A DNA stretch of 64,000 nucleotides from Perkinsus olseni (taxonomy: Eukaryota). Below the pieces are notes generated by a model. The model saw only the letters and a list, made by a program, of their open reading frames with translations. It was not told where the DNA came from and did not search any database. Each line of letters starts with the position of its first letter. Positions within the stretch are counted from its first letter, which is position 1. Positions 1-64,000 of this stretch are shown one piece after another. The stretch lies in the NCBI GenBank assembly GCA_013115125.1, contig JABANN010000003.1:1-64000 (forward strand), read 5' to 3'. The position numbers and the translations under genes were made by a program.

Positions 1-1660
1 TTGATCCGTCTAGGATTAGATAAGTACATCACTTCCTATCATACTATCAAGGTTGAGTTGGCACCAATCTACAGCAGATTGTGCGAGACCTCATCTTGTC
101 TGAGACCTACTCCGAACATGATAGAGTAGTTCCTCTGTTTGACAAATATCTTGGACCCCGTTCGCAAATTGGCAGTAAACGCGAGCTCCAGATCGAGGTG
201 AGCGATTCGCTTGGTCGGAATCTGGCGAGAACAAGAGCCGCAGGTGGGAGTCCGTGATCGAAACTGATATCAGAGGGCAGCGTTACACGGTTTAGTTTAT
301 ACCATCCCTGTGACAGGAGGGAAAGAGTTTCTATTCCGCCTTTGAATGGGAAAACTCACATTCGCCTGCCGATGCAGATACTTCCTCGAAGCACCAGCTA
401 TAACAGCAATGATGAAATCGTTGACCGTCACGTGCAAAGAAGCGCAGATGGTCTTTACCCGATTCAGAGGTATGGGCTTGCAGAAGCGAACCTGCGGCCT
501 TCATGCAGTGCGCAGCAAGACCGCACAGGATAGCTCACTTGTCTGTCCCCGCGGAGTTCACCTCGGGGATGAAATGGACTTCGTGAATCACTTCGTAAAT
601 ACCCATACGTCAACTTCAGCAGAGCAATAGGAATCATGCAAATCCAAAACGCAATCCACCGCAGTCTGGGAGGAGCAAAGGCAGTAATTAGATCGCACCC
701 ATAACGGCCCGTAAGCTACATATTACGAGAGCAGATCGGCGGCCATTGATCGTGGACGCCAATGTGACACGGCCTTCGGCTTAGCGCCATATTCGTCTCG
801 GGGTGTCGTCGTATCCAATAGCGCATTCATCAATGTGAACCCATCCCCAAGTACATGATGCAAGTTGAATACCAGGCTGGTGCGGACGAGGGCTTGTTGG
901 CCCCTCGTTACACGCTCATTAACCTTGAATGCGCAGACCATTAGGTCTCGGCCAAGCACGTCGCCTCTCACCATGAATACCCGCCAAGGCGGGAGAGATC
1001 TATCGAAAGGCTGCTGGACACAGTTCTCGAGCATAGCCTCGACCGGCGTGACCGAAGTTCGGTCAGAATACAATGGCCGGATTGTATCTACAATGCGCCA
1101 CCATGGTAGCGCATTAGAGATGTCTTTAATGACTCGGTTCAGTCCGGAAATTCCGAGTCCTAGAGCTCACCTGCATCAACTTCGTAGATGACATCGAGAA
1201 CATCGAACTTATCACCCATATCCTCCATCCAGTAATGGTGCTCGACTCCCAGTCGAGCCTTCTCCAAGCAGCATAATCTCGATCGGAACCTAGCAGAGAG
1301 GCCCACGCTGAGCTTTGATTCCGGTGCCGTCTGTATCTCAGCGAGTCTCCATCGTTTCCCGGACTACGCGGTGCGCTTGGACACTAGACGCGTACTGAGA
1401 GTGTGGGCGAGCTCCTTCCGGCTGAGGGGAGAAACTAAAACGGTCAAAGCAGAATCTAACAATCCCAAGGACACACGCTGATCGAACGGCGATCCTCTTC
1501 AGAGCATTCCATTCCCACAAGAAGGCCGACCTGAGGGTTCGAGCTCGATGACACCACCGACGTTCCAGGCCGTCTTCGGATACTCTTCACCCATCGCCGC
1601 AACATACTCAGAGAGAGCACCGAGCTTGCGAACTCGACACCCTTCACCGAGGCTTGCCAT
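1..1660 (-). CDS. Wax ester synthase / diacylglycerol acyltransferase (WS/DGAT family), multi-exon, 3' end outside window
   Basis: HHxxxDG motif (FNLHHVLGDGFTLM), PFDRSLPPWRVF, and near 370-490 PLNRVKTICASLHVTVNDFIIAVIAGASRKYL, matching the WS/DGAT C-terminal half. Start codon uncertain (1660 or upstream). Confidence 0.85.
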
Positions 1661-1855
1661 GTATTTGCAACAAGGGCTCACTGAGAGATGCACTGTCGGT
1701 CGCCGATTGGTTCTCTTGCGAGAAGCTTCGGGAGGAGGAGTGATCTGGCCCCGCGAACAACAATTCACCCTCACACCAATTATCTACCCCATCTAACACA
1801 ACATGACACGTCTCTGGCGCTTCCGACACGGCCGACCATGGACATGATGACACTC

Positions 1856-4031
1856 TCAGAATGTCTTCTTCGCTAGAGTTCTACGGATGTTATGCCGATC
1901 TTCATCGTATTCCTTCCGCGTGACGCACATGTAGTCCACGAACGTGCTCATAGATGCAATCATTGATCCGCCGACCCATGCTGCATATCTATCGAAGAAT
2001 GAACATTCACGTCGTAAATTTCCGTGTACTCGGTAGTTTCGTGTATTTCACGAAACCACTAAATACACAGGTTCGTCAGTAGATTGATTCTAGGAAGAGT
2101 CCTATGATCCATCCCTTGGTTAATCCTGATCCACGATGGATCCTAGGGATCATTTTCCCTGCCAGTATGATTCGTGTGTCCAAATCCAAGCGTGAGTATT
2201 CCACCTCACTTCCTCTGGGAGTCAACCCTGACTTTCACTGGCTCGTTGGAGTCGCCCATTCCACAAGCGTTGAGCGCGTTCTCCAATCGAGTAGCCACCC
2301 CCGGTAACATCGATGAGCCGCCAGATACGTAAATATTGTCGAGTACGTCTGGCCTAAAATATTATCATAAGACCTGCTCAGGTACACCGCAGAAGCCTCA
2401 CCTTATCTCTGGGTCAACAGCTTCCAGCGCAGACTGACAAATGCTCGCTACAGTGCCATCGGCTCTACTGTTCACGACCTCGCCATTCTCTTCCGTGATC
2501 ATGTTCTTGGAACAGAAGAGCCTGAGAGCATCCTCTCGTCGAGGTATATTCGACCTGTGCCTACACTTCGGGGGCATCCAAGCAGCAAAGCCCATCCACC
2601 TGCACTATGCTGCCATCTGGCAGCTCGAAGGGGCCGCCCTTGGAGCTCGGAGAAGTGCCGGCCTGATCTCGATACACATGTTCGCGATCCAGTCCACCGC
2701 TGGAGTATGTATGTGAGACCACAAGACCGACTTCGAATGGCGAACATGTTTCCTCCGAAGATTACTACTTGGGTTCGATCCTTATCTTCAACATCACCAG
2801 CTCGGAGCTGAGACACACTTAATCCCAGCGCATTACGAATTGGCAGCTCGCTCACTTGACAGAATTTTTCCTTCATATCAGCATAAATGAAATATTCACT
2901 GCCTGACTTCGCTGCCCCCGTGACCTTCGATGCGACGGTAGGTTGGCGCTGCGAGATGACTTCCCTCAGATGCTCGGTTACATCCATACCTGGGCACGTC
3001 ACCGAAGTCCCCGTGCAACACCAGCCTGCCAGCAGCCCTTACCGGCTTTATTCAAGCGGAAGGTAGCATGGGGGATAGCAAATCCTTGAAAAACCGGTGT
3101 GGCGTGCGTAACCTTCCGAAGAAAGGCTCGCGCCAAGCTAAAGCGAAAAGTGTACCCCTTCGCCGATGTCCACGACTAATCCCGTGGGCATGCCGGTGGC
3201 GAACAAGGAAAGGGCTGCCGTATTCATAATAGCAACAGCTGGCGCGTGGAACTTTTCAAACATGACCTAACTCATGCGAATCGAGGAGCCACGAGAAGGC
3301 CCAAGCTCACCTCAGCCATCCACGCCCTCGTAAAGCTGTTGCCACCCACACCGACAAGCTGCTGATTGCTAGCTGTAGCTACAGCCGTGTTCGAAGGGCA
3401 ATCCGTCAACAACACTGGGAAGTCTTCCAGAGAAACCGACCCTGAAAAATTGCGGGACTTCAGCGGAGCGAGTTTCTGCGTTCCTGAGTTCACCGTCGCG
3501 CCCCCGTTTCGACGGTCTAACTATCTGCCTGAGTGTGTGGTCCCAGAAGGCTTCCAGATCGTCCTTGTCGATAACCTCGCCCCGCAGAATAGGCCTTATG
3601 AACGACGACCTCGACAATACATTATGTCCACTAGCTGAAGGTACCTCCTAAGCTCCTTCCGGGCAGTCGGATGATGAGAACTACTGTTGACATATGCCTC
3701 AACTGCCTGCTCGCCGTATAACTTAACACCCTGGGCCTCGGCTGTACTTGAACGACTGCCATAGCTAGTGTTTCGACCCAGGCTCGAGCTGTCATCATGC
3801 GAGCCTGAGAGAGACCAAGAGATCTATGCCTTCTGCACCCGAAGTAGCAACGTGCTCGAATGACGTACTCCCTCGAGTAATCGCGTCTTGGAAGGCTGCT
3901 GTGGGGACTACTCGTGCTGGAACATCGCAGCCGCTATAACCGACTTTAGTGAAGCCTGATCCCGTATCCACCACAATCACCTCCTTCTCGTCAAAGGTGC
4001 ACTCGAGATCGCTGAAGGCAGTTTCTTCCAT
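1856..4031 (-). CDS. Divergent actin-like / actin-related protein, multi-exon
   Basis: Phosphate-1 loop IVVDTGSGFTKVGYSG; RPILRGEVIDKDDLEAFWDH; phosphate-2 region ALSLFATGMPTGLVVDIGEG..VTHATPVF; C-terminus YAAWVGGSMIASMSTFVDYMCVTRKEYDE; TGA at 1856-1858. Confidence 0.88.
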
Positions 4032-4170
4032 TTACAAGAAACGAGTAGCACCCCCCGTCCATGTAATTGATACAACTAAACAAGTCTACTTCGAGCAAGA
4101 AACGTTCTTTGGTAATCCCGGAGTGTACGTTTGAATGACGTTATGCCGCCGATCGGCATCATTGATATGA

Positions 4171-6179
4171 TCACTCAACCAGCGATGGGTTGATCATGTG
4201 GGTTCTGACCTTGCCATCCGAGCCCGACGAAAGAATCATCTGAGACGAAACGGAGGTCAAGCACCTGTGGAAAGGAGAACTCTAAGCTTACCGTATCATC
4301 GAGCCAAGTGCATCCGGTCACCGCAACTTCCTGAGGCATATCGCATCGTTGGAGTGGCAATCGAGCCGAACGAGAGTCGTAAAGTCTGACGGTGCCGTCA
4401 AGAGAACTTGTGGCTACAAGGTAGTCACTCTTCGGATTCCAGGAAACCTGAGCTCAACGTGAGGATCAGTGTCAGGCCTCGATGCTGCTAGGTGATCTAA
4501 GGTATGAACTTGCTCACCCCTGTGATCGAGCGCTCATGGGTCCTGTACTGCTGCAAGAGCTCAAGTTCCTCCTTGGAGGTGCGCAGATCCCAATAAGCAA
4601 CACGACCATCGTCGTGACCTGTGCAAACTCCAGATCTGTCTGCTGAAACCGCCAGAGCCGTTGCCGCCCTGAAATACGAGTGACGAACATGACAGCGTCA
4701 CACAGAGAGACACAGAGCTCATACCAAAGACGAATTGGTAACACCCGCAGTGCATACCAACGCCAGATGGTTCTTCACCACTGGGAGAGCAAAAACTCGA
4801 GCGCTTGAAGTTCCCTTACCTCGCACAAGGAAGGGTTGCCTTTCGTTTGGCAGCCAGAATGTCCCACAGCGCCAGAGTGTTGTCCAAAGACGCAGACATG
4901 ACAGTTTCCGCGTCTATTTTCACCAACCTGGATGCCCAACGTATCATTTGAGTGGGATGGTTCAGCACGACTCACCTCGTAACACCACAGCCCTCCATGT
5001 GGTGGTCAGCGAAGACCGCTCTCGGACCTGTTACGTCGCGGGACGATTCTAGAAGCAGAGAACGGATCCAACGGGCAGAAGCTGCCCGAGCTGGCCGGCC
5101 TCACCAGTGGAGACATTATACAGCGCAAGAAGCCCGCCGGCATCTCCAGCAACAACGATACTACTGTCCTCCGAGATCGTGAGCGCTGTCACTGCTGCGA
5201 CCCTGATAAACCAAGCAACGGTTTTTCGCCGCCTGCAACATGAGGCTTGCTGCTACCCTCCCCTAATCCCATTGTTGGCGCTCGATATGAGCTCCGGAGA
5301 CTTGTTACCCTCGCCAAGAGAATAGAATCGAACCAGCCCATCGCGGCTCCCTGCGGTCACAAGAGATTCAGCGAGACGATCATAGCCAAAGTTCTATAGC
5401 TCACCTGTAACTACGGTATTCTCTCGGCCGGCGAGCGCGAGCACCGAAGCATCGGAGTCGCGCTGTCCGAAGAGCTTACGATGACCTTCAGATGTATACA
5501 GACTCCACGAGCCTGCAGTGGGCAGGACCAGGTACGATCGAGGATAACAGCAATACACTATTACCCTTCATTGAGCCTGTGGCATACAAGCCTGAACCAG
5601 TACCCTCGATGATCTCAATGCACGAGAGCCACTCTTCTTCTTGAGTAACCTCGGCCGTTTCTGGCTCCGGCATCGCCAGGACGTACCTTTAACACATCGC
5701 GTAACCTTTAGAGACAGACTCAACTATCTAAATTACTCAATCTTGCAGGCAACTTCACTGGACAGGCCGTATTGCGTGTAGAACTCAGCAAGGCTGGTCC
5801 GCAAGAACTGACCGTTGACGATGAAATCGAAGACCACTGGCTCTTCCAGCGAAAGCAGGTCATTCAGCATAGATGATAGGCCTGAGCACACCCGTACCCG
5901 AGCGAGTAAAGACAAAAGTCGGCGCCAGGTCACCAGATCGGGAGAGGTGCCCTTCCAGAACGATAGGATCGTCGGGGATTTGGTATTCCTCAGGCAACTT
6001 CGTCGTGAAAACACCTTCCACCTGAGTTCCAACACGGCTGAACACTCCCACGATCCTGAGCATCCCCACTTGGACGCGAAGGGCGTCCGAAGTACCTGCG
6101 TTATGATCGAGGGAGCTGCTTGCTCCTCTTCTTCGTTCGGGACCTCGTGCATGTCTACGGCAGGCGACGATCCGGCCAT
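4171..6179 (-). CDS. WDR12: Ribosome biogenesis protein WDR12/Ytm1 (NLE domain + WD40)
   Basis: NLE domain GLSSMLNDLLSL..VFDFIVNGQFLRTSLAEF...SSEVACKIEYVLAMPEPE; WD40-type exons; last exon MILSSGSDGKVRTH; stop 4171-4173. Confidence 0.85.
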
Positions 6180-6493
6180 GGTGAGAATACAACCCTACAG
6201 AAGGACCGCATCAGGGATGCTCTTAGGGCTCCGTAGGAATCCGAACGTTGAGTTCGCACGGACTTGAGCACTAGCACACAACAAACCGTCGGGTCAGAAA
6301 AGGCAAGTTTGATTGAGGGATTCAGGAGCGCAAGAACAAATGTGAAGAGCGGGAGAACAGCAAGACCTATACCATCGAATGGACTGCAAGTTCCTGAAGC
6401 GGGCAAAGACCTTCAAATAAGATTGTTGTGCAAGGCCTCGTGAAATTTTGTTAGGTGACCAGAAGCACAATACTGCTGCTACTCATGCGCGAT

Positions 6494-8233
6494 TCATTCG
6501 AGACTGGAATCCCTCGGTGATTCGCCAGCGGAGCGCTTAAATCTCCGGCACGTAACCAAGTCGGGCTTCCTTAGTCTGAAGCCACCGAGGAGCCGCTCGG
6601 GCAATTCCTCCTGAGCGACAAGGTGAGTAAGTTTCCGATAGTGAGATCCAGCCTACTTCCGAGTGACCCTCGAGCACGAATCCAACGTCGATGACCAACT
6701 TTTCCGCGGCTCCAACAACCTGCCATAGAACATACTCCATCACAGTGAGATTGCAGTGAAGTGTCAAACAGAACCCGTTCTCACCAGCGACATCATATGC
6801 CGTGCGGCCGCGCTTGAGAAAACATCGACTGAAACTTCGACAAACCGGTCGCCAGTGAAATGAGTCGTTGTGAGTTTTCGGCCAATTATAGCCGGGGTTT
6901 GCCCGACTGCCTGATAGTGATCAAGCCAGAGGATTTACAAGTGGGGATGATACCGAGGAAAGCATACAGCAGCCGATGGATAGCCCTATTTACTTTCTTA
7001 ACAATCCACGGCCCTTCGGCAACTGAGGGGATAACCTTCAATCGGCTGTTACGACCCTCGTCGTCCATATCCAGGAATCGCCGCATCAGAATCCCGTAAG
7101 GCTAAAAGGAAGGTCTCGACCACTTCGATGAGTATAACGAGGACTTCACGGAAGCGTATTGGGGCATGCATGCAGCTGGACTCGGCGATCGGGAAGGGCA
7201 GCGAGGAGCGAAGTCGCGGCTTACCGTGTCCGTGTCGGATTGAAGCCACGGAGCGTCCTTGCTGACCATGAAGGTATTGGTGCAGTAGAAGGGAGCCATT
7301 CGCCAATTCACCGTGAAGAAGAAGCTAAAGAATGTGATCTCGGAATGTGGAAACATCTAGCGCGCTCCGTGAGGATGTCTACCAGTCAGGGTGTTCCTTC
7401 CGAAGCCAGTAGGCCTTGCAATGTGGCTCGGTAGAGGCGCATATCACTTCCTCATCGTCACAGAAGAACAACTCGAAGGCAACTGAGATAAAGTTTCAGG
7501 CTGACTGTGCGGACTGCCAACGGGTGCGCTTCGTATGAAGCTTATACTCTTGAACATACTTTGACGGGAGATACGGAATTCATTCGGGATATGTGTGAGA
7601 GAATGAGAACGGCCAGACGGCGTCTCCGACGGGACGTAAGTATCGAAGCTGTGCGCTGTGAGTCAGTGCAATCAGAAAAAGACCGTCGCAGTTCATACCT
7701 GTTTTCATGAGAGCGGGGTCGCTTGGGTGTTTCACCTTGTCATCGAGATAGGTGTGACCTCTCACTTTGAATTCTGTGCAGTCGAGCTCGGTCCTAGACA
7801 AAACAGATGAAAAAGCCACCAGCCAACGAAGAGGCTTCAAGGAAAGAGAAGTGAGCCTCATCACCCGAGACTACCAGGTGTTGGCTTCATCCTCGTCCGA
7901 GCTGAGGATCGGGCGAATCTCGTCGTTCATGACCGAGTCTCGCGTGGCCGCACCATACAATTCCAATCCAAGCCCAGCTGGGGGACGAGCCTCGACTGAG
8001 ATTACACACGATTTCGTCACTACCATGTGGCCATAGCCTAAGGAACCGAGCTCACCTCTGTCTAGTTTTTTCCGAAGGAGCTTTCCCTTCACGGGAGCAT
8101 TACTACTCTCATTCTCCGAAGATTCGCCCTCGGATGCCGAGTAGAACTCGTCCTCGTCCATCTCCAGCTCCGCGCCTGCAAGATTCACCGTTGGCATCGG
8201 CCAATACTTAATCGAGCTGAATTCCAATGCCAT
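6494..8233 (-). CDS. EDR2_C (DUF1336) domain protein
   Basis: FKVRGHTYLDDKVKHPS, RRFLDMDDEGRNSRLKVIPSVAEGPWIVKK, LVIDVGFVLEGHSEEELPERLLGGFRL are the typical EDR2 C-terminal motifs. Confidence 0.85.
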
Positions 8234-8345
8234 AAATACTCCCGCCGCACATAGTCATGGCCACGAACAGCACCGGTTCATTTTATTTAGCGTCCAGCGC
8301 CGACATTCACACCTTCGGTAAGCCGCAGGGGCTCGTTTGTACTCG

Positions 8346-10797
8346 TTAATACGCCCCTATATTACCAAGAGGCGGGAATTCTATCGTGGGCGATCCGTCT
8401 TCCTCCTCGGAGCTTTCGGGTGTGATCGGACTCTCTGAACCTACTTCCGCGGCACCTGTTGTCTTGCTCGTCTGCGGCTGTTCAGTGTCTCCCGCAGTCG
8501 AGGGCTCCGAAGCCGAGCCTGAGCAAGCAGCGCAGTGCGAACCATTGAATCATTAAACAGACTGTCCAAGGATACACCCCTCTCAAAGCACCTCTGCTCT
8601 CGGGGTGCCTTCTGGGTGTAATGGCTCGGCTGTTACGCATCATGGCGCCCGAAAGGAACTCTTGCACATCAGACCTACCAGTGATCCGATTACGAGAATG
8701 ACAACCGCTTCTACCACTTCACTCTAGCGGTACGTTCTTTAGGTAAATTTCGAAAGCTTTACCTCCGTAAGAATTGCGAGATCCAAAAGACCGTAGCAGT
8801 GAGCCTGTGCTCGCCCTGCTCTGAAGGAGTCATGAGATCCGAATCCGCGCGACCTGCCAAACGGCATAATACCGTCAGCGAAGACGCAGCGGCCCGGGCG
8901 TACCCCTCTTAGTTGGGTGGCTGCGGATGAGACCGACGGTCTCGACTATTGTGGGAAAAGTCGCGCGGCACCTACAGATTAAACAGCTCAGAATTGAGGC
9001 AATCCCGCTCGACTTGCCTCTGAATCATCAATTCAGGGTCTACGTCGCCGCTCTCCCACTGCTGCAAAAACTCGGTGTTGCAAAAAGTGAAGGCCTGAAC
9101 ATTCATCAGGATTAACGCACTCCCTAGGGTGAGATTCGGACCACCTTATTCACAGAGTCGTGAGCTAGGAACTTGTAGAGAGGGCTGACGTGAAGGCAGA
9201 TCAGTGTGAACTCCCGATGTCTTTTACTCTGAGGCCAGTGACCTACGGCCCTGTCGAACGAAGGAGCCAATACCTTGTCTTTCTCCGCTCTCGCGACATA
9301 TTGTTGCTGCACCCAAGGAGAAAAGGACCCTATCACCTCATCCAGAGCCGTCATTAATTTGGTACACTGGCCACCGATTCTAGAGCTGTCGCCAGAGTTA
9401 ACTGAAGGAGCAACCATCTGATATTCCCACTCTGGTGAGGCGGGTGCCAGAGCGAGGAGTCGCAACTCACGGGCCTTTTCCATGCTCGGCAGCGAATCTT
9501 CGACCTGCAACCTCGCCCATGAGACAAGAAATTTGAGTCTTTTAAGGCCTGAGAAAGGTCATAGCAACAAGGAAGCTGCTGGGCATCCGAGTACTTGGCT
9601 TTCCTCCAGCGAGGAACTCATCCAGCTCGTTGGCCGATTTGCCAGATATCGTGAAGTAGCCTGAAGATGCATCTCAAACCCAGCTTTAGCGGATTCAGAA
9701 GGATTGGCCTAGCAGTGCGTAAAGAACACGGAGCACTACTCTGAGACTTAGCCGGCAAGTCGGTCCCAGGAGCTCCCAACATTGTCTGCGTAACATCACC
9801 AGAATGATCTCCTGACTTCATAGTACCTTCCGCCTGAAATGATCAGATCGCCGATCAATGAAAGCGGTTTCAACTCTGGTTTGCGGGTCAGCGAGTTCGA
9901 ATCGGGGAACTGCATCGCAGGAATGGTGTTCCACTCTCAGTCAGATTCACAGATCAAGTGAGATAATACGCTCCCTATTAGTACCGCCTTGACCTCTCGC
10001 TTTCCCTTGTCTCGCAGTAGTTTCCACGCACCGCCAGCGCCGACGGCGGCAGCACCAGCGACGGCCAGAGGCGATGCAAAAACCTATTACGACAAAAAAT
10101 ACGCCTCCTGTGTCCCGAGCCTCCGCAAAAAAGGAACAGAGAGACCACGTGAAGTAAGCAGGGGCTGCTGGCCCTCGCAGTAGTCCACTAGTATTACGAC
10201 AAACGTTCCCACTGCAGCTGCTACACCCGTCGCGGCACCCCCAACATAACCTGAAGTCAACGAGTCAGTTCTGGCCAAGGAAAGGAACCCAACGCGATGC
10301 CACTCACTGGCCCGATTAGACTTGTGCTTCAGTGAGTCCAGATACTCCTTTTCGTAGCACTCATCCGAATCAGATTCAACTACCGTACCTGAAGCAGCGC
10401 CGAAATCTGCTATCGTCGATGGTACCAAGTGGATGAAAATGAACGTTGCAGGATGCAGTCCAGATCACTGGTTGACACAGGAGAGCTACGGGGAATAGTA
10501 ACCTTGCTCATCGTCACCCTCTCCTCGCCCCTTTCCGAATCTCCTACTTCCGGTCTTTGCCTTGGGATCAATTTTTGCAAGAACTGCTTCCCCTTTGCTA
10601 TCCTGGGTTCCCTCGCTCTCAGCCCCAGTCGGCTTCTCGGCAATTCCTTCTGGATTGGATGTGGGGGCGGAGTAGCTCCGTGACCGTTGATGTCCATGCT
10701 TTCTGGACGCATGGTGCCGGTGGTGATTATGAGAGCCACTAGACGATGACGCCGAAGAGGCAGCTGAGCTGGATTTAGACCACAAGCCGAATGGCAT
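8346..10797 (-). CDS. Hypothetical multi-exon protein with a Gly/Ala-rich hydrophobic segment
   Basis: Chain of minus-strand exon-like ORFs with GT/AG ends (MPFGLWSK..., GGAATGVAAAVG..ASPLAVAGAAAVGAGGAWKLL, ELRLLALAPASPEWEY...). No family recognised; ends approximate. Confidence 0.55.
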
Positions 10798-11108
10798 CAA
10801 GGTTAACAAAATACGACCTAAACTCAGATGTTCAGAGCTCAGAGGCGGGACTGGAGTTGAACGATCTTTTTGATCGTTACAAACAAGCATCACAAAAAGT
10901 CTAAACATGACACGAGCGGAGAGCGGAGCGATGCGGTCAAGATCGCGGCGAGCTTCTGCTACAAACTCCAGATGCTTTGCCTGTTTGAATTCGTTTAATG
11001 TGGCTTGACGTCGGACATGTAACACTGATGTCATACGGGTCTCTGTAATTCGATTGATTGAGGAAAAAATCTCACCAGCCGGCTCAGCATGATTTTTGCA
11101 TTTCAATA

Positions 11109-13914
11109 ATGGCGATGGAACAGTCGCTGGTACTCCCTCTTATTATATTGGGGGTATCCCTCTTGTGGGGTCTGAAGACCCTATGCAGCTACGCAAGTAA
11201 GACGACCAGCCTGTTCCAATTCGCGATGGTATACTGCGGCATGGCCCTCACGGTAACCACCCTTGTTTTGTTGCCGTATGATATATGCTACTCGAGAACC
11301 AACGAACACACGGAGATCCTTTCTGAGTCTTGGAGTAGAGTCTACTGGATTTCCTTCAGCCTCTGCTGGATAGCCTACCCTATCATGCTAGAATATGAAT
11401 CCACGCACTCTCTGAAGAAAGCTCTCCGTAACAATGCTTTCTGGTACCTGATGTACGCTTTCGCCGGACTGCTTATTCTGTCGTACCTGTGGTACGAGCA
11501 GCGGCTTGATCTGCAGGGCATACTTGGATTCGTCTACGCGGCCTCTAATGCTTGGGGTTTGGTGTTGGTCACCTTGTTGCTGGGATACGGGCTGGTGGCT
11601 ATACCACAGTGGCTGCATGTGCTGTCATATGACAAACGGCATGTAGAGGCGATCTACGCTCAGGCGGTTGCCGCAGAAGATGTAATACACAAGCTCACGG
11701 GGAGCCACCGGGGCCCAATGCGATAAGACCAGATGGAGCGGGGGATTCAATGCGAGTTTAAGAGGCGAAAACCGCTGCTCAGTGCGCTGAATATTTTCGC
11801 AACAACGCTTGTAACGCGAGAATTTGCCAGTCATGCCGCCCAGTAGGCACGACTCTCCGCCAAGTTCGAGCTGATGGATGTGTTCAATCATTACCGTGAT
11901 GAAGCCGGTGAATCAGGAGGAGGAGGAGCTTCTAAAGAACTTGTAGTTAAGGGAAAAGGAAGACGACCGCGTGCTCGCGCGTGATGAGTTGGGAACTCGC
12001 CTGAAAGATACGAGAAGCCGGCGAATTTCTTGGGATTGCCGTGAACTTCGACGATGGACAAGACGAAGTTGTGTCCGAATGTTTAGAGGGAAATACTGAA
12101 GGTAGGCTCCCACTCCTTGCCGAGCTCCGCGTATTCATTTTACATGCTATTGTGATACAGGTACACCACTGATTCCAACCAATTTGTCTTTAGTCAGAGG
12201 CTCTGCTTCTAGAGAAGACTTCGAGCTGTCGGCAGCTCTAGCGGCTGCCAGGAGGAGTCAGCACAGGTGGTATGGCCACGAGTTTCCTCCGCGGTCCGAA
12301 GGAGCCGCCTCGTGACACGTGCGCGCACAATCCCTATCGACCAGTCGGCATGCTCCTTATAGCAGTCACCTCCCCACCCTCCGACAAGGCGGTATCTCCC
12401 ATGTTCTTGCAGGTGGTCTGACTTGGTTGATACTGGCTGGGCTTTGGAGGATCGGATGGCGTTTCATAACGTTGATGCCCCGTTGCACGGGAGTGCTGTG
12501 GAGAGGCTGAGGCACTCGCTCGTGAGTGATCACATGAATCATAGCCGGCGATCTTGGATTGCTCTAATCGACGTTCTTCCCTCAGATGCTCACTGGGCAT
12601 TCCTTAGGCTCGTATCTTACGCGTGCCGCCGCGTTATTCTGTGCCATCCTAAGCGTTGGCATAATAAGCGGCCAGGTAAGATATGCTCCAGCCGAGCTCA
12701 GTGAATCTCAATGAATCAATCAGCATATTCATTCATTTCAGGCTACTATGTTTTGGGATACGAAGTGGTCAAGTTTGTTGGCTATTGGTTACGATGAGCT
12801 GCTGTGGGCACTGGGAATCGTACAGAAAGGTGTTATCCCCACGCCGCACTTATTCTTTGCATACCCGATTATTTCAGACGGTTACGTACCGCCTGTATAC
12901 ATTGCAGTGCTGGGTCAAGTCGGCGTCGGTCTACCTTTGTTGTACGTTGCTGGTTGCTGCTACTGGTCCCTGTTCCGAGTGAAAGTCGCTGGGACGTATG
13001 GATTGTACACGCACCATCATACGGACAGGTAATCTTGTTCTCTACTCGAATCGTTAGCTAAGAGTGAGAATTCGGCAACAGTCATTTCTCGGGTGCGGGG
13101 GACGCGTTTTGTCGAGGCAGTTGGCCTTAGTAAGCCAATCCAACAGGTCGGGATCTCGCTCATTGCTTGTGATTATTACTGCTTCGCGATAAGCATATAA
13201 AATATAGGCAAATGCTCATTCCTCATTACCCGATCTCTCTGTTTCCGGAATGCGTCATTACTCGACACTCCGATGCCTGTGCATTGTCAGTGCGTCCCTG
13301 CTTTGGTGTGCGTCGATGGTAACAAGGCTCAGCTTTCCTGTTGCATACAACTACCTCAAACTGCTACGAATACCAGACTCCAAGACATCCTTCGGTAAGC
13401 GTCTAGTTGCCACCGGTGAGCCAGGTAAAGGACTGCCGCCTGTCACACTCAGGTCGGATGTTCGGAACGCCAATATCGGCTGCTCCAATAATAGGCGAGG
13501 ATTTCGTCTCCTACTTTCCCTTGCTCATTCTGGTGAGCCCAGCGATATTGGAGCAGCTTCAGAGCGATTGTATTCTGCGCAGGTGTTTTCGCTACTGCAG
13601 CTCACCAACATGTACCATCGCCTCGTCCGGGCTCTTGGCTTATCCTCGACATTCGAATTCGAAGGCAGTGGACTCAGAGCTGATGCGGCGACTGTGGAAG
13701 AGGTGCATATCTCAGTAGAGCTGGAATTGTCTTGTACATCTTTCGTCAGGGCCGTAAACTGCTTCATCGTGAACGGCTTCGTCGAGCAAATCAAGCGGAT
13801 CTCGAGGCTGGCCGAGCGTCCCAGTACCGAATGGTGGCCTTCAACAGAGGGAACGCAGGGCTGCGCGGCTACCAACCTGGTCGAGACGGCCAGCAGACGA
13901 ATTCCGAAGAGTGA
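11109..13914 (+). CDS. LMBR1-domain multipass membrane protein (LMBRD2-like)
   Basis: LVLLPYDI, WSRVYWISFSLCWIAYPIMLEY, AASNAWGLVLVTLLLGYGLVAIP, YWSLFRVKVAGTYGLYTHHHTDSASLLWCASMVTRLSFPVAYNYL. Confidence 0.9.
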
Positions 13915-15100
13915 GCAAGCCCCGTCGTCTATCACTCTCGGTGTCAGTAGCGCTTCTCACGTTCCTACTACAAGATCGGCTCGGGCTAGGTCGATTCTGC
14001 TCCTGTATACTTGGCTACTCCTCATCTAGCGGTCTCTCATCAGGTCTCCCAGCGAGAGAGCACCGTTGTACCCGTCGCACGGAAGTGAGAGCGCAAATGA
14101 TCGTGATGAGGATTCGGAGTGGGCCTTCGCCGATCGTGATCTGGCAGATATACCGCAGGAGCTCGCTTGAAAATTTTGATGCACTCACTCGTATACTATT
14201 TGATCCTGCTGCAAATCAGGATGCGGTTCCAGGCGGAGATATAATTTGGTTTCTCAGAGTTGCACCGCCCTTTTCGTGGAGTTCACAGTCTGGGAAATAT
14301 CTCATGCTCGATAGGTTACTTGGCAATCAGATACAGGGGGATATCGCCCCGAAAACCGGTTGGAGTGTAGGTGGTTCGTTGGGAAATCACCGCATCTGAG
14401 CCGAAGGTTCTCAGGCTGAAGGCCAGAATCGACATGACAAGCTCGCGGCTGGCTTTTTGACTTGAAGCCGGTCTCGTGTTGCTTATGACAGGGATTATTC
14501 GTCGGTGTATGCGCTCAATCGTGTGTACAAGCTAGCATCCTTAGCAGTTGGTGTTGCACTCCATCGCTTTTGTCGTCAGCCTCGGAGATGTTTCTCTTCC
14601 TTGATCATTCGTAATGAGACAGTTCGAGTGGCAAAGTCTCTCATTTCTTGTAGTGTCGTCCCTAGTGGCCTTGCTCCTCCTGGAAGCTAGGAGAAGGGAA
14701 GTATGATAGGCACCGGTGCCTGACCAGGGTATCTGGTCCGACTCGTCGCGTTAGTCTAGTCCTCTGGCTTGTCAGACCGAATGCTGTTCTGGGCTGGTTC
14801 ATGGGTCCTTCCGAGTGCGGGGGGACTCCACCTTGAATGTGAGTGTGAGCAGCGTGCTAGGGGTTTCAGTTAATCGGCTAATTCATCCATGCTCTTCCTA
14901 CCTTTGCCTTCCCGAGGATTATCCAATCAACAAGCAGAGGCCCCAGTACAGAGTGGCAGCCTTTCTAAGCGTACGCCCTGGGTCTCCTCGGATTTCCAGG
15001 ATGAGGTCCACGTTCTGTAGCGTCTGTTTCTTCAGGTAACGATGATCCTTCCTACCTTCGTTTGCCGATACCTGCCTGTGCTCCTACAAACTCATCACCT

Positions 15101-15670
15101 ATGGATATTGGGCTCTCACCAGAAGGTCTGTCTGACCCTTCGCCAAAGGACGAGGAAGGTTGGCTCAGAAGAGCCTCTCTAAATGCCGTTAGGAATCAGC
15201 GGATATGCTCGTCTATGTCAGCTGATGCTACGGTCAGGCATTCTGCCACTGGGCACTTGGAGAGTGACTATCGCGACGGCCTCTCAAGAAGCGTGTCCTT
15301 CGACGGCAACAAGGAGATTTCTTTTTATCACATCAGTTCGCCTATCGGCGTTGTGCTCCATACAAAGATTCCCACGAAAACCTTCGACGGCTGTTCAGAC
15401 TTGGACAGCACAAGAGGTGGCTCCGTGAGGGAGTTTGGCTGCATTAACGACTTGCTCAACTTCGCCCAGCGAATGAGCTATCCCCCTGCGGAAACTATTG
15501 GCAACCGTAACAGAGCGGGGGCGGTCGACTCCGTTGCGAGAGGCAGTGTTGGGTCACCGGTATATGCCGACCGCAGTTCCAGTGGGTGCGAATTATACCG
15601 GCCAATGCGCAAACTGCGACCCGCTCGTTCCGGTTTCGAAGAGGAATCTGAGATGAACACTATTGGTTAG
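15101..15670 (+). CDS. Hypothetical Ser-rich protein (single ORF)
   Basis: 189-codon ATG-started ORF in an otherwise long gap; low-complexity composition; contains RSVSF. No family recognised. Confidence 0.4.
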   Translation: MDIGLSPEGLSDPSPKDEEGWLRRASLNAVRNQRICSSMSADATVRHSATGHLESDYRDGLSRSVSFDGNKEISFYHISSPIGVVLHTKIPTKTFDGCSDLDSTRGGSVREFGCINDLLNFAQRMSYPPAETIGNRNRAGAVDSVARGSVGSPVYADRSSSGCELYRPMRKLRPARSGFEEESEMNTIG

Positions 15671-16145
15671 CAGGATAATGCCCATTCGTACTCTCTCACG
15701 TTATTACGAGGAATTTCCTCGCTGAATAGCGTGTTGGCGACGTGTCTGCGTTGCAATATTTCTGAGAGTGGCCGTCAGCTATTGAGGGGTGTGATGCTCT
15801 CATTCTTTTTGCTTGACCTTGTCATTCAAGAGGCTTCGAAAATCTTCCCATTATTGACGTGGGTTCAATTGTTATCTTCTTTTTTCTTGCTCGTCTTATG
15901 TCTCAACCTCATTGTCTTCGCATCATGTGACTGACCCTCTATTCACGCAATCACGGATCATATCGGATCCTGGTAGTTTGGTTAGCGGATTCTGATGCGG
16001 TGCGAAGTTATATAATGAATCCTGCGTGTATCGCTCGGACCTTAATTCCGAGTGGGTCCTGAAATTTTCCGGTATTAGAGTATCAGTGAATGCCGTGGTT
16101 GGTGACTCCTCGTTGTAGTGTTATTTGCACTGTGTACGTCTAACA

Positions 16146-16167
16146 CTGTAAGTCTTACACTGTAAGA
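16146..16167. mobile_element. Putative transposon excision footprint (inverted triplication of CTGTAAGA)
   Basis: CTGTAAG-TCTTACAC-TGTAAGA, one base from the perfect X[1-7]+rcX+X[2-8] pattern. Confidence 0.55.
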
Positions 16168-16517
16168 TAGTACTGTTCTCTGAGAACAGCTTGTGTACGA
16201 TTCCTTCTCGTGGGTTGTATCGAGCTTTAGGTATCATGTGCTCCCTTGAGTGCCTCAGCGGCTCTGAATCAGATCCTAGGGTATCTCAGTAACTTTCTGT
16301 AGACCGTTATCCACGACTTCTCTCATATCAATGTAACCTCTCTGCGATAAATATATTCTCCTCAGAACATGGTTTCATAGTCCACGCGGCTTTTCGATGT
16401 CATTGCTCTAGAAGTATCTGTGAATAATTATCTGTCGTTTGGTGGTACGATCTCATATCGCTATCCACTGGCGTACTTCGCCGTGCCTGCCGCACGATTT
16501 TCATTTGTAAACTAGAA

Positions 16518-19071
16518 ATGGTCTCAAAGATGGCGAGCTCGGTTGCGCAGGGGACTGCAGAGGGGGAGCTAGCTGGGGTATTGAAAGCGAAGCCTACAGA
16601 AATCAGGAAACCAAAACGCTCGATACAATCCCCTTCGCTTGTAGTAGCTTGGCAGTATCGCGAGATGCACCGATGGTTTTCAGCACAAAATGGTAAGCGC
16701 GTGGCCGCTCAAGCTACTGAGACGTGTGGCGGACCTACCATAAAGTGCGATGTGCGTCTGACCAACTGAGAGCTGAGTAGCGCAACTGTTGCTCTTTCAG
16801 GTCATTTTTTGTGTATAGCCCCGTACTGAAAGTTGAAGACAGAACTGAGGGGAACTTGGCTTCAGCGGAGGACGATGACACACGCGCAGCCCAGGCAAAA
16901 CTGATCTACTACTAGTGAGCTGTCCGTGGTTATTGCACCCACCTGGAGAGTCTTTCCTCAGTCCGTCGGACGAGCATTCGCCCATCGAGCAGCGAACACA
17001 GGCCTCCCTGATTGAGGGTGTTGTCCACTTCGCCCAGGCATTCCGACGAGAAGAAGATTGTGACGATGATGTTAATCTCATCACCACCAGGGACCTGGCG
17101 CTTGCTATTAAACAGGTGAGTATCATCTGCTCATCAGGATGGGTGTTCTGACGGTCCTGATTCCAGGTTGAGAAAGACATCTGGTTTACACTGGTTGTTG
17201 AGCGGAAGCCCTTGACAGGATTGGACGGTTGTACGTTGCGCTGGATGCTTAGAGCATTCCCGAGACTGAAATCGAACTCCAGATGTCTGCTACTCTCAGA
17301 TCAGTCTATCCCTTCTTCGCCTGAGTCGGCGCCAAGCTCCGAGAATCAGCGGCAGCGACCGACGCGCGTTACTCCACCGCTGGAGAGCGACGAGGACCCC
17401 CACTTGTCTGCACCACTGCTACAGGCGGTGTTGTCAAATGCGCACGAGGTGTTCACCTTGTTGCACGGGCCGATCGAGAAGTATGTCTTAGCTTCTTGCG
17501 AGCCCTTTACTCTCTCTTGATACGGCAGGTTTTTACATGTCGAGAACGATAAACCCAACGCGATCGATACGCTCGCCGCTCTACTGCACAGCTTTGTGCC
17601 GTCGTAGGCAGCACTCCGTCCATGTTGGTATTTGTAGTTGAAGTGGAGGCAGGTACGTCGAGGTCCTCAGCTACGGTCCTCTCGGCCTCTTCACGGAGCT
17701 CACCGGCTTCAGCTATGGTACCACAGAACTGGCGGGGAAGCGGAGACTTGTTTGTTCTTCAGCGCCAGTGGAGCGGAACACCTTGGTATTGATGCAGGCG
17801 ATGTTGCTTTCCTTACAGGAGAAGCACCCAGACATCAAGGCTTCAGCGGTAAATGTTCTGGTATTCCTAAGCTGCTGTCAGTCTTCACACGGACAGGTTC
17901 TGTTCGATGCTCATCTGCTCCATTCTTCGATCCCTCTGGAAGACATGAAGATCCTCTACTCATATATCGTTTCTACGAGCATAATTGGGTGAGTCTCTAC
18001 GTCGCAGCGCTTCACAGTTGACGGGCGTCCTGGTCCACCAGGTTCCGCTCGGACGCTCCCACGAGCATAGTTTCTTCGACGAAAATGTGCGAGCCGCCCT
18101 ACGATGGGATGGAGGAAGACTCGACATCAATCTGGAAATCGAACCACGTGACAGAGGATATGGCTGACGGGGAAACGGGAACGTGAGAGGAGCTGGTGTC
18201 TCTAGAGGTTCTTTTCGTGCTTGAGAAAAATGGTGTGTCAAGGTTTCTTTTCGGGCCCGAAGCCGGCTCGTCCGAACGTGGAGTCATGCCGGTAGTATAT
18301 CTGCCGTCGCTCGGCAAAGGCAGACTTGTAGCACTCCTTTACCGTGGCCTAATGTTCGTCTTTGTGATCAACGCGATCCCGACTAAGGTGAGGAATCGTA
18401 ACCTTTGGCACCTTGCACCTTTCATGTAGGAGGCGGACTCAGAGCTGTTCTCCTCGCTACAGCAATGGGTGTCTGAATCCAACAGCGTCAGCCAAGTTGC
18501 TCAATTGGTACGACAGCAGTTTGGCCAGGCCATGAGTCTCACGGATGGATACAAGTGAGGCTCTTGGCAGTTCCCTTTCTCGGAAACGGGCCGCCCTTAT
18601 AGGTTCTCATACGCGAACAATACGAATTATGCGTTGCGAGTTTCCAATGACGGCTCTCCTTCACTGAACGGCGAGAGCCCCATGGCCCTCGTCGGCAACG
18701 AGTCTAGCCCCGAGGACTTGGTGCTCTTCAGCACTTTGCGACAAATCACGGTGAGAACGTTGCTGACGGTGTATCTTGTCCGAGCACGTTCTCTCCAGGT
18801 TCATGAGGAAAAGTATCTCGATGCACCTGGCCTGCCTCAAGGGAGTCGATGCCGCGAAGTCTGCTACAAGTCTCCTGAGAACGTGCGAACGCATCCGTCG
18901 CTGCGCGGTTGGAGTTGATCTCTATTTCAGGGCTGGGTATGTGCAAAAGTCTCCCCGTTGAACCGTGAGTTCTATTTGATGCTCGCGAAGCCGGCCATGC
19001 CGTTGGTTCGATGCCAAGAAGAGTGTGAGCGCTTCGCCCGGATGCATCTTTCCAATATATTTACTATGTGA
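16518..19071 (+). CDS. CCZ1: Vacuolar fusion protein CCZ1 (Mon1-Ccz1 Rab7 GEF subunit)
   Basis: Longin N-terminus SFFVYSP...AKLIYY.P...QASLIEGVVHFAQAF...VEKDIWFTLVV; C-terminus RFSYANNTNYAL ... EVCYKS ... LVRCQEECERFARMHLSNIF. Start could be 16518 or 16665. Confidence 0.82.
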
Positions 19072-19294
19072 TGCACTGCATCCGATAGAAGGAATCGCTC
19101 GTTTCTCATCGTAATGATGTATGAGCAGTGTTCTCTTTCGCATCTTTACGAATAGCCATACGCTTATGGGGAAGTTCTTGCTCATCCACCGCTTCGGGCG
19201 CTGGGCTGGCCCGGGAGGTTGTGCTCAGTGCCCTGTACAGAGTGCTATGAGTATTACTTGGGTGTTGGAACGATATCAGTAATCTTCGCAATAA

Positions 19295-19316
19295 CTCCTG
19301 GACCAGGAGTCCTGGT
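19295..19316. mobile_element. Putative transposon excision footprint (perfect inverted triplication of CTCCTGGT)
   Basis: CTCCTGG-ACCAGGAG-TCCTGGT = X[1-7]+revcomp(X)+X[2-8]. Confidence 0.6.
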
Positions 19317-19461
19317 TTAAGGAAATTCTCAGGGCCGCGATACTGCTGCAGCATTAGAATGTGCTGTGATCGTGATGGCCGAAGTGGCGATATGTTTTTT
19401 CAGTTCTGACACATAAAAAGTGAGGGTATCGCCGTGACTCATTCATTGACGGCGGTGCCTA

Positions 19462-20535
19462 ATGGCTGCTCGTTTGACTCTTTATCTGTCATCACTTGAC
19501 CGAGCCGCCCCAGCTCGCATGCCTGAGGTCCTCCAACAAAGCGTCTGGCGATACCTTCGGGAAGCAGGAACGGTTGGATTGCTCAGCGAGGCAATAGAAC
19601 CTCCGCGTAGGCTTGAAGTCTCTGCTCAAGCGGGTTTCTGGATTAAACATTTCTGCGTGGACGAGTGGGATACGTCCATTCTTCTAACATTCCGGAACGA
19701 CGCCCAGAGCAGAGGTCTGTATAAGTATAGAGAAGGCCAAGGCCTGGAGAGAATCAGTGTCGAGCCGATCGATGCGTTCTGCGTCAACTCGGCTCAGGGA
19801 TGTGTCTACGCGTTCCGAGCCCAGCAGCTGTTCTGCATCCGCCACCGAGACCCTCCGTACAATGCTCATCGAATTTGGACGATGTCACCAGATTGGTCGC
19901 CGCCGGGCTTCATGGTGAGCCGAGGAAATCATATCGTATTCGGCTCTCTCCGGCGAGAAGCTCCGAAGCACTGCCGTGGCATCACAGTGCTAACCTTGAG
20001 CGGTCAAGCGGTGCGAGTATCGTCCCTCGACTTCCGCAGCGACATGGAAGCATCTCTAAAGTTCAGGCGTATGCTGATTGACGCATTCCAGGATTGGAGC
20101 AAGGACCTCTGCACACTGGTTTGCATTGGTGAGACTCTACTATCACGGTCCTTAACCAGTGATACATGGCACGACATGAAAATGCGAGGGCAAGTTCGGC
20201 AAATGGCGACGGTGCAGAGCTCAATCATCAACGACCAATTTAGAGACGAGGATGAGACCGCTCCCCCGCTGTTGGCCATTGTGCGCCATAGCTCTCACAA
20301 TCTTGCTCCCGACTCAGAAGTTTTCTATCTAGCGAGATTTGAGGTCGTCGACTTGCATAGAAGCGAGATCGTGGTATCCGTTGCTTGGCTGCAAACGCCT
20401 TGGTGCCCGAACTTGGCTTTTGTTGAACACGCTGTGTACTTCCAAGCATGCGGGCAGGCTATAGACAAGGTGGACGTGTGTCTGACATACGACAAACCGT
20501 TCAGCAGGAGTGAAAGCCCGCGGAAGTTTAGCTGA
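19462..20535 (+). CDS. Intronless hypothetical protein, F-box-like N-terminal motif followed by a beta-rich region
   Basis: 357-aa uninterrupted ORF; MPEVLQQSVWRYL resembles the F-box start LPxExxxxIxxYL; downstream short hydrophobic strands. Confidence 0.6.
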   Translation: MAARLTLYLSSLDRAAPARMPEVLQQSVWRYLREAGTVGLLSEAIEPPRRLEVSAQAGFWIKHFCVDEWDTSILLTFRNDAQSRGLYKYREGQGLERISVEPIDAFCVNSAQGCVYAFRAQQLFCIRHRDPPYNAHRIWTMSPDWSPPGFMVSRGNHIVFGSLRREAPKHCRGITVLTLSGQAVRVSSLDFRSDMEASLKFRRMLIDAFQDWSKDLCTLVCIGETLLSRSLTSDTWHDMKMRGQVRQMATVQSSIINDQFRDEDETAPPLLAIVRHSSHNLAPDSEVFYLARFEVVDLHRSEIVVSVAWLQTPWCPNLAFVEHAVYFQACGQAIDKVDVCLTYDKPFSRSESPRKFS

Positions 20536-20839
20536 GCCTCCAACCGTCGCCCTTTCTACGATTTCACTTCCCGTGCCATTTTCGCTGCTCGCCATGCCTG
20601 TTGCGGCCACCAGACACGTTTGTCACTCTGCCGTCGAGTTGAGGATGGTACTATTAATCATCATTGCAACAACCACTGATTGTGTCTGCAGATCAGTTCC
20701 GGTACTTCTGCCGTAGGAGTACGCATTCTATTTCGTGGCGAATTGTTTGCGAGACGTTGGTTCGGTTTCGACTTAGGGCTGGCCGCTCGTGCCGTGACCT
20801 TATCTGGCGTAGCTTGCTTGTCATTTGCCTCCCGTAGTG

Positions 20840-22385
20840 ATGCCTTCAAAACACCACAATAAGCCGTGCCGCAGTTGGGAAGAAACGGTAGCGTCGGGAT
20901 CATCCATCCCTTTGTGGCCTGTCTTGCAGTGATTCACAAGCTTCTTCTCAGGGGACTTGCCGCTACGGGGACTCCTGTAAATTTGTCCACGCTCAGCGCC
21001 GAGGAGTTCCAGCGTCAAACCCTTTTGGAGGTGAGCTGTACGATGGTCTGTCCAAGGTCATGAGATATCCTTCTTCCAGGTACAGTGTCGGCTTCTCCGT
21101 TCGGCAGCAGTGCTTCTAGTGGCCAAGTATCTGGGAACCTCTTCGCAGCTACAGCAAAGCCGGCGCCATCCCCTTTCGGTGCTGGTAGTATCCCGGCGAC
21201 GCCCTCTCCCTTCGGCGGGGTATCAGGCGGTGCATCTGGTGCGTTCGGGAGTTCGGCCCCCTCACCGTTCGGCGGAGCCGCGGGTACCGGAGCATTCGGT
21301 AGCGCACAGCCATCGCCATCACCATTCGGAAATGCGTCGACGACTAGGCCGAGTCCCTTCGGCAGCACCGGGTCCACCGTATTACCCAGTCCTTTCGGGG
21401 GTGCAGCAGCCAAGCCATCACCATTCGGACAGCCAAGCCCGGCGGCCCCATTAAGCAGCGATGGCTTCCCTGCTGCAGCTGCTGGAGGGTTCAGTACAGC
21501 TGCGTCAACCACGGCAGTAAAGCCTCCGTCAGGGAACTTGCCAGCCGCTACTGTTGCTGGAACCTTGGCCCCGGATGAGAGCAATAGGAAAATAAGAGAA
21601 GTAGGGGAATATGTTCTGTATTGGTATCGAATGTTGTGCGTGGTGCTCTTCAGAACATCGGTGCGGCGTTGAACAAGGGCGAACTTTATCCGTTGTCGTC
21701 CTTCGGGTCGGACGGCCAGGGCAACCTCACGCCTCCTGGAATCGATCTGAGCTTCGAGGAGCTGCGGTTTCAGGATCCTGAGGGCCTACACTTGAGGGAA
21801 ACGATCGCGAAGACAGAAGCGAGTCTCGACAAGATTATGTCGAAGCCAGCATTATCGAAATATTTCGGAGTGGATGGGGTTATGAAATCGGCATCTCCTT
21901 TTGGTGTTGGTACTACCACCGCGTCACCGTTCGGAGATGCATCTGCTCAAGCCAAACCATCGCCTTTTGGAACCGCAGCGGCGCAGAAACCCTCCCCATT
22001 CCGTGCAGCAGCAAGTCCTCCCCCGGCAGCTTCGCCGTTCGGTGGGTTCGGTGGCGTCCAGTCTACTGGGTCCAGCCCTTTCGGAGGATTTGGCGGCCCT
22101 TTCGGCGGGAAGCCATCGCCGTTCGGTGCCGTGAAAGGGGGCCCCTTCGGTGGAACTCAATCGACTGCCATCCCCGAGTTGCCGTGGCCCGAGAACTTGG
22201 TGGCTCGGCCGGGGATTCCTGCCAGCAAGATGCCATCGTGGATCCCTCGTGCACCTCTAGCCCTTCTGCCGGAGATCAAGCCGCCAGCGAAATTATCTGA
22301 GAAGGATGTTGAAAGTTACAAGAGTCCAGAGTTCTCATTAGATGCATTCCCATCACTGCCCCCTACCATTGAGTTGTTAACGTAA
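20840..22385 (+). CDS. NUP42: Nucleoporin Nup42/NUPL2 (CG1/Amo1-like): CCCH zinc finger, SPFG repeats, Gle1-binding C-terminus
   Basis: Spliced N-terminus MPSKHHNKPCRSWEET|GTCRYGDSCKFVH (intron 20888-20951); YPLSSFG..DLSFEELRF; 14 SPFG repeats; C-terminal LSEKDVESYKSPEFSLDAFPSLPPTIELL. Confidence 0.85.
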
Positions 22386-22535
22386 TCCTCCCTTTCTATA
22401 AGCGTTGCGCATTTTCAATATTCCGAGGTCTAGAAGCCTGTCCTCCCTATTGGTCGTTAGTGCGATAAGTGAACTCCATCATGGGGTCCGCAGGACAGAT
22501 GCGTCTCCGGTTTCCAGATACGAACTTCCATCATC

Positions 22536-23493
22536 ATGATCAATGGGTCTTCCAAGATGATTCGGACGAAGTTATCAGAAGACATGATTCCCCGTGTATC
22601 GGGTTCGAGCGGGCAAATTACCATCGACGAGTCGTGTATGGTAAATGGATACGACGGTACGCTACTTGAGAGGTTACAGGGGAGCTGGATGAGAAAATGC
22701 ACGTCGGGACTCGACATATCCGTTCGAAGAGGCGCCGGAGCTACTGGGCCACTGGAGCCAGAAGTTGAGGCTTTTCCGCGAGCAGGAGGTTCTATGGGCC
22801 GTTGTGATTCATTGTCGGGGAGCTTCATAGTGACTGAAAGTGACGATCGTGGCACAAACCAGGTCTCGCAACCGGGGGTAGCAAAGGCGGACTCGGAGGT
22901 CGATTATCTCGCTATGTCTGTCGCTCGGATGCGGCTGATGGATGCAGGTTGCTTTGTCGGCTGGATCCTCGCTGTGGATCCCACGTCAGTTTTCGGGTCG
23001 GCCAAGTACTCCTACGGTTTGCGTGCGTCCTGTGTTATTCACGGGTACTGCCGCCCCTTACTCATTGAGATTCCTCGTAATCGTCGCAACGGCTTGGATG
23101 ACTTGGTAGGGGCGCCTCTTCCGGATCTTCGGTGGGAGATGGAGAGTGGGGAAGAGAGCGTCGACAGGCTCGGCGTGTTCCTGCGGTTTCTAGTAGCGCA
23201 ACTTGTTGGGGTGAGCGTGAAGCTGAGTAAGCTGAAGTGCCTGCGACCTGATCGAGTCGTATTCGAGAGGCTAGATGTTCTGCTCAAGTGAGATCCCGCC
23301 AAGGACTCCTTCTGTCAATAGTCCCATATGCAGGTACAAGCCTTTGTTAAATCTTTTCAGAGAAAGTCAGTTCTGCGCTGAATCTAATGGTGATCGTTCA
23401 TCTTGCCACATCAGTGATCGAGAGGATGGGACGATCGCGGTCGATTTGACATGCGAGGAATTAGAAACATGTGAACTCCTGAATATTCATTGA
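22536..23493 (+). CDS. Hypothetical protein
   Basis: 251-aa ORF plus a spliced last exon (YKPLLNLF...LLNIH*). No family recognised; start uncertain. Confidence 0.5.
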
Positions 23494-23587
23494 CAAGTTT
23501 CCTTCTTTAGCTAATGCGCTCTTGAGTTGGTCATTAACCCCCATGTGTCACGTGATCTCGGGGAGTTGAGGGATTTGAACCGGCCTC

Positions 23588-26552
<2,965 letters not shown>

Positions 26553-26711
26553 CGTAGTCCGAGAGAACTGTAGCATTCAAGCTGTCATAGTTGTGAGCAT
26601 CTTTCGGCAATGTCAATGAGATCATTTCCATGCCGACGAATTGAGGTATTCTCTCTATGGCGTTGTTGTGTTGTTGTAGTCCGTTCTCGCAGCACTGTCA
26701 GTTCCCCAAGT

Positions 26712-27992
26712 ATGACTATGCATCCACTAACCAGTGGGTTGCGCGACTACGTCACTGCCGCCGACCATACCAGGTGATAATTTCATTTTCGTTCGAAGGC
26801 TTTCGCGGAGGGCGGAATTAGATACGACGGCTTGGCGGATGGTTTTATACGAGTGGATGTGACACATAGCAATTTACAGGCCCGAGTTCATGATGCGACC
26901 CTCTCTCTGGATGCTCCCATCAGTTAGCTTTTGTATCCACCGATGTACGCTGAAGCCCTGGTGCATTCAGGCTCGGTGAAGCAAAAGCTGTACAAAAGAA
27001 ATGGAACCACCGTTGACCACATGCAGCTATTCCTGAGGCGCGGGGACGGGAGCATGATTTTCCTCTACGATGACAAGCTCACTTTGAGGTAGCCATCGCT
27101 GTCAACTCGCTCCGCCATGCCCATTCGTACAAGGGATTTCGGGGCTGGGAATGGCGACTCGATCCACATCAAAGACACTGATCCCTATAGCGTATCGGCT
27201 GGCGGGGCCCTGGAAAATCTGGAGCTGGTACCTGGGACGCGAGCCGTATGCCAATCATATACTGCTTTGAGGTTAGGTTGATAAATACGAAATGGACGAT
27301 GAAACGTATGATAAACGGACTAACACACTGAGGCACTACATCCGGGAACAGAGGAAGATTAACCCGAAGTTCAAGCTCAAGTTCGGGCCTCAGAAAACGG
27401 AGAATGGTCGGCACCGGGGTTGTTGAGGATCCCCCGCCGAACACGTTTTGATCGTCAGAAAGCGAGAATGCTGCAGTTCCGGAGAGACCGCCTACGCCAG
27501 ATAATGCAAAGGAAAAGTAGAGACCCTGAGCACGTTACCAGCTGAGGGGAACTAGCAGGTATGCGATAGGCAAGCGGTGCGAGGTTAATCCTGGCGGCCG
27601 TCGTGGGGAAGTGGCTTACCGCGGACCAGTGAGGGGACTCCCTAAAGGCAAGAATTGATTGTCTTATTCTTGCTGCCATAGCTCATATTAGGCACGTGGA
27701 TCGGCGTTCGCCTTGATGAGCCACAGGGTAGGTCCGATGGCACTGGTCCCGACGGAAAGAAGTACTTCGACTGTCCTATGGGGTAACCTATTTTTCGGGC
27801 TGTTCGATTTTGTTGCCAGTTTCGAAACCTCAGGCCTGGCTATGGTTGCTTCGTGCGATGTGAGAATGTAAGGGCGGAGACTTTTCTCAGCGCTTCCTGT
27901 ATTGTAGTGTCTCACGCACTCAGGTCAGCGTCGGAGAAGAGTTCGCGCCGACTGATCCTTTCGCGGAGCTATCGTCTGAGGATGAACTTTGA
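26712..27992 (+). CDS. TBCB: Tubulin-folding cofactor B (UBL + CAP-Gly)
   Basis: UBL ([18 protein letters not shown]), IKDTDPYS...[22 protein letters not shown]-Gly [40 protein letters not shown], acidic end EDEL*. Confidence 0.92.
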
Positions 27993-28097
27993 GGCTCTCT
28001 GTCCGGTGTGTTTGTTGAGAATTAAGCATCACTTCTGAGCTCGGTTGTGTTTTCCTCTAGAAATCTGTGCCAGGGTTGTCATATTTCCCCATTTGTA

Positions 28098-29330
28098 ATG
28101 CTTCGCGCTCTGCTGTATTATCTCATGATCGGCGTAGCCGTAGCAGACCAGCGGCCCCATGGAGCCTACTGTGGGAGCTATAAGGAGCTTGTGAGCCGAG
28201 AAATTCACTCAGCTTAACTCTGGAATTCCGAGAAAAACCAGGTCAGAAATGGGCGAATAACTATCGACGATGACACCCATTTCGATATTTACCTAGAAGT
28301 CTTCGTGGAAGAAGTTGACTGCAGGCGAGAGGAATATCAGGTGTGTCGTGGACCCTCTGCCATAGCACGGCGGTCGCGACATAGTGTTAGTTTCAGTACG
28401 ACCCGGAGAGCCACACGGTGCAACTTCCGCACTGGCAGGACCCAGAGGATTGTATCAACAAAAAACTCAACGCATTCGGCGGTGGGACATCTCGAGTGGT
28501 TTGTGTCGCTTGACTGGTTGGCTGTTTTCAGTCAAACTGGACTCGATAGTGCTCAACTATGACAGTGGTTCGGACAAGTTGACGCTGGAGATAAATCACA
28601 AGTGAGATTCGTCTCTCACACTCCCCTAATGCCTTTGCAGAATTAAAACGACCATGGAGCAGTGCGGAGAAGTCGGGGATAAACACGAGGGCGATTGGCC
28701 TGACTTAGGATTGGAGGTCTTCCCGAGTAAGATGGAGAAATTACTGGCCGCTGGAATCCATCCATATCTCAGTCACCTTCAGCCGGCGACGTGCTCTGTG
28801 CGGCAAATTCTGCGGCAACGCCACTGGTATAACTGGGACCAAGATATGCGTGACAGTCATCTTCCTAGTGCCTTAGACGTGTTGAAGAATGGGACAATAT
28901 TCTTCCTGAACTCTACTCATGTTGATCTCTCCGGAAGATCTTTCGGAATGGACTTAAGCTGTACCGGAGAAAGATACACTGTGAGTCGTGCTCCGGGGAG
29001 TCTTGACCTCAATTCTCTTCCATAGTTCAACAGCACTTCTGGGATGATCAACTTCCCCGATTCCCACAAATCCGACGATTGCCTCCATCGAGTGCTGCGG
29101 CCTTTCGGGCGTAAGTCTCAGTGCGTCCTCGTCCAGACTCTCTACTCCTTATTCCTTATTTTCCTGTGCTCCGTTTTTCAGTCGACCGATTGTACTGCAT
29201 GTACAATAAGACGGAGGATGGTCTCCGTGTCGGGTTAAACGAATGGCGTTACATTCCCTTCACCCGATGCGACGAAGTTTCATTTGATAATTTCGGATCA
29301 GGTGTGCAGAAATGCACCACGAGTTTGTAA
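28098..29330 (+). CDS. Secreted protein with two tandem ~105-aa four-cysteine domains
   Basis: Signal peptide MLRALLYYLMIGVAVA; spliced domains PHGAYCG...VDCRREEYQYD..LP..EDC...MEQC and LCGKFCG...LSCTGERYTFN..FP..DDC...FTRC. Confidence 0.8.
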
Positions 29331-29747
29331 ATACCTTTCTCTGCCAGGTGTTGGGGAGGAGGTCGTAGTAATATACCTGTGACGGAAGACTGCATTTGGC
29401 GGCCTTAATAATGCCGTTGATCATTCGCTTTCGGCGAAGTCGACGACCCAACTTTTTCATAGGATTAGTTGTTGAGTTCGATGTGGTGACGGATGGTGTC
29501 GAGCTGGCTCCCGTTCACGGCGATTTAACTCAATCTATAGACGAGTTCACACTCCTTACGACGCTCGAAAACGCGACTCATATGCCCCACTGTGAAATCT
29601 AAACGTCTAAGACGTATACTCTGAACTGATCATCTCAAAAGAATATTGAATAATGAATGATTATGTGAGAATTGTGATAGCTCCTCTAGTGAGGCCTGAA
29701 GCCCACCAATGAGGCTGAGACCTTCTAATGAGCTCCCAAGGTGATTC

Positions 29748-31523
29748 TCAGACGCCACTCGGTTGTTGATGTTGACGTCGGGTGGACTGGAAGTGGCCCG
29801 CAATATAGGATGGCTGACTGGTGATAACTCCAGTCGTCCCGATGCGTCCAGTCCCCTGTGATGGCTTTATATCAGCTGCTTTTGGCGTCATTCTCGGGAA
29901 GGCCGTACGACCAGGCGCTCGAGCAATCGGTGTCACCCCAACGGCCGTCAACCAATCGGTTGGCATGCTGGTAGCTGTCTGATCAACTTCTTCATAGGGT
30001 TGAATCTGCTTGTCGAGATGCCAGTGGGTGGCCTTGACGTTGCCGTACTTTTCCTGAGAGCCAAGACGAATGAGCGTCTCCTTCAAGCCCTGCTTCACTT
30101 GAGAGACTCGGCGCTGCTTGAGGGAAGATTCGCTACGCTCGCGAGCCACTGGCCAATTGGCAACCGAGTTGAACTCTTCCTCGAAGGGGGAGTAGCTCCT
30201 GAAGTCGTGTATGCTCTCCTGGCCCATGAACCGGGGGAACTCCTCTTCAAAAGGGCTCACAGTGGTGTCCTCGGGCAAAGGAGTCGGGTCGATGTGCTCA
30301 GCAGTCGGAAAGCTACCCACTCTCGCTCTTAGACCCGGGTTGACATTGCTTTGCATCCATGTCTGAGATAACATATCGACGTTCTGTAGATGAGGGAAGT
30401 CTTCGTCGAAAGGGCTGACCGTAGGATCTTCTGGCAGGGGCGAGTAGTCGACGTTCTTAGTTGGGAAGGTACCCATGCTGACGGTGAGATCCGGGTTCAC
30501 ATTGCTCTGGCAATACCCCTTCATATGAGGGAAGTCTTCGTCGAATGGGCTCTCTGTCATGTCCTCCGGGAGTGGCCTGGAATCCCATTTCTTCGTCGGC
30601 ATCGTACCGTCCTTTGCACGCAACGTGGGGTTGACGTTGCTCTCCCAGTAGCTGCTTGGTAGAGGAAAGTGCTCGTCAAAAGGGCTGACACTGTCATCGT
30701 CAGGCAGAGGCTTCTTATTAATGTTCTTAGTGGGCAGAGTACTATGAGCCACCGGTAGAGTGGGGTTCACGTTGCTAGTCACCATGTGCTGAAGTCGGTT
30801 CTCGTCAACTGGAATCGGCCACTCATCATCAAAGGGGCTCACAGAGTTGTCTTCATCCAGTGGCGTCGTATCCGCGTGAACCGTAGGGAACGTGTTGCTC
30901 CTCACGCGCAAGCCCTTGTTGATATTGCTCTGAGTCAAAGTCTTGTGGTCAGTCAAGACGTCCCACATATCGTCGAATGGGCTCACGGCGAAGTCTTCTG
31001 GGATGGGCGCCATACCAATCTTCTTGCTAGGCAGACTGCCAATACTAACAGTCAGGTTAGGGTTGACGTTGCTCATCTTATGACTCTGTAGAATCGGGAA
31101 CTCCTCGTCGAACGGGCTGACGGACGCATCTTCGGGTAGGGGAGTTCTGTCAATATGCTTGGTCGGAAAGGTCCCGATGTGAACCTTCAGGTTTGGGTTC
31201 ACATTACTACTCTGAACGTCCTGGGACAGACGACGATGGTGCTTCTTGCTAGTGCTATGCCTCCTACCAGCAGTAGTGTGAGAGATCGAACTTGGGGACA
31301 TCATTGGCATTTCCGCTATGATGCCTGTGTACTTGGAAGAGGTCGAGCCCGAAGGCAAGTGCAAGCCCTTCGAAATGGCTTTGCTAGCTTTATCGCCAAG
31401 AGCAGCGTCCTCCTGATACCCTCCTCCGTGTAGCTGAGGTAGCTGGTAGTGAGACCAACCGCCATGGCCGGTGGGGTGGATGTACTGCAGAGGCACGTCC
31501 GACTTGTAAGAATGGTGGTCCAT
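29748..31523 (-). CDS. Intronless protein with seven ~45-52 aa SNVNP...SPFDEEFP repeats
   Basis: Long uninterrupted ORF (first ATG of MDHHSYK at 31523; track extends it to 31670). Repeats are conserved at protein level with synonymous divergence. Confidence 0.85.
   Translation of the reverse strand: MDHHSYKSDVPLQYIHPTGHGGWSHYQLPQLHGGGYQEDAALGDKASKAISKGLHLPSGSTSSKYTGIIAEMPMMSPSSISHTTAGRRHSTSKKHHRRLSQDVQSSNVNPNLKVHIGTFPTKHIDRTPLPEDASVSPFDEEFPILQSHKMSNVNPNLTVSIGSLPSKKIGMAPIPEDFAVSPFDDMWDVLTDHKTLTQSNINKGLRVRSNTFPTVHADTTPLDEDNSVSPFDDEWPIPVDENRLQHMVTSNVNPTLPVAHSTLPTKNINKKPLPDDDSVSPFDEHFPLPSSYWESNVNPTLRAKDGTMPTKKWDSRPLPEDMTESPFDEDFPHMKGYCQSNVNPDLTVSMGTFPTKNVDYSPLPEDPTVSPFDEDFPHLQNVDMLSQTWMQSNVNPGLRARVGSFPTAEHIDPTPLPEDTTVSPFEEEFPRFMGQESIHDFRSYSPFEEEFNSVANWPVARERSESSLKQRRVSQVKQGLKETLIRLGSQEKYGNVKATHWHLDKQIQPYEEVDQTATSMPTDWLTAVGVTPIARAPGRTAFPRMTPKAADIKPSQGTGRIGTTGVITSQPSYIAGHFQSTRRQHQQPSGV
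30171..31208 (-). repeat. Coding tandem repeat, 7 full units plus 1 partial
   Basis: Consensus SN[VI]NPxLxVxxG[TS]FPTKxxDxxPLPEDxxVSPFD[ED]xFP, plus a final YSPFEEEF. Confidence 0.9.
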
Positions 31524-31880
31524 ACGACCATACTTGTTGGTGGTCCTCGAGATCACAGCGCTGGCAGGCTGCTGGACGAGGAACATGCGTTGACTTATCA
31601 AATATAATCGCCTAAGGTGCGGCAACACATCCCGCGTAGTCTGGTTGGCTCTGCAAGTCCGAACGTTCAAACGTGACCCGCTACATGCCCGGCATCGACC
31701 TGAATGAGCCCCCTCCCCGCTATGGCTATGACGTATAGCCTCGTCTTTGACAACTCACTCACGGCTCACCTTCTTTGACACGATAACAATTCCACACTTG
31801 ATCACCACGTCTGAACGCGTGCCAGCTATCCGACAGAGAAGAGGCGCTCGTCATTGTAATCGACAGTAACTGCGGTCATC

Positions 31881-34800
31881 ATGCGCCGTGGGGCTCGCGC
31901 ACGCCCGGACCGCGAGACAAGCCACTACGGAGAAGAGTTATGGGAGTGAACGGGATCTTCCTGTTTTCAGTTCGGTGGTTCTCTGTGTGAATTAATCCGC
32001 CAGGAGCTCGTGCCGCATTACTGAGCAAAGGACGTGTTTCACCTGATGTCGCAGGATGAGTAAGTTTGACTTCGCGGCTGTATCAGTGGCTTTGGTCTTC
32101 TAGAGCCGCATCTATAGATCTAGATCAGTGGACTCCCCCTTCGTTCGCGGGTGAACGGAGTCTGCCAGGAACGGTAAAAACTTCAGGCTTAGAGGATTTG
32201 GGAGTGGGAGAACTAGCTCGGTCGAAATACGCGTGCAAGATTGAGTGAATCGCTTTGTCTTGTCGACTTTAGGTCACCCATCGTGTCCAACACCGATGTA
32301 GCTGTTATTCGTGTTACTGTGCAGAGTCTAAGGGACTTACAACTATCGATCGATGCCCCTAGAGCGAGGTAATGAAGGAACTGACGGCTCAGTGGTGGAA
32401 GATCAGTCGGCTCCTCAGGCTGGAGGCGTTTCAAGGGATCACATCATGGCTGCGATCCTTAGCCAGCGCTCGTCGCAATGCTGGTTCCGTGCCCGCGGAG
32501 CTAGACCAGGCCATTAGAGTTCTGCTACGTTTGAAATATACATGTAGATTTGCCGATATTAGGCATGCGGCTGATGTAAGATGGTAGAAGAGGGGAGAAG
32601 GCCGCGTCCCTGCGCCTTTCTCTACTCTCGCGTTGCTGTCAGAGCTTCCTAGCTTCCCAAAGAAATTCTGGTATTGCGGTAGCGGCGCGGTACATTGACA
32701 CGGAAGTCAGCAGGTTTTCGAAGAGTAAGACAATGGATCGCATCTTGTCCACATCAGCAGCCGCTTCCAGACCCCCATCTTGTGACGGTTCCCGCAGTGG
32801 ACTGGTCGCTGTTCGATTCTAGCTCGTCAGCTAGGATAACGCACTTGGTAATGGATGGCGTTGGCGTGCAGGGTATGTGTAGTTCCCACGGCTTTGCAGG
32901 ACTGGGCTCTATCGACTGTGCCACGGTTCTATGTGAACTATTCCCGGACCATGGATATTCTCATGTTCCAAGAAGGAGGTCTACAGCTCCACTGGAGGTG
33001 ATCGGCCGCGCTTTTCTCTGTGACTCAGGAGTAGCTCTTCCCTGATGATCTCAGGCACTTCATAGCCATGATCGCGGCTTCTCGGCACAACTGCGAGTAC
33101 TTGGTCCGGAATCAAATGGAGCTTTTCCTGTAGTCCTGGCGATTCGGGTGGTATCGGTGTTTACCGGCTTCCACTCAGGGCATCCGGTGGTGATGGTGCG
33201 TGGCTGACCGATCCTACAACCATACCGAAGCAGCTGCGGGCCTTGCATGTATCATTCCCGTTGCGCCTTGCTCAGCTGCGCAAGCACGAGTTCATTTCAG
33301 GACGTGAATCTCATACTGTGCCACAAGCCTTGGGATCTCAAACAGCGCCACATGGAGGATTTGCTCCAGGTAGCTCGCTCCCAGCATGCCGCCGAAGCAT
33401 TCAGTAGTCGGCGTTTTGTTCAGGTGTGGTCGAAGGCCGACTTGGTCGTTGCCCTGGCCATACTTAGGTAATTGGGCTTCGGTGCTGAAAGCCTCTGCTG
33501 GGATGATCGTCAGTCATGTATCTGTTCTTCCTGTCAGTACGTTCCACACTCTACCCGTTGTGGCGTTCGGCCTCGGTCTTGAAGTGGAACCTGATCTCCG
33601 CCTCGAGCCCGGCGAAGTGTTTTTCGACGATCCACCTTACGACCCTGATACTGAAAGGATGCCAAGGTAATGGTGGGCCTCCCTCTTGGAGCCGGGGTGG
33701 AAGCTCGTATTCAGTTGCTTCCTGGACAACACAGGAGCCATACCATTCACCGCCCAGAGGCTCATAGAGCACGCAGAAAGAGACTCAGACGATGAATCGG
33801 AAAGCCGACCCTCTGTTGGTAGGGAGGGCGGTAGTTTTGTGAAATTTCAAGTCCGGTACACGAAGTCTTCAGAGTACTTGACGAAGGATCCCATAACCCG
33901 GGAGGACTCCCACCCGTCTTTCGGCAAGCTCTCCGAGCACTACTGGATGTTCGGTTCATCTCCGAAGTCGCGAGAAAATGAGGTGGTAGCAACTCTTGCA
34001 TCGCAGAGATCATTAGTCGAGTAGTTGTGAGACAAATGACTCTCTCTCAGACGAGCCGGCCGGCATCATCGGCATCCCAGGCGAGAACGCGACATGGTGG
34101 AGGAAAGCAGCCTCAAAGTGTAAGAATCTTCGGCATTCAGGAGCTGCATCCTTTCTCTCGCTCTTGACCGTTCTCCTCAGGCTGAGGCCTCTTCGCAAGC
34201 ATCGTCGTCATCTGCGATTCGTCTCTCTGAAGGGAAGAAATCCAACCTCAGTTCGGTGATGAATGCTTACCCGCGTGTCCGAGCGCCAAGTTGCAGACGG
34301 TAGTACGGAGTCGCTAGGCGATCTTTCACCGTATTTCCGTCCTTATTTGTTCGGGGCAGGTTCCGACACCCTCCCCACTCCTCACAAGATAAAACAGGAG
34401 AGAAGGAAGACTGGTGAGCGACCCATTAGCTTGACCGTTGAGAGCTCAAACTCATAATTCCGCTTTCAGTGGCCAGTGCGGGAAGCCTTTGCACTACTTT
34501 GACTTTGACGTCCGAGGCTCGAGGGGCATCCCGTGGGACTCGCAGTTTTCTTGGGACGAGCAGGCCCGCGTCCTGATGAATCATCTTTTGCTAGATGGCT
34601 CGCTCACGGATGCCATAGATCGAGAGTAGTGCTGGCTCGCAATGGGACGTGACAGTGAGGATTACTTGCTTGCGCTCAGGTACATGGAGGCTATGGAGTC
34701 TGCTACAGATCATATTGGATCACGGAGTGTACCCAGCACCCTGCCACTACGTCAAGCCATCTTGGTGTACGTGCATCAAATGTACGGCATAGCACATCAT

Positions 34801-35163
34801 GACTATGACTATACTCAGCAGAATAAGGTGGGTCTACTGACATTTTCCGATTCACTCAACCTATCTTCATTCAGTTCCTCACGTTGCTACAAAAGGTTGT
34901 GTTGAAGAAGCTGGTATGCTATCCAGAGCGGTTCTCTAAGGCTGATTTTGGTCGATTCATGAATATCGAACAGTTGGAGTTCTGGGAGATGGCAGACTAT
35001 GTTTATCTTATTTTTCAAGGTGCGTTCTGCTTGCCACGGCTGTATCGTTTCTCCCGAGAAAATTGTCTCCGTTTCAGCCCGTCGCGTTGTGGAACTAACG
35101 TATGCACTGCGAGCCCTCAACAATGCAATGTCGGCGTTAGATGGCCAGCTATGCCAACGATAG
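31881..35163 (+). CDS. SESN: Sestrin (PA26 family)
   Basis: LPDDLRHFIAMIAASRHNCEYLV, NLILCHKPWDL, WSKADLVVALAIL..FHTLPVVAFGLG, FSWDEQ, LRQAILVYVHQMYGIAHHDYDY, KKLVCYPE, ARRVVELTYALRAL. Start approximate. Confidence 0.88.
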
Positions 35164-35560
35164 CGGTTTCTCTAGCAGTCCATGTATTCAACGTTATACC
35201 GGGACGTGAGGTTGAGATACCATGCCGGCATACTTGTTGCAACCGTGGTTGCACTGTGGATGCATTGACAAGCCTCATCGTCGGCTGTGATTTCCGTTTG
35301 TATTAACCGCGAGTCACGAACGACACACGGTAGCTGTCATAATTATATTCTCTCGATGAGGACGTAGTATCTAGTTTCCTCAGCATCAGTGTGAGGAATG
35401 TGTAATGAGATATATACAAAGTGTAGAGTTTCGAGTTTTAATTTGAGAGCTTCCTCAGTGTGGGGCTCCGAAGAGGTCCCTTGCGAGTGGATATCTCAGT
35501 CTATATTTGCGCCCATTCATGAAGGCGAGTTATGCTACAGATTCTCTATTTTCTCCCGCT

Positions 35561-35965
35561 ATGTCTCTGGCGTATCGGGCCGCTTGCTCGTTATCATCGG
35601 CGTTATGTAGGGGAGCGTCCGTTAGCCTGCAATCAGCCATCAGTCCATCACGTAAGGCTGTTACTCTACGCGCGTTCAAGAAAGGATATTGATGTTCATC
35701 AGACCTGGTTGCATCTGCTATTCTGGATAAGCCGCGAGCTGAGGTACCACCACTACGAATATATACTGGCGGGAAGCCCAACTACCGGAAGAAAGGACGG
35801 TGAGTGGCACTCTGTGTAAAACTCGCCTTAATCATCTGTACTGAGGGGAGTTCCCGAGCATCGTTGTCGAATTGCATTGATTTTGGTCTGGTCAGGCGCA
35901 AGATGGGAATGGCGAACACCAAGTCAAGGAGACGAAATTGCATCTTTGGTCAACTTCACAGCTAG
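35561..35965 (+). CDS. 85-aa basic protein with a mitochondrial-type presequence (3 exons)
   Basis: Exons 35561-35651, 35703-35799, 35896-35965 join in frame via GT-AG introns: MSLAYRAACSLSSALCRG...LRIYTGGKPNYRKKGRRKMGMANTKSRRRNCIFGQLHS*. Confidence 0.6.
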
Positions 35966-36190
35966 CTCATGCGTCATAGAAGTGTGCTCGTTTCTGAAAT
36001 TACCTTGTTTTGTATGCGAGTTTGAGGCCGATACACTGCTATGATCATATACCCCATCTAATTCGATTGTCATGAATATGAGAGACAATTTGCCCACCTT
36101 TGTTGGATGTACTGTCAGCTAATTGATGCAACAGCTATGCACTCGAATAACGAGTTTGTAACCAACGCAATTCTTCCGAGCAAGTTGAGG

Positions 36191-38491
36191 TTACCGATGG
36201 CCGTTGTGACGTTTATGGTTCTTGTACGCTTTGAAAGGGAAATCTATAGATTTTTCTATTCGCCTTGCTGGGTACAGCCAATTGAAGAAGATACACATCA
36301 TTCTCGAGAAAACTACCATCAGGACGCAAATCTGAGAAGAACTCCAGTGAACACCAAAGCTGATACTCGTTGCACTTCATGCTTGAGAGGTGATCTGCAG
36401 CTATGTACATCATTACCTTTCCAAGGGCTGGACCAGTGGTGTGCATCAGCTTGATTCTTTGCTTTAGAGTCATATCCGGGGTGTCCATCACCTTCTTATA
36501 CACATCAGCCGTTCGCCGTGCAACATCGTTCCAACTGTACATCTCAGAGACCTGATAGATGTGCCAGCGTTACGCAAGAAGAGAAGCAAACGCTTACCTT
36601 TAGATGCTGGTCCCACCGATCACGATACGGGACGTCTTCTGTGATCGTCTCTGATACTGCTTCTATGAATTTCTCTGCATTTGGTGGGCACAAGCGTATC
36701 ATCGAAGGCGGCAAAACTTCAGGTACACCACCGACATCAGTAGAAACAACCTAAGTTGACCTTTCTCAAGCGAATGGAACACGGCTCAACGACGACGCGC
36801 CGGTAAGTGCCAGAGGGGAACTCCAAGCTCCCATACTTACGCAGAGCCCGCAGCTAGCTGCCTCCACAATGGCGATGCAAAAGGCTTCAGTGAGGCTGCA
36901 GTTGAGGAAGATATCCCCTCGAAGCAGAACGTCCCGAACTTGCGAGTGAGGAACCTGAAGTCAGCGATCGTCATGATGACGCGGACCAACGAAGGATAAT
37001 ACCTTCCCCAGTAACTCTGTCCTGTCGTGTAACTTATACCGCTCCAGCATCTGCTCAATGTCCATTCGCTTCGGCCCCTCGCCAGCAATGATCCAGTGGA
37101 CCTATCGAGACAATACTTCTACGCAGAGTTCAAGATGGGTGGCATATCACATGAGGGAACCGCCGACTAATTTCTGGCATCACGTCGATGAGGATGTCGA
37201 TTCCTTTTCGGAAAGTGAGCCGCGATACCACCACAATAGACACCTGCGAAGACCCGACTGTTCGGAAACTCGGTCAGTGACTCCGAAGCGCCCCTTCTGA
37301 CAGTCCGCGGGATAGGAAGAGAAGGAGCTCACTGAGTCATGCTGTAATGGGCCAACCCTCGGGGATGGGTTTGGTGTAAAACGAGAAGCATCAACAGCGT
37401 TGGGTATCACCTGCCATGAAAGCGCCGAAATCATTGACCTATCCCATATCTCCTCTCAACTATACTACGCTAACATCGTCCGGCCTTATCGCTGCCCGAA
37501 GAATTAGGTTCTCCTTATTGGTATGCGATACACAAATGCAGTGGTGAACCTGGCAAGATATCGAAGAATATGATAGGCACCTATCCTCGTATATGCTCAC
37601 ATCCGTGAGGAACACTTTCAGCACTTTGTTGATCGCTATGCAGGCCGCGTCTCCAAAACCGAACAAACTGTGATCAGTATAAACCTGGCACCGGCAGAAA
37701 TAGGAAATCAGACAATGATGACGAGCACTTACAGTCTTATAGCCCATCGTTCGCGCGTGAAAACACATCTCCTGGCACAGTGCAGAGGTTGCTTGATGGC
37801 CGTGCACCTAAGGAGACATCTCATCACAGTGGAGCGGGTACATCTGCTTACTATATCGATACGCTCGCGGATTAGAATCTGTCGCATGAGACCAAAGTAT
37901 GTAATAAAAGCTGGGAGGGTACCTAAATCGGGTTATCAATACCGATGCAAGTCTGATAGCACCCTGTCGCCTACATTGGTCCACAAAGGTTTTGTAAGGG
38001 AGATAATATGCTTTCAAACCATTCGTCATGTATCTGACCTAGCAAAGTCACCACATGAATCGGTCTCTACTCGCGCGCACAAGCTGACTGACCCCCTAGT
38101 GCCTTACTCCCATTCTATCCCCTCGGTAATGGGTGATGACTATGACGTAGAAACCCAGATCCATAAGGCACTGACTGAGCTGATAGATATGCATTTCCAC
38201 GCCGCCTGATAGGAGAAGAAGAAAGTGACCATCCAACGTCTTGCCCCTGGACGAGGAAGTTTCCTCGGTTGCTCGCTGGCAGCGCTTGCTCCCAGCAACT
38301 AGGATGCGGAGCCCGGGCGGGACAGTTTTGGACACGAACCGTTCCACATTTTTACCCAGCCCCGGGTAGAAAAAGTCCGATACCATGGCCACTCGAGGCC
38401 CCTTTAAGTGCCGAGACCGGTGCCTGCGATGCTGTACCTGAGCTCTAGGCGCATCTTCACCGCGCACACTGACCATTAACGCAAAAACCAT
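36191..38491 (-). CDS. PIGA: Phosphatidylinositol N-acetylglucosaminyltransferase subunit A (PIG-A/GPI3)
   Basis: [85 protein letters not shown]-terminal TM plus [14 protein letters not shown]. Confidence 0.95.
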
Positions 38492-38968
38492 GCAGGTTCA
38501 GCAGACAACCAAGACGAGAAAAGGAAAGCTCAGATTCGAACCTTATACTACCGTTTCAACACGGCAGTTTTCCATAGTGCAATCGTTAGGGCAGTCATGG
38601 CTCGATTTCTCCCGTGATGAGGAAGGTGAAGATTCCGTGGACATTTCCGACAAAAAAGCTGCGGAGGAAGCCCCGACCACTCGATACTAGCCCGCGAATA
38701 CCCCCTCGTTCGCACTACACCTCCTCGATCAGCAAAAAAAATAATACTGTAACACAACAAATGCAGAACAGAGATACGTCTCCCTTGTAGCTGGCATCAC
38801 TACCTTCTAGGAGGCCGCTGCGATGTTATGAGAAAAATAGCTTATACAACCCACACTCACACCACAGTTGCTTCCAGTTACTGATGGTCCTATGAAAGCC
38901 GCTGCAAGTAGGCAGGAAAAATTATGAATGACCAGTGTATAGCAAGCCAAATATATAACTGTGAATCT

Positions 38969-40021
38969 CTACCGTGTTCCGCATACGAGCGAGAGGTGGC
39001 TAAGCTGCAAGTTTACCATTTTGAGTCTAGACAAACAGAGCTTCGGGTCTTGCGACTCAGATGTTGCAGCCACCTTCATAGAAGTTAGCTTCACACGAGT
39101 AGACATACCTACGATATACAAGAATGAGGTTGTCATCATGAGCAATCGGGGAGAAATGTAATGCATGATTCCACAATCGGCTTCATCACAATACGGCCTA
39201 GCGATTGTACGCAATACGACTCCAGTCACAGGGAGAGCGAGCGGCTCAAGGCCCGACATTCCTGCAAACAGCCTCGACACTGCTGTGAGCATTTTTTCCC
39301 CGACCGCCCCACTGTGGCACCAAAGTTTTATCTCAAGTTGCGGGCCTGCTCCTGTTATTACTCTTTCGCTATGTGTCCAACGCTCAGAATCCCGCATAGA
39401 GCAGCGAGCGCTACAACCGTGCAGATGGTTGTGAAAGTGGCGCCCTCATCCTTCCCTAGAATTATCGCGCCCGCGAGAAGTTCAGACATGACCAGTACCT
39501 GATAACAAATCACGAGGCAGGTGGTTGATCTGTGACCTGTACTACATGAGAGAACAAGAACATCACATAGAAGCGCTTGGCCTCATACAAGGACCCGCGA
39601 GCTAGGATGCCATCGGCACCCGTTGCCATTAAGAAAGCAGCAGTTATCAGCCCGGAGTTCCTAATGAGAGTCTGGTGAGGGAACTGTAATGATGCATCCA
39701 GGATGACCGCCCTGAGGGAAAATAGATGCTCGTACGGAAGCCAGATAGAAAAGCAAGCAAGCTTGTAAACGACAAACGCATGGTATTCCAGATTCGAGAG
39801 CAAGTGATCGAGGCCCCACCCTCCTACCCAATCGCCGTAGCGATTCCCAGAACCACCAGGAAGATGGAGTATCCCCTCAATGGCGTAGGGACAGGCCTGG
39901 GAGGTGCTTGCAACAACAGATAATGCAACGTCTCATCGACGTGGCGAGGAGAGTTACAGAGCACGTCTGCAGGCTGCAACAAAGGCATTTGCGAGCTCCG
40001 TCCAGAAGATATAGTCGGCAT
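38969..40021 (-). CDS. Hypothetical multipass membrane protein
   Basis: Exon-like ORFs with hydrophobic stretches (SIFLVVLGIATAI, GLITAAFLMATG, FYVMFLFSHVV, TICTVVALAALCGILSV). Ends approximate. Confidence 0.45.
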
Positions 40022-40410
40022 TATGGTACAGGAAAGCTTGTAATAACTAACACATACTAGCTTCTGATGTGATTGCAGAAGACAACACAGAGAGCAACAA
40101 CGGCCAACGGTTTCTACACGTACATGCCGTGGCCTTCAGTTTCGCCCGCGAGGGTGTATCACCGCGTCACTTCGAAGGGGGACACTGACGTACACGGTGG
40201 GTCGAGACTTCCTCCCACGCTGCTGCATATCGATATTTTCTCTAGTGCCGAGTAGTATCGCCTACGACTTGGAATGCGCACAATAACTAGACCTTCTTTT
40301 ACACATCACATCAGAAGTTGACTCTGCTCCGCTTCGTCGGCATTGTGTTGCAAGATTCGAAAATTAGTTAAACGCTGAGTTATAGTACCACATATTTGGT
40401 GTTGCTTGCT

Positions 40411-42521
40411 ATGTCGTCTTTAGCACAGCGGATATCCTCCACGGTAGCGAAGCGAGTAGTAGCTTCCCCAGAACCGGCCCCGCTAGCAATATACTGTAAG
40501 TTCGGGTGATCTGAGGTGTCATGCATAGTCCGGCCTGCCCGTATCCCGATCTCGAGCCTTCGGTATCTCCAGATTCGAGTACGGGCTATTGATTGCAGTA
40601 GCGTGGAGGGAATGACGTCACACGCTGAGTTTAGGCTATAAGAAGCACTTCATGAGGCAGCAGCAGATTAAGGAGAAAATCAAGGGCCTACAGAACCCGC
40701 AGAAGGCCGACTGCGGACCACTGGGAGAGTATAATTTGCGATTCGCCGGGTGTCTCGAACGCTTCCGTCACAGGTGGTGGCGATGGTTCCGAGATAGGAG
40801 AATCCGCATCAAGAAGCGGAAGCAGTATATATGAGCAATTGAATAACAAGCCCATGTACGTTGTTTCTGTTCCCTGTTGTCGTTCGCGTTGGGGCTCTCG
40901 ATCGGTTAGTTTTCCGGTATCTGCAGTACTGTCCAACTCCCTGTTATCGTCTTCCACGGTGATGAGTTCACCTGCTACCCGTAATCTGTGCTTAACAATT
41001 CCCAATCGGGTCACCGCAACTGCCAGCGGGGCCGTGAGGAATCTGTCGACCTCGGCGCCGAGATTTTACACGCAAGAGGAGATTAATACTGCGCAAAACT
41101 TCTTCCAGCTGATGATGGATGGTAATTGAGGCAAGGGATGGGCTGACTATGTGACTTGTTGGGCAAACCAATATTCTTTAATTCAGGCGACATCACTGGA
41201 GCTGCTAAACTCGCGGAGCCCCAAGCGAAAACACTCGGTATGGGCGTAGAGGAGTTCATGGCTAAACAGGCTAGCGAACGAGCATACCTTATTTACAGGT
41301 GATAATGGGTGACTTAGAATGTGGGAGTTCTGCCTAATAATTCAGACTCCGGAGGGCTCTCTGAAGCTTGAACTATTGGTCATCCATATAGCTGTCACAT
41401 GTGTCGCAGTAGTGATAGACGTCAGGTTTTCCTCATCGGAGCGCCAAGAGGCAATCAGGCTCGCTATGGACGGTGAAGGCTTCGATCAGGGACTGACTGA
41501 GGAAGAGCGACAAGCGAATACTTCAGGTGCGGGGCACGGCTCCGCGCAGTAGCTCCGATAAGACCGTTTTTTCTTGAACTACGAACTGCCGTTTCTCCCT
41601 CGTGACCACGAGTTCTACCCGGCGGAGTAGTACTGCCAGCTGTCATAGGTCTCCGTTTGGACTCACAAGGCAGCAATCTGCACATTTGAGGTCGTTTCTT
41701 TCAGCGTCCGGTATGGCTATGTGCAAGCCTGAGCTTATCCACGAGATCTTGGAGTCGGAAGGAAATAAGTTCTGGCTGCCGCTTTGCGAAGAGCATTACA
41801 ACAGGATCCAACAGGGTAGTCCGAGTCGGTTGGATTCGCTGGTTACATTTTGCGGTTCAGTTATCAAGATGTGCCGCACATCTCTGGCGTTTGGCGATGT
41901 CTGCCCTGCGCCTACGAGGGACTATCAGCTGCTAGGACGCTCCTATCCCTCCAGGATTATGCTGGGGAAGAGCGGCGCTGTTTTGCAGACGTGAGCAGCT
42001 AATTCCAATCTATTCGTGGAGTGGATGTTGAATCATAGATTTGCAGGTACATATCGCGTCTCATGGCCGGGTCGCGGTCGTTCTCTCCACAAGCTATGGC
42101 AAACCATGAGGCCGCTTCTCAGCTATTTGACACGCAACTTCGTGGTTTGGGACCGGCAGATGGGCCGCTGGAGAAGCCCGATGCGGATCAGTCGGATCGG
42201 TTAGAGGAATTTAAGGAGTGGGCGGAGCAAAGGGAAGAAGCCGCACAGAAACATCAGCGACTCGTGAGTTTTTCTGCCGCTGGATCACGCTGGGGAAGTC
42301 ACTAGCCATCAGTTGCTTCACCTGACATGCGACGTCTCTCGATACATGCTAGCACCGCCCGAGGGCCGAGCACTCATGGAGCTTGCGAAGCTGGTGATCA
42401 CTCCAGAAGATGAGAAGGAGAAAGCGTAGGATTAGGCAGCGGTAATGCATCACTATCAGCGCAAACTTCTCCTCTTAGGTATACATCCGGAGTCATCCAG
42501 TCGACTTTGGATATGATGTAA
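40411..42521 (+). CDS. Hypothetical multi-exon protein, possibly mitochondrial (may be two genes)
   Basis: MSSLAQRISSTVAKRVV presequence-like start; series of GT-AG-bounded exons; last exon AYTSGVIQSTLDMM*. Confidence 0.45.
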
Positions 42522-42804
42522 ATTACTGTTCATTCAAGTGTTTCTCAGTGATATCCCTGTATGTCGTGTTATTGAGTAATCTGACTCGTTCCAAAGGAGA
42601 GGTTGACGCCACCTCCGAAAACTGCAAAACTCCCTTCACTTCCGAGCTTCTTGTGGGGAAACTCAGTTGTCTTTCCTCTCGTTGACCATCGTTGACTCAC
42701 TCTCTGAAGAATTAACTAGAGAGCAATACTTCAACACTACAAGGGTCTTAGTCACAACACTTCACAAGCATCACATTCGGCTTTGGTGTTCATGCAGTAA
42801 GAAA

Positions 42805-45800
42805 CTAGCTAGAAAAGTTCGGAGGACCAATGATGAACACCCGATCGTCCGAGTTCAGCAACGTTGACATTGGCGGGAAGGTGAAGACGTACGACCTGAA
42901 AACCCGAGAGTAACCACTCATCGAAGCTTTCCGTCCCTTGCTTCAGCTGGGCGTTCTTCTCTGAGTCCGGTGAGAAACTCAAAGCTGCATACGAACTTTG
43001 TGGCTGACGTCGATATAATCCCAGAGGGACGCACCTGAAAGTTCCAACACCCCACGATAGACTGGTAAACGTACCCGCCGATGTTACCCGCCGCTGACGA
43101 GGTGTTTGAGGAGGTCACCAAAAGTCGCTCCGGCGATTCGTAGCGGGTCGCTGGAAGCAGCAATCTGTTCCCTTGTCTCGCTCGGCATGTTAGATTTGGC
43201 GAAGAACGCGTTCTGTGGGATGGCGGTTCCTCTAATTGCAGTGCTGCTCCAGTGCTTACCAAGCGCTCGTTTTTCCAGGCCTCGCTCAGGTCAACCAGTT
43301 CAACGCACGGCTGTATACCCGAGTTCGGCTGGTCGCCGTAGAAATCGAGGCCTGCAGAATCAGTCACTCGCCTGCCTTTGCCACCATGTATTCCTACCTC
43401 CATCAATCATGAGGGACGCCATTATTCCTGCGTCGACGAGGATATCGGAGAGGACTGGAGATCTGAGCGTGGATGAGCGGTTTGTCAACGGTGAGCGCAT
43501 CGTAGTACCTGCTGATGGCTGGGAAGAGTATGGATTCAGAGATCACATTGCCCATGGCGAACTCGGGTGAGTCCATGTGAAACAGGTTACCCCTGAGGAC
43601 GTGCTGATGTTACTGTGGCTCGAGTCCTGTTGTGTGAGGTGCTCTAGTACTTCACTCCTTCAGAAGGCCACCAGGAGCTCTCGTCCAGGAATGACAGACA
43701 TGTAACGTCCTGGAGGCATGTGATTATGGACTGAGAGGTATTTCTCCAGATGATCTACGTCGCAGTTTCTCCTACACGGCTGACGCGCACTGCCTCGGTA
43801 CCATCTTCGCTGAACATTGACGCCACTGAAGTGCGCCTCCCAGCTCCCGTCGAGCTGGAATCCAGGTCCCTCGTATTGCAGCGTCCAGAACTCCTGGATT
43901 GGTGAGGGCATCAACAGCTTACTGTATTGCTTAGGACTGCTATTACTTCACCTTATCTTTCACGTGCTTTATCTCATGCGTCGTCAGGGCCGATATGAAG
44001 TCTTGGGGAGGAGGACGCGCACTCGAACCTGCAAACGCAAGTCAAGCGCGGGAATCCCTACCAGTCAGGCAGTACCGGGAGGGTTCGAAAACCGATTTGC
44101 CGGACCAGGCAGGGATGAACGGCTCGGACCACGCGCAACCCCAGGCCAACTCGAGATGCTGGTTAGGACGGCTACAACGTCGGCAGCTCCGACACCGGCA
44201 CGGGCGAGGTCCTCTCGTGAAGTTGGGCTCCCAAGAACCTCAAGAAACAGCTAACTCTCATACGCCCCTTTCACTGAGAGCGTACCCATGCAACCCTTCC
44301 GGCGAATTCGGAGAGTTCAGCAATCGAGCCTTCAGTATTCGGAGAGAGGACCACACACTTGGTCTTCGCGCTACCCTTGCTACCTGGGGAAAGTATCAGG
44401 AAGTAGACAGTATGCTCGGAAGAGTACTGAAGATTGTCCGCAAGAAGCAGGGCAGTCCATTTGGCCAACCAACAACAACGACCAGGCTCGGACCGGTAGC
44501 TGTGAAGCCTAGCGCTCCGGACGGATCGAAGATACTAAAATTGAAACTGAGAGCGAGCGACCTTGTATGGGCGAACGCTCGCGGCGATACGGTTGCCCAC
44601 TCTGGGTCATCTCCCATTCGACCTTCAAGCGTACTAGTCAGCTCCGGAAAGGCCTCGAGAAAGTCTTCGAAGATAATGCGTGATTTGTCAACTCTGTAAA
44701 CGGGCTGCAATCTCAACCTTGTGGCTCCACTGACGAACTGAGGTCACCGAACAAGTTGGACGATTCTGGAGAGCCGCATACGTTCTTCCTCTGCTCGATG
44801 AGTAAGCCACGCTTTTCGGCCCCCTGCGCTATCGCGGTGGGCAGAGACGCCCTCGATGGGAATGGATTATTTTGCAGACCGTCCTTTCGTTGTTTCACAA
44901 TGGAACCTAAGGAACCCTTCTACTGTATGATGACATCCAGGCTACCGTCAGCAAAGGCTGATGACTCACCGCGGAATCTCCTAGATGGTGACGCTTCACC
45001 TGGAGGGAGCATGTGGTCAGAACAAGTCATGCCAGTAAAAAACCTACCTTCAGTACCCGAAGGTCGCCTCGTCGTGGTGCCCGAACTCGATTGAGGCGAG
45101 GGGCCGAATATCTATAACAATGGACCGTACACGATACTTGGCACTCGCCGCGCTGTGCCCCACGCTCCCCATGGATCTGACTGCCTTCAGCGCTCTCCGC
45201 CCTGTCGTAAAGAAGGTGTTCTGTCTTCGTAGACCTGCAAGACTCTTGGAGAGTGGAGGCGAACAAAGTATAGCACCTTCACCTCTCCTCTTGCTGCTAC
45301 CTCCGGCCCCACCAGTTTGCCCATCCGCGAGACCTGCGATGCAATTAATCTGGGCGTTGCTGAGAAACTTTGTACCACCTACCCATGTGAGCTAGCCTAT
45401 CGGACATATCCCGGGTCAGTACAGCTCCTGCGCTAGCCTAAAAAGACTTGGCAGGGCATACTAGTGATGAAACAGCAGTACGGATCGCTTCTTCTTCGTT
45501 GTGCCCTCTGCCTGGTCTTCCGATACCTCTGACACACTCTCCGGCATTCCAGGTATCCTGTGCACAGCTTCGCAGAAAATCAGAAGCTTTGCTGTTGCTT
45601 ACGGGAATACTATGGGCTCATCTCCACTCGAATACCGCCTGGTGCCACGACTCTCGCCTGTGATCGAACACCCTCCCAGAGTAGTTCCCTAGTTTCTCAC
45701 GTATGCTGGCTGTATCAGCATGGTGGCGTTCAGGAGACCGTGTCTGAGCCCGAAAGGGGCTCCATACCGCTGCAAGCTCGAATCAAATTACCTCATCAAC

Positions 45801-48800
45801 CTCAGTAGCCGTTATTATGTGCGGAGGTCCAGTTTGTGAACTGCCAACGGCGGCCATGGCGCAGCACCAGCCTTCCCGTGAGGTCCTACGCCGACACATC
45901 ATCATTTTCTCCTTGCATCCGAAAGCGTGCGGGGATGAACAGCCTCATCCTGTCTCGATCCAGCTCGCTCCAGAATGGTGATTCTGAGACAGTTCGGTAG
46001 TTCAGCCCTGTGAAGTTGTGTGATAAGACTAGGAGGAGGCTTGCTCTTCAAACTCACCCAGTGCTTGTATCTCTAGAGCCTTTCTCGCGCTCGAGGCGAG
46101 GATGATCAAACCATCAGCGGCGGTTAACTCTTGTCCAGCAGGATTCAGTAACATGTGCCCTGAGCTTCGAGTGCTGATAATGCGGCTGCGACCGTTCCGC
46201 AACTTACCTGTCGATGCCATTCTATCTATGCCGAAGAGGCAGACTCTCGAGTGGTCAGCGAGTAGAAGTAAGAGCTCCTCATACTTGTACGGAGGCATGG
46301 CAGTGGCCACAAACGGCGGGCAGGTGATTCGATACACACACATAAAGGCACCGTGAAGGTACCTCACATGTCGAGCTCATACGCCACATGGCGGAGGGTG
46401 CTCACTCTTTGAATCCGGGAAAAAGGGGTGATTCTGGACTTTTTGCGGAGGCGCCGGATCTGATACGTGCCTCGTATCTACTCGCGATGTGGCGAACTCC
46501 CCTTCCGATAGCTGATATTATTCTCGCTCACCGCTGCCATTTGAGTATCCAGGGAAACTCGCTCAGCATCTTGTGAGATGGTGCGCCCACAGGGAGGGCA
46601 AGAGACTTGAACATATTACAGAAAAGCGTAGAGAACCTTCTCTGGGAGCTCAAACGAGACAAAGGGGTGAGCTACTTAACCCTGGGCACCCACTGCAAGT
46701 CTTGGCCATTATCTTGAGCATGAGGTCGTGCCTGCTGGTAACTTGTTCCGCGCCCATATCCAACACTTGTCGAGAAGAATCTGATAATTCTCCGGCGACC
46801 TGGATTGTTCACTGAGATTCCTACCCTCCCTCAACAGGTGGCACGAAAGACCGAACGCCTGGTCCCAGAACTTTCGAACGTGCAAGCATCGCACGACGCT
46901 GCGATGGTCCTCGGAAACTTGCTCAGAAGAGAGGGGAGTTGCTGCCTGAGATTCCGGATTCTATCAATCGGGCAACCGAGAGTAGGCTGACCTCGCCAGT
47001 GCCGCATCGACGGTCGCTGAAGACGATAACAGCTCCCACCGCATCCCAACGAAGCTTGCAGAGGTCTTGGGACACTCCACTAGCGGTATCGCCAGCTTTG
47101 ATGCAGAGTCTTATCCCTGCCCAGTGGCACGTCAATAGAGAAGGTCAATCTGTAGGCTACCGAATTTTGACAACGCGTCTGAAACAGTTTCCTCGAAGTC
47201 CTTAACGGGTGAGGTGGTGAAGACGACGACATTGCGACAGTAAAGCGTATCTACAAGCAACGCGAGGCAATCGAGGGATCCCTGAGGAGGATCTCGCGAA
47301 ATCCACCACAACCTACGGCCGTGGGCGAGTTCCCAGATGAAGGTGTCGAGCTCGTCAGCAGACAGCCCTCCCGCTAGAAGAAGTACGAACTTTCCATCAA
47401 CACCAAGAACCTTTCGCGACGGGATTACCCCTGAATATCGCAAGAACACGTAGTTGGTGAGAGTCCCCCACTGCTGGAAAGCTTTCAATAATACCAATTT
47501 GGCCCCGTGGCTGACGTATCAAATAGCCTAGCTCCCGAATTTGAGCCGGTATGAATATTACTACAATTCCGATGGCGTTGATACACAGCAGCCGCCCGAA
47601 GCCCGTGACTGAGAGAAGAACACCTCGCGGAGTAGTCGCGAGGGTCTCAGACCTGGGGCAAAATCACCGTACCCAACTGTCGAGAGAGTGACCACAAAAA
47701 AGTAGACATAGTCAAAGAACCTGATCATACAGGCCAAGAAGCTGTTGGTCGATTCCGAACCCGCATTACGCAGTGAACTCTCCCTTGAGGCCAGCGGGGG
47801 CCTCCTCGTTGAACATAGCACCAGAGAAGGTGAAGATGATCCCAAGGACTCCAAGAGAGATAGATACGATCTTGAGCGTGATTTCGGAAGTTGAGGTCGC
47901 AATGCGTTCAAGTGTACGGTGTAGGCCATAGAGCCGCATGAACCTCATATACCCGTATCTACGTTTGATGATGTGGCACGAGGTATAAGCAGTGACTACT
48001 ACAACGAGAGGTAATCCTCTGGGTCAATGGCGAGGCCCCAACGGACAAAGAGCATGAAGAGCGGCATGGTGAAAATGTCCAACACCGTGGAGAGCCGCTG
48101 GCATGCAAAGTCGTGTGACTCTTCAAAACAGCACTCCGGCCTACTTTAATCCACTTGAATTTCTCTCGGGCGGTAATCAGCGATACGCAGAAGTCGATGT
48201 TGACAATCCATAGAAACACTCTCTCAACTGGTACGTGCCAGTCGGGTATCTTGGTTCACGTGAGAACACTCTCAGTTGCCGCACAAAGAAAGACCTACCC
48301 TATCCGTAAGCCACTTGCATCTCCACTCGTAGCCAATCAGAGCATGTATGAAGGTCGTCTCATAGGAACCGCGATCGCAGACCTGGGCAGCCTCAGGATT
48401 GAGATACGCTATGCTTCTAGGAGAGCACCTCATCTCTGTAGAGGTACTTTGTGAAATGTACGTAGAGCGCGCACCAAAATACTGTGATGAGGAGCCTCTG
48501 CAGCAGGAATGCCTTCGACTCCACCAGGGCCTTAAATGATCATTCACGGTGACAAGCACTTCGCGTGACCCTCGTGAGGTGATGCCTCACTCGTACATGT
48601 AGCATTCCTTGGATATCTCCTGAACTTATCAGCGACATGAGCTCCGCCCAGATTCTCCGCCAAGTATTGGTCCCAAGCTCTCGGAAAGATTCCGCTGAAT
48701 AGCATGGCGCTATATGGCCGTCAACGTCAGCAGGTATTACCGTGAGGACCCCTTTCGAAGAAGGGATTCCACTGCTGAGTTCCCGATCTCAAAGGCTCCT

Positions 48801-49959
48801 ACGAAGAGACATAAGGAGTATCAGGAGCCTATGAGCGATACTCACCCGTCTCGGCTGCGAATGTGTTCTCCAGGTTTGTCCTAAAAAATCAAGGGGCAGA
48901 GACTCAGCGGGATCCAGGCCATGGTTCGTTACCTTGCGCTCTCCCGAGATGTTCTTGTTCCTTTCCTATTCCGTGTATAGAGTAGTACCTGACGGCGACC
49001 CGAAAGTCCCTTACGTATACCTAAGGCCCATCCTGGTACCCGGATGCAGCTCTCTGACGGAGATGCAGGCCGCTATGCAGGAAGAACAGCATTAACCCCT
49101 GGACAACGAAAGTGATTGCGAGCATGAGCAGCTGGTATCTAATAAGCGGGATCGCCGAAGCGAAGAGGCTCTGCCCTCACAGTATGTCCCCGAACAGCAG
49201 GAGCTGGGATGCCAGACAAGCCAAGACGATGAGAAGTTGGACTGCTGCACTGGGGGAGGGGAGGGTAATGTTCTGACGTACGAAGACGTGGACTCACTCG
49301 AAACGGCCCGCATCAGCTACTACCCATTGCCGGCCATACAGCTCAACTTGCAGGACGCTGCTTGGGGCCTGCAAGGAGGTAAGCTTCAACGAGGACGACG
49401 CTCGTCAGAACCCCACAAGCGTGATGCCGTTCGAGGCATAGCGCATCGCGTTACTGCCTAGGCTTGCCCCGTGGCCTAGACTAGCGCGGTCTCTCTGTAC
49501 TTGACTCACTACCGAGAGGTCTACCTGACAAGGTGAAACTATGACAGCAGCAGCAATCCTGCTCTTGCGCTACCCGTGCACCAGGGATACTTGTGGTTCT
49601 CACTCGCAGTCGACGACGTACTACCGAGTCTTCCTGAGAGATGCGAGAGTACCCAGTGATCGCAGCATAGTAATTTATAGTAACCATAGAGACAGCGGAA
49701 GCAGTGGCCGCGCCGAGGGCCTCATCATCGTCGATGAAATCTTCCAGCCCAGCGAAAGTGTCCGAGAAGCCTACGCTGCCGCCTGCCGACTCTGAAAAAC
49801 GGTTCAAGCATGGTTAACTCGACCTTTCCTGAGTGTCGAAGATACGAAGGAGTGTCGATGAAACTTGCTGAGCGCCGTACCATTCCCGAAGGACCCCGAT
49901 GCAGCTGCTGACATAGGCCAACCAGTTCGATTAGCGCTCTCGGGCGGGGTCTGGGCCAT
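42805..49959 (-). CDS. Slo/BK-type (RCK-domain) potassium channel
   Basis: S4 YMRFMRLYGLHR, S5 SLGVLGIIFTFSGAM, pore FFDYVYFFVVTLSTVGYGDFAP, RCK-type VVVVGWP, TFGDLLKHL..PLGLYR, terminal YVFTFPPMSTLLNSDDRVFII. Confidence 0.88.
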
Positions 49960-50441
49960 GCTTGCCAAAAAATGCGCTGATGCTACTATGTACACCAACA
50001 AAGTTATATCAGCGTTGCTCCGAAGCTGCTCCGATTGCTGCGTTGTTGGAAGTTTTAAATTTCCTAACACTTTCCCAGTGCGTCAGCAGTTCCCGTCCGT
50101 TAATTTCCCCGGACAGCATAACCGAGGACCTTCATGAGGCTGAAGAGTCCAAATTGATCTCCTCAGCTTACAAAACTAGAGTTAACGCCTCCGGATGGCT
50201 GTGAATGGCACGTCGAGACTGTGAGACACAAACTTGAGAGGGGCGCGATATTGTGCGACAACATGCCCGTTATCATGGTGCACCACTACGACCATGAATT
50301 AACCACTCGAAACATCAATAATCGGCTTGTAGGGGTGAATGGTCGAAAGTGTATAACGATGGAACAGTCTGTCGGAGAGGGTCAGTAACCGCGGCCTCGG
50401 CAGCTCACGAAGCAAGATGGTAACTTGAAGATGAAATGTTG

Positions 50442-52843
50442 TCATGTACTATTCATAGTCGAATCTTGATTCTGCAAGTGACTCGGAGCATCATCAAATA
50501 GCGACTTGAGAACGAAGGCTTCAGCCAGGAGCGTCTCGATCTCGCCTTCCGTCCATCGCGAGGTGGGCACCTTCTGGAACTGGAGGACGCAGCACTAAAA
50601 ACATGCGGATAGATTGAGGGACGTACGAAGAAGAGCATAATCTCGGAGAAGTCCATCTGTTCCAATTGAGGGCCCCAGTGAACCAAGAACGCTGCGCAAA
50701 TGTAAACCATGTATGTCGAGAAGCCATCGTTCTCGGCTATGCAGGTATCCCAAAGTCTCAATGTACCTAAGGCGAGATTAACTAAAAGCTCAAAGCTTCT
50801 GGGCCGGGCAACCGAAGCTCGCAGTCACGTGAAAATGCAAACCTCAGAATGTGTCGAAAAACCGGCGAATCCCACAGACGCTGCCTACATCGAAGAGGCA
50901 GTTCCCTGAGCATGAGGCAGTTGAACCAACGGAATGCTATATGGAGATAATCAATCTGACATAGGCAACACACCGTGAAGAGCAATCCGACCGAAACCAG
51001 CCATCAGGCCGGTATCGGCCACTACCATCTCATCTTCCAAGTGGCTGGCTAACTTCTCATCTACGCGCTTGACGATATCCTTCAACCTTAAAATCAGACG
51101 CTGAATTCCAGGCTGTCCGGGTGTATAGTAATCTTTTATATCCGACAGAACCTAAGCCGAGCGCTACCAGAACGATTCAATTATTTGAGGACTCTGCAAG
51201 GACCCTGACACCACCTATTTACCCGTGACAAGAGCCAGTATGCATCAGATTCCACTTCCATGAGCTCTCTATCACTGAACAACGTCTCGTCATCAACATT
51301 GACATCTTTTATTGGCAGGCCGGCTTTAGCTTGGAGGAGAATCACGACGAACGGCGTGAGAATATCGTTGATTCCCTGAAGACACCCGATTGCATGGCTG
51401 TACAATGCCGATGGAGATACCAGGGCCGCGTCAGAGACCCACACCACCAACCGGTTCCGAACGTCCGAGCGTCACTACCGATAGCCGCCAAACAGACGGC
51501 GTATGGGTCTATCTCTCACTGCTAGGAACACTCCGGGAATGCTCACTCGAGACGTGAAGCATGTAGAAGACACTCCCTTCATACTACTTGAACATAGCCA
51601 GGTGTGGGGTTCCTAGCAGCCCAGATGTATAATATACGCTCCATCATCTTTTGTATCCTTTCTGATGTGAAGATGCTAAGTTCCGAAAACGTTCGCGGGA
51701 TGTCTACCTGAAAGATTTGCTTCTTTAACCTCCGCATACACTAGACAGATGTGGCGCGAAGAACTGGGAGAAATGACGATGGGTAGAACAGACAGCGGCC
51801 CAAAGATGGTCATTTCCCTGTATACCCACACGACGCGCTACGTGCGCTGTCAGAACATTTTTCTCAGCTCGATCAGCGTAACGCATGAGCCTAGTTTTTC
51901 CGGGCCTAGTGGGCGCAGCGTACTACTCGTATTTGCCGAAGACATGCGTATTGTTGTTGCTGTGATGCAGTAGCCGACGCTGGTAGCGTCTCTTCCGTGG
52001 AGAGCGTGAACACATCGGCAAATTCTCGAGTCAGGACCTGTATGAAACGGAAACACGAACTGAGCAGTCACGATGGATTGCTGACCCAGCACGGGACTCC
52101 GAGCGGTCCCCCTCACCCGATATTCTCGTCTCTTCCGATCTATTGCACTCCTCTGCTGTTCCTTCCTAGGCGGCAGGTAGCCCAACGCCAGCTCCCAAGC
52201 TTTGACGCGTACCTTCATGGACTTGATACCAGTCTGACTTAGTATCCGTGTCAATAAGAGCACGAGCGTACACCTACGACCCAATGTTGCGCACGCCGCC
52301 TCGAAGAAATGCTCTTCCCCTCTTCCCCCAGAGACAGTACATCAAAGTCCGAGTCGAACGGGCACCCGGACCATAGAAGTTTGTTAAGCTCATCCATATC
52401 AACCTGATCGCTGTTGATCACTTGCCGCAATTTAAATATCTGACCCAAACTACACATCACTTTCGGCTAATAAGTGAGCTAGACACTTACCCTAGAGGGG
52501 TTGCTGCCAGTGGATGGTAGCATCCCGCCGGTCTCGGAATCTGATGGGAAAGCCTGAATGTGGAACACGTAGAATAGTTGCGCTGGACCCTATACCGGTC
52601 CAACTCTTAAGCCATTACTACCAAGGAACCCGTGTCTGATCGAGTGAGCATTTTCGCAGGCCGTGTGGCGGTCGCTTCTGCTGCTAAGTGATGGCTGTTG
52701 GATCCCCCGGTGAGGTAGTGCCCGAGCCTATTGAGCAGGCTTCCTGAACTTCTACCGCGACGTTGAGCCGATCCTGGAGGCGGTGATTGTGAGCTCGAGG
52801 AAGCGTTTGACTGCCGCTTGCTCCGCTGAAAACCCAAACTCAT
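50442..52843 (-). CDS. TBC1D22: TBC-domain Rab GTPase-activating protein, Gyp1/TBC1D22 subfamily
   Basis: LNKLLWSGCP, VRVKAWELALGYLP, VDIPRT (Arg finger), ILYIWA..PGYVQGINDILTPF (Gln finger), AFRWFNCLMLRE, RLWDTCIAE, LLAEAFVLKSLF. Confidence 0.92.
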
Positions 52844-53179
52844 TTAGAACGCAAACTGCAGGTGTCAATAACGAGCGCAGTGGCCTGGCGAACATCCTGT
52901 CATGCTCTCCAGTAAGCCGAGATCACGATCGAACGTTTGCCTTGCCGACTGCCTCCATCCATTTCCCGCTTTCAAGCTCCAACGAGAAATGATAACGAAG
53001 TATCGCGACTCGACCAGTTGGGTACTCTTCAGCAACACAACACCAAGAGGAACTTTCTTACAAATGAGGTAGGAGTCCGACCATCATCACTCTCCAAAGC
53101 TCTTCTAACCACTCCATGTAATGGCCTAGCCATATAGGCACGGCCTGTACGAGGTATCAAATGTCAAAATCACGCTTCT

Positions 53180-54062
53180 TCATGCTGCAACCTGGGACCG
53201 CGAGAGTCAATGCGAAAGTTGTGCCTTGTAGGGTACCTCTGGCTTGCGCTCCTCTCCGACATGTAATGGCGCGGTCTCAGTCGGGTCTCCATCAGGGACA
53301 TTAAGCGTCGGATAGTTACGGCCGAGGTTAGCGGGGGTCGGTACGACCACAGACGAGTCGAAGACAGGTTGAGTGTAATCTCCTGGGGCTTTATTCATTA
53401 CCTGTACAACAAACAAAGCATCATCTATACCGTTTTTCCAGGGGAAAAAGATCTGAGATGCCCATGGTTTTTTGTCACCTGTTCCCTCGCTTTCTCAATC
53501 TCGCGTTTCTCGGCGAGGAGCCGAGGAAGTTCATCGTCGATAAAATCGAGCACACGCCACTCGATTGCCAGCCCATTGTCCAAGGCAACCTAGAGTGGGG
53601 AAACGGTCAATGCCAAGCACGCTACGCTTCACTCCGAGAAAAAAGTCCGCCAGAGCATTATCTCACTTGCGCCTTCCTTTGCAGATCTTCGTCATAGTCT
53701 CCTATCTCCTCTACCAGTTCCTGATCAGAAAGCAGAATCCGGAGGGACTCACGAACGCAACTAACTTGTAGGTGCCGAGCTGAGAGGTACCTGGTTGAAG
53801 GTGGCTCGGGGCCTCACAATGGTCCTCTGGTCCAACAGTTTAGAAATAGCCATCACACCGGGGTGGTGGATAACAGTCAGTCGCCTCTCCCACCCAAACG
53901 TCGCGAAGACGTCGGGTACCTGGTCAGAACGCCATACAACAACGGACTGGCTAACGCAGCCCAGGGTGCCCCGCTTAACATAACCACTCACAGGCACTTC
54001 TGCCCTACCTGTTCCAGCAAAAACCTGGACCGACGAAGGAGGGAAGCACCACGGATGGCCAT
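53180..54062 (-). CDS. Hypothetical mitochondrial protein
   Basis: Arg-rich presequence MAIRGASLLRRSRFLLEQ; short exons ...DEDLQRKAQVALDNGLAIEWRVLDFIDDELPRLLAEKREIEKAREQVMNKAPGDYTQP... Confidence 0.65.
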
Positions 54063-54336
54063 GTGTTAGAGCACGGAGATGATATGCCGGATTTGTGCAG
54101 CGGTAGGGTACAGATCTGGAGATCTTGCGCGTCTTGCATAACTTAGATTTCCTCAGATTTGCTTGGCACGACTGGGGAATATTTGAGTACAGAAGTTTTG
54201 GGGCCTGTTTAGGGAGTGTCCAACTAATTGGAATCGACGCCGGTATACCATATTACGTATTAAAGTCAATTCTGGAAGCATTCGGGCTCTAAGAAATCTC
54301 AAGATAGGTTCACTTGAGACCCTTTATGTGGTTCCC

Positions 54337-55923
54337 ATGTGGCGGAATGGGATGTCACAGAAAGCAAGAGCGGATTCGGGGAGCTGGGCAGTCTCAAACA
54401 CTATCGAGAACTCCCAGTTTATGTGGTACCTACTCGGCCAATAGATCACTCGTTGCTTTTTACTGCTTTCGGTGAAAGTCAGGGTAACACGTGAGTGAGT
54501 ACTTACGGCTTAGATCCCATAGCGTTGAACAACAGAGCCTGGAGTAGGTCTATCATGAGAACATCGTCGGCATTAGGTTGGATTCCCAACCCTCGCAGGG
54601 TATTTCCCGGTACAATACGAATGATTAATGCAAAATGCCGAGAGATAGCCTTCACGCCGAAATTTGGCGGCGACTTGTGTGAAGACGATGAAGACCCAGC
54701 AGAGCTGGATGAAATTACGAAGGAATACATGCTGGCGCGGCGGTACAATTCCAAGTATGAGCGTTGGACGTAGCAGTCGCTCCATAGCTGCCATTTGTAT
54801 GTCTCTCTGGAGGATCGAGACTTGAGGTTTTGGTCGGCAGCGCCAATAAGGCGAGCAGCCTTGATGCCGCTTAATGCCTTAGCAGCCAGTTTGTTTCCGT
54901 TCATCCTCGAACCCTGGTGTCTAATTGACCCGTCTGATGAGTCTTGTAGGTTAGCGAAGGAGAACGAAGTTCTACAACGTAGGCTTGAGGAGGTCCGTCA
55001 TATGAAGCCGAAATCTCAAGTACGAAAAAACGCATTGAGTTCGTTGACGGCACACTGCGCTAGGTTAATGCCGACGCAGTATATTGGGACTCCTCTGCTC
55101 GGGTGAAGATGCTAGAAGATCAGTTATCGTCCGCACGGTAATGCGTCAGCGTGAACGTATGAATCTTATTGTGCATCACTTCCACAGGGAACTCGAGCGA
55201 ATCCGGCTGGAGCAGTTTGCTCAAGTGCTGAAAGCAGTAGCGCAATTGAAGCCTTCTGTGAACGAACAGGATTGGAGTAGGGCTACAGCTGGTAGGTGCA
55301 CTTAAGAACCCGCATAGATAGTGACGTTCGCATCGAATGCTTCGATGACCTTCAGAAATTACGGCAATTTTGCGGACGTGCCCTCTCCACCTTGCGTCCC
55401 CGACACAAGATGGGAAAGATAGCGACCACACAGAGCAATGCGAGGTCCACGCATTTTGGGATGCGGCTAGGATGAATTATCCGGAATCTTAGGTGTCTTC
55501 TATTTCAACCGAGCCTGAAATAACGAGTCGGCACCCGCAAGAACTTCTCGAAGGGCTCGGAGGCATTGTGGGCGGGTAACTCACCACCTGACTAGCGTGC
55601 AACATAACCTGAGAGGTTCTGTCCAACGCAGGATTCCAGCTGAGCCATCTGACGAGCACCCTCATAGTCCGCTCGTGGCAAGGTTAGAGGCTATGATCTC
55701 GAGAGTGGACCGCACGCTTCGACTTGTTGAAAGATCGCAGACTGTTTTACTGGAGGAGACGCATAAGGCAGCTGACCGGCTCAGCGCGTGGAGACCGATG
55801 TTATATGCCAGTAGATCTTCCGAACGATATAGTATGAATCAATGTGAACGGCACGAGAAGGATACTCGCCCGGTTTCGAAGTGGAAACCGGTGCTATATA
55901 GCAGGCCCCAGGCAGGAGTCTAG
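54337..55923 (+). CDS. Hypothetical coiled-coil protein
   Basis: Exons with heptad character (LAKENEVLQRRLEEV, VKMLEDQL..ELERIRLE, LVARLEAMISRVDRTLRLV). Start uncertain. Confidence 0.5.
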
Positions 55924-56439
55924 TACTCTCCGTTGTATTTGACCGACCTTTATTGGTGTGAGCTGTGTATTCATATTGGATACTGAAGTCGATAAGTAGC
56001 TGACTTGACCCATGTCTGATCAATTCGATTTCTGGAATATGATGTCTATCGATTTTATAGCATGACGGGGATTAAAGGAAATGGGTGCGGTTAGTTAATA
56101 TGGTCGCGATGGTTGTCGTGGATATGGCATTGCTCTCGACAGTCGCGAGCCCTTCTACTTCTCGTTGACAATCACCTCGGCGGATGTGGCAGTCATTGCG
56201 GCCAGAGTTCGTCGAGAACGATGACACCGATCGTTGGTCGCTGTGGTCGGCAGCAGGAACTTGCGCTGCAAGTCATATCATACCGTGTCTCCCTGCGCAA
56301 AGCTCTGGGCACCACAGCTACGGCTACCCCAGCCAATCGTCTCATAATCATTGAACATCGTAGTCTTCGGTCTTGTGCTATTCGGCTGGCTCTCGACTCT
56401 ATACTCCTTTTCGCAGCTCTTTCTTCTATTTTACTAAAC

Positions 56440-58209
56440 ATGCTTTCTTTCACATTGGCCCTTCTGGCCTCGACTGGGCTCAGTGCAACCGCCGCACCTC
56501 CGTCTGCTCCTCGCGACCGTCTAGATCACGATCACTGTACGGCTACTGCCGTTGACTGTGCAGCCACTGCTGATGGTGGTTGCATAGCCGCGACTAGTGC
56601 TGACGGAAGTCCTCTTGATTTCCGTATGGTTCATGTCCCCCCGAAGACGTACGGGCCAGGCGAGAAGAGAGCTGTTTACAAGCAGTTTCAGAACTACCCG
56701 AGGATCGTCGATGCCTCCCGAGCCCCGAGTTATGCGCCAACCTCGCCCGATCAGAAGCCTAGTATACCTATTGGTTACATCGATATGCCTGAGGGCACGA
56801 CTTACGGCTACTGGGATGCCGCTTATGGTGTCATGAATGAGGCTGGCTTGTCAATGGGTGAAAGCAGCTGTAGCGGTCGCTTGAGCTCTGTTCCCAAGGG
56901 AGACGGGCCGGACGGCAGCGGTGCTCTATTCTGGGTCGGTGAGCTGTCTGACATCGCTCTCGAAGTTTGCTCGACTGCTAGGTGTGCCATCCAGACCATG
57001 GGAAAGCTGGCTGAGGAGCATGGTTTCTATGGTTCTGTCGGTGTGAAGGAGGCTGGTGAGGCTTTGACCATTGCCGATGGTACCGAGGTTTGGGTATTCC
57101 ACATCTTACCTGATGATACTGCCGAAGGAGCAGTGTGGGCCGCTGAGAGAGTCCCCAAGGGTCATGCAACTATAGTTCCTAACGTCTTCGTTATCCGAGA
57201 GATCGATCCGACTGACGGCGACAACTTCATGTTCTCTGACAACATCTTCGATATTGCTTTGAGACTTGGCTGGTGGAATGGTGAAGGACTTCTGGACTTC
57301 GCCGCCACCTACAGTGTTAGTGAATACAACAACCCCTACTACTCTGGCCGTCGTGTGTGGAGAGGTCTTTCTCTCTTCGCCCCCTCGCTCAATCTTGACC
57401 CTACTCTTGGCGTCGAATGGGACCATCCAACTTACCCGTTCTCGGTGGAGCCGGATGAGCCTGTTACAATCGACTTCATGAAGCGTCTATACAGGGATCA
57501 TATGGAGGGCACAGCTTACGATCTGACTGATCATGTCGTTGCTGGTGGGCCTTTCAAGACTCCCAATAGATATGCCGGTGGCCGTGCTGAAGCTACTTTC
57601 CAGCATGGTGCTTGGGAAAGGGCCATCTCTCTCTATCGTACTATGTATTCTTACATTTGTGTCACGTACAAGGACTACAATGTTATCTACTTCGCACCTA
57701 TGACACCCCATGCAAGTGTCTATATCCCGATCATTGTGAAGCACGATCAGACTGTCAAGTCCATTCCCGCTCTTGAGAACGCTTGGCAAGGAGAGTTCAG
57801 CACCAAGTCTCTCTGGTGGGCTTCTGAGGCGGTTTCTAATGTCATGGATCTGAAGTACATGTATATGGTCAACGATGTCAGGAAGGCCCAGTATGAGATT
57901 GAGCACCAGGTTGATGTGATGATGAGCACTAAGACCCCGGACGAGGTCGAGACAGAAATGGATGGATTCGGCGACTATGTCACTGAGAAGTGGTTGAATC
58001 TGCATTATACTCTCCTCGGAAAGTATCAGAACGGTTACTCTGATTGGGGTTATACTAAGGTCGGTTATGGTCCGTCCACCGAGTGGCTCCGTGCTGCCGG
58101 CTTCCAGGACTTTGATGCTACTCCGGAGCAGTTTGCCGCTCTGAGACATCGGTATACTGAGACTCAAAAGGAGGCCGATGAGATCCGAAATTCTGCTTTG
58201 GGTGCGTAA
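56440..58209 (+). CDS. Peptidase family C69 dipeptidase (Ntn-hydrolase), intronless, with signal peptide
   Basis: Signal peptide MLSFTLALLASTGLSATA; H-CTATAV nucleophile Cys; MNEAGLSMGESS; ARCAIQTMGKLAEEHGF; GEALTIADGTEVWVFHI; YSGRRVW; AGGPFKTPNRY; WERAISLYRT. Confidence 0.92.
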   Translation: MLSFTLALLASTGLSATAAPPSAPRDRLDHDHCTATAVDCAATADGGCIAATSADGSPLDFRMVHVPPKTYGPGEKRAVYKQFQNYPRIVDASRAPSYAPTSPDQKPSIPIGYIDMPEGTTYGYWDAAYGVMNEAGLSMGESSCSGRLSSVPKGDGPDGSGALFWVGELSDIALEVCSTARCAIQTMGKLAEEHGFYGSVGVKEAGEALTIADGTEVWVFHILPDDTAEGAVWAAERVPKGHATIVPNVFVIREIDPTDGDNFMFSDNIFDIALRLGWWNGEGLLDFAATYSVSEYNNPYYSGRRVWRGLSLFAPSLNLDPTLGVEWDHPTYPFSVEPDEPVTIDFMKRLYRDHMEGTAYDLTDHVVAGGPFKTPNRYAGGRAEATFQHGAWERAISLYRTMYSYICVTYKDYNVIYFAPMTPHASVYIPIIVKHDQTVKSIPALENAWQGEFSTKSLWWASEAVSNVMDLKYMYMVNDVRKAQYEIEHQVDVMMSTKTPDEVETEMDGFGDYVTEKWLNLHYTLLGKYQNGYSDWGYTKVGYGPSTEWLRAAGFQDFDATPEQFAALRHRYTETQKEADEIRNSALGA

Positions 58210-58556
58210 GTTAACAATCATTTTACAACTTTTGAAGCTCTAGAGGTTCTGCTCTATCGGATATACGATGGGACCGAATGGTTTGTTCGAACAGCCATTA
58301 GGTCCAATGCGTTGACAAGGCGCGTATTCTCTGCTATTGCTATCTTCATCGCTAATTATTGTTTAAGCTGAACTTGATTCAGTAGGAGATGTTTCTCCAG
58401 AGTGGCCGAGGCGAGTTTTGAGTTAACGTGTAGTCAAGGGCTAGATATCCGTTGGTGAGCTGTCTTTCTCCCGACCACGCTCGGCCGTAGGACCGGTTGA
58501 GAGTAAGGGCAGGTCACAGGTCCAGGATGAAATGAGAGTGTTGTTATTCATACCCA

Positions 58557-61500
58557 ATGGTTCAACAGAAAAACCTAACGGCTCTAGTCAAGGAAATTAG
58601 AGCTCGACAGCAAGGTCACGGTGTCGGTGACAAACACTACATCACCCAATGCATCGGAGAAATCCAGAGGGAACTTTCACAGCCGAATGTGGTGGTGAAG
58701 AGCACCGCTGTCCTTAAAATGGCATACGTGAGATCTCTGTTGCAGAAGCAGTAGGTATGGGTGCGCCCCTTCTCAGCTCTGTGCCCAGGGACACGACCTG
58801 TCCTCCTTGGCATTCGAAGTCCTTGAGGTGATGCATAGACCATCATAGTTGGACGGGTTGAGCATACAGGGGTGCTGCCATGCAGGTCATGTCGGCCACA
58901 GGCTTCGAACTCAAGCGGCCGGGCTTCCTTGCTGCGTGTATCTGCTTCGATGGGAATACTGAAGCTGCTCTTTTGGCGGTGAACCTGTTCAAGAAGGTAC
59001 TTCCAGGTTTCATTCAGGAGGCTCCTGAAGGTCTATCTGGTTAGGGTCTGTCAAACCCCAGAGCGTCTGTGGTTGAGAAAGGCGCCCTTCTTACAACTCT
59101 CGCTTGCATTGCAACGCAGGATATGGCCAGAGATGTCGGAGAGCACGAAGTGAGCTCAGTATAGGGTACTGACTACAGTGCAAGGATCCTGGAAGGTTAT
59201 GAAGTTACTGGCTACCCCCAATCCCTACCTCCGGAAGAAGGCGGTACTCTGCACGTTCCGTTTGTGCGAAAAGTACCCACAACTTCTGCACAGCGCTTTC
59301 CCAAAGTTCAAGTGCGCAAACGAGTTGTTGAGAGAATCTGTGACGTGTTCGTGTGTTCCTTTAGGGATCTGCTCTCTGATGAAGATCAGGGAGTTCTCAC
59401 TGCAACAGTCACCGCAGTCACAGAAATCGCGGCAAGGAGCCCCAGGAACTGTCTGGTGGGGAGGGGCGACCGTACCTTGCTACGTGAACTCCGTTTCTTC
59501 GCAGATCCTGGTACCACAATTGTGGCATCTCTTGGTCAACACCCGCAACAATTGGCTCACCATAAAACTTCTGAAGCTCTTTCGACTTCTATGTCCTGTG
59601 GAGGATAGACTGCCGGGGAAGCTGGTGGGTGCCACTCAGCCTTCCTGACGGGAGTCCGCGCTATTCCTCAGGCGAAACCACTCATCAATCTCCTACAGAG
59701 CACGAAGGCAAAGTCCGTTGAGGTGGAGTGCATTCTCACAGGGATTGACTTCCTTCCTCTCGAACACGAGGCCATAGAGGGAGAATGCCTACCAAGGCTG
59801 AAGGACTTGTTGACCAGCGTCGATAGAAACCTCCGTTTTCTTGCTCTCGGCATGCTGGAGAGGTAGAAGTATCCTCTCACATTCGCGGTACTCCAAAGTA
59901 AGGTTCCTAGTGAGGCATCGAGAGGGAAGTGGTACTGAGAATAAAGGAAATATTTGGCACCCCTTCATCGTGGAAGGACTGAAAGATGTCCACGACAAAT
60001 CGATTCGGTAGTCAGCTTGACTTCCACCTCCGTGCAGCTCCAGGATGCATCATCCGTGTATAGCCGGCTGTCGCTGCGAATACTCAACTTGATAATCTCC
60101 TCGGAGAATCTCCAGACGATGGTGGAAGCGCTGTTACTCAACGACGTTGAGCAGACAGGAAGTAGCAGCAGCAGTTCGAAACAACTTCCTCGCGTACGCT
60201 GTCTGAGGTACCGACGATGCTTCGCTGGATGAAGGCGGCACCGTCTCAGAGGACATGAAAGATGACTTCGTGAGGACGATTCTCAAAGTGCGGTTGTGTC
60301 CCTCCAGCGTTTGCCTAAGAGCTTTCTCTGTAGCTATGTTCTCGAGAGCGCTATGCGCTGGTGGAAGACTTTGGTTGGTACTTGTTGATGCTGGTCAAAT
60401 GTGCCGCCAAAGTCTCTACGCGGGATGTGACGAGCAGAGAGATTGCTCGGCAATTCATGGACATCTGCGACGGAGTCGAGCAGGTTGCCATTCCATTGCT
60501 TCTCCCTCTGGTGCGGCTATGGTTTGCCCGCAGGTCCGTGGCTACGGAGTGACGCTAGCGTGTTCGCTGCTGAACTCAGCTGTCGCCTCTGATGTGCATT
60601 CGCTCGAACCCCCGGAACCTAACTCGGACGAAGTAGGGCCTGTGAGGCTCCTCTCATGTTCCTGAAGCTGTTCAGGAACGTGGGACGGAACGGAACTGGG
60701 TACTGTCTTGCCCGCATTTCTTGCGGTGCTGCATGTGGGTAGTTGGGAGGTATCTGTATCGCGCCCGGGCAACCTCCACAATGGACAACCAAAGCGATGT
60801 TGATCCCACGAGGGCTATCATCGAAGTACCTGGACATAGCGGCCCGCCGTGCCATTCTGTAGACGGGCCTCTGTCTCAGCTCTCAAGGACCGGACCAGAC
60901 TTAACGCTGGATGGTATTTGGGCTGCATTTCACATTGCAGCCAACGCAAAGGCGTCTGGGAATCCGAATGCAACGGAACAGGTGAGGCTCTACTGTGTTT
61001 GGAAGCTTAAACGAAAGATCGTTTTGGCAGATATCCTGTCTGTATGGGCAGACCCTCCCAGCTCTGCGGGCGCTGGCCAGAAAACATCGATGTGCTCTAG
61101 ATGTCTCTCTGGAATCTGAGTCGGAGTTAATTACGCATGTGATGGATGCATTAGTACTAGCGAGGAAGCGCGCTTTCTATGCAGCATACGCGTAGGTTGC
61201 GGCGGACACGGGCCTAGCTGAGAAGCTTTTTCCCGCCGCGGAGCACCTGCCTGAGCCTCCGAAGCTTGTTGCGATCGACCTAACGACTCCACTAATCTCC
61301 TTACCTCCGGAGATGTTAAGAGATGATAAAACATCGGCCTTTGGCGCCCGAGGGGTCTATACACTTGTGGACGGCACTCGCTTGGTTGGCCGCCAGGCCA
61401 GTGTTGCTCATGGCGTTGCCTCCCATCGCATGGACAGTCAGGTAGGGTGTGTCTAGCTCGCGCTTGAGTTCATAACGCTCATTCTTGCTCTTGTGCTCAG

Positions 61501-61774
61501 TCGCATCTCTCCACTTCGTCAGAGTACAGCAGCCGTCATACGAGCCCTACGCTAGAAGCTTCCCTCAGGGCATGCCCTAGTCGGGTGGATCCCCTAGCAG
61601 ACCTCCCGCAAGCTCCGAAGAACATCACGTACACCATGTCTCGGTGATTCTTTTCCATCCATGAGTATATCATGTCATGATTTCCTCTTCGATACCTATT
61701 AAGGTCGTTGTGTAGCATACGATGTGGGGACTCATACGAAAAGGGCACAGGCTGCGCCGCGCGGCCAATCCTGA
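58557..61774 (+). CDS. AP3D1: AP-3 complex subunit delta
   Basis: QKNLTALVKEIRA, KSTAVLKMAY, PYLRKKAVL, NNWLTIKLLKLFRLLCPVEDRLPGKL, STKAKSVEVECI, DRNLRFLAL, EDFGWYL. 3' end approximate. Confidence 0.88.
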
Positions 61775-62475
61775 AGGTTAGTGTTAAAGCGATTTTTGTC
61801 TTCGGGACCGATCGGACCGATCGTCCCCGCCCGCTCACGCTATTTGCCGGGCCGGGAATAAATTCAACTTGAGTCCCGACCGAGTATTCGAGTTCGAACC
61901 CTAGGTTACGCTCGTTCAGTGAGCGACGTCCACATTATTGAACAAGAATGCTGAATCGCTCGGCGTCAATTGCATTAACCTAGTCAAGAGCCCGCCTGCT
62001 TCAGAGATAATCTCAGACCTGCTGCTTCGTGTTGAAGATGGATCGACCCATTTTGCCGTTTTGTGTTGCGAGTTGTCTACTTCGGATTCCCGGGTTGGAA
62101 GACGGACGCTAGCCCACAGGGATCTTGGGATGTCTCGAGTTCGCTGCTCCTCGTTAAGAATGTGCCACCCTCGTGGAGTTCAGCAAAGTGGTGATTGTAA
62201 CGCCGTCGCGGTGAATGGTAGAGCTGCACCGCGTGGCGGGTGAATATAGCTGCATCAAGCGCGGATGGAACCGGCGGGCATTCGCTCGGTGCAGGCGCTG
62301 AGATGAGCGTGGGGGTTCGGTCGGTTGTGCGCTAATAAAAGGCGAGTTCCTAGTCGCATCACAGTCCTGCATTGACACACTACCGAGACGCGAGTGCGCC
62401 GGTTGCAGTTGTCTTATCGGAATGGAGTTGACAATCACCTCATCAAGTTCTTTTTTCTTGGACTTCCGTTCAACA

Positions 62476-64000
62476 ATGAGCGTTTCTTCCGACTTTCTGC
62501 AACCTGGTCACTGTACTGCTACTGCTGTAGATGGGGCGGCCACAGCTGACGGCGGCTGCATCGCAGCCACGAGTGCCGATGGTACCCCTTTGGACTTCCG
62601 CCTCGTGTATGCCATCCCGTCAAGCAGGATAATATTAATGCAGTGACGGTCTTCTCTAGGTACATTCCTCCGAAGACGTACGGCCCTAATGGGAAGCGAG
62701 CTATTTACAAGCAGTTCCAGGCCTATCCTCGTATCGTAGATGCGGCGAGGGCCCCCAGCTACGCCCCCACCAAGCCTGATCAGGAGCCTAGTAATCCCAT
62801 CGGTTATATCGACATGCCTGAAGGGACAACTTACGGATATTGGGAAGCTGCCTACGGCCTCATGAACGAGGCTGGTCTTTGCATGGGCGAGAGTAGCTGC
62901 AGTGGGCGTCTCGCCTCGATCCCTATAGGTGAGTGCGATTAGTCAGTAGCCTAAAGACGCGGACCAATTTTTCTGTTCCTTTTGTAGATGAAACCCCGAA
63001 CGGTGCTCTATTCTGGGTTGGAGAGCTGGCAAGCGTCGCTCTGGAGCTTTGTTCCACCGCCAGGAGTGCCATCGAAACCATGGGTCGTTTGGCAGAGGAG
63101 CACGGCTTCTACGGAACCACCGAGGTTGAGGAGGCTGGAGAGGCCTTGACTGTAGCTGACGGCGACGCGGCTTGGGTTTTCCACATCCTTGCTGACGACA
63201 CTGGTAAAGGGGCTATCTGGGCAGCCGAGAAGGTCCCTAAAGGCCACGCGACCATTGTTCCCAATGTTTTCGTCATTCGTGACATCGATCCCGAAGACAA
63301 GGAGAACTTCATGTTCTCTAAGAACATTTTTGATGTTGCGAAGAGGTAAGGTCTTCGCTGTGCTCCTAGTGTTCAGTCCTAGTGGGTTCTTTGCCTCAGG
63401 TTAGGTTGGTGGGATGGTGCTGGTCTTTTGGATTTCACCAAAACATACAGTGTTGGCGAGTGAGCTAGAAGCCTAGCGACAGAGTAGATCATCTCGAGAC
63501 TCCTAGATACACCCATCCCTATTATGCCGGTCGTCGTTTGTGGAGAGCATTTTCCTTGTGGGCCCCCTCCCAGAACTTCGATCCGAAGCTTGGCGTTGAA
63601 GTCGAGCGACCAACATACCCTTTCTCTGTGAAGCCTGATGAGCCGATAACCCTTGACCAGATGAAGAGGTTATACCGAGATCACATGGAGGGTACTCAGT
63701 ATGATTTGACCAGCCACGCGACAGCTGGCGGAGCTTTTAGAACCCCTAACACTGTTAGGCTAACAGGTAAGTTGCCCACGCTTTTTATTGGGGGTTCGAG
63801 GGGAATAATATTGTTATGTATTGGTCGTAGATACGCCGAAGGCGAAGCCGAAGATTCGATTGAGTACGGTGCCTGGGAGCGAGCGATCTCTCTTTTCCGG
63901 ACTCAGTACGCTTATATTGCTGTGAGCTACAAGGGACGTCCCGGGGTGCTCAACTTCGCCATAGGTGAGCAACATGCTCGACGTCTTTTTTATCTCATAC
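62476..64000 (+). pseudogene. Second C69 dipeptidase, intron-containing, with a 14-nt frameshifting insertion (allele may be disrupted); runs off window
   Basis: HCTATAVDGAATADGGCIAATSADG, highly similar to the 56440 copy; at least 5 GT-AG introns; the insertion at ~63752-63765 shifts the frame to a TGA at 63923-63925 if the ancestral splice sites are used. Confidence 0.7.
63745..63766. mobile_element. Putative transposon excision footprint (perfect inverted triplication of CCTAACAG)
   Basis: CCTAACA-CTGTTAGG-CTAACAG; collapsing it to a single CCTAACAG restores TPNRY as in the paralogue. Confidence 0.65.

Follow-up and report, generated by a model that had tools for sequence, protein, structure and literature searches.

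What process could have written the same 22-nt sequence scheme, forward, reversed and forward again, at three sites of a single 64,000-nt stretch of Perkinsus olseni DNA (hereafter the window)? With X denoting an 8-mer at each site, the scheme reads X[1-7]+revcomp(X)+X[2-8] and amounts to a net gain of 14 nt. The three copies, referred to here as scars, are located as follows.

Positions 16146–16167, no strand assigned: scar 1, CTGTAAGTCTTACACTGTAAGA, in the 3′ untranslated part of the plus-strand transcript 14868–16521.
Positions 19295–19316, no strand assigned: scar 2, CTCCTGGACCAGGAGTCCTGGT, between two transcript contigs, the upstream one ending at ~19094 (computed from its length) and the next starting at 19402–19406.
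Positions 63745–63766, no strand assigned: scar 3, CCTAACACTGTTAGGCTAACAG, the final 22 bases of a coding exon of the second C69 dipeptidase gene, with the consensus donor GTAAGT directly after it at 63767.

A preliminary description of this DNA had listed two of these copies as perfect and one as a single base off, and direct reading bears it out: scars 2 and 3 match the scheme exactly, and scar 1 has one mismatch, C instead of G at 16160. All three are flanked by the partial direct copies X[1-7] and X[2-8], and the two perfect scars are two-fold symmetric. At five of the six palindrome centres (19302, 19309, 63752, 63759 and 16153) the base in the middle is complementary to the outermost base of X. 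The sixth centre, 16160, retains the original base X1, a form that ordinary footprints also take; the locus of scar 1 is then fitted exactly by a direct repeat around a 7-base inverted insert, with X1 kept on the right-hand side. Tandem duplication of a 14-nt unit is ruled out, the 22 nt being shorter than two units; only 16140–16167 attains 28 nt, and there both differences exchange A and T, as inverted rather than direct copying would produce. The motif CTnnn(A/G)G, put forward earlier as a target preference, is indeed common to the 8-mers but carries little weight in that role, because just three 8-mers are compared and their orientation was freely chosen. Target sites of hAT transposons follow the consensus nTnnnnAn, which none of the three 8-mers fits fully, each matching only one of the two fixed bases in either orientation; three sites are, however, too few to weigh. 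A 13-nt stretch is common to 16140–16152 and 63746–63758 with one difference, in a register that differs relative to each scar.

All 64,000 bases were scanned exhaustively for the forward-reverse-forward scheme at k=4 to k=12, with mismatch counts compared against 30 dinucleotide-preserving shuffles. Perfect matches numbered 21 at k=4 (~16 expected, 64000/4^6), 1 at k=5, 0 at k=6 and k=7, 2 at k=8 and 0 at k=9 to k=12. When 0, up to 1, up to 2 and up to 3 mismatches were allowed, k=8 yielded 2, 3, 5 and 11 copies against shuffle means of 0.0, 0.03, 0.37 and 2.63, whereas k=7 yielded 0, 0, 2 and 27 (means 0.0, 0.2, 2.5 and 27.7) and k=9 yielded 0, 0, 0 and 1 (means 0, 0.03, 0.03 and 0.43). Since the counts exceed the shuffles at k=8 and lie at expectation at k=7 and k=9, the excess is real and peaks only at k=8. 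Within the 64-kb window this agrees with the peak anticipated in the preliminary description, whose chance estimate of about 2e-4 is likewise close to the expectation of ~2.4e-4 perfect k=8 copies per window (64000/4^14; 0 in 30 shuffles), and whose manual scan was complete, the exhaustive scan adding no perfect or one-off copy. A loose match to the scheme at 63302 was taken as chance; it is coding, and the paralogue aligns there (query 335–388, NFMFS in both).

That the scars are chance matches, assembly artefacts or a selected DNA or RNA motif is already near refuted. The scan counts stand against chance. RNA contigs from three runs of three studies (X7, X13 and X10), spliced and of at least 99% identity, span scar 1 with 0 differences, and thus scar 1 is not an assembly artefact; no sequence variation, including empty or occupied alleles, was found in these contigs at the scar 1 region. 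Spliced-leader trans-splicing is evident in the window's transcripts. DNA-type runs X1 to X6, all of them possible source samples, contain a fraction of 1.00 of the sampled words of 15000–21000. What the artefact explanation retains is that scar 2 was not seen in the runs independent of those samples, which are RNA runs, scar 2 falling between transcripts; the likeness of two of the target sites can be counted on the same side.

Scar 3 interrupts a conserved coding exon, which speaks against a selected motif, and is followed by the feature below.

Positions 63767–63830, plus strand: predicted 64-nt intron, GTAAGT...TCGTAG, placed by protein collinearity.

The neighbouring dipeptidase paralogue has no intron at this position, and its DNA carries the same three codons uninterrupted. 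In all nine aligned relatives, from Perkinsus and elsewhere, TPN is followed by R/S-Y with zero extra residues at the site of scar 3, and an open reading frame of one relative that runs into the intron reads TPN-R-Y. Judging by these alignments, scar 3 is a derived insertion of 14 nt. Together with the consensus donor and acceptor it breaks the reading frame, with a stop after 31 residues, making selection for a motif unlikely. Of the empty and occupied alleles proposed earlier, an empty state can be reconstructed for scar 3 only, from the nine relatives, the read-through frame and the paralogue DNA, and no occupied state was seen. Protein searches for a product of the second dipeptidase gene from the same species found none, and a metagenome scan for DNA of a near relative with the exon before scar 3 returned 80 loci, all of at most 55% identity and thus none from a near relative. 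A functional RNA or DNA element is also ruled out, as there is no Rfam match, the folds are weak (z −0.3 to −1.9) and scar 3 disrupts an exon. The scars are mutations and not motifs, and none acts as a structured or conserved element. The alteration of a conserved dipeptidase gene by scar 3 further implies that the process making the scars reaches coding sequence.

Among the processes that could leave such mutations, the excision of a hAT-like cut-and-paste DNA transposon, with the three 22-mers as its repair scars, is given roughly an even chance; an 8-bp target-site duplication and hairpin-capped flanks point to this type of element, although a Mutator-like element with an 8-bp duplication may have been the source instead. 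We infer the transposon itself, its hairpins and the way in which the break was repaired. The element would have been located between two copies of X, and its excision would have closed the two strands of each flank into a hairpin whose tip is a single unpaired base. If both hairpins were then opened 8 nt or more away from their tips, 3′ tails would be exposed, revcomp(X) on one end and X on the other, and annealing of the two tails, trimming of flaps and filling of gaps would give X[1-7]+revcomp(X)+X[2-8], the net +14 nt. Re-derivation by hand from two unfolded, annealed flank hairpins with an 8-base duplication returns exactly the 22-mer, as the preliminary description had derived. The two-fold symmetry of the perfect scars is expected under this scheme because both ends would be processed alike.

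The hAT transposases and MITEs with 8-bp duplications that would accompany such a system, according to the preliminary description, were not found within the 64-kb window: none of its 184 stop-to-stop open reading frames of at least 90 aa has a transposase or other transposon domain, and no interspersed repeat, MITE or terminal inverted repeat pair with an 8-bp duplication was detected there, nor was any occupied site seen. Intermediate footprints for an 8-bp duplication, with 3–7 P-nucleotides, numbered 0 in the window in a scan covering forms without deletions, and the shortest form (2 P-nucleotides) occurred 6 times, not significantly above the 2.8 of 5 shuffles. The window thus lacks a footprint spectrum dominated by short P-tracts. 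The single dominant repair outcome proposed earlier fits this lack of intermediate forms, but such a lack is unlike every hAT system described in the accessible part of PMC5873905, where short footprint forms dominate in yeast, plants and Candida. Given that short forms dominate elsewhere, repair would have to follow an unusual route to give the full-length product every time. The further proposal that the system was recently active draws on one observation, that the scars are nearly undecayed.

The main rival to hAT-like excision is template switching during replication or repair synthesis, in which no transposon takes part: a strand would turn, copy ~8 bases backwards, turn again and re-copy forwards, producing a micro-scale direct-inverted-direct triplication. 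Although considered doubtful, this explanation can do without an element, consistent with none being found in the window, and all three loci can be written as an inverted copy of adjacent sequence followed by a return to the original template. Scar 1 is an exact double turn if both turns 'advance by one', with 3 nt (ACA) common at the return point. Microhomology and a variable event length would be expected of template switching; however, microhomology at the would-be switch points is 0–1 nt for both perfect scars (19295 and 63745), the 3 nt of scar 1 arising at one switch, and the three events are equal in length and geometry with k=7 and k=9 empty, a fixed switch length that is not suggested by the accessible parts of PMC5453318 and PMC7954356. 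Two successive polymerase turns would also need opposite rules, one base ahead and then one behind, while a two-ended hairpin gives the symmetry free, and the complement of the original base at five of six centres is the hairpin signature.

Other palindromes in the window add to the case for template switching. Single-central-base palindromes with arms of at least 7 number 14, against 4.37 ± 2.21 in 200 shuffles, none of which attains 14. Palindromes that lack a central base (3 vs 3.9) or have two of them (3 vs 4.2) match expectation. The three scars account for five of the 14, and the modest surplus formed by the other nine is marginal, as 8 of the 200 shuffles attain 9. These nine, each with one central base, are listed below.

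Positions 16173–16189, no strand assigned: 17-nt palindrome, 8-nt arms, 6 nt past scar 1.
Positions 1049–1065, no strand assigned: palindrome, candidate only, 8-nt arms, followed by a looser forward-reverse-forward arrangement at 1068–1094.
Positions 41867–41883, no strand assigned: palindrome, candidate only, 8-nt arms.
Positions 59013–59029, no strand assigned: palindrome, candidate only, 8-nt arms.
Positions 15707–15721, no strand assigned: palindrome, candidate only, 7-nt arms, sharing the 3′ untranslated region in which scar 1 lies.
Starts at 8929, 26305, 60137 and 61809: further palindromes with 7-nt arms, a class only marginally above chance.

Scar 1 lies within a 29-nt near-palindrome (16139–16167, centres 16146, 16153 and 16160) only 6 nt from the palindrome at 16173, and the arrangements at 1049 and 1068 are also adjacent; such neighbouring palindromes suggest a local palindrome-making process. 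Hairpin-creating short template switches are documented in other genomes, as described in the accessible parts of PMC5453318 and PMC7954356. The palindrome at 16173–16189, which the RNA contigs spanning scar 1 also cover with 0 differences, is possibly a one-sided scar of the same process; its likeness to hAT terminal repeats was discounted as post hoc. The idea that the 12 palindromic loci cluster was rejected, nearest-neighbour distances being about those of random placement except for the 16146/16173 pair.

A host or domesticated nuclease, or abortive 'hit-and-run' integration, could have made 8-base-staggered, hairpin-capped breaks with no resident element and fed them into the same repair route. 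This appears quite improbable, even though it shares the geometric evidence of hAT-like excision and is consistent with a window without an element. The 13-nt stretch common to the sites of scars 1 and 3 could point to a sequence preference, but its register relative to the scar is not the same at the two sites. An enzyme that might act in this way was not seen, integration is the simplest source of a 6–8-base direct duplication, and we know of no process in which a host nuclease makes breaks of this kind.

If the scars are excision footprints, they would be indirect evidence for recent hAT-like cut-and-paste transposition in a perkinsid, a group for which the literature search found Dada and Merlin-type elements alone; specifically, Dada (6–7 bp duplications) and Merlin remnants are described in Perkinsus marinus, and the search for hAT in Perkinsus found nothing. 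The uniform outcome would then mean that repair opens hairpins far from the tip and joins them via the target duplication, unlike the mixed outcomes of plants and yeast, and the scheme, being a simple sequence signature, would allow past transposition events to be counted in any genome. Should there be no element, the scars would instead define a stereotyped insertion mutation. The broader proposition that Perkinsus has its own mutational process, writing uniform +14-nt forward-reverse-forward insertions at many sites, is regarded as unlikely. Were it true, a density of three per 64 kb could mean thousands of such insertions per genome, caused either by a low-copy hAT-like element that is very mobile and leaves donor sites repaired in every case through annealing of fully unfolded hairpins, or by an element-free nuclease making 8-base-staggered, hairpin-capped breaks. 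Such insertions would steadily generate frameshifts, of which the dipeptidase gene is an example, and would add hairpin-forming sequence to untranslated regions; they would also be a natural read-out of DNA hairpin opening and joining in perkinsids.

Several known systems resemble the scars in part. In V(D)J coding joints, Artemis opens hairpins away from the tip and the resulting P-nucleotides are palindromic additions, a likeness that lies in the off-tip nicking of a covalently closed hairpin end. However, RAG hairpins give even palindromes, usually of 1–4 nt, without a flanking 8-bp duplication, whereas the palindromes here are odd, have 7–8 nt per arm and overlap in pairs. The hAT transposons hobo, Hermes and Tam3 leave excision footprints like those of Ac/Ds, and Hermes reportedly nicks with a one-base offset. 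Ac/Ds footprints, in the accessible part of PMC5873905, contain palindromic P-nucleotide insertions whose central base is complementary to the element-adjacent base, the feature seen at five of six centres here; two partial copies of the 8-bp duplication flank inverted copies of the flanks, the intermediates use complementarity, in yeast the arms reach up to 20 nt, and microhomology is often used. That source describes many footprints, mainly with short P-tracts, in contrast to the uniform scars here, all three of which are maximal, with the P-tracts merged into one full revcomp(X) and without short forms. The exact 22-nt outcome was not found as a recurrent product in the literature search, and older Ac/Ds yeast papers (Yu et al. 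2004, Lazarow et al. 2012) or supplementary footprint tables may contain it. The Mutator-like Muta1 is similar in that its target duplications are 8–9 bp long and its excision forms a hairpin on the flanking DNA, but more than 90% of its excisions in yeast are precise, according to the accessible part of PMC5499845. Template-switch mutations under the four-point model also create, in one event, a local inverted copy of adjacent sequence with perfect hairpin-forming repeats; no fixed event length is described in the accessible parts of PMC5453318 and PMC7954356, whereas here length and register are identical in all three scars and the central bases obey the hairpin rule.

Three loci in the window share a stereotyped 22-nt arrangement in which an 8-mer, X, appears as X[1-7], then its reverse complement, then X[2-8], for a net gain of 14 nt:

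16146-16167: scar 1, CTGTAAGTCTTACACTGTAAGA, one base off the scheme (C at 16160, where the scheme has G)
19295-19316: scar 2, CTCCTGGACCAGGAGTCCTGGT, perfect match to X[1-7]+revcomp(X)+X[2-8]
63745-63766: scar 3, CCTAACACTGTTAGGCTAACAG, perfect match to X[1-7]+revcomp(X)+X[2-8]

Direct reading of the loci reproduced this geometry as the preliminary description had given it, with two perfect copies and one, at 16146, a single base off. With k as the length of X, an exhaustive scan of the window for perfect copies returned 21 at k=4 (about 16 expected), one at k=5, none at k=6 or k=7, two at k=8 and none at k=9-12. When mismatches were allowed, counts at k=8 exceeded those of dinucleotide shuffles, and the k=8 peak, whose lack the preliminary description had named beforehand as grounds for abandoning its proposal, is therefore present in the window. 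A looser scan for forward-reverse-forward arrangements (arms of at least 6, loops of at most 8) found five against 0.75 in 20 shuffles, the additional ones lying at 1068 and 63302. The scars are confirmed as real, recurrent, k=8-specific insertion mutations.

Copies of the scar scheme in the window by number of mismatches allowed (0 / at most 1 / at most 2 / at most 3); the null is the mean of 30 dinucleotide shuffles
k=7: observed 0 / 0 / 2 / 27; shuffle mean 0.0 / 0.2 / 2.5 / 27.7
k=8: observed 2 / 3 / 5 / 11; shuffle mean 0.0 / 0.03 / 0.37 / 2.63
k=9: observed 0 / 0 / 0 / 1; shuffle mean 0 / 0.03 / 0.03 / 0.43

Scar 1 lies within the 3′ UTR of a transcript that covers 14868-16521 and is spanned with 0 differences by contigs of the RNA runs X7, X13 and X10, from three studies, which rules out an assembly artefact at this locus. 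Scar 2 lies downstream of a contig that ends at about 19094 (by summed exon lengths) and upstream of the next start at 19402-19406, and no listed RNA contig spans it. All sampled words of 15000-21000 (1.00) are present in the DNA-type runs X1-X6, but all six are possible source samples. A structural motif is countered by the lack of any Rfam family match anywhere in the window and by the weak folds of the three loci (z = -1.75, -1.91 and -0.26); chance, artefact or motif is altogether a highly improbable origin for the scars. Tandem duplication of a 14-nt unit was rejected because 22 nt is shorter than two units.

Scar 3 interrupts the second of two C69 dipeptidase genes. A tblastn search of 61500-64000 with the intronless paralogue as query places the break exactly after ...FRTPN, where the paralogue continues directly into RYAGG. 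All nine aligned relatives have zero residues between TPN (or TPT/TPV) and R/S-Y, the N-R-Y codons are contiguous in the paralogue DNA, and ORF P0035 of a relative, which reads on into the intron, gives TPN-R-Y. At scar 3 the window reads ...CCT AAC, the remaining scar and then GTAAGT at 63767, with the acceptor ending at 63830; a single 8-mer copy ahead of the 63767 donor is collinear with all relatives and the 14 extra bases are not. By this comparison of sequences, scar 3 is a derived insertion within a coding exon. Splicing with the consensus donor and acceptor would give a frame shift and a stop after 31 residues, and the only in-frame form with the same acceptor, among all GT/AG pairs tested, would use a weak donor at 63771 and add 6 residues. 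The downstream exon is still conserved, so the insertion must have arisen long after the relatives diverged.

Long ORFs are few in the window, and its genes are ordinary eukaryotic ones (WD40/NLE, LMBR1, sestrin, PIGA, an ion channel, adaptin and the two C69 dipeptidases). The first dipeptidase (56095-58206) shares 98% identity (329/335) with a protein named Perkinsus olseni, and the nearest protein to the second is from Perkinsus marinus (77%). These paralogues (the second at about 62400-64000) lie 6 kb apart, both on the + strand, and the repeat scan puts their DNA identity at 72-75%; the first consists of a single continuous ORF and the second is split by several short introns, which could reflect a retrogene copy, or intron loss or gain. 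Contigs of three runs are spliced versions of the window, and among 15 listed of 57 junctions all introns are GT..AG and 42-69 nt long. RNA contigs of several runs carry 8-9 common loose letters (CTTGGCTCA) immediately upstream of transcript starts 11086, 14868, 16643 and 20811, which we take to be the 3′ portion of the spliced leader of dinoflagellates and perkinsids; this indicates that + strand genes receive the leader by trans-splicing. A 640-residue ORF on the - strand (29748-31670), with no Pfam match, contains about seven repeats with a period of 135-159 nt, each bearing a motif like SNVNP...PLPED..VSPFDE.FP. Depth is near zero in all three RNA-type runs over about 4 kb (22674-26675), where ORFs of 250-270 residues are present (22473-23288, +; 24574-25335, -), so that this segment is either silent or unexpressed in the sampled RNA runs. 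Throughout the 20 kb of 8000-27999, contigs of runs from different years and studies, under two organism codes (A, B), all match with an identity of at least 99% and without a listed difference, which suggests one clonal line, widely sampled.

Palindromes with a single central base and arms of at least 7 number 14 in the window (expected 4.37 +/- 2.21), a count reached by none of 200 shuffles; the classes with 0 or 2 central bases do not depart from expectation. The three scars account for five of the 14. The remaining nine begin at 1049, 8929, 15707, 16173, 26305, 41867, 59013, 60137 and 61809, and their excess is marginal only, a count of 9 being reached by 8/200 shuffles. One of them (16173-16189) lies 6 nt downstream of scar 1, which is itself enclosed by a 29-nt near-palindrome (16139-16167) with centres spaced 7 nt. 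Among the palindromes found in the window, arm length is greatest at 60658-60679 (9 nt around a 4-nt loop); this palindrome has TTCAGGA in common with the one at 59013. A 13-nt stretch, CTAACACTGT followed by A or T and then AG, occurs with one difference at both scar 1 and scar 3 (16140-16152 and 63746-63758), but its register relative to the scar differs between the two; this likeness could stem from a target preference or from chance agreement between words that resemble splice signals.

The preliminary description derived the scars from hAT-type excision through hairpinned flanks, and our re-derivation led to the same 22-mer. A flank hairpin with one unpaired tip base would unfold into an odd palindrome whose centre is complementary to the base that had bordered the element; two ends with a common 8-bp duplication would expose X and its reverse complement, and annealing, flap removal and fill-in would yield exactly the 22-mer. 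The complement rule is obeyed at five of the six scar palindrome centres. The sixth retains the original base, and its locus is then an exact fit to a 7-nt P-tract (an inverted flank copy from an opened hairpin end) plus an intact right copy. Template switching, in which a polymerase would turn twice in succession, is a doubtful origin: the perfect scars have two-fold symmetry and only 0-1 nt of homology where the polymerase would have switched, both of which argue against such turns, and the first and second turn would need different rules.

A search for hAT transposases and MITEs, advised in the preliminary description, found none within the 64-kb window: a transposase domain is absent from all 184 ORFs of at least 90 aa, and repeats are confined to those within one protein and to the pair of dipeptidase paralogues. 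No occupied site, with an element between 8-mers, was seen, and a metagenome scan for DNA of relatives yielded 80 loci, none above 55% identity. Our literature search on Perkinsus transposons returned no hAT report and, for P. marinus, nothing beyond Dada, which makes 6-7 bp duplications, and remnants of Merlin. Every jump leaves one footprint, so a lineage may come to carry more footprints than elements, and the empty window is therefore weak counter-evidence rather than a refutation. Excision of a transposon with 8-bp duplications and flank hairpins has, in our judgement, an even prospect of being the origin of the scars; a hairpin-forming break without any element is improbable. The scar signal is strong and easily tested genome-wide, while the causative agent was not found in the window.

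Excerpts of PMC5873905 describe Ac/Ds footprints in the same terms as the hairpin unfolding derived here, with palindrome arms that reach 20 nt in yeast; in Arabidopsis and yeast, 85-100% of joints show microhomology. Footprint forms with 3-7 P-nucleotides were not found in the window, and the enrichment of the 2-P-nucleotide form (six against 2.8 in shuffles) is not significant, which counts against the transposon reading. The scars thus resemble hAT-type hairpin footprints in geometry but take a maximal and uniform form, whereas the systems described in those excerpts (PMC5873905) show mixed outcome spectra.

Follow-up and report, generated by a model that had tools for sequence, protein, structure and literature searches.

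Once a cut-and-paste transposon has left a site, its passage can usually be recognised only by alignment with a relative, and the past activity of such elements is judged from the copies that survive. Hairpin footprints of hAT elements have long been known and frameshifted paralogues are ordinary, and the human rearrangements of the DUP-TRP/INV-DUP type are far larger than the insert described here. Hairpins on the flanks, with nicks one base outside the element, are established hAT chemistry. The one-base offset agrees with the footprint sections of PMC5873905, where each palindrome left by Ac/Ds has at its centre the complement of the base that adjoined the element, most of the joins lying at microhomologies, and the arms of hAT footprints in yeast reach about 20 nt in the relevant parts of PMC5873905, PMC1978519 and PMC3499496. 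In the window, which is the whole 64,000-nt stretch of Perkinsus olseni DNA that was analysed, a dipeptidase gene carries a 14-nt insert that very probably is the footprint of a hAT excision, closed by annealing of opened hairpins over 8 nt of complementarity and leaving a transcribed null allele.

The insert at the exon 5 donor

The following features of the window are used below.

56440–58209, + strand: gene 1, intact intronless C69 paralogue with a hydrophobic N-terminus, template of the structure model (from the sequence).
62476–64000, + strand: gene 2, predicted C69 dipeptidase (secernin-like) without a signal peptide, 10 exons, with its stop at contig positions 64670–64672, beyond the window (contigs, Pfam, translation).
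63745–63766, + strand: probable excision footprint, net +14 nt, at the 3' end of exon 5, W being the presumed 8-bp target duplication (from the sequence; missing in X18, P0129, P0135, P0132 and P0134).
63745–63751, + strand: left target-site copy without the base that would have touched the element (from the sequence; rule shared with 119 of 119 perfect scars).
63752–63759, − strand: full 8-mer, inverted, probably hairpin-derived and common to both opened hairpins, presumably the annealing patch (from the sequence and the inverted pairs).
63760–63766, + strand: right target-site copy without its first base, which rebuilds the CAG/GT donor context (donor used in 3 of 3 RNA-type runs).
63767–63830, + strand: 64-nt GT-AG intron, phase 2 (junction in X7, X8 and X9).

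Positions 63745–63766 read CCTAACA CTGTTAGG CTAACAG and are followed by GT at 63767. The 14-nt inverted triplication that the earlier note had claimed here was confirmed from the sequence: it consists of 7 nt forward, the reverse complement of the 8-mer CCTAACAG and 7 nt forward, and with W=CCTAACAG it follows the formula W[1-7]+revcomp(W)+W[2-8], 14 nt longer than a single W. One base is lost at both ends. The chance of such an insert is 0.25^14 per site, or 0.003 expected per 732 kb. RNA structure around the 63767 donor is unremarkable (z −0.48). Gene 1 reads GGPFKTPNRYAGGRAE at the corresponding site, without the insert, and GGPFKTPNRYAGG across the break region. Gene 3, a third paralogue just outside the window, has a 54-nt intron at the same phase-2 position as 63767–63830. 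The gene 2 intron is 63 nt long in the DNA run X18, and insert and intron together amount to 64+14=78 nt here; both are multiples of 3, which is probably due to chance as the matching intron of gene 3 has an in-frame stop.

Alleles of gene 2 and age of the insert

Four of the 24 listed runs were compared across gene 2, namely the RNA-type runs X7, X8 and X9 and the DNA run X18. No listed run is catalogued as RNA; X7–X9 were taken as transcripts because their contigs skip the GT-AG introns (9, 9 and 8 of 9), which are unskipped in X18. The contigs of X7, X8 and X9 match across the insert with no other letters and no gaps, and in X18, where a single contig spans the site, exactly the 14 nt of the insert are missing. 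Gene 2 and the X18 contig differ at no fewer than 22 coding positions, with at least 17 silent differences and at least 5 replacements. The insert is also absent from two other P. olseni proteins, P0129 (566 aa) and P0135, which read PNRYAEG, and from the P. marinus orthologues P0132 and P0134, which read PNRYAEA. A single ancestral 8-mer and a derived insertion, both proposed in the earlier note, are thus borne out by gene 1, X18 and the intact public proteins of both species. In the public protein P0124 (two accessions) the sequence is PNTVRLTGEAE; the gene model behind it crosses the break through a cryptic acceptor ending at 63841 and thereby hides it. P0124 and P0134 moreover fuse genes 2 and 3 into models of about 1,100 aa, and the RNA contigs of gene 2 end just past its own stop.

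The scar allele has 5 private amino-acid changes and the two intact alleles have 4 and 8, with no sign of long decay, in keeping with the recent origin suggested earlier. Two alleles were met at the site, one with the scar and one empty, and none with an element in place. The insert is real, derived and polymorphic, and with three studies and two public annotations containing it, it is carried by a widespread lineage and is not private.

An assembly error had been named as a possibility, and library preparation can create short inverted copies. This assembly may have been built from the six runs in which all 157 words occur. An assembly or sequencing artefact has nevertheless a negligible probability. 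Three other studies have the insert letter for letter in their spliced contigs and two public annotations contain it, and the scar class to which it belongs decays with age and shuns open frames; at this site an artefact is excluded because the X7–X9 contigs carry the insert and X18 misses exactly its 14 nt.

Splicing and product of the scar allele

The features of the spliced form are as follows.

63759–63760, + strand: possible GC donor created by the insert, frame-keeping (from the sequence; its use was not seen in contigs).
63840–63841, + strand: cryptic acceptor used by a public gene model (absent from RNA contigs).
63923–63925, + strand: premature TGA of the observed mRNA (translation of the spliced form).

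All 9 introns of gene 2 are GT-AG. The earlier note had expected a frameshift through the ordinary 63767–63830 junction to the TGA at 63923, and had proposed comparing this junction with one starting at 63842; in X7, X8 and X9, which come from three studies, 63766 is joined to 63831 (3 of 3 RNA-type runs), and the start at 63842 is seen in none. An insert of 14 nt is no whole number of codons, and an exon therefore does not regain its frame when the element leaves; as the donor survived the excision, splicing would have continued as before and the frame was lost. The main mRNA stops at 63923–63925 and encodes 390 aa, versus 566 aa in the intact form, with 354 residues in frame and 36 out of frame, and 4 junctions lie 3' of the stop. 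As regards nonsense-mediated decay, a UPF1 domain is present in the genome; the depth of contigs is no guide to the relative amounts of transcripts.

Three routes would keep the frame on paper: the GC donor at 63759 (568 aa), the acceptor at 63841 (567 aa) and the kept intron, 14+64=78 nt without a stop (592 aa). Rescue by any of them is unseen in the X7–X9 contigs, which drop rare forms. The earlier note was right that the acceptor ending at 63841 restores the frame with loss of the residues RY, but no RNA contig uses this acceptor, only the public model P0124, and the GC donor and the kept intron had been overlooked. Programmed frameshifting occurs in Perkinsus mitochondria. It was set aside for gene 2, which is nuclear and in which no slippery site was noticed by eye.

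Upstream, the RNA contigs begin at 62443 (window 62443–62476), and an AG ends at 62447. X8 has two loose letters that agree with the last bases of the Perkinsus spliced leader, judged by the primers given in PMC3101222, a weak hint of trans-splicing at this AG.

The C69 dipeptidase genes and the parts lost

The dipeptidase function of gene 2 is predicted from its family. Going by the database names of its relatives, the genome belongs to Perkinsus, most likely to P. olseni. Pfam PF03577 matches gene 2, and in the intact allele P0129 (E 7e-32) the matching stretch runs to residue 464; in the scar allele the C69 domain is incomplete, the frame ending after residue 354. The structure model of gene 1 (pLDDT 92.6) has a fold that matches a Lactobacillus C69 structure (Foldseek E 4e-24, Ntn-hydrolase), and in gene 1 numbering the break follows N376. 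Of the 76 positions conserved among 103 relatives, 14 lie beyond the break (1 of the 13 invariant ones and 13 of the 63 near-invariant ones), and so do, in the gene 1 model, the strands 401–409, 414–420 and 429–433 and all C-terminal helices. R377, which is lost with the acceptor at 63841, is conserved in at least 90% of the 103 relatives.

The genome contains about ten C69 loci (26 matches), at least 9 of them besides gene 2, and gene 2 is the only copy without a signal peptide among the 7 C69 N-termini read. Its P. marinus orthologue likewise has no signal peptide. Three intronless C69 paralogues, 97% alike (56440–58209; G000:C2436), stand beside the intron-rich genes 2 and 3 and are possibly retrocopies. 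Another C69 paralogue shifts its frame by a small insertion without a +14 scar (G000:C168:2017–2032), and the public P. olseni model P0007 begins just past this frame change. A further P. marinus copy of gene 2, the third (P0008), is possibly in decay, as conserved sites have changed in it: S replaces R at the junction, and C replaces the W of the WER motif.

From the spliced form and the structure model we infer that the scar allele is a transcribed null whose enzyme activity has presumably been lost. A different view of the effect, which leaves the origin of the scar as it is, would be that a minor in-frame form still gives a working enzyme and that the allele is weakened, not null. The three routes of 568, 567 and 592 aa would permit this, the allele is widespread and transcribed without a surplus of private replacements, and no second signal-less copy was met among the 7 N-termini read; but all three RNA-type runs show the out-of-frame junction only, nine GT-AG introns of nine disfavour a GC donor, the 63841 form loses R377, and at least 9 other C69 loci are available. 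We regard such a working enzyme as rather unlikely, and the null as the better reading.

A genome-wide class of +14 scars

The earlier note treated the scar as a lone one of unnamed cause. It belongs instead to a class found across the genome, whose one fixed geometry points to hAT excision. Within 731.9 kb of the same genome, 119 distinct perfect scars of the form W[1-7]+revcomp(W)+W[2-8] were found, and the same sequence gave 0 scars for W of 9 or 10 nt and 0 with no base or 2 bases lost. The total of 119 includes transposon-picked stretches, where the density is 358–500 per Mb. In a scan of 269.5 kb for X-gap-revcomp(X)-gap-X there were 21 matches at 6 nt (0–1 in 8 shuffles), each with both gaps 1 nt long, and none at 7 nt. 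In a grid over W of 5–12 nt with 0–3 bases lost, from which low-complexity and self-complementary W were excluded, 468.5 kb contained 40 scars at 8 nt with 1 base lost, and two shuffles contained 0 and 0; all other geometries were at background, three apparent hits at 10 nt with 3 bases lost being scars of the 8/1 type lengthened by chance.

Without targeting, the densities are 85 per Mb in this grid, 122 per Mb at the starts of 20 evenly spaced contigs (8 in 65.7 kb; 90 when weighted by length) and 143 per Mb in chance pattern hits (5 in 34.8 kb), which would give roughly 3,400–5,700 perfect scars in the 39.9-Mb genome, an extrapolation from less than 2% of it. The scars are clumped (variance/mean 2.4); in repeat-rich stretches (L136, L137, L138 and L140) they crowd at 6–16 per 10 kb. 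Aged scars with 1, 2 and 3 mismatches number 28, 34 and 56, versus 0, 2–6 and 17–21 in shuffles. Long open frames contain 9 of 69 scars, compared with 29.7% of random sites (p=0.001), a shortage that is expected if +14 scars in exons are purged. A Pfam scan of the open frames beside scars gave 1 match in 62 pieces (62 of 66 run). One perfect +14 scar (L079:9776–9797, in G000:C2790 at about 79776) lies where a 125-codon open frame that matches Helicase_C comes to its end; this is perhaps another broken gene, or else an intron.

Two further members are located in the window.

19295–19316, no strand assigned: second perfect +14 footprint, W=CTCCTGGT (scar scan).
16146–16167, no strand assigned: third +14 footprint with one mismatch, aged or imperfect (scar scan).

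Weaker scar-like matches with 2 mismatches are seen at 16167–16188, abutting the scar at 16146, and at 61744–61765.

These counts bear on an origin without any transposon, by a short-range template switch (four-point model, order 3-4-1-2) or by micro break-induced replication. A single event fits the four-point model formally, and the inserted piece is, as in template switches, an inverted copy of adjacent sequence. Events of the '4 before 1' order that give direct and inverted repeats occur in great apes according to the pertinent part of PMC7954356, by which an earlier claim of their absence (PMC5453318, same topic) is overturned. However, the model has no rule that fixes 8 nt and the loss of one base per side, the only geometry above background; free switch points predict a spread of lengths and a single geometry was found. 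It also leaves unexplained the target bias, the hAT between two scar halves described below and the fact that long scars have a 7-nt remnant at their far end. A template switch as the cause is very improbable, and was dropped after the gap scan and the geometry grid showed one fixed geometry.

Anatomy of the scars

Excision of a hAT remains the preferred reading, and it is consistent with the palindromes themselves. Those with a 1-nt centre and arms of at least 7 nt number 251 in 536 kb, versus about 33 expected, and palindromes with centres of 0, 2, 3 or 4 nt are near background. A direct-repeat remnant of exactly 7 nt lies beside 134 of the 251 (control 3.8), and the remaining 117 include chance palindromes and aged or deleted cases. 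Among 74 distinct events, 56 are +14 and 18 range from +15 to +49, several of them hairpinned at both ends. The palindrome arms of some long scars reach 27 nt; in three (L058:5828, L082:4811 and L097:6238) they are exactly 27 nt, which may reflect a preferred distance of hairpin opening. The short Ac-type +8 footprint is at background (9 versus 3–10 in shuffles), indicating that opening of hairpins at the tip seems rare here. The pattern suggests that the scar derives from an 8-bp target site duplication, and the palindrome centre appears to be the complement of the base beside the element, as from a flank hairpin with a nick one base out, a rule that both ends of the gene 2 scar follow.

The target sites have a modest bias, with T at W2 or A at W7 in 98 of 238 positions (41%) versus 24% (p=4e-9), and the Buster-type TA at positions 4–5 is at about chance level (5 of 74). 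A T2/A7 target bias is reported for Hermes in the target-site data of PMC8721813 and PMC10512250.

Transposons and repair genes in the genome

The genome has 11 matches to the hAT dimerisation domain. A 4,094-bp hAT in G000:C293 (L094:336–4429) has 11-bp terminal repeats, an 8-bp duplication and the dimerisation domain; its frame is in pieces, and it has a +39 scar of its own near 3002. A hAT frame of 819 aa is found in G000:C521 in two copies. One copy of this family has 16-bp terminal repeats, an 8-bp duplication and intact ends, which for activity today is only suggestive. The other has damaged ends and is located between two scar halves (L104:1480–1515 and L120:95–135), with W[1-7]+revcomp(W) on the left flank and revcomp(W[2-7])+complement(W1)+W[2-8] on the right, from one W. 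These flanks were paired by sequence across a collapsed contig (end of C1438, C521, start of C3003). The element was possibly cut out and recaptured between its own opened hairpins, or it may have been re-inserted into an older scar; under recapture and re-insertion alike, the sequence ties a hAT to the scar geometry. No non-autonomous copies of the two hAT families were found, and the few hAT copies found for thousands of scars count against the hAT reading.

Scars might also come from MULEs or another superfamily with flank hairpins and 8-bp duplications, alone or together with hATs and by the same annealing route. The genome has 18 matches to MULE domains, several of them within 600–900-aa open frames, and 50 perfect scars lie in 100.7 kb of which 13 of the 15 stretches had been picked for MULE hits. 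In these 13 stretches no MULE terminal repeats or duplications were found from which a duplication size could be read, and MULEs therefore stay in play as a rival. The MULE Muta1 makes flank hairpins and duplications of 8–9 bp, but more than 90% of its excisions are precise when duplications flank it (both from the Muta1 sections of PMC5499845). There is no scar version of 9 or 10 bp (0), scars lie in and around all kinds of dead repeat DNA at 358 per Mb of hAT-picked loci, and the sole element found between scar halves is a hAT. Merlin (8–9 bp) has no domain match in the genome, which is weak evidence; it has been described in P. marinus in the part of PMC8101967 that concerns this family. 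We consider an origin from these other superfamilies unlikely, and hATs are the elements to which the scar is assigned in what follows.

Ku and Artemis/Pso2-type (DRMBL) domains are present, and a loss of classical end joining was set aside on this ground; the searches for Ku_N, ligase IV and Upf2 gave no match anywhere, controls included, and carry no information.

Proposed origin of the scar

The insert, its polarity, its splicing, the fixed geometry and the abundance of the class, and hATs with 8-bp duplications were observed directly. From these we infer that an element was once at this site, a repair route and the loss of enzyme activity, the route being as follows. A cut-and-paste element of the hAT type would have entered exon 5 at its last 8 bases, with duplication of W. 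On excision the transposase would nick one base outside each end, so that each target copy loses the base beside the element, and the host ends would be sealed as hairpins centred on the complement of the lost base: on the left flank W1–W7 running into the complement of W8...W1, on the right the complement of W8...W2 running into W1...W8. Both hairpins would be opened at least 8 nt from the tip, one tail then being revcomp(W) and the other W. Annealing of the tails over 8 nt, with trimming and filling, would give W[1-7]+revcomp(W)+W[2-8], always +14, and joins at matches farther out would give the rarer scars of +15 to +49. The donor would have been rebuilt by the right copy, W having been the last 8 nt of exon 5.

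For the species as a whole, we lean towards the view that P. olseni repairs hAT donor sites by one dominant route of long hairpin opening and 8-nt annealing, that nearly every jump should leave a +14 scar, that the genome would hold a countable and datable record, free of any outgroup, of thousands of jumps by few surviving elements, and that visits to exons would be irreversible knockouts which annotations can hide.

Comparison with known systems

The genome-wide class of scars carries more weight than the broken gene. On its own, a null allele of one dipeptidase in a multigene family is nothing unusual, even if the copy hit is the only signal-less one among those read. A scar that identifies itself offers insertion sites, target preference, relative ages and lineage markers straight from the sequence, and scars appear to outnumber the recognisable hAT copies by orders of magnitude. 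The scar also reports how an early-branching alveolate repairs hairpin-capped breaks, an intermediate that occurs in V(D)J recombination too. From this class, further gene models with concealed frameshifts are to be expected; the public one for gene 2 uses an acceptor unsupported by RNA. Within the open-access full texts covered, in the parts that were available and with the classics of subscription journals outside this scope, nothing was found that describes hAT footprints in Perkinsus, one +14 footprint prevailing over all others, or a natural record of this kind that spans a genome.

With peptidase family C69 (PepD dipeptidases, secernins; PDB 5iau, 5img) the gene 2 family shares PF03577, the fold and the N-terminal Cys motif, and differing from that family the scar allele ends too early to include the W-E-R-x-I-S motif, the C-terminal helices and three strands. 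The forward-inverted-forward copy is shared with the four-point template switch and with DUP-TRP/INV-DUP (PMC7954356 and PMC5453318; see also PMC11293582), but a template switch has variable lengths and switch points, no fixed 8-mer and no link to a target duplication. MULEs, represented by Muta1, share flank hairpins and duplications of 8–10 bp (same sections of PMC5499845) and differ by mostly precise excision and long terminal repeats. The hATs (Ac/Ds, Tam3, Hermes and TcBuster), as far as their described footprints go, have the 8-bp duplication, the palindrome rule, joins at microhomology and, in Hermes, T2/A7, and the same is found here. Known hAT footprints are mixed, for the most part short and were obtained at individual sites that had been engineered or marked, whereas here 56 of 74 are +14 and the number in the genome is inferred to run to thousands; the outcome differs from that in plants and yeasts and is a trait of host repair.
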